NCBI RefSeq assembly: GCF_001194135.2 | Contig: NC_068988.1 | Span: forward strand, 92,822,002-92,878,258 | Source: Octopus bimaculoides | Lineage: Eukaryota | Length of the DNA: 56,257 nucleotides | Direction: 5' to 3' | Shown here: positions 1 through 56,257 of the stretch, piece by piece | Layout of the letters: every line of letters starts with the position of its first letter | Position numbering within the stretch: the first letter of the stretch is position 1 | Position numbers and translations under genes: made by a program | Notes under the pieces: generated by a model | The model's database searches: none | Told to the model about the DNA's origin: nothing | What the model saw: the letters and a program-made list of their open reading frames with translations, nothing else

Positions 1-918
1 ATATATGTATGTATATATATATATGTGTGTGTGTGTGCGTGTATGTGTTGGTGTGTGAGAGTGTATACACTCTTACAAACGCACACACACACACACACAC
101 ACACACGCGCACACACGCACACACACACACTCACACGCACATACATGCATACCTCTCGAGCTTCTTGATTCATATCCGCAGCCAATATGCTCACTTTCAG
201 CTGAATACAACAACAAACTATAATTCTCACAAAAGAATGTATTGGAATGATGAGAAGAAAATGTTTCAGTTTGTTGACCTGTGATATTAGTTTTTTTTTC
301 CCAATTGAAAAGATATAGATTATGTAATTATTTCCCTTCTTAATGTATTTTGCACCAAGATAAGCATTTTATTATATTTCGCAGTCAGGACATGTACTTA
401 TGAGATTTGTATGTATCTTTATTTCGCTTTTTTTTAGATAAGCATTATCAACTGTGTCATATGAAGCTTACCTATCTCTAAAATAGATAAAAACAATGAA
501 TACAAATTATTACAATTGAAAAAAAAAGAAATTATTGTTAAAGAGATAAGATTCAGCAAAGATTAAATTGAGAACGAGTGACTTGTGATTATTTATATCT
601 TTATTATATGCCTGCAACAATAACATGTTATAAAAATCTTGTTTATTCATCATTACAGATTTTTATATGTAAAAATGACGTTTAGAAGAATGAGGGGAAA
701 AGGAACACTGATTTTATTTTTATGAAGCAGATCGTCGGTTTATCTTGTTAAAAAAGACTTCGATCTTCAATACCGGTTTTAAAGATGAATTTTCTCGTTG
801 TTCAATAAACGAAACCAAAGAATGATCGAATTGTATTGTAAATGGCGGAGAATTCCACTTATACAGGTAGCTTTATCTTTGTCTTTGAGCAAAATCAGCG
901 TGACATAATGCGTGGATT

Positions 919-1306
919 GTGGAGGCGCAATAGCCCAGTGGTTAGAGCAGCGGACTCGCGGTTATAGGATCGCGGTTTCGATTCCCAGACCGACCGGGCG
1001 TTGTGAGTGTTTATTGAGCGAAAACACCTAAAGCTCCACGAGGCTCCGGAAGGGGATGGTGGCGAACCCTGCTGTACTCTTTCACCACAACTTTCTCTCA
1101 CTCTTACTTCCTGTTGTGCCTGTAATTCAAAGGGTCAGCCTTGTCACACTGTGTCACGCTGAATATCCCCGAGAACTACGTTAAGGGTACACGTGTCTGT
1201 GGAGTGCTCAACTACTTGCACGTTAATTTCACGTGCAGGCTGTTCCGTTGATCGGATCAACTGGAACCCTCGACGTCGTAAGCGACGGAGTGCCAACAAC
1301 AACAAC
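919..1306 (+). mobile_element. tRNA-derived SINE (~390 bp; resembles octopus OR1-type) with 12-bp TSD
   Basis: tRNA-like head with A and B boxes (tagcccagtggttagagc...ggtttcgattccc), (CAA)n tail, and flanking AATGCGTGGATT at 907-918 and 1307-1318. A second copy lies at ~54090-54462. Confidence 0.8.
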
Positions 1307-1592
1307 AATGCGTGGATTAGTGGTCAAGATATTCGGCTGACAATCGTAAAGTTGTGAGTTCGATTCCAGGCGGAACGTTGTGTCATTGAGCAAGACACTT
1401 TATTTCACATTGCTCCAGTCCACTCGGCTGGCAAGTAGTAACTGTGTCACTTCGAATCTCACTGAAGACTACGTTAAGAGTACACGTGCCTGTGGAGTAC
1501 TCAGCCACTTCTACGTTAACTCCAGGAGCAGGCTATTCTGTTGATCGAATCAATTGGAACCCTGCTCGTCGTAACCGATGGAGTGCCAATTG
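1307..1592 (+). mobile_element. Older tRNA-derived SINE sharing the 3' tail of the previous SINE; host of that insertion
   Basis: Head gcgtggattagtggtcaag...gagttcgattcc. 3' half (actacgttaagagtacacgtg...gatggagtgccaa) is homologous to 1175-1296. Confidence 0.7.
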
Positions 1593-2226
1593 TTGTTTGG
1601 GTGCACCTTTTCGTCTACACAAATTCACTCGTAAAAAACACTTGTCCAAGGTGCAATCCGTGGGATGGAACCCAGACGCCCAAACTTGCAAAGTGATATT
1701 CCTATTCACTCGGCAATACTTGCGCCGTATTACTTACCTTTTGTATCTTTGGATACACGCATTGAATGCTACCCGCTGGGGTTGATTAAACCGCATGTTA
1801 GCTCTAACAGAGCTGATATATAATCAAAGACTAAGCCCGATTTTGTTTTATATACATTGTATATATGATTACATTAACGATTACATTATCGATATATACA
1901 TTGTATATATGATTACATTAACGATTACATTATCGATATANNNNNNNNNNTACATTATCGATATATACATTGTATATATGATTACATTATCGATTGTGTT
2001 CTTCCGTATTAAAAAGTCGAGCATAATTTGAGGTAATCAATGCATTGGCATCGGTATTACATGTCATAAGAAAAAGATTTGCTTTTAGGAGGTCTATTAA
2101 ACATTTACACATTTTAATGGGTTTAATTTTGTTTCTCCAGACTAAATTACATCGAAATTTAAGTATTTAAGTATCAGCAGTAAATAGGTATCATGTGATA
2201 GAGCGTACATGGGGATTTGATTATCT

Positions 2227-2430
2227 GGATCTGTTCAATTTGGTTCACAGATTTTTTTAATGATTTTTTTAACTAAACAGTTTGAAACTTCGTATACTGG
2301 TGGAATTTCTCACCCAGAACACGGTTTACTTTGAACATTTTTGATAAAATTTCGTAGTTTAGAAGTTATTTCGTGTTAAAATTGTCGAATTTGGGTAATT
2401 TTAGCCAGTCAACGACGTGTATTCAGTTGA
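2227..2430 (+). mobile_element. Left-end remnant of a DNA transposon related to the 12931-13607 MITE
   Basis: Starts GGATCT and shares subterminal motifs aaacttcgtatact and aaattgtc...gtattcagttg. No matching right end found. Confidence 0.4.
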
Positions 2431-2651
2431 AGAAAGCTACTACTGTTTGCGATAGTAATCGAAGAGGAACAACTTCCGGGTCAGCTCTACTAAATGTCAC
2501 CATTCTGCTCTATTGGTATGTCGAGCGAAGATGATGCCACCTTTATCCTTTCTTCTTTTTTAGTCAGCACTCTGCATACCTTACTCTTTCCCTCCCTACT
2601 GACAGACAACCACTAGCAACCAGCAAGCGAACTTGTCACTGCCACTACAAT

Positions 2652-2720
2652 TACCATATTTTCCGGCTTATAAGCCGCTATTTTTTTACATGGAAAATTT
2701 AGAGTGCGGCTTACGGTTAC
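2652..2720. mobile_element. Possible pogo/Tigger-like MITE terminus
   Basis: TACCATATTTTCCGGCTTATAAGCCGC...TGCGGCTTA resembles pogo-type TIRs; recognised by eye only. Confidence 0.3.
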
Positions 2721-3409
2721 AGTACATTGGTACCTGGAAGAAAACAAACATATTTGTTTTGTTTTGCCTTCATGTTTTGATAATGTTATTTTTAATTTAA
2801 TAAAGACTTTTATATTGACGAAATGTGTTTGTTGATTATAGTAAGATAAAATCATAACAATAACATAGTTGTAAAATAAACCATTTTGAAACTACATACA
2901 CATCAACAACATAAAAGCTAGCTGCGGACTCGTAGGGGTAAGTCGATCACATCGACCCCAGTGCTCAACTGATACTTATTTTATCGACCCTGAAAGGGTG
3001 AAAGGTAAAGTTGGCCTCAGTTGAAATTTGAACTCAGAACGTAAAGACAGGGTTTAATACAGTCTTGTAGGGCTTTTAATTCAGAATGCAATGAGTCGTG
3101 GCAGATATCACAAAGTGTTATACCCGACGCTCTCACAACTCTGTTAATTCTCCACTGCTATAAGTATTGATTTCTCTTTAAGAAGGAATTTTCGAAATAT
3201 CCCAATTTGTAAAATTATTGTCTGTTAGCTTATATATGCATATAAAACATATTTGAATTTTTACTGATTTTTCGTTTATTCACATTCAAATTTGACAATG
3301 CTACATGCAAATTATCTCACTAAGTAAATGCCGTGTAATTTTTCCGAAACCACAAGAAAAGCTAATAATAATAATAATAATAATAAAAATAATGATGATG
3401 ATAATGATG

Positions 3410-3465
<56 letters not shown>

Positions 3466-3991
3466 TAGCTGGACCCGTGAAAAATTCACGGAAACATTTA
3501 AAATGTAAGCATCTGTAAACGGTGTCCTGGTGCCACGAGAAATGTTTGTGTATTATGACCGTCTGTCTTTAACGTTCTGAGTTCAAATTCTGCCGAGATC
3601 GACTTTGCCATTCGTCCTTTCGGGGTCGGTAAATTAAGTATCAGTTGTATTCTGGGTCGATCTAATCAACTGGTCCCTCTCCTACAAAAGATTCAGGCCT
3701 AGAAAAAGTATAGTGTGACAGTTACAGAATATATGAAGTAATGTAACACCAATGACTATATAATCCAACCAAAATATCTCAATGACACAAACATAAACGG
3801 AATTACTATTTAACCTTAATATATCGTACATATTCAAAGAACTTCAATGTACAAATCGAAATGTAAAAGAACGAAATAATAAATGGATTTATGAATGAAA
3901 GTCTGGTAATTGTGTTTATTTCCACCACGTGACACATATTATTGCAAACATGTTTTAAGTAACCTAAACTATACACACACACACAAGTACA

Positions 3992-4025
<34 letters not shown>

Positions 4026-4640
4026 NNNNNNNNNNNNNNNNNNNNNNNNNNNNNNNNNNNNNNNNNNNNNNNNNNNNNNNNNNNNNNNNNNNNNNNNNNN
4101 NNNNNNNNNNNNNNNNNNNNNNNNNNNNNNNNNNNNNNNNNNNNNNNNNNNNNNNNNNNNNNNNNNNNNNNNNNNNNNNNNNNNNNNNNNNNNNNNNNNN
4201 NNNNNNNNNNNNNNNNNNNNNNNNNNNNNNNNNNNNNNNNNNNNNNNNNNNNNNNNNNNNNNNNNNNNNNNNNNNNNNNNNNNNNNNNNNNNNNNNNNNN
4301 NNNNNNNNNNNNNNNNNNCTTTCACTTCCTTTGTATCCCTCTTCTCTCTCGCTTTTGATTTAACAATGTGTATATGTATCTATGTGTCTACTTCTCTTGC
4401 GATGTGATAAACATTTAAAACCACAAAACGAACGCCGTCACACTCACTGTCTCTTTCACTCTCTCCCTTTCTCTCTTGCTTTCCCTTTCTCTCTCTCTCT
4501 TACTTCCTCTCTGTCCTCCTTTCTCTCGCTTTGCCACTTCTTTGAAGTAAGTGTAACGCATACAACTGGTACATACAAAAACAAAAAGTTAGCGTATTAA
4601 TATTATTGATAATAATAATAATAATAATGATAATAATAAT

Positions 4641-6219
4641 CGTTATCCCCGTTAATATTTGTCTTATGTTTGATCCTCCTCAGTTTAGTATTAAGGAAGG
4701 CAAAGGCAGGGTATCACTTCAGAAATAGTAAACCATTTGCTCTTCATGGATAATCTGAAGCGTTTTAGTAAAAATGAAAGACAGATAGATTCCTTAAAGA
4801 CAGTAAGACACTTCAGCAAAAATATAAGCATGGAATTTGGCATAGATAAGTGTGCAATATTAGTCATGAAAAGGGGACAGGTAGTCAGCAGTGAAGGTAT
4901 CTTATTACCAGATGGTCAAACATTGAAATTATTTGAAGGTGAGAGTCATAAAGTATCTTGAAGTATTAGAATCTCACAGAGTACTAACTACAGAAGTGAA
5001 ACGAAAATTGAGGAGTACATCAGAAGGGCGAGGAAGCTAATGAAGTCAAAGCTAAACGGTCCGAATCTTGCAAAGGCTGTAAATACTTGGGCAGTATCAT
5101 TACTTAGAGCAGCTTTTGTAGACTAGACAAAACTGAATTAGTAAAGCTAGACAGAAGAACTAGGAAAGAATTCAATATGAATGGAGGACTCCACCTAAGG
5201 GCAGGAGTAGCAAGATTATACCTACCTAGAAAGGAAGGTGGAAGAAGGTTAATATCAGTAGAAGTCTGTGTGGAGTTAGCTAGAGTAGCTATAGACTCCT
5301 ATGCAGGTGAAGAAAGTTTATTAAGAGCTGCTTGAGTCACATAGGACACAGGGAAACCAAAAAGCCAAATAGAAACCAGGAAAAAGAACAGAAGTTATCT
5401 GACTAGCAAGAGAAGGTTTGCATGGTGGATTCTCAAAGATTGTTGTAGCAAATAGTAGTAGTGAGACATGGTTATGGTTGCAAAAGGAAAGCTGAAAAGG
5501 GAGACAGAAAGTTTGTTAGTAGCGGCACAAAAAATCAAGCATTAAGGCCTAATTGGATAAAAGCCAAAATAGAGAAAAACCAAGTAGATTCCCTATGAAG
5601 GTTATGCAAAACAAAAAAGACGAAAGTGTTACTTATTATAATAAGCGAATGTAGCATGCTGGTACAGGAAGAATACAAGAAACGACATTACAATCTAAGG
5701 AGAGTAATCTACTGGGAACTATGTAGAAAGCTAGGATTTGAACAAACTGATAAATCGTATGAACATGAACTTAGTAAAGTACTAGAAAATAAGAAGTATA
5801 AGATGTTGAGGAACTTAAACATTCAAATTGACAAAATAATAGAAGCTAGAAGACCTGATTTAGTAGTAGTAGTAGTAAAGATAATAGAAGGTGGCAGATA
5901 ATTGACTTTACAGTCCCAAATGATGGGAAAATCAATATGAGAAGTATAGAGAAAATAGCAAAGTACCAGGACCTAGCCATTGAATTACAGAGATTATGGA
6001 AAGTACGGATAATATATATCTCAGTAGTTATAGGTTTCATTAGGAACTACCCCTAAAGATTTGAACAAATGGATAGAGGAAATAGGCATAAATACCCAAT
6101 TTAAACAACTCCAGGAAACAGTGTTATTAGGGACAGCTAGGATACTTAAGAGGGTTCTTGGCATCTAAGGTTACTTGTTGTAAGGAATTTTTTTCCAACA
6201 GCCTGATCTGTTGTGTATG
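4641..6219 (+). mobile_element. 5'-truncated, decayed R4/Dong-clade non-LTR retrotransposon (RT C-terminus + restriction-like endonuclease)
   Basis: Fragments NHLLFMDNLK.., MEFGIDKCAILVMKRG, IISEC..EEYKKRH, RRPDLVV, KYQDLAIELQRLW with stops and frameshifts. (AAT)n arrays on both sides; Dong elements are known to target TAA repeats. Confidence 0.85.
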
Positions 6220-6291
<72 letters not shown>

Positions 6292-6292
<1 letters not shown>

Positions 6293-6686
6293 GCGGGAGT
6301 GCATCATAGCCATGTGTGTGTGTGGTAGCATCATAGCCATGTGTTTGTGAGTGGGAGCATCATAGCCATGTGTCGAGAAGAATTCTTTGGGGTTTGCATA
6401 ATTCACCTTTGGAAACATGGGTGTTTTGTTCATCATTTTTAAACAAACCTTATTCAGGGATCTTTTGAGCGGGAAGAGCTACTCGACCTGAAGAAAATTC
6501 TAACTGTGCCTCACCTACAAGGTCATGCACTGTTTATCTTGATATGAGATCACTATGTCGCGCACATGGTTGTGATGCATGTGCCTGGAGCACCCTTATC
6601 ATACGAGTGGTCATGACGGGTATACTGGGCTTCGCCTATTTTAACCCAGTGTCACTTTGATGGCATACACTGCTCTTTCACTCAAT
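6292..6686 (+). mobile_element. Non-coding retroposon 'X', copy A (ends ctctttcactcaatg-(ATA)n)
   Basis: Homologous to 6995-7385, 9628-9869 and 9916-10472; shared core ttattcagggacc...gctactcgacctgaagaaaattc...gtgtcactttgatggc. Confidence 0.8.
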
Positions 6687-6687
6687 G

Positions 6688-6742
<55 letters not shown>

Positions 6743-6743
<1 letters not shown>

Positions 6744-6975
6744 TTATTCTTTTTGTTAGCCACAAGGGCTCACATAAAATAACATTAAAAGACATGCAAT
6801 AACACAAAAGACAAAAACAGGACGATACAATGAGTTTTCCGCGTGTAAACAATGTAAATAACAATTAAAATTGAACAAATTAAAACTCCCAATAGGGGAG
6901 GCGCTTTAAGGTCCTCGTGGAAAAACCCACAAAAGCCACGGGTGCTTGATTAACAGGGCAAGAGCCCTTCTCCAT
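6743..6975 (-). mobile_element. 3' end of a LINE-like element on the minus strand
   Basis: Minus strand ends ...agcccttgtggctaacaaaaagaataaa followed by (ATT)n; the tail resembles the 3' end of the 8064 SINE. Confidence 0.45.
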
Positions 6976-6994
6976 TAATTCCTTTTATTTTACA

Positions 6995-7385
6995 AGTGCA
7001 CGCCCAGTTGACTGATCTTAACCATTTGAGCATGTCCCTGAATGGCTGACGATATGTGCATCTCTGATCACAAACAGAAGTAGTGGGGAGCATCATAGTC
7101 ATGTGTTGAGAGGAATTCTTTGGGTTTTGAATTAAAAAAACGTATTTAGGGACCTTTTGAATAAACAAACCGTATTTAAGGACCTGAAGTATATTCCAAC
7201 TGAGCCCAGCCTGCATTGTTATGCGCTGTTTATCTTGATATAAGATCACCCTACCACACACATTAGGTTGCGATGCACGTGCCTACTATACCCGTATCAG
7301 CCGGATAGTCATGATGGGTATATTAGGCTTCGTATATTTGTACTCCAGTGTCACTTTGATGGCATGCGCTGCTCTCTCACTCAAT
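6995..7385 (+). mobile_element. Retroposon 'X', copy B
   Basis: Same core and same 3' end ctctctcactcaataataat. Confidence 0.8.
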
Positions 7386-7684
7386 AATAATAAAGATATT
7401 TTGATGAGCTATACTGAAAAAAAAAATGGATACTTACATATACAGAAGTTTATGACGTTACAAATTCGACGGAGTAGACATAAAAGTGTAATTAAACCCA
7501 TTGGTGCATATATCATCATCGAACGGAAATAGAATATGCAAGGATAATTTCGGTTGGGTAAGAAATCAGGACATAAACAAACGTAAATATCGTAAGGTAT
7601 ATTTTGTTTAGAACTTTAGCGATTTTGCGACCCACGGTCCTAATTTTACCCTAATAATAACGCTTTCTTAGAGATGGATAAAGT

Positions 7685-7752
7685 TAAAGCTTTGTTGAGT
7701 AAAGCTTTGCTGAGTAAAGCTTTGTTGAGTAAAGCTTTGTTGAGTAAAGCTT
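7685..7752. repeat. 15-bp minisatellite (TAAAGCTTTGTTGAG) x~4.5
   Basis: Directly visible. Confidence 0.9.
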
Positions 7753-8063
7753 AGTCAACTAGCTTAAAACTAGTATCTTGCTGAAAGAAAATATGGAACA
7801 CATAAGTACACTAATTGTCGTATGACAGTTAGTTGATTACGTAATGGACTAACAACTTCTATTTCGGGTTAAATAGCACCACGACAATAGAAACAACTCT
7901 TGGATGGAACATATCGGTTAAATGGCCTAAAGCCATCGGCGTTTCGGCTCCTTCAATAACAGACACCATCGCCCAGGCCAGCTAAGGTTCATCCTATTCC
8001 GACTTGCGTCATTGTCACCTCCTCTTCCTTCACCTCCTATCTACCCTTGAGGCCATAGGATGT

Positions 8064-8299
8064 AAGGCAGCGAGCTGGCAGAAACGTTAGCACGCCGGGC
8101 GAAATGCTTAGCGGTACTTCGTCTCTCTTTACGTTCTGAGTTCAAATTCCGCCGAGGTCGACTTTGCCTTTCATCCTTTCAGGGTCGATTAAATAAGTAC
8201 CAGTTACGTACTGGAGTCGATATAATCGACTTAATCCGTTTGTCTGTCCTTGTTTGTCCCCTCTGTGTGTAGCCCCTTGTGGGCAATAAAGAAATAAGA
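8064..8299 (+). mobile_element. Abundant SINE family (aaggcggcgagctggcag...ctgagttcaaattccgccgaggtcgactttgcc)
   Basis: Near-complete copy. Partial copies at ~2930-3050(-), 3510-3710(+), 12765-12880(-), 15455-15540(-), 50575-50705(+), 53300-53420(-). Confidence 0.8.
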
Positions 8300-9627
8300 T
8301 TGTCGAGAAATCCAAATAAACCTGACCTGTTGATCTTGAGTAGCCAAGCTTCTAGGTTTTTCTTTGAATGGTAATAGAGAATTATCTTCACCACCAAGCT
8401 AGAGTTGATTGACTGATCTGTAATGATGTCAATGACAAATCTACATACTGAGTACTCGAATTTGTCGATTATTTCTCTTCTTTAGTAGCCTGGCCCTTGA
8501 CCTGCAAACCTAAAACTACCTCCTGCCCAAGCGTTAGGTTTCTCAGTTTCTGGTAGGATCACCCTACTCCCCATGGCCAAAGTTGTTGTGATGAGTTAGT
8601 GGTCCGACTGACTTGGTCACTATGTACAGGGGAAAAGTGTAAAGAATAACGCAGGTAGCAGAACCTTTTATTATTACTTTTCTTAGTCGATACCAGTCTT
8701 ATGTTTCTGACACTATAGACATCTGTGAAGAAATTGCTTTCACTTGGGGAAAAAAGAAACATTACAAAAAGACACACACACACACACACACACACAGAGA
8801 CAGACACACACACACACACACACACACACANNNNNNNNNNNNNNNNNNNNNNNNNNNNNNNNNNNNNNNNNNNNNNNNNNNNNNNNNNNNNNNNNNNNNN
8901 NNNNNNNNNNNNNNNNNNNNNNNNNNNNNNNNNNNNNNNNNNNNNNNNNNNNNNNNNNNNNNNNNNNNNNNNNNNNNNNNNNNNNNNNNNNNNNNNNNNN
9001 NNNNNNNNNNNNNNNNNNNNNNNNNNNNNNNNNNNNNNNNNNNNNNNNNNNNNNNNNNNNNNNNNNNNNNNNNNNNNNNNNNNNNNNNNNNNNNNNNNNN
9101 NNNNNNNNNNNNNNNNNNNNNNNNNNNNNNNNNNNNNNNNNNNNNNNNNNNNNNNNNNNNNNNNNNNNNNNNNNNNNNNNNNNNNNNNNNNNNNNNNNNN
9201 NNNNNNNNNNNNNNNNNNNNNNNNNNNNNNNNNNNNNNNNNNNNNNNNNNNNNNNNNNNNNNNNNNNNNNNNNNNNNNNNNNNNNNNNNNNNNNNNNNNN
9301 NNNNNNNNNNNNNNNNNNNNNNNNNNNNNNNNNNNNNNNNNNNNNNNNNNNNNNNNNNNNNNNNNNNNNNNNNNNNNNNNNNNNNNNNNNNNNNNNNNNN
9401 NNNNNNNNNNNNNNNNNNNNNNNNNNNNNNNNNNNNNNNNNNNNNNNNNNNNNNNNNNNNNNNNNNNNNNNNNNNNNNNNNNNNNNNNNNNNNNNNNNNN
9501 NNNNNNNNNNNNNNNNNNNNNNNNNNNNNNNNNNNNNNNNNNNNNNNNNNNNNNNNNNNNNNNNNNNNNNNNNNNNNNNNNNNNNNNNNNNNNNNNNNNN
9601 NNNNNNNNNNNNNNNNNNNNNNNNNNN

Positions 9628-9870
9628 TATTCAGGGACCTTTTGAGCGGGATGGGCTACTCGACCTGAAGAAAATTCTAACTGGGCCCCACCTGCGAGGT
9701 CATGCGCTGTTTATCTTGATATGAGATCACCATGTCGCGCACATATGATTGTGATGCACGTGCCTGGTGTACCCTTATCAGACGGGTAGTCATGATGGGT
9801 ATACTGGGCTTCGTATACTTTACCCCAGTGTCACTTTGATGGCATGCACTACTCTCTCACTCACTCAATG

Positions 9871-9903
<33 letters not shown>

Positions 9904-10472
9904 TAATAATAATAAATGCCCTGATACAGTACCAGGCGGTGGCTTTCATGGCTTCTTATCGTAACTGATTTTCCATTGTCATGTAGATTGTTTTGTCTTC
10001 GTATAAAAAATAAACTACAGCAAATATTCTGCTCAATACCACAGATTTGCTTGTCAGTTGTCTGACCTTAACCAGTTGAGCATGTCCCTTAGTAGCTGAC
10101 GATATATGCATCTCAGATCACGAGCAGAAGTAGCGGGGAGCGTCACAGCCATGTGCTGAGAGTAATTCTTTGGGGTTTGGATAATTCACCTCTGGAAACA
10201 TGGGTGCTTCGTACAACACCGTTAAACAACCCTTATTCAGGGACCTTTTGAGTGGGATGGGCTACTCGACCTGAAGAAAATTCCTAACTGGGCTCCACCT
10301 GCAAGGTAATGCACTATTAATCTTGATATGAGATCTCCATGTCACGCATATATGGTTGTGATGCATGTGCCTAGTGCACCCTTATCAGATGAGTAATCAT
10401 GATGGGTATACTGGGCTTCGTATATTTTACCCCAATGTCACTTTGATCGCAAACGCTACTCTCTCACTCAAT
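9628..10472 (+). mobile_element. Retroposon 'X', tandem copies C (9628-9869) and D (9916-10472, longest) separated by (AAT)n
   Basis: Direct sequence homology to copies A and B. Confidence 0.8.
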
Positions 10473-10479
10473 AATAATA

Positions 10480-11104
10480 GTTTTCTCTAGATCTGGTCGT
10501 TCTCTTTGAGAGGTAGATGGGATACAGGACCCACTCTTCAGTCCGCCAGGGTGACACTGTGAGTCTTCGTCCGAGGTCCTCACTTTTAAAGAGGACCCAA
10601 TGCCGGCAAACTGTCTCTCTCTGTGTATATGGGCCACATCTATTAAAATTTCTCCGAGGTCCTTCTCAACGTGACCGATGGAAACTATTTCAGTTCTCCT
10701 ACTTTCGCCTGATACGCATCTAAGATCTCGACACTGTTATCACTGCTATTCTCAAGGTGGTCACCGCTACTACTGCAAAGTGGACTTTCGACTTTTTCTC
10801 CCTCTCTTTTCTCCTCCCTGTCTCCTGTATTGTTTCCAGTAACGGAAGGAAGGGGAGGGAAATCTTCAGCAGTCACTAGACCTGCGAGAGGGGCAGTTTT
10901 TCTTAACTCTTTCAAGTTGGGCTCCGGGAGGGGGGGCCAAACAAGTACCGAAACCTAGTGACAGGTGCCTGGTGTTTCTATTAACAACTTGGAACAAAAT
11001 GTAAACCAAAAAAAAAAAAAAAAAAAAACCCGCACCAAACGGGTGTAAACAAATGTTTTCAAAAGGACTTACTTGGAGCGTTCGAAAACACGTCCGATGT
11101 ACTC
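10480..11104 (-). mobile_element. Possible 5' UTR/ORF1 start of an L1/Tx1-like LINE
   Basis: Minus strand follows an (ATT)n array, has a polyT tract and a low-complexity ORF (EDFPPLPS...). Family assignment by impression only. Confidence 0.3.
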
Positions 11105-11186
11105 TGCAGCAAATATAATAATGACAATGATGATGATGATGAGGATGATGATAATAATAATAATGATAATAATAATAATAATAATG

Positions 11187-11228
<42 letters not shown>

Positions 11229-11349
11229 GCTGTGAATTTGCGTCTGTAAACTGGGAATGCATACAACGAGTTTCTCTGCCCTAGGTGTACGGAAAACACT
11301 CGGCGAGAAATGGAAGAAAATTTGAAGAAAGAAGAAAAAAACAAACAAC

Positions 11350-11389
<40 letters not shown>

Positions 11390-12427
11390 TGATGATGATA
11401 ATAATAATAACTGAATGCAATTATATGCATTATTCATTCGTCCAATACATGCCAAATTAGTAGGACAAACTATATAAAAATGAACGTAATGTTGAAAGAT
11501 GCAATACAATAAGTGTAGGGATAAGTCTAAAAATTTGATGATGATGATGCCAGTGATGATGATGATGCCAGTGATGATGATGATGCCAGTGATGATGATG
11601 ATGATAATGATGATTATGATGATGATGATGATGATGATAGTGATAATAACGATGACTTTGGTAATAATAACTCTCTTGCAACAACACCCATTCGTATATC
11701 CAATTGCAAAATGCATACAAAAATTTGAATAGACACCAGACAAAGTTATACAAAAGCAATAGGATCTGACACGTCTCACAACATTAATTTATATTAAAGT
11801 TTTCTTAATTACACAAATAATTACACAAAATATTTAGATAACTATATAAAACAAAGAAAATGTCTAAAGATATAATTTGAAGAAACAGCAAAACAATTAC
11901 ACCAACTTACTCAAAGACATGTGAGAAGCCCTTCGTTTGGGTTAGAGTATGCCACGGCTTTTCTAACTTGCTACGTCACATATTAGAACTTGCGGCACCC
12001 AAAGACTACGAGAAGGTGTCTTGCGTTGAACAGGAGAAAAAGAATTCAGCCTTCTCAGAAAATTGCTGTTTTATGGAGTTATAGATCATCCATGTCACTT
12101 TCAATACCTTCCTATTGACTAATGTCTTTTAAACTCACGCCATGTTACATTCTCCCCAGTTAGCGCATTATCCTTGTAACTACACTTTACCAGGCTCATT
12201 TGTGTTCTTAGGGTTAGGCTGCTTATTTGCAGGATCACAAACTTAATATTGTCCCTTGACGAGAGGAGTTTTTTTCGGGTATCTTACACATATTTTGTTC
12301 GGATTTTCCCTTTTACTTTTTTAAATTGTACTCGACATACTACCATCTTTCTCCATTCTCTATTTGTCGTCTGTAGCCACAAAATTATGTGGTGACAGAC
12401 GACTATTTGGAGGTCCTCTCCTATGAA

Positions 12428-12503
12428 TGGCCGTCTTACTGGATCTTGGCCGTCTTACTGGATCTTGGCCGTCTTACTGGATCTTGGCCGTCTTACTGGA
12501 TAT
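12428..12503. repeat. 19-bp minisatellite (TGGCCGTCTTACTGGATCT) x4
   Basis: Directly visible, near perfect. Confidence 0.95.
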
Positions 12504-12930
12504 CAACTCATGACATCTAGAACACAGTGAGACCCTCGACTATTCTTGGAGCTGTGACCAAGGATGACTTCGAAAGAGCGGTTTCTATCTCTTGCTGTGG
12601 TTATGGCAAAACTAACCTCTGCGGAACTTGAACTTGGAATACTATATCGTATTCTGACCGCCACTGTAACGATGTTGCCACTCCATTGCTTCGCCTTTTG
12701 TAATTGTTTCTAAGTTTGTCACTAGGTAAGCAACTTTGAAGAGATAGGGTCAGTCGTATAATAGGAGCCCAGTACTTGGTTGGTACTTTATTTTATCGAG
12801 TACGGAGGGATGAAAAGCAAAATTGCTCTAGGTGAGATTTGAACCCAAAACACAAAGAACTGGATAAAATACCGCATTTTCTCCGAAGACAGAAAAGAGA
12901 AGAAAAAAAGAAGAAAAAGGAAGAAAAGCA

Positions 12931-13607
12931 GGATCTATTTTAAAACGGGGGCCACATTTTTCATTAATGTTTTACGTAGTGTTTTTGGTACGGAAAGACT
13001 TTCAAACTTCGTATACTTATCTATTTTGTGTTATAGAACAGAAAAATATTTTTGTATTCGAATTTATTTCATGTAAAAAATTGTCTTATTTCGATAATTT
13101 CAACCAATCACTGACAAGTATTCAGTTGTTTACATTTACTCCTTTGGCTCGTTAAGCGTATTTAATCTCCATACCTTCGTTTTGTTTGCTTTTTTCATTT
13201 TAAATTTGCGTTAACCCTAACCCTAACCCTAACCATAACCATAACCCTAGGGTTAGGGTTAGGGTTAGGGTTAGGGTTAGGGTTAGGGTTAGGGTTAGGG
13301 TTAATTGTTTCAGAATCGTTTGTTTATGTAGTCGGCACTTAATGTATATCGGCTGAATGGACGTCAGTGATTGGTTGAAATTACAGAAATACGACAACTT
13401 TAACATGGAATAACTTATGGATTTNNNNNNNNNNATTGGTTGAAATTACAGAAATACGACAACTTTAACATGGAATAACTTATGGATTTCTTTTTTTTTT
13501 AAGAAGACTAAGAGAAAAAGATGTTTTATAGGACACATTCTACCAGTGTTCCAAGTTTCAAAGTGTTTCGTTAATGAAAAATGTGGCCCCCGTTTTAAAA
13601 AAGATCC
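12931..13607. mobile_element. MITE with GG-starting TIRs and 8-bp TSD (Merlin-like)
   Basis: Left TIR GGATCTATTTTAAAACGGGGGCCACATTTTTCATTAA matches the reverse complement of the right end (...TTAATGAAAAATGTGGCCCCCGTTTTAAAAAAGATCC). GAAAAGCA is duplicated at 12923-12930 and 13608-13615. Confidence 0.85.
13211..13303. repeat. Inverted telomeric array (CCCTAA/CCATAA)n-(TTAGGG)8
   Basis: Palindrome axis AACCCT|AGGGTT at 13248/13249. Confidence 0.95.
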
Positions 13608-13649
13608 GAAAAGCAAAAGTAGTAGTGTTAGTAGTATTAATATTAGCAA

Positions 13650-13682
<33 letters not shown>

Positions 13683-14462
13683 CGGTCGAAAAAGGAGAAG
13701 AAAAAGAAGAGGAGGAATAAGAAGGAGGAGGGGAATAGCATGACAAAAATAACAGTAATAATAATAATAATAATGAGAAGAAGAAAAAGAAGAAGAAGAA
13801 GAAATGATATAATAATACTGAAACGTTATCAAAATTTAGCATGAATAATGTCAATTGTAGGTCATTTGACTTCGAATCCAAGGTTATTATTATTTTTTTA
13901 ATCATTGAATACGTATATATTAGCTCAGTTGTTAGATTGTATGTCATTACATTGTGGACAACTAAACTGGTAAGTTGGTTTCTTTCAATATTATTTTCTC
14001 ATAGCTTGTACGATACAAGAAATTCTTTCAAGTGAATTTTTCAGAGTTGTGGTCTAAGTGCGCGTGTATGTTTAATGTAGTTGATTGGCAAGTATTTAAG
14101 ATACAACTTCACCAACTTAATTGAAAGCAGCACTTAATTGATACTTATTTTATCGTCACCGGAAGAAGAGAAGATATAATCAACTTCCGACTGTTTCTGT
14201 TATACAACTGCCGCAAATTTACATCTTCACCGGTTCACTGTATATTTAGCAGTGGCGAGGATGTTAAAGAAATGTGCAAAACTTCCTGAAAAGGAATTCG
14301 TTCCGGCAAACAACTTTGATCCTATTGGTTACAAAACATGCCATTTATTACAGCTTCAACTTGATTGCTATCGCGTGAGGGGAATTCAGAAGGGGAAAAG
14401 CTGTGTAGAGGTCCGTTATGTATGTATATGTATGTATGTATGTATGTATGCATATATGTATG

Positions 14463-14505
<43 letters not shown>

Positions 14506-14755
14506 NNNNNNNNNNNNNNNNNNNNNNNNNNNNNNNNNNNNNNNNNNNNNNNNNNNNNNNNNNNNNNNNNNNNNNNNNNNNNNNNNNNNNNNNNNNNNNN
14601 NNNNNNNNNNNNNNNNNNNNNNNNNNNNNNNNNNNNNNNNNNNNNNNNNNNNNNNNNNNNNNNNNNNNNNNNNNNNNNNNNNNNNNNNNNNNNNNNNNNN
14701 NNNNNNNNNNNNNNNNNNNNNNNNNNNNNNNNNNNNNNNNNNNNNNNNNNNNNNN

Positions 14756-14824
<69 letters not shown>

Positions 14825-14829
14825 GTGTG

Positions 14830-15021
14830 GTGCTGGAAAGCTCCTCGCTTTAAGGGTTTCGCGAAAGGCCTGGCTGAGTTCTTTTACAAAGCCTAGAAAA
14901 ACTGAGAGACCACCGCAATAAGTGTGTGAATCTGAGAGGGGAATATATTGAATGAAATCATAACTGATTCTCCTGTATTTTCTTTTATCCAAAGCCAGGA
15001 ACTTTTCAGTCCCGCCTTCTA
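14830..15021 (+). mobile_element. Mariner 3' end with right TIR
   Basis: Encodes EFFYKA.EKL...KCVNLRGEYIE*, followed by aagccaggaacttttcagtcccgccttcTA. Confidence 0.65.
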
Positions 15022-15592
15022 CACACAAGCACAAGCGCGCGCACGCACACACTGAGCTTCACTACTTGTGGATGCATGCGTAACTGGAAGAATAAATCCG
15101 TATATGCTTTAATAAGTACATGAGTGTCTGAACGCACTATTAATACACAGATGTGCCCTCGACGCAACCATGGTGTCTTTGTTCCGAAAATAGCTCGATT
15201 CTATTAGATCCTGAAAATAATATATATAATATATGGTACACACACACATACACACACATATATGTAAAAAAAAGTTCTCATTAAAACCAGGAAAACCACA
15301 ATTTAAGTTAAAAGTTCTCAATAACATAAAAGTAAATTGTAAAAACGTGTGTGTCTGTATGTATGTATGCATGTATGTACATACATATATATATATATGT
15401 GTGTGTATGTGTGTGTGTGTGCGCGTGTAGTAATGATAATAATAATGATAATAATAATCTTTTCTACTGAAAGCACGAGTTTCATTGGTCCTTAATTTAT
15501 CGACCCCGCAAGGATGAAAGGCAAAGTCGACCTCGGCGGAATAATAATAATGATGATGATGATGATAATAATAATAATAACAATGAAAATAA

Positions 15593-16052
15593 AATGTCCT
15601 AGAAAGTACGTAACATAAGAGTTTGTGAAACTTGAGCATACAGATTGACAGAGGACTAGAAGCCAGAAGGCCTGATTTAGTAGTTGTAGGTAAAGAGAAT
15701 AGAAGGTGGCAGATAATTGAATTTGCAGTCCTAAGTGATGAGAAAGTCAATATGAGAGGCACAGAGGAAATAGCAAAGTACCAGGACCTAGCCACTGGAT
15801 TACAGAGACTATGAAAAGTACGGGTAAAATGTATCCCAGTAGTTATAGGTGCATTAAGAACTATCCCTAAAGATTTGAACAGATGGATAGAAGAAACAGG
15901 CATAAAACCTAGTTCAGTACAGCTGCAGAAAATAGTGTTATTAGGAATAACTGGAATACTTGGGAGAGTTTTTGACTTCTAAGGTTACTTGTTGTAGACC
16001 GATGTTAGGGATCTTTCTTTTCCGAAAGTCTAATCTGTTGTGCGTATATGAA
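15593..16052 (+). mobile_element. R4/Dong LINE 3' fragment
   Basis: ARRPDLVVV..WQIIEFAV..KYQDLATGLQRL. Clearly homologous to 5780-6219, including the 3' UTR taaggttacttgttgta...atctgttgtg. Confidence 0.8.
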
Positions 16053-16089
16053 ATAACAACAACGACGACAACAACAACAATAATAGTGT

Positions 16090-17890
16090 CAGGTAAAAAA
16101 CGAAACAATACGAATACCAACAAAGAACAAATAATTTTCAGTGAAATAGACTCTTCAGGAACGACGAAGGAAAATTCTAAAATTGTGTAAACAACTGAAC
16201 AAGGAAGAAGAGCATCAGAAGAAGAGCATCAGAAGAAGAGCATTTGCTGAAACGGCAAGGACGTTCTGAGGAGAAATCTGGAGCAAAAGAAGTCTAACAT
16301 AAAATAACCGGAGACTGGTTGCGCGAATTTGAAAGAGAAACAATAACATAACAATTACAAACAAAGAAGTGAAATAGGTGATAAAGAAAATACCAAACTG
16401 TAAAATCCCCTGACCAGATAGTGTTCAGTGATTCTGGCTAAAAAAAATCTTCCACGAGTAAACAACCATATATAACTGTTTTTACTGCATAGAAAATGGA
16501 ATGCGAAACATGAATGATAAAAGGAAGGATAGTGCTGATACAGGACAAAAAAAAGAAGAGGAAATCAGTAATTATAGACCTGTTGTATGTTTACCATCAA
16601 ACTGGATGTTATTAAATGGCCTCATAGCAGATGAAGTAAACAATTTTCTGGAAAGGGAGAATTTATTGCCGGAGGAGCAAAAAGAATTCAGAAAGAAGTC
16701 AAAGGAGACTGTCAATCTGCTGCATATAAATAGTAAGATATTAAATGAGGTACACATAAGAAAGGAAGATGTAGCTCTTGGCCGGATTGATTACAGGAAG
16801 GCTTACAACAGCGTTACACACTGCTGGATCTCTGAGTACTTGAAGACGTTCAGAGTCAATGAGAAGATAAATAGCAATAGGAGTGTGGGAATAGAACTGA
16901 TATGTGCAAATGAGTCGCCGAGAAACGTGAAATCACGTAGGAGCATTTTCCTGTGAGACTCCTTCTTTCCGCTACCCTTCGTCATTGTGTTAATCGCTGT
17001 GACAAGTATACTGAAAAAATACAGGCCTACCTATGGGTTTACTAAGGTGAAGATAAATCACTTACTTTACTTACATGGATGACCTCAAAGTATATGCAAA
17101 AACGAAAAAGAACCGAATTGTCTGATTCAAACAGTAAGTGTATTCAGCTAGGATATTGGAATGCAGCATGGAGTAAATAAGTGTGCAGTGCTGATTATGA
17201 TGAGAGGGTGGAAGATAATCTCTGATGGCGTAATACTTACCACAAGACAGCATTATTAGTTCACTGTGGAATAATGTGGGCTAAAGATGCTTTGGAGTAT
17301 TTCAAGGCGATAAAATAATGGAAGGAGAAATAATAAAGAAAACTTCTAAAGAATACAAGAGGGGAAATAGGAAGATGATCGAAACAAAATTAAATAGAGG
17401 GAATATTATTAAAGTAAAAAATACACGCGCTTGCCGGTATTGAGATACTTTGCTCCCTTTCTGAAATGGATAAAAGCCGTGCTACAGAACTTGGATTGAG
17501 AACTAAAATGCTGCTCACAATGCAAAACATACACCACCCTACAAATTATACCGATAGACTCTACCTACCAAGAAAAAAAAAAAAAAAGGAAGGAGACAGA
17601 GGATTGCTAGAGGTAGAAGTCAAGGTTAATACCACAATATTGGGGTTGAAAAATTATGTTGTGCGAAGTAAAGAAAGAATACTAATGGCAGCTAGAGATG
17701 CCCCCAAATTTACTGAAACATTAGGAAAATTCAAAGAGAGGAGGAAGCACAATAGAATCTCTTGGGACTTTTCCATAAAGACGGAACATACTACTGAAGC
17801 AAGGAAACCAGAAATGAACCCAGAGGAGAAAATAAACAAACACCATGAGATCATAGACTTTGCAATGCCATATACAATAAGGAGCATTAG
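16090..17890 (+). mobile_element. R4/Dong LINE internal fragment (RT domain, decayed, internally deleted)
   Basis: NYRPVVCLP, LPEEQKEFRK, IDYRKAYNSVTHCWI, YMDDLKVYAK, IIDFAMPY. Confidence 0.8.
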
Positions 17891-18074
17891 CTGGAAATCC
17901 TTATTGGTAGCATTGCGAACGACTAAAATCATGAAGGTGGTAGTTCAGTACCGCTGCAGTCGGATGACTAAAACCAATAACAAAATAAAAGCAAATGTGT
18001 ATACATACACACATACACACACACAGACAAGCGCATACACACACACACACACACATACACAATGTGAGTGGAAT

Positions 18075-18290
18075 GTATAAGGATAAAATTATGCAGGCAG
18101 GTATCGAGGTAGCTTTCAGATATATTTCAGATTACCGCTAACCTCATCAAGTTACAATAAGTGTCAATAGTCGCTTGGTGTTAGCAACTTCGCTGTAATT
18201 CATCTGACGAGTAACTCCAGGTATGCTTCCCTGGATTATGAATACTATCAAGAATGTAGATTTCAAGCAATTATAAAGAATACGGAGACT
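18075..18290 (+). repeat. Interspersed repeat with degenerate hammerhead-like core; homologue at ~32715-32930
   Basis: Aligns from tgtata(a/g)ggataaaattat to agcaattataaa. Contains CTGACGA-gtaactccagg..cctggattat-GAATAC. Confidence 0.6.
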
Positions 18291-18829
18291 GGTGCATCAT
18301 CAATTTTTTTCTTTTAATTTTATAGTTGGTCATACAGCATAATTATTTGGTTACAATGATCGACACGTTTTTCTGCTGCACATATCATGATGTGCAGTTG
18401 CACATACAACTCAGCAAATTCTTCTGTGCACCTTCATTTAGGGTCTTCAACAAACGTGGTTCGAAGCGAACTGAGTTAATTTCTTTATTTGTGGCTAGTT
18501 TAAGATACCAAAGAAAGTGATAGGAGGTTGAAATCTGATATGGCTATAAAATTTATTCTTAGGATGACCTATAAAGTTTATTTTTTAGAGTGACCTCAAT
18601 TTAACAGCAGCGCAGTGCAGAAATTTGGAGTTTAATCTATGTTGAATTAGGTCAAAGCATATTTGCACATTTTAACAGGCTTTTTACCAGTGTGAAAGGA
18701 GATTGAATAGAACTAATGTTTAACAGCTACATCGACGGAGTTCTGTCAATACATTTAGCGATTGTGCACTTTCTACTCAAATATTAGGTCATTAATAAGT
18801 TTCTATACGTGTATATGCTGCTATGATTT

Positions 18830-18832
<3 letters not shown>

Positions 18833-18921
<89 letters not shown>
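18833..18921. repeat. (AG)n microsatellite
   Basis: Directly visible. Confidence 0.95.
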
Positions 18922-18925
<4 letters not shown>

Positions 18926-20453
18926 AGGAAGATATTCCAGCTAGTGATATTCATGATATTTTGTTGATAATGTCTCGACATATATCTCCATTCCGCATTT
19001 CCCCCTTGTGTATAGGATATCAGTTTACCCGGTACCAGCATGAAAATGCTGAAAGATTTTTCCCTGCATGTGTAAACATCTCAAGGCCTGTTCTAGCCTG
19101 TTGTTAAGCAATTGGTATTTCGATGTAAAAATCTGGTACATTTCTTCTGTGCACAAATCACATAACTTTTCCCCTGTTCTGTATAGTGTACCTGTACTAA
19201 TTTTATCCTATTCTAACTTGCGTTTGTCTTAAGCTACCAGACGAACTTGCTCAAGCTTGTCCTGTTCATCTTATTTCTATCCTTAAACGACTTATGTGTT
19301 TGCCAGTCTCGATTTAAAGCTGTCGAGATCCCACTACCTATAGAGATGTAAGAATTTTCCTCCGATGTAATCTTACATCGATATATTAAGTTCTTCCTCA
19401 AACTTTGTGTATCTAAAGGACAGATTTTATTTTTCCATAATTACAAATATGTACATCTTTTTTATTTTTATCTATATTAGTGGCGCTCGTATTAGATATA
19501 CTCCCGGTTTGTATATCTATCGGTCTACTATCATTTATATTCTGGCTACTGTCGAGGGTATCCATACTGATATTTCTCGGCCCGGGCCTGTCGGGATAGA
19601 GGTTGTGGCAGTTGCATCCCCTGCGCTACTTCTCGGTTCTCTGCTGTTACCTTCCCCACTACTAATAATAGACTAGACCAAACCTTGTGATGTTTACATA
19701 TGCATGGAAAACCTTTAAGCACACATGTCAATATTAGGTATATGCATACACTTTTGCGTGTTATTAATCTGATTTTGTATAATACAACATTCTGGTTTGG
19801 TATTTTTGACACTCAAGCGAAGATATGACAAAGGAAAATTAATTAAGTCTGACGTGAATGCTTTCTTTCAACTTCGTAAAACCTACAACTTCTTTTTACC
19901 GTGAATAAATTTTACGATCTATAAATCGTAAGCTCCTCTAGTTCTTTTTAAGTATAGGCTTCCAAAATTTACTTTTTTAGCTGTTACATGTTAACGGCAT
20001 TTTTCTCCCTGAAAACAAAACAAAACAAAGAAACAAACAAATTAATTAACTAAAAAACCAACAAACAATTTGAAGTTTTCCACATGTACGCAAGAAGGGA
20101 ATTCTAGATTCTAGAGAAAGAAAAAGAGTCACCTACCTAGCGATTATACTGCAAAGCAAACAGGAGCGTCCGCTTCCATGTTTGTTTGGGGGTTCCACGG
20201 AAAAGTCTTTCAAAAGCCTAGTGGTGGCTTTGACCTAGGCAGACCCTGCCTCATAAGGGAACCTTTCTTTCATTATAAGTTTTTAAGGGAGCCTAACCAT
20301 TCGGAGGTCATAAGGGACTGAGATCTTGATTTGGGTTAAAGGCTCTCCCCCCCACTTTCTATGTCCCCTCCTTCCAGCCATTAGATTTTAATTTTTTTCC
20401 CGACTAGCACAAAGTCTGGTATTATCTTCTTCTGTATTTTTGAGTGCAGTTGT

Positions 20454-20511
20454 GTACTTTATATTTGTTACTGTACTTTATATTTGTTACTGTACTTTGT
20501 ATTTGTTACTG
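20454..20511. repeat. 19-bp minisatellite (GTACTTTATATTTGTTACT) x3, followed by a GGT-rich low-complexity tract to ~20650
   Basis: Directly visible. Confidence 0.85.
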
Positions 20512-21385
20512 CTAGTGGAGATGGTGGTGACGGTAGGTGATGGTGATAGTGGATGGTGTTATGTAGGTGGGTAGATGGTGATAGTTGGTGTTGGTAGTGG
20601 GTGGTGGTGGTGGTTGTGGGTGGTTGTGGGTGGTGGCGGTGATGCTGGTAATGATGTGTTTGCTGTAATCCTTAAAATGTCGAATTGTTATAACGCCCAC
20701 TTCGGCATAACAGTATAGTTGTTAGACCATTAAAGACACAACTATCTAAGAACGTCTCCTTCCTACTCTCCCCTTCTATTGACCGACGCCACCTTATCTA
20801 TAGTGACTAGCATATACCTCTCGTCACGTGGGAGGGGTGTACCATTAGTACTGTTATCGCCACATCTCTCCTTTTAAGTTTTTTTCTTAGGAAGTGTCAT
20901 TTTATTTCTTTTAATGACAATACTTTTAATATCGCCCCACCTCCCTTCTTTCAGTTTTTTTTTCTTAGTTACACATTTAATAATTTTTCCGTTTAGCATC
21001 CACTTCCAGGACGTCCACACATTTTGTTTTCTTACGCGTGTGCACCTGGGTCCAATCACCTGTAATGGCGTCGGTACCTGAAAAGTGTCATATAACCATT
21101 CCATTAGTTCTTCCGTTCTCTTGGGTTCGCTGTCAGCTAATCTTATTTTCAGGTATTTCATGTGTCTCATGTATACGCCTTTTCTACTTTTTACCAAGTA
21201 TAGCATTTTTCCTATGCCATCTTCCTAACTCTGTTTTCCGCTCTTATATGCCCTCACAAATACCTTTTCACAAATTTTGAAAAATTTTGCTGTATTTTCC
21301 CTTGCAATTTTTCTTTTCTTGCCCGGTTGCAATTTGTTGAAGTTTTCAAGCTTTAAAGGAGGCTGACAAATGAAAAATAAGACTA

Positions 21386-21530
<145 letters not shown>

Positions 21531-21631
21531 ATGATCCGTTCTACTAAAGGCATAAGGTTTGAAATTTTAGGGAGGGACAATATATGAACATTGCTAGTAT
21601 TATTACATCTTCCCCTCTTTCCCTCTATCTT

Positions 21632-21689
<58 letters not shown>

Positions 21690-23779
21690 TATATATATAT
21701 ATATATATACTCACACATAATTTATCATACATACTATATTTTACAGCCTATCTGAATGACACAAATGCTTTATCTGTAGTTCAAATTATGTCCTTACTAC
21801 TTCATAGCAGAGGAACGTCCAAATACATACTTTTTATATTGTGAAGACGTCATGCTTCTAAGAACACATCGGAATACGATTTTATCCTACTCTATTATTT
21901 CTTTTTTTCTGTAGTCGAAGCATATCGCATTTGTTTAAGTATTATTGAAGCATTTATTTCGTTTTTATCATTGTGTTATTTTTTTAAAATTACTTCTCCC
22001 CTCCTTAGATACTTGTACAAGTATGTTATCTCATTTCTCCTTTCTGTTTACTGTTTTCTGTTTTCTCTTTGGTAGTTCAGTATCCTTTTCTGTTTGTTTT
22101 CCTGTCTTGTTTTTTGTCCGCCACTACATTCCTCCATGGCAAGGTTTAATTTGTGCATACAAATTTAATTTGCGGTCCATGGGAAGAGCCGTTTTAACGA
22201 TCTACCCAGCTCTTCGAAACGCCGGTGTTAAAGCGGGGGTAGCTGATGAAGGAGAATGTTCTCTGTGTGGCTTGTGTGTTTTCTCGCCTACGTTTTGTTT
22301 GCAATGTCCTGTACCCAGATATGCACCTATACATACAGGTGGATGTCGGTATGCACATACCTGTACGTATATATGCATATACTCATTTACTATTTGTTTA
22401 TANNNNNNNNNNNNNNNNNNNNNNNNNNNNNNNNNNNNNNNNNNNNNNNNNNNNNNNNNNNNNNNNNNNNNNNNNNNNNNNNNNNNNNNNNNNNNNNNNN
22501 NNNNNNNNNNNNNATATATATATATATATATATATATAAATATATAGGGACAAATTCCGTTTGTAAAACTAAAGAAAATGGTTAGATATCTGCGTTACAA
22601 CTTGTTAAGTAACAACTCGAAACATTTACGCACACACGCACACACACATACACGCACACACACATGTAGCATGTATGCACATTAACGATTAATAACGAAA
22701 TATACGCATAAAAATCAGACAAAATGAATGACCAATAGTAAATGTAATCGGGTATAACATCATAGTATATGAAGACAGCACACGCACGAACGGGTAACCT
22801 ACTGCACACACACACAAACACTTACGCATCCACACACACACCGACTCTCTCACACACACACCGACTCTCTCACATACACATACACACATCCACACACACT
22901 CTCACTCACAGTCACACACCCACACAGTCACACACCCACACACAAATCGACTTACACACACACACCCACACCGACACACAAATCGACTCACACACACACA
23001 CACACACACACGTGTGTTTGAAGGTAGAATTTACAGTTTTTATTTTGAAAGTAAAAAAGCGTTTCCCGATCAACCGAAATAGATAAAAATTTACCTATTC
23101 ACAGACCATGTATTCCTTCATTTTGGAGCCAACTTCCTAAGTAGTGGCTCATACAGAGCTATCATAAATATTAACATTTTGGTCACTTTTTATGTGGCTC
23201 AGACAAAGACTCAGTGTTCCCTATTAGAACGCAAATTGATCCGCTAGATTTTTGAAAAATATTAATATTAAACTGAATATCCTCTAAAGTTTACTTAATG
23301 GATTTGTATGCCATTGATACATGTAACGGTCCGGTTCTTTGTTTTATTACGAACCGGCTTTCAAAAATAACTTAACCGAATCGTTACAGCATATTTTGAT
23401 GTTAAAATTCTTTCTTTTGTGACATCTAAACGGCCCTGACTGATACACTTAGAATTCCTATAGAACGAGAGTACCATGCAAATAAATGTCCGCGAAAAGT
23501 TAGTTGCAGAGATAGTTGAAGATGTTTTATTGAAATAAAACTTACAGCAATATAATTGCAAAGAAACATTTGAAAAATGCGCAAGTTTATTGAGTAAAAA
23601 CCCATATTTACAAAACTAATTTGAATAATTGAAGTTTGAAAATACTATAAACAGTCCTTCTATTCTTTAGTCGAGCAAATCGACCTGAGAACTTATTCTT
23701 TGTAAGCCTTGTACTTATTCTATCGGTCTCTTTTGCCGAACCGCTAAGTTACGGGGGCGTAAACACAAGCAAGGTTGTA

Positions 23780-23823
<44 letters not shown>

Positions 23824-23834
23824 TACACACTCGC

Positions 23835-23865
<31 letters not shown>

Positions 23866-24300
23866 CAATACATTAAGTACGATAGACCCCGGTTTCTTCA
23901 AATATGCTATGTTTCATGCGGATGGTATTCTTTGGTATTTTCTCCCAGGACTTAGATATACATATTTCACGATACACATGCAAAAATAAAATTCAGGACA
24001 AATCCTGCTGGAAATGAATTAAAATTTCACCTTGTTTCCGAAAAAATAAATATTAGCTTTATACAATGAGAGGAAGGAGCGAATTTCAATGATTTTCCGT
24101 GCTTCCCATTCGCCAAAATTTGCTCCTATGTAATAAGAAATGTACGTTGCATCCTCATTACGATGATATGACCATAATGAGGAAAATCAAATGTTTTCTT
24201 ACTGACGCTTAAATTTATGATTTGTTTCTGATTGTTTAGAAATTAAGAAAATCATAAATTTTATGGTTGCTTAAAATGGTTCGTATTAATAGTTCCTGTT

Positions 24301-24330
24301 TTCTTTTTTTTTTTTCATGTCTGGTTTTAG
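24301..24330 (+). promoter_or_regulatory. Probable splice acceptor upstream of exon 1 (implies a non-coding 5' exon further upstream)
   Basis: Long T tract followed by ctggttttAG at 24329-24330, 51 nt before the ATG. Confidence 0.5.
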
Positions 24331-24381
24331 AACAACGCCATTTGATAGGAATACGAAACGTGAAGTTTGTGGTTTTTCAAA

Positions 24382-24527
24382 ATGTCAAGTTACCTTCATA
24401 CAAAAGAGAATTCGCAAATTTCGTATGAGACGATCCCTGAAAGATTGCGTAAGAGAGCTGAAGAATATCCAGGCAGAGTGACAATCGTTTGCTACGATGC
24501 AGAATTCCAAAGACACCAAATAACCAT
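24382..24527 (+). CDS. Coding exon 1 of an ANL-family (acyl-CoA synthetase/luciferase-like) gene; 48 codons + 2 nt
   Basis: ATG at 24382 reads MSSYLHTKENSQISYETIPERLRKRAEEYPGRVTIVCYDAEFQRHQIT+AT, then donor GTAAGT at 24528. AT joins the first G of each downstream exon to give in-frame ...QIT-M-KE(V/M)YD, the A1 motif region. The SYxH...TIP..L...AE..P.R pattern is typical of ACSF2-like N-termini. An in-frame TGA lies in the 5' UTR. Confidence 0.9.
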
Positions 24528-24570
24528 GTAAGTATATGCGAAAGTGAATTAAATATTTGAACCCAAAATA

Positions 24571-25453
24571 CAAAGTTTGATCAATAAGTATCCAGACTAT
24601 TGCCATAGTAACAACGGTAAAGCATGCAGAATGAAGCCGCTTGGAAAATTGACCTTGAACTCTGCTGTGCATGCGCACTAAGTTTTAACGTTCTAGTTCA
24701 CCTCCGCTGTTTTCAGCAGTGCTTGGTAGGAAGGTGTGTAGTGTGTAATAGTCGCATTGACCATGACAGAGAAAGCTGCTATGGCGATACCTGCTCAGAG
24801 GTCTACACAAAGTTCCAAAAAGTGTATGGAAAGGAGTGTATGAGCCACACACAAATGTACGAGTGGTTCAGACGTTTCCAAGATGGCCGAAAAATGTCGA
24901 TATTGACGAACGTTCTGGGAAACCAGCAGAACTGAGAAAAATATCGCAAATGTGCGTGAAGCTCTGAGGGGAAATCGTCGAATTACCATTCGTGAGTTAA
25001 CGGAGAATGTATAGATTAGTTACGGTTCAGTTTAGTCCGTTATCACTGAAGATTTGGGTATGAGATGCGTGTCTCCCAAGTTTGTGCCAAGACTGTTTTC
25101 AGCAGACCAAAAAGACAATCGGGTTTCAGTTGCACAAGATCTCTTTGACTGTGTCGAGAACGATGAAAACTTTTTCAAAACTTTGCGTAGGCCTTTGAGC
25201 AGGTTTCACCAAGCTCTTGGCAAAACTTGATGCCGATTCTCTGCTCAACTTTCTCTATCATGGTCAATGCGACGATCACACACTACACCTTCCTTCCAGG
25301 CACTGTTGTAAACAGCAGAACTGAGCTAGAATGTTAAAACTTAGTGTACCTACAGAGCAGAGTCCAAGGTCAATCTGTGCCAAGTAGCTTTACTCTGCGT
25401 TTTTTAGCTTCATTACTATGGCAATGGTTTGGATACTTATTGATCAGACAATG
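24571..25453 (+). mobile_element. Non-autonomous mariner with ~230-250-bp inverted arms, inside intron 1 of the ANL gene
   Basis: TA on both sides (24569-70, 25454-55) and TIR ca..gt.tgatcaataagtatcca. Decayed transposase N-terminus (QMYEWFRRFQDGR..RITIREL..KFVPRLFSADQK), then an inverted copy of the 5' end. Confidence 0.85.
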
Positions 25454-26156
25454 TATGACAGAACAGGTGACGTGCAACGTTCATTGTACCTGTGTTTGTA
25501 TGCCAATATATTTTCTTGTGTGTAGAAGCATAAACATCCATACTCGAGTGACGTATTCTCCTCTGTCACTCATCTTAAATGTTTGGTGTACTTAAGCTAT
25601 GGTCTATCAGAAACTGAAATCGATATACATCGTTTATATAGGAGGCTTACTGGTAGAGTAGTTGAAGCATCGGAAACAATGCCACGTGGTATTTGTTGCT
25701 ACTTTCTGTTTCTGAATTCAAATCCGATTGAGTTGATTGTCATCCTTCCAAGATTAATAAAAAGTTTCAGTCTCTGGTAGAAGACTGGTAGAATTGGGAA
25801 AATGTTGGCTCAGATATCTTGCAAGATTTGTTCTGTAAATATATTTTCGCGTTCCAGATTCGTATCTCGAAACACTCTACTTGGCCGTAGATTTAATCCT
25901 GCAACTGGTGTCACCATCTGGCATCTTAGATGTCTGTAGCAGAGTCCGCTCTTGTGCATACATTGGGGGAAGTCTCCGGATTGAGGATATCTGCATCAAT
26001 TTCTGGGTAGTTTTGCTTGTTAGTTCAGTCAATTATCAACAAAATGCTCTGCGTTCTTTCAAGGGAATATAGAAATATTAAATATATATAATCTACTCTA
26101 TTATGAAACTATGTATTTAGTAGCATATATGTTAAATATGCTGCTTTTCTTTACAG

Positions 26157-27615
26157 GAAAGAGGTGTACGATGGAGCGGTGAAGTTCGCAAAGGCTTTGA
26201 TGAAACTAGGCATTAAAAAAGGAGACACAATTGCATTTTGTGTTCCTAACTGTGTGGAATGGATGAGCTACGATATTGGAATCATGATGACGGGAGCTTA
26301 TTCTATGAGATTAATGTTTGGATTAGCAGATATGAAATCTATTATAAAAGGATGTAGTGCTGTTGTATTTGGATCCAAATCTATTTGGGACAATTTCTTA
26401 ACTATTGCACAAATAAATGATAATGGAAAAGTATCCTGCGAAGCGTGTCTTGATTTGAAGTTTGCCATTGATGTATCCAATACAGATGGACCAGCCAATG
26501 CTTTATCTGCTGCTAAATTGATGGCAGAAATAAGTGAAGATGTCGCAGTTGAATTTCCTTACATTGACCCAGAGGATATTGCATCAATCAATCAGACTTC
26601 CGGAAGCACAGGTGTGCCCAAAAGTATCTGTCACAGCCATTTTGAATACTTGAACTTACCTGATTCAGATCATAATGAGAGTTCTCGCTTTATCATATAT
26701 AATAGTCGTCCAATGGGATATATTGGAGGATATCCGAGGACTGTGCTAACCAGAGGATCATTGCATGTCAGTGGAGACGTAGAAATGCTGAATGATCCGA
26801 AGAATCTCGATTTTGTTATAAACATATTGCAGAGAGAAAAATGCAACATGGTTAGTGTTGCACCACAAGATATGAAGCGACTTAGCAACCGTGATTTCCG
26901 TGTCGATATAATAATATCAGGTGGAGACATGATTACCCGGGATACAATAGAACATGCTTTGAAGATTGCAGATTATTTCTTAGTTGCTTATGGAAGTACT
27001 GAATCTGTCTTCGTATCTTACAAACTTTTTACGAAAGAAAACATTTCGGAACATCGACAAGGAATGTTGGGTCGGCCAGTTGAAGGTACGGAAATCAAAA
27101 TTGTTGACGAGGAGAAGAGGGTTGTAGATATTGGAAAGACAGGCTATTTGTATTTTCGAAGTAAATGGGTAGCAAAAACACATCTGGATGGTACTTCATG
27201 TTTAGAAAATGGTTGGTATCCAACATCAGATATTTGTTACTTAACTGAAGATGGTGATCTCATAATGGTTGGAAGAAGCACAGATTTTATTAAGAAGTGT
27301 ACAGTAAAGTTATCTATTAAACTTATTGAAGATTACGTCGGACGTCATCCGAGTGTAGATGCTGTGGTTGTCGTACCAATCCCAGATCAGGCGGTTGGAG
27401 AACGTGTGTGTGCTTGTGTTACCCTTCGACCAAATCAAGAGTTCAATGAAGAAGAATTGAAAAAGTTTTGTACGGAAACAATGCCGCATCCAGATAACTT
27501 TGATTGTGTATCGATGCATCCTGATTATATTTTATATTTTCCTTCATTTCCACTTTTGGCTAGTGGTAAGTTTGACAAAAAGACTATAACAAGTTTGGCT
27601 CTTAAGAAAATTTAA
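26157..27615 (+). CDS. Terminal exon copy 1 of the ANL/AMP-binding enzyme; 534-aa protein when spliced to exon 1
   Basis: Acceptor cttttctttacAG at 26155-26156. Intact ORF with P-loop NQTSGSTGVPK, YGSTE, YPTSD, GRSTDFIK and C-terminal PLLASGKFDK (catalytic Lys). TAA at 27613-27615. Confidence 0.93.
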
Positions 27616-27706
27616 AAAATGTAATAATTGAATTAAATTATCAAGATGAACAAACGAGCATTTTGGTTTTCGCTGTTTAACATATATGTGTTAAGGTTTC
27701 CTTCTA

Positions 27707-27712
27707 AATAAA
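27707..27712 (+). terminator. Polyadenylation signal of exon copy 1
   Basis: AATAAA ~92 nt after the stop, in a 3' UTR that aligns with that of copy 2. Confidence 0.65.
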
Positions 27713-28787
27713 GGTGACATACTTCGTTAAATATATACATTTATGTGTATATGCTTACATACGTACATACATACATTCATACATGCATATATGCACATAC
27801 AAATATACATACATACATACATACATACATACATACATACATACATACAGGCCAGAAATGTGAAAGACTTTTCCATTTTTTCTAAGCGTTAAACTAATAC
27901 ACCTGCGTGTTGTTCTGTCACCTGTCTTTGTCTTTTGTTTTCTGTACATTTGAACCATGTATTACATAATCTCACGTGCTTACCCCAGTTTGATCCTACC
28001 TGGCTAAACTTCCTCCTCTCATGGGCCCTCATCTCTCCTAACTTATTCTCGAACCTTAGGTATCTCTCCTCATCCACCTAACAATCACCCCACCTGGATT
28101 ATAATTGGGAGTTTGTACATTTTCTAACTCTACCACCATGGATCTTACTATGCACCTTCGATGATGTATATCGCACTAATGATGTATATCGCACTACCAC
28201 GACTTGTCGGACTTTTGGAAAATTTGAACTTCGTACGGTAATAACTCCTTTTTATCTTTATCTCCTATTCCTCATTCCAGTATGCCTAATCACAAATCCA
28301 TTTTCCTCCACCTACGCCACCCTCTCAAACATTATCTCATCTCGCTTACTTTCCGTTGCCTCCAATCTTCTCTCAACGTTTCCCCATTCACTTTCAGAAA
28401 AAACTTGACTCTTCAGTCACTTTCCTTCCTCAGTCGCCGCCTTCATCACAACCTCATCCCCAAACGTTTCCGCCTCCATTTCCACCTTACTCCCCACTCT
28501 TATCCATCCTCTCTCCCACGTCCTGCCCAATCATGCGTGCCACCATCAGTTCTAATCTCTCCAAAATACATACCCTCAACCGCCTCCTCCCCCTTGCTTA
28601 CTCCATCTTTTTCTCCTCTTACACCCCCCTTCGTTGCTCACTCCATCCTACATTTCATGTTCCATTTCAACCGTGTTCTCCACGACTCTCTTGCTCGCAC
28701 TAAACACCATAAACTCCACTCACGCCTTCATCCTGTTCTGCCCGATGCCACTACACCCACTCCTTCCTTCCCACTTCCTAACCCTTT

Positions 28788-28820
28788 CCCTAACCCTAAC
28801 CCTAACCCTAACCCTAACCC
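28788..28820. repeat. (CCCTAA)5 inside the Penelope-like element
   Basis: Directly visible. Confidence 0.9.
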
Positions 28821-29989
28821 ACTCCTTCTTTCGCACTTCCTAACCCTTTCCCCTTCACGCCAACCTCGCTACTGTTCCACCTTCTCACATATCACTTCCT
28901 CCTCTCTTTCTCCTCCCAGCCTTCTACTGTCTCCATCACCCCTATCCCACCTTACTCCCCTTCCTCTACCCAAACCACTCCACTTTACTTTGTTACTAGC
29001 ATTTCTCTAGCTCTCCCCCTCTCCTTAGTAGGGGATCTCCGTTTCATATCTCTCATTCTGTTTAGTTACGAGTTTCGGACCCGTGCTGATGTCTAACAGT
29101 TCGTGCGCCACAATACTCCATCTGCATCTAATGAAGAAGACTGCTTCACTGACCTGGGCTGCCGACCATCTCACTGGACGCCAGCTCCCTCCCATTCGGT
29201 TTCAGGCAGTTGATCAATTTGCTAGTGTCAGTCAACGTGTTGTGGACGGGTTCAACTTTCGCAGGCGTCCCCGATATTTCGACATCTCCCGGACCGAACC
29301 CTCGGCCCTTCAATGTCTCCGACGCCGTCAAGACATCATCATCAAACCGGCCGACAATGTTAGAGCTGTGGCGGTATGACATGCAGAACGCTGTCGGGCT
29401 GATGCGCTTTGCCAACTTCAAGACACCTCCTTCTATCGTCCTAGCTTCACGCCCCAGTTCCATGTCTATTGTCCTTGCTCCACTTCATACTCTCAATGGA
29501 TTGTATCATCCACAGTTCCGGACCTCATTTCCTCCTACTGTATACCTCCCATCGTCCCCAACTTCATTGTCCGTACCCACCCACTATTTACTTCTTTCCA
29601 AAGATCCATACGCCCCATGGTTTTCGCCCGCAGCTGCCTCGCCTCACTCATCTCCAAGTACATCGATCTTGTCCTCGCATCACACCCCTAGCGACTTCCC
29701 TCTCTCCACATATTCAAAATACCAAACATGCTCTCCGTTTATTTAATTCTTTCTCTTCCTCTCCTAGTTCCCCACGACTCCTGTTCACCCTCGATATTAA
29801 ATCATTATATACTGCAGTCCTGTACTTCCACTCAACCGGCCATTTGCTACATCTGTTTGTGTAGATCTGTCTTTGCACAGAGGCCACCTGGACTCCCGCC
29901 TCCGCCGTGAGCACGAAATGATTTTCTCTCTTCATTCCTATGCTCCCTTTGGTTTCAATTCGTTATCTCTCTTTATCTAAAACCAACCC

Positions 29990-30775
29990 TACACACATTC
30001 ACACACATCTCCCACCTTTAATTGCTTTCCTTCTTCCACCCCACACCTCTACACCACCTAACTCAGTATCCTCACCACACACCATTAGGCACACCCTCAC
30101 ACACACATGTACTAACATATACCTCCCCACTCCACACACACTAGTAAGCGATATCTCCCAACCATTAACTCTCACCACCCTTATCCCACATCTCACCTCC
30201 ATGAAAACCTCCACAACACTCAATATTCACTCATGTGAATACACTCAATACACACGCACACAACACGTAGAAACAGACAATATGAACATGCACACAACAT
30301 GCATAAACACACAACTTTTGTGCATAAAAATACACAATACACACGCATGGTTTAGGGTCACGCACACAAACACACACACATACATACACACACACACACA
30401 CACACACTCATAAGGAACAAAAACTTCGTGTACAAACACACACACATGAGTACACACTACACGAGCAAGTACACATTAATTGCAACATATAAGTGATTGT
30501 ACACGCACATACAGACATTTGATATGCTCACACACCTGATAGCCTCACACATGCGTACTATACACAGCTTCACACGCATATACGCACATCCATACATACA
30601 CTGGTACATGAATACACGGAATACACACAACTCCACACAATGCACGCACTGATTTCCTTATGCACACAGACACACATACACACGACCATGCGCATACACA
30701 GATTCACAAAATTTTAAGCTTATCAACACATACATTCATACTCGCTCACCACCATCCACACACACTCTTATACAG
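29990..30775. repeat. Degenerate CA-rich low-complexity tract (another at 22800-23010)
   Basis: Directly visible. Confidence 0.85.
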
Positions 30776-30779
30776 CATT

Positions 30780-31045
30780 TGTTGTATTTCCCTCGGAAGA
30801 CTCGCAGAGATAACACAACGAGTTATACAAATTTAATTATTACATTTATTATTCAATTATATACAAAGAACGCACTCACCCAATGTTCGTTATGAATAAA
30901 CAAAAGTCATGTCCGCCATACATATATCAATGACATTTTACTACGACAGTCACACAAGACAACAACAATGAAACAATGAACTCAGACGAACCACAGTGAC
31001 ACACGGAACGTCAGACGAATTACATATCTAACAGTCCATATAACA
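30780..31045. mobile_element. Solo LTR (266 bp) with 5-bp TSD
   Basis: Termini TGTTG...TAACA; GCATT at 30775-30779 and 31046-31050. Confidence 0.75.
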
Positions 31046-31399
31046 GCATTCTTACATACACACACGTGCTTGTGCATCCCAGTTCAGCCGAGTCACCCTT
31101 ATCATCTCCTCTCTACTCAGCCTCTTTCTAAGGGTCACTTCATTATGTTAAACCATCAATCCCAACAAGCTTTTTTTCCTCTCTCCGTCTTTTTTTGTCT
31201 CTCCACTTTTTTAACTCTCATCCCTTTCTGTCGAAAAGTGTAAGCTCGAAACGTCAAAGACTTTTCCATGCTTCCCGGGTGGCTTGTTCTCTCGCCTGTC
31301 TTTGTCCTTTGCTTTCTGTAGATCCCGCTAGTGATGAATATTTCTCATCCTATTGGTCAAAGAATTCCTCAACAGCAGGTGCTTCTAGATGTCTCACCA

Positions 31400-31640
31400 T
31401 TGTATAAGGTGCACAGAGTGTGCTTGTAAAGACAAGAACATGACATACATTGATGAGATTTTTAGAAGCATTACGGAGAGATTAAATGAACATTTGAGAC
31501 AACATGACAGCAAAAATGGTCCCCCATACTCTACCAACATTCCAGAAACCATATTGGGCTGACTTACATCCGCATTTTATCGAAGAACCCGAAGGACACA
31601 TTCACTCAGACACATACAGGAGTACGTCCTCATAAATGAA
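31400..31640 (+). mobile_element. Penelope-type GIY-YIG endonuclease fragment
   Basis: CIRCTEC...TYIDEIFRSITERLNEHLR resembles the YIGET.R....R..EH motif. Confidence 0.55.
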
Positions 31641-32510
31641 ACGTCTCCCCGTACGAAGTAGGAAATACACGTAGAAGGTAGTGGTACCCCAATACCCACA
31701 GTATATACATACACAGGCAGATTTGTTAGTAGGCTGTTATGTAGGCGAATATATATATACATATATATAATCTCTGAACGAGGTATAAACAGCAGCAGCA
31801 CGGCGACGTGAAGTATATTTGCCACTTAAATGCGGCTAAACCCTAAGGGTGAATGCTACTGTAGCTTTTAGCCCCAGGAGAACATCTCCTCCACCTGGAT
31901 ATTGATACATAGGCAGGTAGACAAATGGATATGTAGATAAACAGATAGGTAAATAGTAGATAGGTACATAGGTAATATGGACAGACAAGTACACACACAA
32001 ACACAAACACATGAATATGCAGAATACATACATACATACAAACGTATACACATGCATACATACACATACATACATACATACATATGTGTATACACATGCA
32101 CGCTGATGCACACACATTCGCACAACCAAACAAAAAGAACGCAGTTCCGATTACAGGCAAAGTCAACAACTATTGAAGAGGTTGTAAGAAGCTATGAAAA
32201 TTTTCGAAAAAAAGAATAAGTAAATGAGTAGAAATCGAACAGGTGATTGTGTTAATTAATTAGACATTAAGACAGGATTATTCTCCCCAGACACAACAAA
32301 ATATGCTTCAACACACGAATTCACTTAAGGAATCTTGCAAACAAAGCACAAAAAAGAAATATATATATATATATATATATACACCAGTTGTTGAGTGTCC
32401 CACCTATAGGGGATCCATGGTAGATGTGTCGAAACAATTGTCGTGATTAACAATAAATTCTCGTATATTCCATCTCCCGTCATTCATTTGCCATATATAT
32501 ATATATATAT

Positions 32511-32558
<48 letters not shown>

Positions 32559-32588
32559 AATATGTGACAATTATTCGGTAGCCATAAT

Positions 32589-32649
32589 GATAAAACTCCG
32601 AGTTTCGGATGTCTGGGCGGAAACCCACGTCGCCATCTCTTCAGTTATC
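32589..32649 (-). ncRNA. Candidate type I hammerhead ribozyme
   Basis: Minus strand: GATAA-CTGAAGA-GATG...CATCC-GAAA-CTCGGAG-TT-TTATC. Helix I GATAA/TTATC, palindromic helix III ACTC(G)GAGT, GUU cleavage triplet, one bulged C in helix II. Confidence 0.6.
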
Positions 32650-32669
32650 TGGCCATCGATATACATACA

Positions 32670-32709
<40 letters not shown>

Positions 32710-32956
32710 ATAAGTGTGTATAGGGATAAAATTATCCAGGCGTCTACCGTGGTAGCTCTCAGGTATATTCCAGGTTACGGCTAACCGCTTCAACTAGTAT
32801 CAAGCGACAAAAATTGCTAAGTATTAGCAACCTCGCTGAAATTCTTCCGATGGGTAACTCCGGTTTCACTTCCCTGGATTATATATATTATCAAGACTGT
32901 AGATTTCTAACAGTTATAAGCAATTATAAATGTTAGTGGCTATGTTCTAAAGACAG

Positions 32957-33290
32957 ACGCAGGCGTGGCTACGTGGTAAGAAGGTTGCTTCACAACCCCA
33001 TGGATTCGAGTTCAGTTCTATTACGTTGCACCTTGGCCAGTATCTTCTGCTTTTCCTCGGGCCGACCAAAGCTTTGTGAGTGGATTATATATTTCACTTG
33101 TGTGCCTTCGTATCTGTCTTTGTCCCCCACCTCACCGCTTGACAACCGGTGCTGGTGTGTTTACGTCCCCATAACGTAGCGGTTCGACAAAAGAGACCAA
33201 TAGAATAAATACCAGGCTTTAAAAAATATAATCTCCAAGGTGATGCCCCAGCATGGCCGCAGTCTAATGACTGAAACAAATAAAAGATAA
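32957..33290 (+). mobile_element. tRNA-derived SINE with internal microsatellite
   Basis: Head ggcgtggctacgtggtaag...ttcgagttcag, body cgcttgacaaccggtgctggtgtgtttacgtcccc, tail gcatggccgcagtc.aatgactgaaacaa. Copies at 40075-40460(-), 23655-23780(-), 36780-36970(+), and 44790-45345(+, split by microsatellites). Confidence 0.8.
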
Positions 33291-33321
<31 letters not shown>

Positions 33322-33364
33322 GATATGTAAATATTTGCGTGTGTGTTTCTTCAACAAGAATAGT

Positions 33365-34022
33365 AGCTGTTAGATCATGTGAACTCAATAAAGCCATCCA
33401 TACAGTTCACAATGGAAAAAGAAAAAGACAATCAGCTGGCATTCCTGGACGTATTAATAACACGCACCAAGAATGGATTCAGGACATCCGTACACCGCAA
33501 GCTGACCTTCACTGGACGATATCTCAACTTCAATTCCCACCATCCATACAGTGTAAAGAGAGGGATTGCTCAGTGCCTAAAACATCGAGCAATGAATATA
33601 AGTAGCGATCGTGATACCCACCACGAAGAAATGATGAAGCTCAGTAACAATCTGTTAAGCAACAACTACCCCAAAAGCATACTCTCCACTCCAATTATGA
33701 AGAAAAGAGAGGATGAAACCAATAAACTGTCTACAGTCTGTCTACCCTATGTGAAAGGCCTCTCCGAAAAGATACAAAAGATATGCAACCCATATGACAT
33801 CAGGACAGTATTCAAAAGTAATACAACACTTCGCAAATATCTCCTTCAGATAAAGCCACCAATAGAAGAGAATATGACCAAAAAACTGCGTGTACTCCAT
33901 CCCATGCAGCTGTGGTAGGTTATACAAAGGCGAAACATGTCGCCCCCTCAAAATAAGGGTAGAGGAACATCGCAAAGCTGTGACACGGTGAGATATTGAT
34001 AAATCGGGTATAGCTGATCATG
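33365..34022 (+). mobile_element. Young 5'-truncated Penelope-like element (RT thumb + GIY-YIG)
   Basis: IQFTMEKEKDNQLAFLDVLI..TGRYLNFNSHHP..LPYVKGLSEKI, one frameshift near 33885, then CVYSIPCSCGRLYKGETCRPLKIRVEEHRK. Confidence 0.9.
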
Positions 34023-34759
34023 ACGGCTGCAAACTCGTGTTCGAGTATTGCCAACGCCTGATCGAAAGATCCATACATGCGAATGCTACGACCAGCCACT
34101 TTTTGATAAGTCTTACCTCTTTTCAAGCGATGCCTGTGCATTTTTTTTTATAATGGGGGAATGATTTGCACAAATCCTGTCCCAGGTTCTGAACGTGAGC
34201 AACATAAACTCGAAAAGAAGAACTAGTCTACATCATCGAATATTGACAGTGTCACAGGTTTTCTCTCAGTGTTTCCCTCTCCTAGAGAGATGTTGTAACA
34301 GCAACACAGGGTCCTCTCACTCGCAGTGGGGCACCGCGCGCCTGGACACTAACCCAGGTATTTCCACGTCTCCGAGCATACAAACATGCATACATACAAA
34401 TGTACACATATTGTCAGTTGGCTGTTGACTGCTCATGAGCTTTTCTGCTCTTTGACAGGTTTAATTTTTCGTCCTGAAGGGTGTCGAACAATTATCCTTC
34501 TCACCAAACAAGTTTGATGGGGGTTGCCAGTTTAGGCACCGATTATACAACCATGCAACTGGTTGTATTGGGTTAAATGTTAGTAGCGCCCAAGAGCTCA
34601 CCTGGCATACACACATATATGTGCATATACATACATACACACATACACATACATATATACATACATACATACATACACATAAATACATACATACATGCAT
34701 ACATACATACATGCATACATACATACATACATATATACATACATACATACATACACAAC

Positions 34760-35510
34760 ACATCGTGGACAAAAGTTTGTCAGGAATTCAGCCTAACTAT
34801 CAGTCTGAAGAAGACCAAAGTACTGGGCCAAGGTGCCAAGCACCCCTCTCCACCATCGCTATCACCATCACCATCAACAGCTACAAGCTGGAAGTAGTCC
34901 ATGAATTCACCCACCTCGACTCTACCATCACTGATGACCTCTCTATGGACCCTGAGATCAATGGGAGAATTGGATGAGCGTCCTCCACATTTGCCAGGCT
35001 CACAAAGAGAGTCTGGGAAAATAGAAAACTGGCTGCAAACACCAAGATTGCTGTCTATACGGCGTGCGTCCTTAGTACGCTACTTTACGGTAGTGAGACA
35101 TGGAGTCTCTATTCCAGATAGGAGCGGCGTCTCAACGGCTTCCACCTTCGTAATTTGAGACGCATCTTGGATAACAAGTGGACCAACCACATTACCAACA
35201 CCGAAGTCCTCAACCGCACCAAGATACTCAGCATTCTCGGCCTGCTTCAGCCGCGTCGTCTGCGTTGGCTCGGTCATATACATCGCGTGCCAAATGGGAG
35301 GATCCCAAAAGACCTCCTGCATAGGAAATTGGCCACCGGCACACGAGCACGAGAACGATCTCATCTTTGTTTCAATGACGTTTGTAGGAGGGATATGTCA
35401 CTCGATCAAGACGTCCTGAGATGGGAGGAGGTCCCAAATGATCGCCGATATTGCAGACAAATACTGCGGAGAGGATGAAGCGAGCAGAAGACAAACAGGA
35501 ACTCGTCACT
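34760..35510 (+). mobile_element. RTE-clade LINE 3' fragment
   Basis: LTISLKKTKV, F.RLTKRVW, VLSTLLYGSETW, RRLRWLGHIHRVPNGRIPKDLL. Confidence 0.9.
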
Positions 35511-35521
35511 AAAAAAAAACG

Positions 35522-35563
<42 letters not shown>

Positions 35564-35852
35564 CACTACTACAGCCAACGATTCAAGTCAACGTACAAGA
35601 CAGCCATTATGTCCCCACACATAAAATGCTTCCACGTGAACTCTGTTGACACCAGTAAGAAACAATTATGAAATTTTCTTTGAATTACACTTTTTTAAAA
35701 AATATGTATTTTTGATAAGGTTAGTTTTTTCAGGAACCGAAACATGTAAAATATCTCTGAGAAAATTAAAATTTATCGTGTATAGTGGTGCTTTTAAACT
35801 TTTTTTTATAAATATATACCCACTCGTATGTCACCTACACTTTTTATCCATA

Positions 35853-35926
<74 letters not shown>

Positions 35927-37260
35927 GTCATATTTTGACATTTATAGGCATTTTTATGAACTACGTCCAATATTCGCGGTTTTTCATTATTCGTGTGTGG
36001 TCTAGGAACGTAACTCCTGCAAATACCAGGGGACTACTGTAATGATAAGTTGAACCTTGTATATAAGTAGTAGTTTGTATAAATGTAGTTTGATTGTCGG
36101 TATATATATATGGTTATGCATGAACTACTGAATAGAAAATGCTCGAGAAATAAAATGCACTTACCTATTTAAAACCTGAAACGCTGGGGAATCAAATCAA
36201 CGAATTGAAATAAGTTTTAGCAAATGCAAACAATTCGTATTGAAATGCAGAATTAGCAAATGCTAATGAGATTACCGTTATTAAGATGTCTGTTTGTACC
36301 CATGAAACAGTTATCGTCGAACTTCGGCATTTTTCGTCAAATTGTAATCTTTATTAATGGGTAAAACCAATTTGGCGAAAAAATGACCAGAGTCTGATAG
36401 AGAACCCGTGTCGTCATCATTTTTGTGTATGTGCGTAAAACAAGTTTTTGGTCTCAACTCATCCTTAGCGCATATTCCATCGGTGTATAAAATTTCAAGA
36501 AAATCGGCTGAAAACTTTAAAAGTCATGGCAGAAAATAACATTCATATGAGAATTTGCATTGAAATGTCCTATCGATTTTACCCTCTCAGATTCACACAC
36601 TTTTTGCAGCTGACCTTCAGTTTTTTAAGCCTTGTAACTGAACTCGGGAGGCCGGGCCTCCAGTATTGCCTCTCCCGATACACTTAAAGCCAAGAACTTT
36701 TTAGGCTGGCTCGAGTAAAATAACATATATGTGTATGTCTCAGTGTGTGTGCGCGCGCACGTGTGTGTGTGTATGTGAGTGTATTTTCATTTGTGTTTGT
36801 TTCTTCCACTGCTTGACAACTGGTGTTGAATTATTTACGTCCTCGTAAGCTAGCGGGTCGGCAAAGAGACGGATTGAATATAAACAGTACTGTTGCTGAT
36901 TTTATCGACTTCAAGGTAATTCCTCAGTATGGTTGCATTCCAATGACTGAAACAACTAAAAGATAAAAGCTACAGAAATCCATACATACAAACACACACA
37001 TGTGTGTATGTTCAGTTGATTGGAGCGCGGGCGGGGTGGAGTCAAAGAGTACAGAGGTGGAAGTTTACTGTGGTGTTTGTGAATTCAGAATTTACTATCT
37101 TGGCCATAGATATCACTGAGATTTCTGTTGGTAGATTAAACTATTACCATCGAAGTTATCTGCGCTTTCTTAATATAATATAGAAATGTAAATAACTTAC
37201 TATATCACGAAATTATGTGATTAGCGGCATACATGTTAAATATGTTACTTTTCTTTGCAG

Positions 37261-38725
37261 GAAAGAGATGTACGATGGAGCGGTGAAGTTCGCAAAGGCT
37301 TTGATGAAACTAGGCGTTGAAAAAGGAGACACAATTGCATTTTGTGTTCCTAACTGTGTGGAATGGATGAGCTACGATATTGGAATCATGATGACGGGAG
37401 CATATTCTATGAGATTGATATTTGGATTAGCAGATATTAAATCTATTATAAAGGGATGCAGTGCTGTTGTATTTGGATCCAAATCTATTTGGGACAGTTT
37501 CTTATCCATTGCACAAATAAATGATGATGGAAAAGTATCTAGCGAAGCGTGTCCTGATTTGAGGTTTGCCATTAATGTGTCCAATACACACGGACCAGCC
37601 AATGCTTTATCTGCTGCTAAATTGATAGCAGAAATAAGTGACGATGACGCAGTTGAGTTTCCTTACATTGACTCAGAGGATATTGCATCAATCAATCAGA
37701 CTTCCGGAAGCACAGGTGTGCCTAAACGTATCTGTCACAGCCATTTTGATTGCTTAAACAACAAGGATTCAGATTTTAAGGACACTTCTCTTATCATATT
37801 TAGCAGTAGGCCAATGGGATATAGTGGAGGATATCCGATGACTGTGCTAACCAGAAGATCATTGCATGTCAGTGGAGACGTAGAAATGTTGAATGATCCG
37901 AAGAATCTGAATTTTGTCATAGACATATGGCAGAGAGAAAAATGCAACATGGTTGGTGTTGCACCACAAGATTTGAAGCGACTTAGCGACTGTGATTTCC
38001 GTGTCAATATGATAATGTCAGGTGGAGACATGATTACCCGAGATACAATAGAAGATGCTTTAAAGGTTGCAGATTGCTTCTTAATTTGTTATGGAAGTAC
38101 TGAATGTTTCTTCATGACTAACAGAATTTTTACACTAAAAAACATTTCGGAACATCGACAAGGAATGTTGGGTCGACCAGTTGAAGGTACTGAAATCAAA
38201 ATTGTTGACGAGGAGAAGAGGGTTGTAGATATTGGAAAGACAGGCTATTTGTATTTTCGAAGTAAATGGGTAACAAAAACACATCTGGATGGTACTTCAT
38301 GTTTAGAAAATGGTTGGTATCCAACATCAGATATTTGTTACTTAACTGAAGATGGTGATCTCATAATGGTTGGAAGAAGCACAGATTTTATTAAGAAGTC
38401 TACAGTAAAGTTATCTATTAAACTTATTGAAGAATACGTTGGACGCCATCCGAGTGTAGATGCTGTGGTTGTCGTACCAATTCCTGACGAGGCAGTTGGA
38501 GAACGTGTGTGCGTATGCGTAACCCTTCGACTAAATCACAAGTTCAATGAAGAAGAATTGAAGAAGTTTTGTACAGAAACAATGCCGCATCCAGATAACT
38601 TTGGTTGTGTATCGATGCATCCTGATTATATTTTATGTTTTCCTTCATTTCCACATTTGGCTAGTGGCAAGCTTGACAAAAAGACTATAACAAGTTTAGC
38701 CATGAAGAAAATAACAAAAATGTAG
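37261..38725 (+). CDS. Terminal exon copy 2 of the ANL enzyme; 536 aa if spliced to exon 1
   Basis: Acceptor cttttctttgcAG at 37259-37260, same phase as copy 1. Intact ORF, ~85% aa identical to copy 1 by manual count, with one in-frame 3-nt deletion. Ends ...KKITKM-TAG. The ORF-track N-terminal extension from 37217 is intronic. Confidence 0.9.
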
Positions 38726-38812
38726 TAATAATTAAATTAAATTACCAAGATTAAGAAACGTGTATTTTAGTTTTCCCTGTTTAACATGTTAACGTGTTAA
38801 GGTTTCCTTCTC

Positions 38813-38818
38813 AATAAA
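38813..38818 (+). terminator. Polyadenylation signal of exon copy 2
   Basis: AATAAA ~88 nt after the stop, at the homologous position (ggtttccttct..aataaa..gg.gacat). Confidence 0.65.
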
Positions 38819-39724
38819 GGCGACATGCTTCATTAAATATATACATGTATATATGTATATGCTTACATACATGCATACATAAATACATACATACGTACAT
38901 TCACTCTTATTATCTCCCCTTCACTCAACCCTTTTCATAATGTTGAACAATTAATCTCAACAAACACTTTTTTCTGTTTCCGTTTTTTAACTATCTTTCC
39001 ATCCCCCCTCTTATCCCTTTCTGTCAAAGACCTCTCTACTGTTCTCGGAGTGCTTGTTGTTCTCTCACCTGTCTTTGTGTTTTGTTTTCTGTACATTTGA
39101 ACAATATATATATATATATATATATATANNNNNNNNNNNNNNNNNNNNNNNNNNNNNNNNNNNNNNNNNNNNNNNNNNNNNNNNNNNNNNNNNNNNNNNN
39201 NNNNNNNATAAAGGTAAGCAGACTTAGCGGTTATAGTAACCGACTAAGGCATAAAATACCCGTATTTACTATCGGTGTCAGTTAACCGTGTTAATTCTGG
39301 CCATGGGTATGCAGGTACAGTATGCTCGTCGAGTACAGGTAACAAGAGAAACAAATTTAGATAATTAGAAAATGGAGAAAACCCCAGTAGATTACCCGTG
39401 ACTCGTTGGGGCACCTGAAAAGTCTGAGTTTCCTAGAAACTGAGTTTTGTTTCGTACTTTTTTTTTCTCTTCCATTTTATTTCGCATGCTTTCAACGAAT
39501 GTGACATCGAAATCACGAGTAAACAGGTATTTTCCTCAGAAAAGTAAAGATTTGCCTACTATTTCTTGCATGCCCTGCTACCACGTAACACCTATTTCGG
39601 GTCCTTTATTGCAAATAGCTGTCACGTGGTGGCAGGGTGTGCTACAAATAACAGTAAAATCATTGGAGATGAGATACGTTGAATGCACTCGAAAGAAACT
39701 TATTGAAAAAAAAACTATTTCGCA

Positions 39725-40064
39725 CTGATGTTACGAACGGGTCTTTTACGAAATATTTATCTTACTTATAAAGTCATTTTCACTTAAAAATATTTTGCCT
39801 ATCATAATGTGTTAGAGTTTCTTCCCTTTCAGGGTGAAGTTATTTTCGGAGTATTTTCCCATTATGCACCGTTTTGGGTATTTGCACCCCAAACCCCCGA
39901 ATATCTCAATAACTAGTGGTCCGATTTACGCGGAACTTGTTTTATTCCGTTCGTATTCACATTTCAGGGACACTTTACTTTCAAATTATTTTCCCATTAT
40001 GCGCTATTTTGGCTGTGTAGCATTGCAAGCAAGCAAGATTGAACTTCACTTTTAATAGTATACA
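39725..40064 (-). mobile_element. Possible non-autonomous Helitron-like element
   Basis: Minus strand starts atgtatactattaaaagtgaag followed by (CTTG)n, the same architecture as the element at 56029. Confidence 0.4.
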
Positions 40065-40526
40065 TTTATATATTCTTTTATTCATATACTCGTTTCAGAC
40101 ATTTGACTGCGGCCATGCTGGAGAGCTGCCTTTAGTCGAACAAATCAACTCCAGGGCTAATTCTTCGGAAGCCTAGTATTTATCCTATCAGGCACTTTTG
40201 CCGAACGACTAAGTTACGGACGTAAACACACCAACATCTGTTGTCAAGCGATGGTGGGGGAACAAACACAGACACATAAACACATACACACGCACACACA
40301 CATATATATATATATACGATGGGGTTCTTTCAATTTCCATCTACCAAATCCATTCACAAGGCTTTGGTCGACCCGAGCTATAGTAGAAGACATTTGCCCA
40401 AGGTGCCACGCAGTGGGGCTGAACCCGGAACCATGTAGTTGGTAAGCAAGCTACTTACGATATATATATATACACACATACATCTATACATACATGCATG
40501 CATGCATGCATACATACATACATACA

Positions 40527-40557
<31 letters not shown>

Positions 40558-40762
40558 GTATGCATGTAGGTGTATAGGTATTATATGACTACCGATATGC
40601 AAATGAATACATACGAGGATCGGCCGAAAAGTTCACAGGCTCACCAACATGCTCCTATCGAATGCGACTGAATCCCACTACATACACACACACACACGCG
40701 CGCACATGTATGTATGTATGTATGTATGTATGTATGTATGTATGTATGTATGTATCAGCTTC

Positions 40763-40813
<51 letters not shown>

Positions 40814-42040
40814 GAGAAGAAAATTGAGAGTTAATGGTTAATAATCATTTATCAATAAATGGATAAACATTCATTCCTACAATTGTTTCAATTTGTACTC
40901 ATTCTATAAATCACAAATTTATGCAATAAATCAGCATTTATAAGTTATGGGCAAAATATCATCAGGGAAATATAAGACATTAAGAAATTACATGTTAACG
41001 AATCCGTTCTTTCAGCAAAGTAAAATATGGAATTGTTTCTATTTCTATTTTNNNNNNNNNNNNNNNNNNNNNNNNNNNNNNNNNNNNNNNNNNNNNNNNN
41101 NNNNNNNNNNNNNNNNNNNNNNNNNNNNNNNNNNNNNNNNNNNNNNNNNNNNNNNNNNNNNNNNNNNNNNNNNNNNNNNNNNNNNNNNNNNNNNNNNNNN
41201 NNNNNNNNNNNNNNNNNNNNNNNNNNNNNNNNNNNNNNNNNNNNNNNNNNNNNNNNNNNNNNNNNNNNNNNNNNNNNNNNNNNNNNNNNNNNNNNNNNNN
41301 NNNNNNNNNNNNNNNNNNNNNNNNNNNNNNNNNNNNNNNNNNNNNNNNNNNNNNNNNNNNNNNNNNNNNNNNNNNNNNNNNNNNNNNNNNNNNNNNNNNN
41401 NNNNNNNNNNNNNNNNNNNNNNNNNNNNNNNNNNNNNNNNNNNNNNNNNNNNNNNNNNNNNNNNNNNNNNNNNNNNNNNNNNNNNNNNNNNNNNNNNNNN
41501 NNNNNNNNNNNNNNNNNNNNNNNNNNNNNNNNNNNNNNNNNGTGATTAAACTATTTCTTCCTTTCTATGATGTTCTACCCTACTGATCATTTTCTGTATA
41601 TTTGTAATGGTTTTTATGTAAGTCTCCTAATTATATAGCCCCTAGAAACTATAAAATCATATATGTAATAGTACCTGTAACATTGCAACTTATAAAATCT
41701 CTTCGGAATACCGCCAACTGTCCTCACCACTCCCATACCTACGACCTCCCCTTTTAGGGCTACCTTTATCTCTTCCCTACCTCAAATTTTAATACACTGT
41801 CTCGTCTCTTTAAATGTAAGTTTTATATATTTCTTATCACTTTCTATAAATTCTTATTATTTTGTTTTCTTACTTTGTTATCCTCACCATTTAACCTCTT
41901 ATCCCTTAAAGTTCTTGAAAGTGGTGTATATTCTTAGCTACAATAGCAACAACATGGATTTCTTCCATCTTCTTGCTATGTTAAAGTATTTGAGTAAAAT
42001 TATATTAATGTGTCCGACTGATTAAAATCCTGTTTATTTG

Positions 42041-42126
42041 TGCAGCTGATGACAGCCCTGCATTTAAATTGATGTAATGATTGCATTGTTCAATTAAATG
42101 GAGCCGCTTGAAACGATCGTACTGCA
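42041..42126 (+). ncRNA. Candidate type I hammerhead ribozyme in a Penelope-like 3' remnant (~41545-42180)
   Basis: TGCAG-CTGATGA-[long helix II, catttaaattga/tcaattaaatg]-GAAA-CGATCG-TA-CTGCA. Helix I 5 bp, palindromic helix III ACGATCGT, GUA site; the first helix II pair is a C.T mismatch. Confidence 0.6.
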
Positions 42127-42322
42127 TCACTTCTTGATATCCTGTTGCTTATTTTGATTTTATTCACCTTACTTTCGAGCTGTGCGGATAATACCGAACT
42201 GACTTGGTGCTTCAGCTTAAGAACCTAATTTAACTGAATCTCAATTATTTCTCTACAGATACATATGTACATACAGACAGATATGTAAAAGCATATACAT
42301 GAGCGGACACACACACACACAT

Positions 42323-42369
<47 letters not shown>

Positions 42370-42864
42370 CACGTAAAAAAATCGTATATGAACGCTATTG
42401 ATATTTATGCCCATTGGTTAAAGTAATCTGAATATTTGTACATGTGCTTAAGCGTTTGAGAAAAATATCAAATCATAATGGTTTGTCACTTTATGCGTGT
42501 TTACGTAATCATATGACAATAAAAGGTTTACTGTTACTATTCTATATACATACGTACACACATACATACATATATACATATATATGTGTGTGTGTCTGTG
42601 CGCGCGCGCATGTGATCATTACGACGTTCAACTCTATAGTATTTGGTTTTAATTATCGTATAATTAAATTAATGTTGTGATTTAATTTATTTACGTAAAA
42701 CGATTTGTGTATGTACATGTTTGTTTATTCTCGTTAATATTTATAAGATTGACAGTGAGGTTACAATTAAAAGTATCCTGTTATTTATTAATCTGTTTAT
42801 GAAATTAAATTATAACTAGTATTAATATAATCTATAATCTATATTTGATTTACATTATTAGCTA

Positions 42865-43640
42865 CTATTTCATCAGGGATTCCATATGCCCTAAGGATTT
42901 CTGCCATCTTATCTCTGTGTAGAGAGTCAAAGGCCTTGGAGAAATCAACAAATAACAAAACTGCATTAAGGTTTTGGCTCGTACCTATTCCAACATCCCC
43001 CTAACTATGAGAATTTGACCCGATGTAAGGCGGCTCTTCCCGAATCCATTTTGATTTTTCCTAAGAACTCTTTCAATTTGAGGTTGGATTCGATTGAGTA
43101 GCAATGCATTGTAAATCTCTGCTGCAATTGGTGTTAATGTAGTTCATCTATGGTTTATTGCAAGGCCCAGATACCCTTTTAGCGGGGAAAAGCAGAATAC
43201 ATCCTCCTGTTCAGACTTTTATCTCGGTTTGATGATATAATGAGTTGTACGATTTGAGAAGAATGTCATTGAAATCGCCGGTTTCTCAGACTTCAGGGGG
43301 GATGTCATCAAATCCTGCAGCCTTTCGGTTTTTGGTCTTCCTCAGTACGACTTCAAGTTCTTCTATCGAGAAGGGTCCCTGCTTGATATCCAGGACCTCC
43401 TCAACAATACGATGGATGAGCTGGTTTGGATGATTCGGTGATTTGCCAAGAAGGTTTTGAAAATGGTCTTTCTAGTTATTCAGTATCTCCTGTAGGTTAG
43501 AGGCTTTCAATGTCGCTTTGAAAGATTTCTTCCGACTACTCCATTTACTGTCTGCCACGTCAAAGAAGAGGGTTTGTTGTCTGCTGCGTTTTTGATTTTG
43601 TCGATTTGGTTTTGAATGTATTTGTGCTGTTTCATCTGAT
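42865..43640 (-). mobile_element. RTE-like LINE RT fragment
   Basis: Minus-strand translation ENQNGF..LLFVDFSKAFDSLHRDKMAEILRAYGIP. Confidence 0.8.
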
Positions 43641-43960
43641 ATAGTACGTTAAGTTCTTTCAGTGCTATTCAGAGAGGAAAAAGTTTACCTCACAGGGACT
43701 ATGTGAGATGGTTAAATAGAGGAAAACATTAGAGTTCAATATGAGGAATTATTTTGGAAAAGGAAGCAAATAAGGAGTATATAGTGAAATAGGAGAATGA
43801 ATGTAGAAATAAGAATAAAAATGTATAAAGATGTTATAGTTGCAGTTCGATTATCCAAAAAAAGTGGTGTGTAGAAGTGGTATAAGTAAGCATGTAATTT
43901 TCATGATTTGAGGATTTGACATCTCCTTTCAACATGTAAGTAGACTACTTAGTGGTTTTC

Positions 43961-44571
43961 CTTACATGCTGAAAGGAGATGTCAAATTCTCAAACCACGA
44001 AAATTACATTCTTATTTATAACACGTTGAATGTAAGTGGGCAAGAAAATTTGAAAAATAAAAAAAAACCCAGTTATTTCTATACCAGTTATTCCACCATT
44101 AATAATCAAATAATCTGTGGATCTTCAGTAGAAACTGCTGGAGGTGTATAATTATAAAACTCAAATACGTACCATATCCCAAAGGACACACGTGCATATC
44201 GATTGTTATCTTTATACATCGTGAATTTAATTCACGTCTTCAACCAACGCACCAAGCCAGAATAAAGCAGCAGTGAATAAAAGTTCAGCAGTGAATTATT
44301 TGACTCAAGAATTGAAATAGTTAAATAAAAATATACCATGTATGCTCGATATGGACGTGTGTCCTTTGGAATATGGTATGTATCTGAGTTTTATAATTAT
44401 ACATCGCCCGCAGTCTCTACTGAAGATCCACAGATAATTTATTTAATTATTGATGGTATAGAAATAACTGGTCTTTTTTCAATTTTTTCAAATTGTCTTG
44501 CCCGTCTACGTTCAACGTGCTATAAATAAGAATGTAGTTTGGGGATTTAACATCTCCTATCAACATGTAAG
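43961..44571. mobile_element. Foldback element with ~250-bp inverted arms
   Basis: 43961-~44212 is the reverse complement of ~44345-44571 (e.g. gtggatcttcagtaga/tctactgaagatccac; ccaaaggacacacgt/acgtgtgtcctttgg). Confidence 0.85.
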
Positions 44572-44714
44572 GAGACTTCTTAGTGGTTTTCCTCTTAGTG
44601 TGTAATTTATACACACGTATACATATATGTATATAAATAATGTATGGTCTACAGACAACTTTTTTACGCATGCTGGCCACTGGTATAAATTATTATTTTT
44701 AATGATTTTTACCC

Positions 44715-44765
<51 letters not shown>

Positions 44766-44914
44766 ATATATATACGTATGTATATAATCACAAGTAGGTC
44801 TCTGTGATTAAGAAGCCGGTTTAGTCTTGATCAAGTGTCTTCTAATGTAGCCCTGAACCTTCCAGTGCCTTGTAAGTGAACTGAGTAGACGGAAACTGTG
44901 CGGAAGACCTTCAG

Positions 44915-44970
<56 letters not shown>

Positions 44971-45092
44971 GCTCACTATCAACTGACTGAAAAAAGAGCA
45001 CTCAGTAGCATTTCTGAGGCTCACTCGGCAAAAGAACATATATGTGTATGTGTGTCAATGTGNNNNNNNNNNNNNNNNNNNNNNNNNNNNNN

Positions 45093-45158
<66 letters not shown>

Positions 45159-45632
45159 ATGTATGCGTGTGTACGTGTGTGTATGTGTATTTTCGTCTTT
45201 GTTTGTTTCTTCCACTGCTTGACAACCGGTATTGATTTATTTACGTCCTAGTATGCTAGCGGATCGGCAAAGTGCCGGATTGAATAAAAAAATTACTGTT
45301 CCGATTTGATCAACTTCAGTAACTGAAACAAGCATGAGATAAGAGCTACAGACAGACATATATACAGACACACACATCACATATGTGTATATTCAGTTGA
45401 TTGCAAGGAGGGTCGAAGTGCACTGTGGTGGTGGTGAATTCAGAATTTACTATCTTGGCCATATATTTTAAACAGGGCTAATTATACGATAACAATCGCT
45501 GAGATTTCTCTTGGTAGATTAGACTATTATTTGCACTTTCTTAATATAATATAGAAATGTAAAAAAAACTACTATATCATGAAACTACTTGTTTAGCAGC
45601 ATACATGTTTAATATGTTACTTTTCTTTGCAG

Positions 45633-46923
45633 GAAAGAGATGTACGATGGAGCTGTGAAGTTCGCAAAGGCTTTGATGAAACTAGGCATTAAAAAAGGAG
45701 ACAAGGTTGCAGTTTGTGTTCCTAACTGTGTAGAATGGATGAACTACGATATTGGAATCATGATGACGGGAGCTTATTCTATGAGATTAATGTTTGGATT
45801 AGCAGATATGAAATCTATTATAAAAGGATGTAGTGCTGTTGTATTTGGATCCAAATCTATTTGGGACAATTTCTTAACTATTGCACAAATAAATGACAAT
45901 GGAAAAGTATCTAGCGAAGTGTGTCCCGATTTGAGATTTGCCATTGATGTATCCAATACAGATGGACCAGCCAATGCTTTATCTGCTGCTAAATTGATGG
46001 CAGAAATAAGTGAAGATGTCGCAGTTGAATTTCCTTACATTGACCCAGAAGATATTGCGTCAATCAATCAGACTTCCGGAAGCACAGGTGTGCCTAAATG
46101 TATCTGTCACAGCCATTTTGAATATTTAAGCATGCCCGATTCAGATTTTAAGGAGACTTCTTATTTTACTACATTCAATAGTCGTCCAATGGGATATATT
46201 GGAGGATATCCGTTGACTGTGCTAACCAGAGGATCATTGCATGTCAGTGGAGACGTAGAAATGCTGAATGATCCGAAGAATCTCGATTTTGTCATAAACA
46301 TATGGCAGAGTGAAGAATGCAACATAGTTGGTATTTCACCACAAGATTTGAAACGAGTTAGCGATCGCGGATTCCGAGTTAATATGGTAGCATCAGGTGG
46401 AGACATAATTACCCGGGATGAAATAGAACATGCTTTGAAGATTGCAGATAGTTTCATGGTTGCTTATGGAAGTACTGAAGCTTTCATCATATCTCATCGA
46501 ATTTTTACCCCAGAAAATATTTCAGAACATCGACAAGGAATGCTGGGGCGACCAGTTGAAGGAACGGAAATCAAAATTGTTGACGAAGAGAAGAGGGTTG
46601 TAGATATTGGAAAGACAGGCTATTTGTATTTTCGAAGTAAATGGGTAACAAAAACACATCTGGATGGTACTTCATGTTTAGAAAATGGTTGGTATCCAAC
46701 ATCAGATATTTGTTACTTAACTGAAGATGGTGATCTCATAATGGTTGGAAGAAGCACAGATTTTATTAAGAAGTCTACAGTAAAGTTATCTATTAAACTT
46801 ATTGAAGATTACGTCGGACGCCATCCGAGTGTAGATGCTGTGGTTGTCGTACCAATTCCTGACGAGGCAGTTGGAGAACGTGTGTGCGCATGCGTAACCC
46901 TTCGACTAAATCACAAGTTCAAT
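45633..46923 (+). CDS. Terminal exon copy 3 of the ANL enzyme; 3' end lost in an N gap
   Basis: Acceptor cttttctttgcAG at 45631-45632. Open frame with the same motifs up to LNHKFN, then N-run 46924-47001; about 58 codons are missing. Confidence 0.85.
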
Positions 46924-47001
46924 NNNNNNNNNNNNNNNNNNNNNNNNNNNNNNNNNNNNNNNNNNNNNNNNNNNNNNNNNNNNNNNNNNNNNNNNNNNNN
47001 N

Positions 47002-47760
47002 TTTAATCATCAATGTACTTTCCCTGATTATCTATGACTTCCTTCCATCTATTTACAAGCTTTTTAATCCCATCAACATAAAATCCGGTTTGAAAGCGAA
47101 GAATTCTGAAATGTTAGTTTCGACCTCCTCCTGGCTTGCGAAAGTTATGTCCTCCAAATGATTCGGTAAACTACGAAACAAATGGTAGTCTGAAGGAGCA
47201 AGGTCGGGAGAATAAGGTGGATGAGGAATTTTTTCCCAACCAAGCTCTTCAATCTTCTGTTATGTAATCTTTGCAGTATGGGGTTGCACATTGTCCTGAT
47301 GAAACATCACTCCTTTTCGATTCACTAAAGCGGATCTTTTTTCTTCAAAGCTTCGTTCAAACGCTCTAATTGCTGACAATAGACTTGAGCATTGGTTGTT
47401 GCATTAGGTGGTAACAATTCAAAGTGATTTACTCCTTTGCAATCCTACCAGATAGAGAGAAGAGCCTTTTTTCTATGAAGTTCCCTTCTCGGTTGTGGTT
47501 GAGCTTTTTCCCTTTTACCAAGCCAGTGTTTACGACGTTTAACTTTTCGATAGAAGATCCATTTTTCGTCACCACTAACAAGTCTATCTNNNNNNNNNNA
47601 GAAGACCCATTTTTCGTCACCACTAACAAGTCTATCTAAAAAAGGTGAAATGAGTCCGCGAGAATGGAAACAAGAGGAGATGTCAACTTGGGATTTGCGG
47701 TTGCTTTCGGACAATTCATGAGGCACTCATTTTCCCTTCATCAGTTGTCCCCTGTTTTAT
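47002..47760 (-). mobile_element. Decayed mariner transposase (DD34D region)
   Basis: Minus strand: LVSGDEKWIFY, PHPPYSPDLAPSDYHLFRSL. Confidence 0.9.
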
Positions 47761-48699
47761 GTACTCCGCATTTCGAAGGTAGGGAGAAGACGCTACTTCG
47801 TTAAAACAGTCCCGCAAAGCAAATTAAATAAAATTTGAGATTTTTTGCGGAGGGTTAAAGTGGTAACAAAAACAGAACAGTAAGAACAAAACAGTAAAAA
47901 CAAACGGTGAGGGCTGTTACGCCATAACGAGGTGAAGTGGTGAACGTTGGAAAAACGAGCTTTGAGAAGAGGCAGGCAAAAACACGTCTTGTCTGGAAGG
48001 AAGTGGAAGAAAGAATGATAGATAGCCGTTGGTCACGTGTTAGCAGCGAGAGAGTCAAGGAGGAAGAGTGAGAGAGAGAGAGAGGTAACGGTGAAGGGGA
48101 GAGGAGAAGAATGAGAGAAAGGGTGGGAGAATATATATATATATATANNNNNNNNNNNNNNNNNNNNNNNNNNNNNNNNNNNNNNNNNNNNNNNNNNNNN
48201 NNNNNNNNNNNNNNNNNNNNNNNNNNNNNNNNNNNNNNNNNNNNNNNNNNNNNNNNNNNNNNNNNNNNNNNNNNNNNNNNNNNNNNNNNNNNNNNNNNNN
48301 NNNNNNNNNNNNNNNNNNNNNNNNNNNNNNNNNNNNNNNNNNNNNNNNNNNNNNNNNNNNNNNNNNNNNNNNNNNNNNNNNNNNNNNNNNNNNNNNNNNN
48401 NNNNNNNNNNNNNNNNNNNNNNNNNNNNNNNNNNNNNNNNNNNNNNNNNNNNNNNNNNNNNNNNNNNNNNNNNNNNNNNNNNNNNNNNNNNNNNNNNNNN
48501 NNNNNNNNNNNNNNNNNNNNNNNNNNNNNNNNNNNNNNNNNNACAAACAAACAAAATTAAACACTTTCTACTTAAATAGTAGCAACAATAACAACGACAG
48601 CGATAACAGTAGGAATAAAAACAACAAAATCTAGTCAATGCTAGTAATAACACAATCAATCTCAATAGACCTAGTTCTACCCCATTAGATAGCAATTTC

Positions 48700-49140
48700 C
48701 CCTACAGCACAATCTATGTGACTGTATGGAACAGGGAGAATTGTGCCCTCGGAAAGACCTGTAAAATTAAGGACGTAATTTACCAATGCACAGTCACAAC
48801 ACAGTTTAGTAAAAAGAGTTACATAGGAGCTACCCAAAATGAGATGAAACATAGACTAGCCGCCCATCAACATTCTTTCAGAAATAGAAACAGAATTAAC
48901 TCAACTGGATTAAGTAAGCATATTTGGGAACTCAAAGATAGTGATATTAGCTTCACGTTAGAATGAGAGGTCCTCGCCTCTGCACCTTCGTACAATGTTA
49001 AAAATAAGAAATGTTCTCTTTGCGTTAATGAAACTTTTTTCCATTCTAGCAGCAGGACATCTGCTATTGAACCTAAGAGAGGAGAGAAGTGTAGCTTGCC
49101 TGCACAAAGGGAGGTTCACCTTCGCTAAAAGTAAATAACA
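48700..49140 (+). mobile_element. Penelope-like GIY-YIG endonuclease C-terminal fragment
   Basis: VIYQCTV..SYIGATQNEMKHRLAAHQHSF..TGLSKHIWELKD, then KCSLCVNE. Confidence 0.85.
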
Positions 49141-50424
49141 TTAGAAACCCTTATACCACCCCCAAAATATTACTAAGAACCCCACACCATAGAAATAGTA
49201 GCCCTTGATAGTAATTTGAAGGCTATACAAATACTCCTTAATTAAAGTTAGTTTACTAGCATTAATACCAGGGCCCCTTCTAGTATTAAGTAAATAACCC
49301 TCTCCTTTTACCAAAATTCTGTGTTTAGGTCCCACCCCCACCCATATCAACTACCTACATCTTATACTAATTGAGCCATTCCTCTTTAATAAAACAAACT
49401 AACCCCTTTTATAAATCCCAGATACTTCATTTATGAACTTATTTCAAAACACAGAGGGCATAGGTATTCAACCACAATGTTATGACTCCTAACAACTAAT
49501 TCAAATTTAAATTTTAAATTTAAATTTTATTTATTTATTTTGTTTTATTTTATTTTCCTGTACCTTTTATAACATGGATGTGCTTATTGGCACTTGCTGT
49601 AATCTGGACTTAATTTTCTACCAACATATTGGTCTTCCTCCACTTAAAATAGACCTTAATAGCCCTACCCATTTAGGAACAACATTATCCCCTGTAGGAT
49701 TTATTTTATTTTATTCAACTCAATGTTACCTTTCTCCCAGTGTATTGGTCTGCAGTTGATTACTGTAGTAGTTGTATTTCCCAGGAGATATTTGTAGACT
49801 TGGGTTTATTATGTAGGATTGAAAGTATAATTTGTTGGTGGATCTAATATTGACTGCACCCAGGTAAGGGTCAATATAATTATCAAATTATTAAATTTAA
49901 TGATATGAACAATCTAAATTTTAGGATAATGTAATGCATATTAAGTAAATTTAGTAAACTGTTGGTACATGTGAATTATATTTATGGTACTAATTAACAT
50001 GTGATTTTGTCTTAAATCTTAACCGCTTAAATGTTTGTGGTTTTGTGCTTTTGCCCTTTCGTGTATCTATAAGGAGGAATATTCTTAGGTACATGCACAC
50101 ATTTATTTTTTGTCCATTATTACCATCCTTGAATTTTATTTGCTATCTAGGATGTAAAATCTAACTTTATTTTAGTAGGTTTTATGTATTCATATGCATA
50201 CTCTGTACTAGTTGTCTCCCCTTAACTATGAAAAATAATAACATTTTGTCTGGCAGTATGTATCTATTTATTTATTCTGATTTATGTTGAGAAGTTGTAG
50301 AAGGCAAGTTAGTTCTTCGTACCACTTATATCATAGTCTTCTCTCCCACACCCTTTATTTACTGGTTCGTTTTCTTTTTTATTTACATATCCCTTTAAAT
50401 GGATCTCTCCTGCATCTAATCACT

Positions 50425-50575
50425 GTCCTGTTCTACTGCTGTTGTCAAAGTGTATCCATTTCTCCTCACAAGTAATGATTCGATGCAAAAATGGTCTTTT
50501 TCCAGTCAAATACATTTCATGCAAAACAACGAGCTGGCAGAATTGTAAGCATGCAGGGCAAATTCGATTGTCTTT
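50425..50575 (-). mobile_element. Mariner transposase fragment
   Basis: PFLHRIITCEEKWIHFDN. Confidence 0.75.
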
Positions 50576-51543
50576 CTGTTCTGAGTTTAATTTCTGCCGT
50601 GAACGACTTTGCCTTTTATCCCTTTCGAGGTCGATAAAATAAGTACCAATTGGGCAGAGGTCGATGTAATCGGATAACTCCCTCTCAACAAATTTCAGGC
50701 CACGTAACTGTATTAAAAAATATATGTATATGTATATATGTATGTATGTATATATATANNNNNNNNNNNNNNNNNNNNNNNNNNNNNNNNNNNNNNNNNN
50801 NNNNNNNNNNNNNNNNNNNNNNNNNNNNNNNNNNNNNNNNNNNNNNNNNNNNNNNNNNNNNNNNNNNNNNNNNNNNNNNNNNNNNNNNNNNNNNNNNNNN
50901 NNNNNNNNNNNNNNNNNNNNNNNNNNNNNNNNNNNNNNNNNNNNNNNNNNNNNNNNNNNNNNNNNNNNNNNNNNNNNNNNNNNNNNNNNNNNNNNNNNNN
51001 NNNNNNNNNNNNNNNNNNNNNNNNNNNNNNNNNNNNNNNNNNNNNNNNNNNNNNNNNNNNNNNNNNNNNNNNNNNNNNNNNNNNNNNNNNNNNNNNNNNN
51101 NNNNNNNNNNNNNNNNNNNNNNNNNNNNNNNNNNNNNNNNNNNNNNNNNNNNNNNNNNNNNNNNNNNNNNNNNNNNNNNNNNNNNNNNNNNNNNNNNNNN
51201 NNNNNNNNNNNNNNNNNNNNNNNNNNNNNNNNNNNNNNNNNNNNNNNNNNNNNNNNNNNNNNNNNNNNNNNNNNNNNNNNNNNNNNNNNNNNNNNNNNNN
51301 NNNNNNNNNNNNNNNNNNNNNNNNNNNNNNNNNNNNNNNNNNNNNNNNNNNNNNNNNNNNNNNNNNNNNNNNNNNNNNNNNNNNNNNNNNNNNNNNNNNN
51401 NNNNNNNNNNNNNNNNNNNNNNNNNNNNNNNNNNNNNNNNNNNNNNNNNNNNNNNNNNNNNNNNNNNNNNNNNNNNNNNNNNNNNNNNNNNNNNNNNNNN
51501 NNNNNNNNNNNNNNNNNNNNNNNNNNNNNNNNNNNNNNNNNNN

Positions 51544-52395
51544 CTGCAACGGCCACACCGAACTCATCTCCAGATATCTTGACTGTGTCCTTTCTCCCTA
51601 GTGGTTTCCCTCCCCTCTCACATCCATGACTCCAACCTCGCGCTTCGTTTGTTCAAAATTCTTTCTCCTTCTCTCCTGGCCCCTCTAAACTTCTCTTCAC
51701 TCTCGACATCCAGAGCTTTTACACAGTAATCCCTCACCACGAGGGGCTGAGCGCACTCCAACATTTCCTTGACCTTCGACCTAACCCCCAACCCGACACA
51801 TCCACACTCGTTCGTCTGGCCGAACTTGTCCTCTCACTCAACGAGAATGGGCCTCTACTATGCGAACCTGTTCGTTGGCTACATTGAGGCTCAAATATTT
51901 TCAAGATTCACTGGTCCCACTCCCGAACTATACGGTCGTTATATTGACGACTGTATCGGTGCGACCTCACTCTCTCGCGAACATCTAGACTCCTTCCTCT
52001 CTTTTGTCAAATCTTTCCAACCTGCCTTCCACTTCTCCTGCACTATCTCTGACTCCTCTGTCTCCTTTCTTGACATTTCGGTCAGCATTCATTACTCCAC
52101 TCTCACCACCTCCATCAACTACAAACACACAGACTCACACTCATACCTCAACTTCTCCTCCTCCTCCCACCTTAAACACACCAAGCTTTCCATCCCCTAT
52201 TCCTAATTCCTCTGTCTACGCAGGCTCCGTCGTGACGACCATGACTTTGAGACTCAGTCTCAATTCATGGCTCGCCACTTTATCCTACGTGGATATCCCC
52301 TCACCACTATCCACATCGCCCTTGCTAGAGCACGTTCCGTGGATCGTGTATCTGCTCTCTCCTCCCGCACCCGTCCCGCCGTCTCCCGTCTCTCG
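51544..52395 (+). mobile_element. Penelope-like RT fragment (same family as 28000-29900)
   Basis: TELISRYLDCVLSP, LFTLDIQSFYTVIPH, YANLFVGYIE..YGRYIDDCIG, FLDISVSI..HSYLNFSSS. Confidence 0.9.
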
Positions 52396-53170
52396 TGTGA
52401 ATATTTCTTGTGGAAATATCCCCCTCCCACCAAACTTCTTTTTTTCTTTTTACATAAGTGAGATATATTTTCTGCAATCAACCTTTTCTTTTTTTACAAT
52501 ATGGCTATCTTTCTTCTTCACGCGTAACCTGGTGGTGCCTTACGCATGCGCAGACGGACTAGCTTCGCTTTGAATTTCCCGCTCGCCGCCATTACTATAA
52601 AATTTGGTCTTGCTACAAGTTATACCGTTCACTGGAAGTTTTTACTGGATTAAGAGAAGAATAAAATAGAAACAAAACGTGGATCAATTCTTTTTTATAG
52701 TTATACTTGTGATTTCTTTTCTGTGAGAACTGCTCACCATATTTTGCAGATCGGTGCGACCAGTATGAATCACTTTACGTTACCATCCTTCAGTGGTGAT
52801 GTTAGAATTTGGTTCGCTGAATTGGAGGAGTATTTTGCTGCGAGTTACATGAACTCGGAGCAGGAACAGCTACACATTTTGTTAAGCGTCATTCCTTCTT
52901 CCTTGGCGGAAAATTTGTAGCAGATTAGATAACACGAACATTGCAGCTATTTTTATAACGCAATACGTGAACAAGATGTCAGGCAAAATAATGCATTGGA
53001 ACTCACATTTCAAAGGCTAAATTTGTCGAGTAAAGGGAGATCATTATAGCTGATTATCTTAATGGTTATTTCCCTTGTGTTGCATGCGTTGCAAATAACT
53101 TGCGACTTAGATGAGCAAATGATTTTGTGTATATGCCATACATTAGGAAGAAGCCACCGTTGTGCCGATT
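52396..53170 (+). mobile_element. Gypsy-like LTR + gag N-terminal remnant interrupting the Penelope RT
   Basis: Abrupt switch at TGTGAATAT, AATAAA at ~52660, PBS-like cggtgcgacc, then MNHFTLPSFSGDVRIWFAELEEYF (gag-like LP.F...WF..E..F). Confidence 0.6.
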
Positions 53171-54089
53171 CACAATAATTTATTGCAGTTTCTCGACCAT
53201 TTTTACCTATAGAACCCCTTTGATTCTTATTTTAATCAAATGGCCCTTCCTAACCATTCGATGTTAAAAAAAAAAACCTATTATATTTTTTCAGAATTAA
53301 ATATTTATTTCTTTATTGCCCTCAAGAGGCTAAACATAAAGGGGACAAACGAGGACAGTCAAAGGGATTAAGTCGATTTCATCGACCCCAATGTGTAACT
53401 GGTACTTATTTAATCGATCACACACACACACACATATATATAGTTCTACATACACCCAAATACACATACGCACACGCACGTATATTCTTAGCTGTTGCGG
53501 ACACAACGTTTCGATGTTTCGGTGGTCGTTCTGTGACTTTTACATTCGGTTATGTTCTCAAATTGGAAGGAAGCTGTATCCCTTCATGTAATGTACGGTG
53601 TAAATTCATTTGTTGTAATCCAATAATACATGGTCAATTATGGCACATAACCGGTTACAAAAGTGATCATTGGTTCGAAACCCAGTCTTCGTTGTTTACG
53701 GACAAGTATGTCTGATGAGGCATCTATATTACACCAGATTTAATAATAGGCGCAAAACCAATGATAATGTTTTGGCTGGTTTTATTTTACTTCTATTATG
53801 ACCGGGTTCCAACCCGGGCCTTCTCGGACCTTTCAATAGCTTAGTATTGACATAGGTCGCATACTCCTGCTGTAAATTGCATTTCCCCATTAGTGGAGAC
53901 CTCTTTCTAACATATTGGATGTCCACCTAGTGGTCATCCTTTATACACGTGTAATACAATTCTTTTCTGAATTTTCAGATTTTTTTATATGCCAGGCCAC
54001 TTGGTTTTAAACTGAATTAATATATATGTATATATATATAATCAAAATAAGCAACAAGGATATCCAAAGTTAATGCAGTACGATCGTTT

Positions 54090-54462
54090 CATGCGGCTCC
54101 ATTTATTTAAGCAATGTGAACTCGCGGTCGTATGATCACGGCTTCGATTCGCAGACCGGGCGTTGTAAGTGCTTATTGTGCGAAAACACTTAAAGCTCCA
54201 CGAGGCTCCGGCAGTGGGTAGTGGCGAATTATGCTGTACTCTTTCACCACAACTTTTTCTCACTCTTTCTTCCTGTTTCTTTTATACCTATATATCAAAA
54301 GGTCAGCTTTGTTACACTCTGTGTCACGCTGAATCTCCCTGAGAATTACATTAATGGTACACATGTCTGTGGAGTGCTCAGCCACTTGCACGTTAGTTTC
54401 ACGAGCAGGTTGTTCCGTTGATCGTATCAATTGGAACCCTCGTCGTCGCAAGCGATGGAGTT
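54090..54462 (+). mobile_element. Second copy of the 919-1306 SINE family
   Basis: aaagctccacgaggctccgg...ctgtactctttcaccacaact...ggaaccctcg.cgtcg.aagcga.ggag shared. Confidence 0.85.
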
Positions 54463-54547
54463 NNNNNNNNNNNNNNNNNNNNNNNNNNNNNNNNNNNNNN
54501 NNNNNNNNNNNNNNNNNNNNNNNNNNNNNNNNNNNNNNNNNNNNNNN

Positions 54548-54646
<99 letters not shown>

Positions 54647-56028
54647 AAACTATATATGTAAGCTAACTGTACAGTGGTGTCGCTGGTGAACGCATAGAAA
54701 TGTGAGATGTGAAGGAGTGGCGAGAGATAGGAGTTAGGAATTCAGAAGAACGATGTTCTATTGGAACGTATCCATCTAGTTGGTTTCGGAGCCTTCATTC
54801 CCCAGGCATTACTTATATGACAATGAGTGAATCGAAACTCTAAGCAGTTGCTCAAATTATTAGAAAATACAACCAAATCTTTACCATATCACACTTCATG
54901 ATTTTAGAACTCATCTGGATAATTTGGCTTTTATTGAACACCGTTTGCAAACAAAGGCAAATGATAATGGCTGCAAGTTTGGGGATGTAAAAGGTTACTT
55001 AATCCTGGCTCCAACCAACCTGCTGTTAAACCACAATAACAAAAACACTAGACTTCCAAGATCCTAAGCTGTCTTCTGTTACAATGGTATACATTTCTCT
55101 GAGCTTGCTATCAGTTGCCCTTCATTACAAATCCTGCAATAACTTTTATTCATTTTTTTTTTAATTAGTGACATGTTTAAACTTTGTAAGGTAAATGAAC
55201 ATGCATGAAACCAGCCTTAATATATAACTTAGGCACCTCTATGGATCGAAGCTAAATCAAAGTGTATGTGGTCCTGGCCAGATCCTAACGCAGAGGTCAA
55301 GGTAAAGAATACTTTGAAGAAGATTGTTCCCAAAGTGGAATGAGAATTTGAGATGTTCATGCCTTTCTCGGAGAACATTATCGACATTTACACTAATCCA
55401 AAATACAACCCTAATCACACCTTCATTTCATCATGATATTTACTTCCTACAATTATCTCTTATCTCTGACCACTCCTCTTTCAAGAGCCTTAATAATAAT
55501 TGATGTAGTACAAAATACAAATAAGCAAACTGACAGCTATCAATCTATTGCGAAGTCAGAATCCATTTCTTTTGTTCACCAAGTGTATAAATACACGGGG
55601 CTTGTTTCAAGTAATTTATTTGCGTAGGTCTGTGGAAAGAAGTGAATATTGATCGGAAAACGAAGCTTATGATAAAACTGATATTACATTTATTTATATC
55701 AAAACTCTCTGAAGAGAAAGAAAAACCGTGTTCAAGAAAACTAAAATACCCTGACAACAACTAGATTTAGTGATGCTCACAAATCTTTACAAAAGTGAAA
55801 AAGAATTGACGATATTGTTTTAAGAAGATATCTTTTTCGAATTCAGTGTTAAATCAATTGGTTTCATCGATCTGTGTCAGAACAACGATAAAACAAAAAC
55901 AAAAATAACCCCGTTTACTGAAACTGGAAAAAAAGCATCAAGTGGCGGATCTTGTTTATAGGGAGACACCTTTGTTTCAGCGAATTCCAAGTAAAAGTGA
56001 ATATTACACAGCAACTCTATAACAGTCA

Positions 56029-56257
56029 TCTATATATATAAAAATGAGAATGTGTGTCTGTCTGTCTGTCTGTCTGTGTGAATCCCTAAAACTCGAGAAC
56101 TACGCAACCAATTTCATTCAAATTTTACACATGCCTTACTTAGGGTTCCAGTTGTGTTTTAGTCAAAAAAAATTATTAACTTCTTGCAGAGTTCGAGCAC
56201 ACGGCAACATAATATCTCCTCCACTATTTAAGTATTACGTGTCAAAAGTGAAACCAA
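56029..56257 (+). mobile_element. 5' part of a non-autonomous Helitron-like element; runs off the window
   Basis: A|TCTATATATATAAAA start followed by (GTCT)n, an architecture known from Lep1-type Helitrons. Confidence 0.55.

Follow-up and report, generated by a model that had tools for sequence, protein, structure and literature searches.

Can a single short coding exon supply the N-terminus of several enzymes whose remainder is encoded by consecutive paralogous exons? This question was raised by a stretch of Octopus bimaculoides chromosome CM046608.1 (at ~92.82 Mb; 56,257 nucleotides, hereafter the window, to which all coordinates refer), for which a preliminary description had proposed that one first exon can be spliced to any of three terminal exons. 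The first exon translates as MSSYLHTKENSQISYETIPERLRKRAEEYPGRVTIVCYDAEFQRHQIT, followed by 2 nt and the donor (AT/GTAAGT). Downstream, three long ORFs (26164–27615, 37217–38725, and 45640–46923+) share 85–91% DNA identity, and all three are preceded by a pyrimidine tract and CAG/G in phase 2, that is, by a 3′ splice site of compatible phase.

24382..24527, + strand: shared first coding exon (exon 1), 48 codons plus 2 nt, phase 2; donor GTAAGT at 24528–24533
24528..26156, + strand: intron 1, up to copy 1; its O. sinensis orthologue precedes body A
26157..27615, + strand: copy 1 terminal exon CDS, body type 1; acceptor ttttctttacag/G; orthologue of O. sinensis A–D
27707..27712, + strand: copy 1 poly(A) signal AATAAA, ~92 nt 3′ of the stop
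37261..38725, + strand: copy 2 terminal exon CDS, body type 2; acceptor ttttctttgcag/G; orthologue of O. sinensis E
38813..38818, + strand: copy 2 poly(A) signal AATAAA
45633..46923, + strand: copy 3 terminal exon CDS, body type 3; acceptor ttttctttgcag/G; orthologue of O. sinensis F
46924..47001, no strand: assembly gap that covers the end of copy 3 (final ~56 codons, stop, and 3′ UTR)

When exon 1 is joined to any of the three acceptors (26157, 37261, and 45633), AT/G restores a methionine, which is followed by K-E-(V/M)-Y-D. The body attached in this way comprises ~487 codons, or ~90% of the protein. Copy 1 ends in a stop at 27613–27615 and copy 2 in one at 38723–38725, each followed by its own poly(A) signal; the frame of copy 3 is open for 430 codons up to the gap at 46924–47001, in which its end falls. 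Relative to copy 1, copy 2 lacks a single codon, with the frame preserved, and its stop is displaced, which bears out the earlier statement that it is open and that its sole indel is in frame. Homology between copy 1 and the other copies covers only ~77–90 nt of upstream intron and ~180 nt of 3′ UTR, whereas copies 2 and 3 have about 500–530 nt of upstream sequence in common. These limits support the earlier inference that nothing but the 3′ end of the intron and the last exon with its 3′ UTR was copied by the duplications.

26066..27796, + strand: duplicated unit around copy 1 (~77–90 nt of intron, the exon, and ~180 nt of 3′ UTR)
36730..38904, + strand: duplicated unit around copy 2, of which ~530 nt upstream are common with copy 3

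No second homologue of exon 1 was detected by tblastn anywhere in the window. This includes the region between copies 1 and 2 (27615–37260), which had been described as lacking both an exon 1 homologue and N gaps and which lies within an N-free interval extending from 22514 to 39128. One upstream exon with a GTAAGT donor thus precedes all three terminal exons, as expected for alternative last exons, and all sequence statements made earlier about exon 1, the paralogous terminal exons, and their phase proved correct. Mariner-like remnants are present in the intron from 24528 to 26156, as is an inverted repeat (24568–24778 and 25246–25456).

The spliced product matched PF00501 (AMP-binding; E = 4e-43, residues 23–390) and PF13193 (AMP-binding_C; E = 2.5e-9), matches that are not due to chance and that represent the two domains of the ANL superfamily. 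Copies 1 and 2 contain the core motifs, namely the P-loop TSGSTGVPK, YGSTE, and the C-terminal catalytic lysine (SGK); copy 3 contains the P-loop and YGSTE, its C-terminus including the catalytic lysine being located within the gap at 46924–47001. Among solved structures, the best relatives adenylate aryl acids, DhbE (1MD9) ranking first (E = 1.6e-28). Residues 11–48, encoded by exon 1, align to the structured DhbE residues 20–57, so that exon 1 contributes to the structure of the ANL N-domain. As the AMP-binding match also begins at residue 23, a body on its own would be devoid of part of the fold. Hypervariable positions align to the pocket positions 238–240, V329, and V337 of DhbE/EntE. In the earlier designation as acyl-CoA synthetase/luciferase-like, the link to luciferase is one of superfamily membership only. 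The name “ACSF2-like” stems from automatic naming in RefSeq; human ACSF2, the mitochondrial medium-chain acyl-CoA ligase, shares only 24–26% identity with cephalopod relatives (PMC4899746).

Public gene models join exon 1 to two of the three bodies. Its splice to copy 1 is 100% identical to RefSeq XP_014777838.1 (isoform X2) and that to copy 2 is identical to XP_014777836.1/XP_052826227.1 (isoform X1); the N-terminus of XP_014777838.1 and XP_014777836.1 is exon 1, and both isoforms belong to one RefSeq gene with a common CDS start on the chromosome. From these models, we infer the junctions of exon 1 with copies 1 and 2. The evidence for that with copy 2 is indirect because Gnomon isoforms may draw partly on protein alignments. 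Copy 3 is a separate gene in RefSeq (XP_014777840.1) with another 5′ exon, and exon 1 is joined to copy 3, or to its O. sinensis orthologue F, in no public gene model. Thus, the proposal that one first exon splices to any of three bodies is supported by isoforms X2 and X1 for copies 1 and 2, whereas for copy 3 the link is unproven. A protein search for transcript-derived fragments joining the shared exon to the bodies yielded nothing useful, and no paper on this locus was found in the literature. Gene callers had been expected to emit separate, N-terminally truncated genes here; indeed, the O. vulgaris annotation has six entries beginning at or past MYDG, and in the 2015 O. bimaculoides models, copy 2 is fused with a retroelement ORF.

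44338..44375, + strand: doubtful 38-nt mini first exon MYARYGRVSFGIW of XP_014777840.1, the RefSeq model of copy 3

Two checks suggested earlier, a tblastn search with the exon 1 peptide in a gap-free assembly and a comparison with another octopus, could be addressed in O. sinensis. There, 54 kb without N contain one exon 1 followed by bodies A, B, C, D, E, and F; tblastn revealed no second exon 1 homologue in this stretch. A, B, C, E, and F are intact, and D is frameshifted. The acceptor (pyrimidine tract and CAG/G) is kept in every intact body of both species, whereas D, the sole frameshifted one, has CAA. In RefSeq isoforms of O. sinensis, exon 1 is joined to A, B, C, and E (they start in exon 1 and end past each body), X4 being exactly exon 1 plus E across a 17.9-kb intron; isoform X6 starts at MYDG. 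By flank synteny, copy 1 corresponds to A–D, copy 2 to E (upstream synteny), and copy 3 to F, from which it follows that the three body types are older than the split between O. bimaculoides and O. sinensis. Both the three types and the single exon 1 are, therefore, conserved in the two species. F is represented by a separate RefSeq gene with four transcripts, three of which encode 486 aa from MYDG and one 526 aa with a non-homologous first exon.

The bodies are under purifying selection. Orthologue dN/dS was 0.27 (copy 1 vs A), 0.34 (copy 2 vs E, p = 1e-8), and 0.23 (copy 3 vs F, p = 3e-11), at a dS of ~0.2 between the two species. On the private branch of copy 2 in O. bimaculoides, omega was ~0.67 (11 synonymous and 28 non-synonymous changes), which is not significantly below 1. 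Within variable blocks, orthologues are 89–91% and paralogues 80–85% identical; outside of them, within-species paralogues (94–96%) are closer than orthologues (92–93%). This pattern indicates gene conversion, by which the scaffold was homogenized while type-specific blocks persisted across both species. Identity is clearly mosaic, with 97–99% across all three copies at codons 321–400 and 100% between copies 1 and 3 at codons 41–80.

How far the layout can be read as one transcription unit depends on what else could have produced it. Copies 2 and/or 3 might be transcribed from lineage-specific promoters of their own, possibly derived from transposable elements, exon 1 serving only or mainly copy 1; short non-homologous or non-coding 5′ exons would then be spliced to the same acceptors, and the protein would start at the methionine of KE-M-YDG or with an unrelated N-terminus. 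The separate models of copy 3 and F, and the four transcripts of F, hint at such independent 5′ ends, as do the start of O. sinensis isoform X6 at MYDG and the in-frame ATG seven bases into the exon of copies 2 and 3. However, this methionine is ancestral; P0109 and both Argonauta genes, whose first exons are private, have it as well. Nor are the alternative 5′ exons conserved. The one at 44338–44375 sits at the center of a palindromic repeat (43877–44737), has no counterpart in O. sinensis, and has lost its donor (GT>AT) in the paralogous locus L003, whereas the novel first exon of F is part of an element duplicated locally in O. sinensis and has no counterpart in the window. Moreover, the resulting products would be without the residues that align to the structured part of DhbE, and the RefSeq models of copy 2 and E use exon 1 in both species. 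Independent units are, therefore, rather unlikely.

Copies 2 and 3 being non-functional duplicates is distinctly improbable. In that case, their frames would be open owing to recent origin and gene conversion from the expressed copy 1, and the isoform models would be artefacts of protein alignment to paralogous exons. A silent copy could indeed stay open through conversion from an expressed one, and the clear mosaic identity among the copies, the non-significant omega on the private branch of copy 2, and the decay of D, which shows that bodies in the array can degenerate, are in line with this. Yet the three types predate the species split and are still open in both species, including the type-specific blocks, which were not homogenized between types within a species. 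In these blocks, pN/pS was 0.43 for copy 3 vs F (p = 0.02) and 0.71 for copy 2 vs E, near the 0.53–0.86 of the copy 1 type. Every open copy has retained its acceptor, and copies 1 and 2 their poly(A) signals, whereas the acceptor was lost in the one that decayed. That the shared exon is mimicked by collapsed or misjoined scaffolds, or that private first exons are hidden in N gaps, is highly improbable, despite 14 gaps in the window and a second exon 1 homologue elsewhere in the genome, at L003 in a gap-rich region 55 Mb away. The interval 27616–37260 contains no N, and gap-free O. sinensis has the same single-exon 1 layout over 54 kb. Three of the gaps lie within the locus (39129–39207, 41052–41541, and 45063–45092), all of them in the non-coding interval that separates copy 2 from copy 3, and hence none interrupts a reading frame. 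The last is bridged by a colinear alignment to O. sinensis (2168 vs 2196 nt), which leaves no room for a hidden 146-nt exon. The other two are contained in a segment (39129–42585) missing from the orthologous place in O. sinensis. This argues against the possibility, raised earlier, that the gap at 41052–41541 conceals a first exon of copy 3. As to the gap that truncates copy 3, O. sinensis has 431 nt (L005, 13762–14192) between the flanks aligning to 46923 and 47002, where the window has 78 N; F has a stop codon.

We thus favor, with a probability of roughly 70%, the reading that one O. bimaculoides transcription unit encodes ANL-superfamily adenylate-forming enzymes by means of a first exon shared by alternative last exons. 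The ancestral gene would have had two exons, a 146-nt first and a ~1.46-kb last one. L003 (XP_014790470.1), in which an exon 1 of its own is directly paired with a copy 3-type body and the intron ends are homologous to 24528–24830 and 43970–45632 of the window, suggests that this ancestor consisted of exon 1 and a copy 3-type body. In Argonauta hians, each of the two closest paralogues (70% protein identity to the window product) is a complete gene of two exons, the first of which is its own. The last exon, together with a bit of upstream intron and the 3′ UTR with its poly(A) signal, would have been tandemly duplicated downstream of the single first exon. Transcription would begin upstream of exon 1; the GTAAGT donor would pair with the copy 1 acceptor, RNA cleavage following at the AATAAA of this copy, or, alternatively, the polymerase would read through, the donor pair with copy 2, and the RNA end at the AATAAA of copy 2. 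The same route may apply to copy 3. All products would share their first 48 residues, the predicted N-terminal helix and strand of the fold, and the catalytic bodies would differ mainly in two blocks aligning to the acyl/aryl substrate pocket. Because the differences fall in these blocks, enzymes with different substrate preferences are probably made from one promoter. The junction of exon 1 with copy 3, a regulated choice among the copies, and the use of different substrates are presumed; RNA pairing of the docking/selector type that might steer copy choice was not found at the locus.

Arrangements of this kind are already known, and the locus, if a real case of alternative last exons, is only moderately novel. 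In lola, mod(mdg4), and PGRP-LC of Drosophila, alternative 3′ modules that arose by duplication, all ending separately, are attached to a constant 5′ part one at a time; trans-splicing is involved in part in mod(mdg4) and lola, and competing RNA pairings have been reported for PGRP-LC. The octopus locus would likewise join a constant 5′ part to alternative 3′ terminal exons, but the Drosophila genes encode transcription factors or a receptor and have many exons, and the competing pairings of PGRP-LC have no detected equivalent at the locus. Closer is GSTD1 of Anopheles gambiae (aggst1-alpha), reportedly described by Ranson and co-workers in 1998 as a shared 5′ coding exon with four alternative 3′ exons. 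In both cases, a small shared exon provides the enzyme N-terminus and tandem 3′ exons the rest, such that one promoter can give rise to several enzymes. Unlike the ANL enzymes, however, GSTs belong to another family and the mosquito to another phylum, its isoforms were demonstrated by cDNA rather than gene models, and the octopus bodies are larger and subject to gene conversion. Four GSTD1 variants arise by alternative splicing, among them GSTD1-6 (PMC2588609). The earlier view that an ANL enzyme offers no precedent has to be revised: in the fatty-acid gate-domain of human ACSL6/ACSL1, duplicated exons are used alternatively, which changes a substrate-related motif (PMC1543647). These, too, are alternative duplicated exons of an ANL-superfamily acyl-CoA synthetase, but short, internal, and mutually exclusive ones, whereas those of octopus are terminal, encode the whole body, and carry poly(A) sites of their own. 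Among cephalopod ANL enzymes, the Watasenia scintillans crystal proteins wsluc1–4 have O. bimaculoides proteins as closest database relatives, with up to 40% identity (PMC4899746). The window proteins are not necessarily these relatives, and neither luciferase activity nor a light organ is implied for Octopus. In UGT1A and the clustered protocadherins, variable first exons with their own promoters precede constant exons at the 3′ end. Common to those clusters and the octopus locus are tandem variable exons next to a constant part and a diversified specificity domain, but the octopus arrangement is the mirror image, with the constant exon at the 5′ end and the choice coupled to polyadenylation.

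Exon 1 and, 3′ of it and on the same strand, three long paralogous ORFs (the ~1.46-kb terminal exons, or bodies, termed copies 1 to 3) were located in the window as follows:

24382–24527, + strand: exon 1 (146 nt), encoding MSSYLHTKENSQISYETIPERLRKRAEEYPGRVTIVCYDAEFQRHQIT with two bases (AT) left over before GTAAGT
26157–27615, + strand: copy 1; AATAAA at 27707–27712
37261–38725, + strand: copy 2; AATAAA at 38813–38818
from 45633, + strand: copy 3; 430 open codons, then the gap 46924–47001

The acceptor of each body consists of a pyrimidine tract and CAG, the AT|G junction rebuilds Met in all three copies, and the frame then continues K-E-(V/M)-Y-D-G. The spliced product is a complete enzyme of the acyl-CoA synthetase/NRPS adenylation/luciferase (ANL) superfamily (Pfam AMP-binding, E = 4e-43; AMP-binding_C, E = 2.5e-9). 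A second homologue of exon 1 was not found in the window by tblastn (word size 2, E up to 100), and 22514–39128 is without any N. The preliminary description was right in each detail of its sequence observation, that is, a 146-nt exon ending AT|GTAAGT, three paralogous exons with phase-restoring acceptors, a stop and AATAAA of their own for copies 1 and 2, and neither a further exon 1 homologue nor an N in 27615–37260. Copy 1 has in common with the other copies only flanks of ~77–90 nt of upstream intron and ~180 nt of 3′-UTR; copies 2 and 3 share ~500–530 nt upstream.

In the public annotation (O. bimaculoides chromosome CM046608.1, ~92.82–92.88 Mb), exon 1 joined to copy 1 is identical to XP_014777838.1 ("ACSF2 isoform X2," 534 aa) and exon 1 joined to copy 2 is identical to XP_014777836.1/XP_052826227.1 ("isoform X1," 536 aa). 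The CDS of both starts at one chromosomal position, and RefSeq has listed these isoforms from its first annotation of O. bimaculoides onward. For copy 3 there is a separate model (XP_014777840.1, 435 aa), labeled naphthoate-CoA ligase. The proposal that one exon 1 is spliced to three bodies is therefore backed by RefSeq models for copies 1 and 2 (X2 and X1, respectively) and is unproven for copy 3, which has its own model. Gene callers had been predicted to split or truncate the locus, and did so both in O. vulgaris, where one full protein is followed by six entries starting at or after MYDG, and in the 2015 O. bimaculoides models, in which a transposon-derived exon was put before copy 1 and a retroelement ORF (33379–33918) was fused onto copy 2 (A0A0L8GUI4). 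The locus thus exposes systematic misannotation (N-truncated O. vulgaris "genes" and transposon-fused 2015 O. bimaculoides models), for which counts of ANL gene families in cephalopods should allow.

Several repeats accompany these models. Intron 1 contains an inverted repeat (24568–24778/25246–25456, 81% identity) around mariner-like coding remnants, part of which became an additional exon of 51 codons, placed after exon 1 and before copy 1, in the 2015 model A0A0L8GUY2. The retroelement ORF at 33379–33918 has a syntenic match upstream of an O. sinensis body, E (locus L006, 21211–21926, 91% identity). Another retroelement ORF (16501–18080) resembles a LINE reverse transcriptase by eye, and RefSeq has a call with an RVT_1 domain at 16510–16956.

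The O. sinensis counterpart was compared over two overlapping loci (54 kb, zero N). A single exon 1 is followed there by bodies A, B, and C, then by a fragment, the frameshifted body D, and E, with F 13 kb beyond; tblastn against the O. sinensis loci L001, L005, L006, and L009 returned no second exon 1 homologue. RefSeq products begin with exon 1 and terminate after A (540 aa), B (534 aa), C (537 aa), or E, and isoform X4 is exactly exon 1 plus E, with A–D skipped by a 17.9-kb intron. Orthology of the bodies was assigned from flank synteny: copy 1 corresponds to A–D, copy 2 to E (~4 kb of upstream synteny), and copy 3 to F (both flanks conserved). The unit carrying B duplicates the equivalent of window 24732–27976, that is, most of intron 1 without exon 1. 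By this synteny, all three types of body, like the single exon 1, are older than the O. bimaculoides/O. sinensis split. All intact bodies of both species keep the pyrimidine tract and CAG|G acceptor; the sole decayed body is D, whose acceptor reads CAA. Body D lies at L009 19335–20797, with the frameshift near 19931–19949 and the acceptor AG mutated to AA. Two RefSeq isoforms, X3 and X6 (XP_036361265.1/XP_029639698.2), are chimeras of the front half of a body and the back half of E, X6 beginning at the MYDG of D; they are either real within-body splicing or a Gnomon workaround for the D frameshift.

Three gaps lie inside the feature, all noncoding. One (45063–45092) is spanned by O. sinensis sequence that is colinear, gap-free, and of nearly equal length; the other two are contained in 39129–42585, which is missing at the orthologous O. 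sinensis site, where the flanks abut. At the gap cutting copy 3 (46924–47001), the matching flanks enclose 431 nt in O. sinensis, 177 nt of which are the end of the CDS, so that the missing end of copy 3 is most likely an assembly loss and not a truncation. Gap lengths are unreliable, as 78 N here stand for ~431 nt. Immediately past this gap, on the minus strand, is a mariner-type transposase remnant (...HPPYSPDLAPSDYHLF..., 47002–47589), which has a counterpart 3′ of F (L005 14193–14718, 89% identity); the insertion is therefore older than the species split, and copy 3 is not disrupted by it. The whole window contains 14 N gaps (e.g., 4026–4318, 8831–9627, and 50759–51543), and many of those checked have di- or tetranucleotide microsatellites (TA/CA/TACA) at their borders, a hint that the assembly broke at simple repeats.

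Pairwise dN/dS of the bodies (P values for the three paralogue pairs are from a test on the uncorrected pN/pS given in brackets)
copy 1 versus copy 2: 0.49, P = 5e-4 (0.51)
copy 1 versus copy 3: 0.38, P = 5e-6 (0.40)
copy 2 versus copy 3: 0.40, P = 1e-5 (0.43)
copy 1 versus A (orthologues): 0.27, P = 5e-12
copy 2 versus E (orthologues): 0.34, P = 1.4e-8
copy 3 versus F (orthologues): 0.23, P = 2.7e-11

A real caveat is that ω on the branch private to O. bimaculoides copy 2 was ~0.67 (11 synonymous and 28 nonsynonymous changes), not significantly below 1. Identity along the exon is a mosaic: codons 321–400 are 97–99% identical in all three copies, codons 161–200 and 241–320 only 78–88%. In the amino acid comparison, for which slightly wider variable blocks were used (codons 161–200 and 221–300), orthologues were nearer within the blocks (copy 2 versus E, 89%; copy 3 versus F, 91%) than paralogues (80–85%), whereas outside them paralogues within a species were nearer (94–96%) than orthologues (92–93%). 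This pattern is the signature of a scaffold homogenized by gene conversion with retention of type-specific blocks; the array shows concerted evolution and block retention at work together. Positive selection in the blocks is not claimed (pN/pS 0.4–1.3, blocks picked post hoc, small counts).

The variable blocks are located between the P-loop and a point just beyond YGSTE, and their most variable positions align to residues 238–240, V329, and V337 of DhbE (1MD9), the equivalents of which form the substrate pocket in EntE. From this alignment, it is a reasonable inference that the bodies differ in substrate preference, and they offer natural chimeras for the study of ANL substrate specificity. 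The nearest solved relatives of XP_014777836.1 in a solved-structure search were bacterial aryl-acid adenylating enzymes (DhbE, salicylate-AMP ligase, and EntE/BasE-type), not fatty-acyl-CoA synthetases; together with the naphthoate-CoA ligase name of copy 3, this means that the "ACSF2" label may say little about the substrate. O. bimaculoides proteins, not necessarily those of the window, are the nearest relatives reported for wsluc1–4, the squid crystal "luciferase" (PMC4899746).

In Argonauta hians, the two closest paralogues (70% protein identity to the window product) are complete two-exon genes ~60 kb apart, each with its own first exon and no extra bodies nearby. A paralogous O. bimaculoides locus, L003 (XP_014790470.1, 540 aa; CM046608.1, 37.60–37.63 Mb, 55 Mb from the window), has a private exon 1 (three amino acid differences) joined directly to a copy-3-type body, and its intron ends are homologous to window 24528–24830 and 43970–45632. 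It was ruled out as an allelic haplotig, noncoding identity being only 87–93%. A fourth, more divergent paralogue (L004, XP_052825845.1) lies ~40 kb from L003. The layout of L003 and its intron-end homology suggest that the ancestral gene was exon 1 plus a copy-3-type body, copies 1 and 2 having arisen inside its intron; the point is not firm because the L003 intron has a gap of ~1 kb, which could hide more bodies. The L003 region is very gap-rich. Should the junctions be confirmed, the locus would be a clean, evolutionarily recent case of a two-exon gene made into a multi-product one by tandem duplication of its terminal exon: Argonauta has separate complete genes, O. bimaculoides has an array of three bodies, and the arrays of O. 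sinensis and O. vulgaris have more.

The evidence best supports a single gene with alternative last exons. The strong donor of exon 1 would be joined to the acceptor of copy 1, the RNA ending at the copy 1 poly(A) site; alternatively, transcription would read past copy 1, and the same donor would be joined to copy 2. A complete fold would need exon 1, because its residues 11–48 align to structured residues 20–57 of DhbE and the Pfam domain begins at residue 23. No docking/selector RNA pairing that could guide the choice was found when the 5′ end of intron 1 was compared with the sequence preceding each body: duplex energies did not leave the range given by shuffled controls, and these regions had no reverse-complement words of at least 9 nt in common. 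The isoform clusters contained no Logan or RNA-derived members. The junction of exon 1 to copy 2 is probably a real mRNA junction; for that of exon 1 to copy 3, the chances are about even.

For copy 3, the evidence is split. RefSeq gives copy 3 and F 5′ exons other than exon 1 in both species, F with four such transcripts, but these exons are not conserved. The first exon of the copy 3 model (44338–44375, 38 nt) sits in the center of a palindromic, inverted-duplicate repeat (43877–44737) that the L003 intron carries too. As a conserved private exon of copy 3 it was rejected, being absent from O. sinensis and having lost its donor in L003, and it appears doubtful; the first exon of F was likewise rejected as conserved, since the window lacks it and it belongs to a local duplication in O. 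sinensis. The ancestry indicated by L003, the conserved acceptor, and the strong constraint (0.23) argue that copy 3 is spliced to an upstream coding exon. A database query centered on the junction of exon 1 with copy 3 yielded two irrelevant matches and no transcript-derived protein fragment across it.

Taking the alternative-last-exon reading further, the locus might be an Octopus-specific cassette in which a regulated choice of splicing and polyadenylation connects one promoter and exon 1 to the three O. bimaculoides bodies or to the five or six of O. sinensis and O. vulgaris, the scaffold being kept uniform by gene conversion and the pocket blocks being preserved and diversified by selection; we give this a probability of roughly 0.4. 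If true, it would be a 3′-end counterpart of UGT1A with tissue-specific substrate specificities, in a family related to squid crystal luciferases.

A cassette layout as such is of a known type and is partly in the public annotation already. The literature search turned up no paper on this octopus locus, nor does the locus appear in the SPLASH octopus analysis. To our knowledge, no case with alternative whole-body terminal exons is known in the ANL superfamily, and none was found in the literature searched. The octopus locus, known from gene models, has the same architecture as Anopheles GSTD1; lola, mod(mdg4), and PGRP-LC match more loosely, and UGT1A and the protocadherins are its mirror image. 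Four alternatively spliced variants are described for GSTD1 (PMC2588609). Among ANL enzymes, ACSL6 alternates between small internal exons of the gate domain (PMC1543647), whereas the octopus alternatives are whole-body terminal exons.

Follow-up and report, generated by a model that had tools for sequence, protein, structure and literature searches.

The locus analysed here in Octopus bimaculoides consists of one shared 5' coding exon and three large alternative 3'-terminal exons (c1, c2 and c3) with conserved splice and poly(A) signals. These exons form a conversion mosaic around an orthologous core, in which dN/dS is raised and replacements are enriched at pocket-homologous sites. We consider it fairly likely that the locus is a single ANL gene with three 3'-terminal exons whose flanks have been converted and whose isoforms differ in the acid that they accept.

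Exon architecture and enzyme family

The window, meaning the whole stretch of 56,257 nucleotides that was analysed, is identical in assembly to GCA_001194135.2. The following features of the gene lie in it:

24382..24527, + strand: shared 5' coding exon, from Met1 into codon 49, of which it holds the first two bases
26157..27615, + strand: c1, alternative 3'-terminal exon, 485 codons plus stop, AMP-binding and AMP-binding_C
27707..27712, + strand: c1 poly(A) signal AATAAA, 92 nt past the stop
37261..38725, + strand: c2, alternative 3'-terminal exon, 487 codons plus stop, AATAAA at 38813
45633..46923, + strand: c3, alternative 3'-terminal exon, 430 codons read, ending at gap 46924-47001

The 5' exon ends in phase 2 at a GTAAGT donor (24528), and 49 of its 49 residues match the NCBI isoforms X1 and X2 by tblastn. 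Joined to c1, it equals the NCBI model 'ACSF2 isoform X2' (P0001) at 100% identity, and joined to c2, isoform X1 (P0007). The c1 acceptor is ttttctttacag followed by G; the acceptors of c1, c2 and c3 are all in the same phase, that of c3 being conserved, and similarity between the exon units begins ~91 nt 5' of the acceptor. AATAAA lies 88-92 nt past the stop in c1 and c2, the c1 signal being within a ~170 nt 3' flank common to both; c3 is unread over its final ~59 codons and its 3' UTR, and its O. vulgaris orthologue has a stop and a poly(A) signal. With a single donor, same-phase acceptors and a separate stop and poly(A) signal for each exon (for c3 through O. vulgaris), this is an array of alternative 3'-terminal exons, each of which supplies ~91% of the protein. 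The earlier note had spoken of exon choice, which does not hold in the sense of interchangeable internal exons: mutually exclusive internal cassettes were rejected, as c1 and c2 each run to a separate stop and AATAAA and no constant exon lies downstream. We infer that all three exons are used in mRNA; the NCBI models join only c1 and c2 to the 5' exon, and none joins c3.

Three open stretches on the + strand (26107-27612, 37196-38722 and 45613-46923) each encode AMP-binding, covering Pfam positions 25-382, and AMP-binding_C. The E-values were 2e-36 to 5e-39 for PF00501 and 5e-5 to 3e-9 for PF13193, all at or above the gathering score; in c3 the gap leaves no more than the first half of the C-terminal domain. 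Both c1 and c2 carry TSGSTGVPK (A3 P-loop), YGSTE (A5), GRSTD (A8 hinge) and SGK(F/L)DKK (A10 with the catalytic Lys), and A7 reads YPTSD, with Ser replacing Gly. The AF2 model (pLDDT 89.5) has a two-domain ANL fold, with Foldseek TM-scores of 0.78-0.83 to luciferases, PchD, 4CL and DhbE. By Pfam domains, core motifs and fold, the octopus protein belongs to the ANL superfamily. As for the ACSF2 name that NCBI gives the product, the best matches outside cephalopods have 27-29% identity, bacterial acyl-CoA ligases score about equally, and no NCBIfam model reached its cut-off (best 175 bits vs 476).

The assembly gaps are as follows:

39129-39207, 41052-41541 and 45063-45092: gaps in the studied range, in non-coding spacers between coding exons
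46924-47001: fourth gap, outside the studied range, interrupting c3

Since the first three lie between coding exons, the reading frame is unaffected, and O. vulgaris is collinear on either side of each. The gaps at 39129-39207 and 41052-41541 lie in or adjoin a ~3.4 kb repeat-rich insertion that O. vulgaris lacks, and the gap at 45063-45092 is inside a (GT)n microsatellite. In the O. vulgaris orthologue the place of the fourth gap is taken by ~431 nt, which comprise the final 59 codons and the 3' UTR; because of this gap the A10 lysine region of c3 is unread, although this region is probably present.

Related species carry arrays of the same kind. O. vulgaris has one 5' exon and seven big exons, and O. 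sinensis has at least four such big exons; the 5' exon is conserved in both, with an identical donor. The O. sinensis gene models share one 5' exon start and end at successive big exons, and four NCBI models in the O. sinensis locus (L002) join the shared exon to alternative exons. Argonauta has a plain two-exon gene.

It is improbable that the locus comprises three independent genes in tandem (c1, c2 and c3), with c2 and c3 using their own promoters and starting at Met52 or in private mini-exons. The third exon codon is Met (KEM...) in c2 and c3 and in every copy from O. vulgaris and O. sinensis, the O. sinensis c3 orthologue (isoform X2) starts at Met52, and this c3-type product and the O. 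vulgaris models begin MYDGAV; NCBI also treats c3 as a gene of its own, of 435 aa with a first exon at 44338. However, that mini-exon has no match in O. vulgaris by blastn, and neither the window nor the arrays of O. vulgaris and O. sinensis hold a second copy of the 49-residue exon. A perfect same-phase acceptor is kept in 13 of 14 exons from the three species, the exception being sin_D, which is also frameshifted. NCBI joins the shared exon to c2 and to the O. sinensis A-C exons, with one further joined O. sinensis model extending beyond the locus end. In the AF2 model the shared exon begins straight away with the N-terminal helix and strands typical of ANL proteins, and with a Met52 start the N-terminal domain would lose one helix and three strands.

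The idea that c2 and/or c3 are decaying pseudo-exons, their core divergence reflecting neutral decay, is very improbable and already largely refuted. The 1.3-1.46 kb ORFs are intact and no catalytic motif is broken, each segment has a dN/dS of 0.1-0.5 between orthologues, and the flanks of the c3 gap are collinear with a complete O. vulgaris orthologue. In favour of the idea are the unread end of c3 and the presence of pseudo-exons in such arrays: sin_D and vul_E have a 1-nt deletion in common, sin_D also being without an AG acceptor.

Divergence and gene conversion between the copies

Residues were counted on a MAFFT alignment, in which the middle segment runs from TSGSTGVPK to 13 residues past YGSTE. 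This divergent core and the conversion tracts lie at these positions:

26596..27042, + strand: c1 divergent core, motif A3 to 13 residues past A5, P0001 residues 196-344
37700..38143, + strand: c2 divergent core
46072..46518, + strand: c3 divergent core
38213..38433, + strand: conversion tract in c2, 221 nt identical to c3 46588-46808, motifs A6-A8
26268..26420, + strand: second conversion tract, 153 nt of c1 that match c3 45744-45896 exactly, run test P=0.004

Between c1 and c2, 39 of 148 residues differ in the middle segment (plus one 1-codon indel) and then 2 of 95, close to the ~40 of ~140 and 2 of ~95 that the earlier note had counted by hand for copies 1 and 2. The corresponding values are 38/149 and 2/95 for c1 vs c3, and 41/148 and 0/95 for c2 vs c3, with 9-18 differing sites between copies in the N-terminal 146 residues. 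The c1-c2 differences cluster in the middle segment relative to the rest (Fisher p=7e-8). The variable strings quoted previously are all present, namely SHF(EYLNLP/DCLNNK/EYLSMP), GYP(R/M/L), (IIIS/MIMS/MVAS)GG, (VA/IC/VA)YGSTE and SVFVSYKL/CFFMTNRI/AFIISHRI.

Gene conversion, and not purifying selection alone, largely accounts for how alike the next 95 residues are, because identical tracts of 126-221 nt, dS of 0 and within-species monophyly (100% bootstrap) coincide there. The 221-nt tract is longer than expected by chance (run test P<2e-4), and 126 nt of it (27173-27298 in c1) are the same in c1, c2 and c3. Sliding windows that span codons 320-390 of the exon alignment show dS dropping to 0, and in the segment of the conversion tracts dS is 0.14-0.25 between species. 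The segment trees group the flanks by species and the middle by orthologue: bim_c3 joins vul_G (100% bootstrap) and bim_c2 joins vul_F (68%) in the middle-segment tree, and the three O. bimaculoides copies group together in the C-segment tree (100%) and the N-segment tree (70%). Mosaic grouping, identical tracts of longer than chance length and synonymous sites that vary between species together identify concerted evolution.

Selection and pocket-homologous sites

Between copies, the middle segment has dN of 0.146-0.157 and dS of 0.15-0.27. Amino-acid divergence there goes beyond what Ks accounts for: dN/dS is 0.57-0.98, compared with 0.1-0.5 in the flanks. On the tree, nonsynonymous and synonymous changes number 202:88 in the middle vs 122:139 in the flanks (p=7e-8). 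The contrast between middle and flanks thus has two causes, homogenisation of the flanks by gene conversion and a higher dN/dS in the middle. The excess is absent between orthologues of single-copy relatives: P0009 and P0012 differ at 9% of middle residues vs 12% and 7% in the flanks, and for P0013 and Argonauta P0016 the difference is uniform (28-33%). Compared with the distant paralogue P0009, c1 differs at 40% of middle residues vs 13-14% in the flanks.

Pocket positions were taken from the 10-residue code of GrsA, from DhbE (H234-S240, A333, V337) and from luciferase (R218, G246, F247, A313, R337, T346, A348, I351), using residue lists in PMC11253843 and PMC12150632. The mapping is by sequence alignment alone at ~20% identity, with a one-residue ambiguity at positions 243 and 283. 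On the union list of 20 positions, which was compiled after the variable sites were known, 13 of 20 pocket-homologous positions vary vs 41 of 128 others in the middle segment (p=0.005). Pocket-homologous positions have 2.67 nonsynonymous changes per site and the other middle positions 1.16 (p=0.001), and synonymous changes are equally frequent in both classes; when the nonsynonymous:synonymous ratio of pocket sites is compared with that of the remaining core sites, p is only 0.07. Seven of the nine core GrsA code positions vary among the three exons, and the equivalent of Asp235 is absent, position 238 being I/S/I. Placing the divergence in the substrate pocket was partly right, as it is concentrated between A3 and A5 and enriched at pocket-homologous sites, but about half of the variable sites lie elsewhere, in the 212-231 linker (with the indel) and the helices at 263-292.

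A dN/dS significantly above 1 was not found in the segments (0.57-0.98) or at pocket-homologous sites (~1.0-1.6). The ratio is ~1.0 at pocket-homologous sites and ~1.6 at the nine GrsA sites, neither differing significantly from 1, and site 302 has 7 nonsynonymous to 0 synonymous changes in underpowered per-site parsimony counts. As dN/dS is at most about 1, positive selection is not demonstrated, and relaxed constraint fits equally well as adaptive divergence.

These values bear on a less likely, though possible, explanation, in which only recombination shaped the mosaic: a core that conversion has not reached, or could not reach, would drift under relaxed constraint, and the isoforms would be biochemically equivalent or would differ in expression only. 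It fits a dN/dS of no more than 1 everywhere and a dS of 0 after the core that is patchy elsewhere. Core nucleotide identity between copies is 84-87% vs 92-99% in most flanks, a divergence that would itself suppress conversion, and the C2 tail of c1 is as divergent as the core (86-89%). The core is also fast between orthologues (dN/dS 0.33-0.66), and its dS is itself elevated, 1.4-4.5 fold over neighbouring segments and about 2 fold in comparison with P0009. Recombination by itself fits less well, however, with a rise of 16 fold in dN and 4.5 fold in dS from the next segment to the core, or of about 3 fold in dN and 0.4-1.4 fold in dS relative to the other flanks. It also leaves aside that pocket-homologous sites within the core are enriched for nonsynonymous and not synonymous changes, and that single-copy orthologues are not fast in the middle segment. 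The NNK / DTS-L / TNRIFTL signature of c2 and vul_F, and the C205, ETSYFT.FNS and GISPQ signature of c3 and vul_G, are kept across species, and Argonauta paralogues likewise show a divergent core and identical flanks.

Under the preferred reading of one gene with functionally distinct isoforms, the single 5' exon (residues 1-49) would splice to any of c1, c2 and c3 (~485 residues each), and the isoform would be set by splicing and polyadenylation at the first exon or by read-through to a later one. The three exon types predate the split of O. bimaculoides and O. vulgaris, and in both species conversion has since homogenised the N-terminal and A6-A8/hinge parts repeatedly. It has spared the core from A3 to A5, where dN/dS is 2-4 fold higher. 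The sites replaced most often align with residues of the acyl pocket in characterised ANL enzymes, and these replacements may have changed the carboxylic acid accepted while the isoforms kept a common ATP/AMP-binding and domain-rotation machinery. Because the exons differ mainly around the putative substrate pocket, the c1, c2 and c3 isoforms probably prefer different substrates, most likely different carboxylic acids; the pocket-centred difference arises partly because gene conversion keeps the remainder alike. An exon-dependent switch of specificity, as the earlier note interpreted the locus, is partly supported by the middle-segment dN/dS and the pocket-site enrichment; positive selection and interchangeable internal exons are not borne out.

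Comparison with known systems

To our knowledge, O. bimaculoides is not luminous, unlike the firefly squid. The crystal proteins wsluc1-4 of the squid Watasenia scintillans are 24-26% identical to human ACSF2, and their only GenBank matches above 30% identity were O. bimaculoides proteins, at up to 40%; squid and octopus sequences cluster in the published tree (PMC4899746). Both are cephalopod ANL proteins. GrsA-PheA and DhbE, which define the NRPS code (PMC11253843), have the same fold as the octopus protein, but the latter is a stand-alone ANL enzyme without a carrier domain, so the code serves only as a pocket map.

Human ACSL6 and ACSL1 resemble the octopus locus in being ANL-superfamily enzymes with alternative exons. 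Those of ACSL6 are short internal mutually exclusive cassettes, whereas in the octopus nearly the entire enzyme would be exchanged, on a terminal exon that has a poly(A) site to itself. The ACSL literature describes a switch of fatty-acid gate-domain exons (PMC1543647, PMC2868784), which replaces a motif near the ATP-binding site (PMC2868784), and the isoform activities are reported to be different (PMC13184358).

The shared-5'-exon layout of the octopus is also that of GSTD1, although the enzyme family there is GST, and the octopus exon carries ~91% of the protein. Anopheles gambiae GSTD1 (aggst1-alpha) is said to join a shared N-terminal 5' exon to tandem alternative 3' exons, as Ranson et al. 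reportedly described in PNAS in 1998. According to the same report by Ranson et al. (1998), these exons encode the substrate-binding remainder, and the isoforms differ in substrate preference. The octopus locus is set apart from GSTD1 by its non-pocket parts, which are documented to evolve in concert.

Tandem variable exons joined to constant exon(s) also occur in UGT1A, the clustered protocadherins, and Drosophila lola and mod(mdg4). Work by Noonan et al. in 2004 reportedly found protocadherin variable exons partly homogenised by conversion while the specificity-determining parts stay diverse. In UGT1A and the protocadherins the first exon varies and the 3' exons are constant, the mirror image of the octopus locus; the 3' exon arrays of lola and mod(mdg4) vary DNA-binding domains, whereas the octopus array varies a putative enzyme pocket.

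Exon architecture and assembly gaps

Every base and every gap of the window is the same in the chromosome-level assembly GCA_001194135.2, and P0001 (NCBI "ACSF2 isoform X2") is 100% identical to copy 1. The three copies, c1 to c3, lie in tandem downstream of one short coding exon.

Shared exon and open stretches of the three copies
24382-24527, + strand: shared 5' exon encoding the N-terminal 49 residues, followed by GTAAGT, phase 2
26107-27612, + strand: c1 open stretch, AMP-binding domain (Pfam positions 25-382) and AMP-binding C-terminal domain
37196-38722, + strand: c2 open stretch, AMP-binding domain (Pfam positions 25-382) and AMP-binding C-terminal domain
45613-46923, + strand: c3 open stretch, AMP-binding domain (Pfam positions 25-382) and AMP-binding C-terminal domain

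The 49-residue exon occurs once within the window, and tblastn (E up to 10) with three different N-termini as queries found no private 5' exons ahead of c2 or c3. The acceptor ttttctttRcag/G is common to c1 (at 26157), c2 (at 37261) and c3 (at 45633), in equal phase. The units resemble one another from about 91 nt upstream of the acceptor to about 170 nt past the stop, and in c1 and c2 this stretch includes an AATAAA 88-92 nt past the stop. In the NCBI models the shared exon is joined with c1 in X2 and with c2 in X1. The equal-phase acceptors, the AATAAA after the c1 and c2 stops and the NCBI joins argue that c1-c3 are alternative 3'-terminal exons, each encoding about 91% of the protein, and not interchangeable internal exons.

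NCBI models c3 as a separate gene of 435 aa with its first exon at 44338. This ATG mini-exon (44338-44375, MYARYGRVSFGI.., then GTATGT) had no O. vulgaris match by blastn and is therefore probably spurious or a lineage-specific first exon. Copy 3 and the separate O. vulgaris "genes" are probably mis-modelled alternative exons. The C-terminal ends differ by exon, with ...LKKI in c1 (27601-27615) and ...KKITKM in c2 (38702-38725); exons of other species end in ...KKIKKM, KNM, SKM or KKCSNK. Some of these endings resemble weak peroxisomal PTS1 tripeptides, so one might speculate that exon choice alters localisation.

Three assembly gaps (39129-39207, 41052-41541 and 45063-45092) all lie in the c2-c3 spacer; frame continuity is therefore unaffected. 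The O. vulgaris spacer is collinear on either side of each of them. The first two lie in or beside a repeat-rich insertion of about 3.4 kb that is missing from O. vulgaris, and the third is within a (GT)n run. Because the O. vulgaris F-to-G spacer, covered except for about 2.2 kb between two loci, contains no further exon copy, none is expected in the c2-c3 gaps. Exon c3 is interrupted by a fourth gap, at 46924-47001. Beyond this gap the sequence is not related to the tails of c1 and c2 and aligns instead with O. vulgaris sequence about 250 nt past the stop of the c3 orthologue; the gap therefore represents about 431 nt, comprising the last 59 codons and 3' UTR. Exon c3 is probably complete in the animal, with its A10 lysine region falling in this gap.

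Mobile sequences were also observed in the window. In intron 1, between the shared exon and c1, 24621-24932 (+) matches the HTH of Mos1/mariner transposase (PF17906, E=3e-7) and is a transposon fragment. A reverse-transcriptase fragment lies at 16462-16953 (+; PF00078, E=4e-9). The open stretches 17418-18077, 33367-33915, 35122-35475 and 51751-52203 gave no Pfam match and look like retroelement debris, and (CA)n and (TA)n microsatellites are abundant.

Gene conversion and divergence of the core

The earlier note had counted about 40 differences in about 140 residues between copies 1 and 2 from the P-loop to just after YGSTE, and only 2 in the next 95 or so. In a MAFFT alignment these counts hold: c1 and c2 differ at 39/148 positions from the P-loop to YGSTE+13, plus one indel, and then at 2/95. 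The corresponding values are 38/149 and 2/95 for c1 and c3, and 41/148 and 0/95 for c2 and c3. This clustering of differences in the core (motif A3 to 13 residues past A5, P0001 residues 196-344) is significant (Fisher p=7e-8), and every motif variant quoted in the earlier note was found in c1, c2 or c3.

We analyzed the exons by sliding-window Nei-Gojobori estimates of dN and dS, a GENECONV-style run test on 330 polymorphic sites, and NJ trees by segment. In all three pairs dS falls to zero at codons 320-390 of the exon alignment, and further zero-dS tracts, specific to single pairs, occur at other places. The longest identities were as follows.

Identical tract between c2 and c3
38213-38433 and 46588-46808, + strand: 221 nt, by sequence identity

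A stretch of 126 nt is identical across c1, c2 and c3, and c1 and c3 share an identical tract of 153 nt near the 5' end. The two longest tracts gave P<2e-4 and P=0.004 in the run test; the c1-c2 pair was not significant alone (P=0.27), because one nonsynonymous difference splits its tract. In the core tree, c3 pairs with O. vulgaris exon G (100% bootstrap) and c2 with exon F (68%), and exons A-E from O. vulgaris and O. sinensis fall into one clade (98%), beside which c1 joins. In the trees of the C-terminal and N-terminal segments, the three O. bimaculoides exons are instead monophyletic (100% and 70%). Constraint on the RNA was rejected as the reason for identity in the A6-A8 tract, since between species dS in the conversion tracts is 0.14-0.25. 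The zero dS, the identical tracts, the segment trees and the between-species dS therefore show the near-identical segment, with its 2 differences in 95 residues, to be largely a conversion tract. Gene conversion keeps the ATP-binding and hinge parts similar across exons, and the A3-A5 core has stayed divergent.

Comparison of the O. bimaculoides copies gave, for the core, dN of 0.146-0.157, dS of 0.15-0.27 and dN/dS of 0.57-0.98, compared with dN/dS of 0.24-0.47 in the N segment and 0-0.27 in the next 95 codons. Orthologue pairs gave dN/dS of 0.33-0.66 in the core versus 0.07-0.29 elsewhere. By parsimony on the segment trees, nonsynonymous and synonymous changes numbered 202:88, 73:63 and 49:76 for the core, the N segment and the C segment, respectively (core versus flanks, p=7e-8); per-site parsimony counts of selection have no power with 14 sequences. 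In comparison with P0009, a distant O. bimaculoides paralogue, the core exceeds the other segments 4 fold in dN and about 1.4-2 fold in dS, with dN/dS of 0.30-0.39 in the core against 0.11-0.19. The earlier note had held that Ks raised as much as Ka would speak against its reading; Ks does rise, though by far less than Ka.

An intrinsically fast core in this family was considered and rejected, as single-copy orthologues show no core excess: P0009 and O. vulgaris P0012 differ at 12% of the N segment, 9% of the core and 7% of the next segment, and P0013 and Argonauta P0016 differ uniformly by 28-33% across segments. The Argonauta hians paralogues P0010 and P0011, compared at the protein level only, form a mosaic: they are almost identical in the N segment (4% difference) and the far C-terminal part (3%), and differ more in the core (33%) and the next segment (22%). 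Thus, the core mosaic recurs in a lineage without a shared-exon array. The 5' exons of these two genes are different (31%).

Family placement and pocket-homologous positions

The octopus protein carries ANL motifs A3, A5, A8 and A10 and the ANL fold, and is a bona fide ANL enzyme. The AF2 model of P0001 (pLDDT 89.5) matched firefly luciferases, PchD, DhbE and 4CL best in the PDB, with TM-scores of 0.78-0.83 (Foldseek). The label "ACSF2, mitochondrial" is weak, because the best non-cephalopod matches have 27-29% identity, a level that bacterial ligases reach as well, and no NCBIfam model reaches its cut-off. For wsluc1-4, the firefly-squid photophore crystal proteins and candidate ATP-dependent luciferases, the only database matches above 30% identity were O. 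bimaculoides proteins, up to 40% (PMC4899746). By these published figures wsluc1-4 appear to be the closest studied relatives, and their O. bimaculoides matches probably belong to this cephalopod-specific ANL clade. Squid members of the clade may be represented by two further matches, P0018 and P0019 (46% identical), which come from transcriptome and metagenome data.

Pocket positions were mapped by L-INS-i alignment of 90 homologues with two references, P. pyralis luciferase (100% identical to 1BA3/1LCI) and DhbE residues 173-527. At motif A4, phmmer placed a 2-residue gap against DhbE and the 92-sequence L-INS-i alignment none; the latter was used. Pocket residues were taken from GrsA (D235/A236/W239/T278/I299/A301/A322/I330/C331; PMC11253843), DhbE (H234-S240, A333, V337; PMC11253843) and the luciferin contacts of luciferase in a docking study (PMC12150632).

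Correspondence of reference pocket residues to octopus positions
Luciferase to octopus: R218 to 216, G246 to 238, F247 to 239, A313 to 302, R337 to 324
Luciferase to octopus: G339 to 326, T346 to 333, S347 to 334, A348 to 335, I351 to 338
DhbE to octopus: N235 to 238, S240 to 243, V329 to 326, V337 to 334

Pocket-homologous positions vary among the three exons at 13/20, versus 41/128 other core positions (p=0.005); this union list was drawn up after the variable sites had been seen, and the nine GrsA code positions, the cleaner test, vary at 7/9 versus 47/139 (p=0.012). On the 14-exon tree, nonsynonymous changes per site were 2.67 at pocket-homologous and 1.16 at other core positions (permutation p=0.001), and synonymous change was alike (0.68 versus 0.58). 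Twelve core sites have at least five nonsynonymous changes; six are pocket-homologous (216, 243, 302, 324, 326 and 334) and six are off the pocket list (212, 229, 244, 322, 337 and 342). Signatures are kept across species, with N216-K217, DTS-L and T336-N337 in c2 and O. vulgaris exon F, and C205, Y226, T228, I283-S284 and A332 in c3 and exon G; at positions 243 and 283 the alignment could shift by one residue.

The observation of the earlier note is confirmed, and its substrate-pocket interpretation is partly supported by the core divergence, the raised dN/dS and the pocket-homologous enrichment. Roughly half of the variable residues map, by alignment, off the pocket-homologous positions, in the 212-231 linker, where pLDDT is lower (73-78) and the indel lies, and in helices 263-292. 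Furthermore, dN/dS is about 1 at pocket-homologous sites and about 1.6 for the nine GrsA positions, neither significantly above 1, and within the core the nonsynonymous:synonymous contrast between pocket and non-pocket sites gave p=0.07. A neutral recombination mosaic is a serious rival to a specificity switch. The locus is best described as a conserved alternative terminal exon array whose core changes fastest at pocket-homologous sites.

Arrays in related octopods and possible function

In O. sinensis, at least four large exons come after a single 5' exon, which is the start of several gene models; in O. vulgaris, one 5' exon precedes seven large exons, A to G. For the c2-type (P0006) and c3-type (P0005) proteins of O. 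sinensis no locus was on record, and the O. vulgaris loci served in their place. The acceptor is kept in 13/14 large exons of the three Octopus species, the exception being O. sinensis exon D, where cag has become caa. Exon D (19335-20788 of the O. sinensis array, L002) and O. vulgaris exon E (12587-14040 of the O. vulgaris locus, L005) have a 1-nt deletion in common, GTCAGCGGAGAC to GTCAGCGAGAC, with a frameshift at residue ~255. Because of the lost acceptor and the common deletion, exon D is read as a decaying pseudo-exon, and it looks like one inherited by both species. Relics of large exon residues ~128-195 lie just downstream of O. vulgaris exons C and D (L005 8948-9151 and 11510-11715) and of O. 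sinensis exon C (L002 18236-18439); they are remnants of partial duplications, and none was found in the O. bimaculoides window.

The Argonauta hians relative P0011 has just two exons, and no array occurs within 10 kb of it. The O. bimaculoides paralogue P0009, 55 Mb distant, has a large exon with the same kind of acceptor. A two-exon gene is the likely ancestral state, and tandem copying of the 3' exon unit probably gave rise to the Octopus array; the array could instead stem from whole genes that were duplicated and then lost their 5' exons. O. bimaculoides has one c1-type exon versus five (A-E) in O. vulgaris and O. sinensis. Upstream of c2 the spacer aligns collinearly with the one between O. 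vulgaris exons E and F, and this, together with the A-E clade in the core tree, points to expansion of the c1 type in the vulgaris/sinensis lineage. Repeats have enlarged the O. bimaculoides spacers, to 9.6 kb at 27616-37260 versus 1.0-3.9 kb between O. vulgaris exons A-F.

A switch of substrate preference through exon choice would be the most likely function, a reading to which we give about an even chance. We consider a fuller scheme rather unlikely: an octopod enzyme-diversity cassette in which conversion would keep the catalytic scaffold in the terminal-exon array (3 exons in O. bimaculoides, 7 in O. vulgaris), selection would maintain and keep changing the acyl pocket, and regulated exon choice would equip each tissue with an ANL enzyme for a substrate of its own. 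Some isoforms would perhaps act on aryl or heterocyclic acids, not fatty acids, since the crystal "luciferase" candidates of the firefly squid come from this family. Should the isoforms have different substrates, specificity would be diversified from a single promoter by duplicating nearly the whole enzyme as an alternative last exon, with recombination holding the ATP-handling scaffold uniform while the pocket diverges, and the locus would be a natural domain-swap experiment on specificity residues. The cephalopod ANL clade concerned is poorly understood and includes light-organ proteins of the firefly squid.

We found no published description of the octopus array in the searchable literature, where Octopus with ACSF2 gave the Watasenia paper only. 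The closest precedents are the alternative 3' exons of Anopheles GSTD1, the gate-domain exon switch of ACSL6 (PMC1543647), and the variable-exon clusters of UGT1A and the protocadherins.
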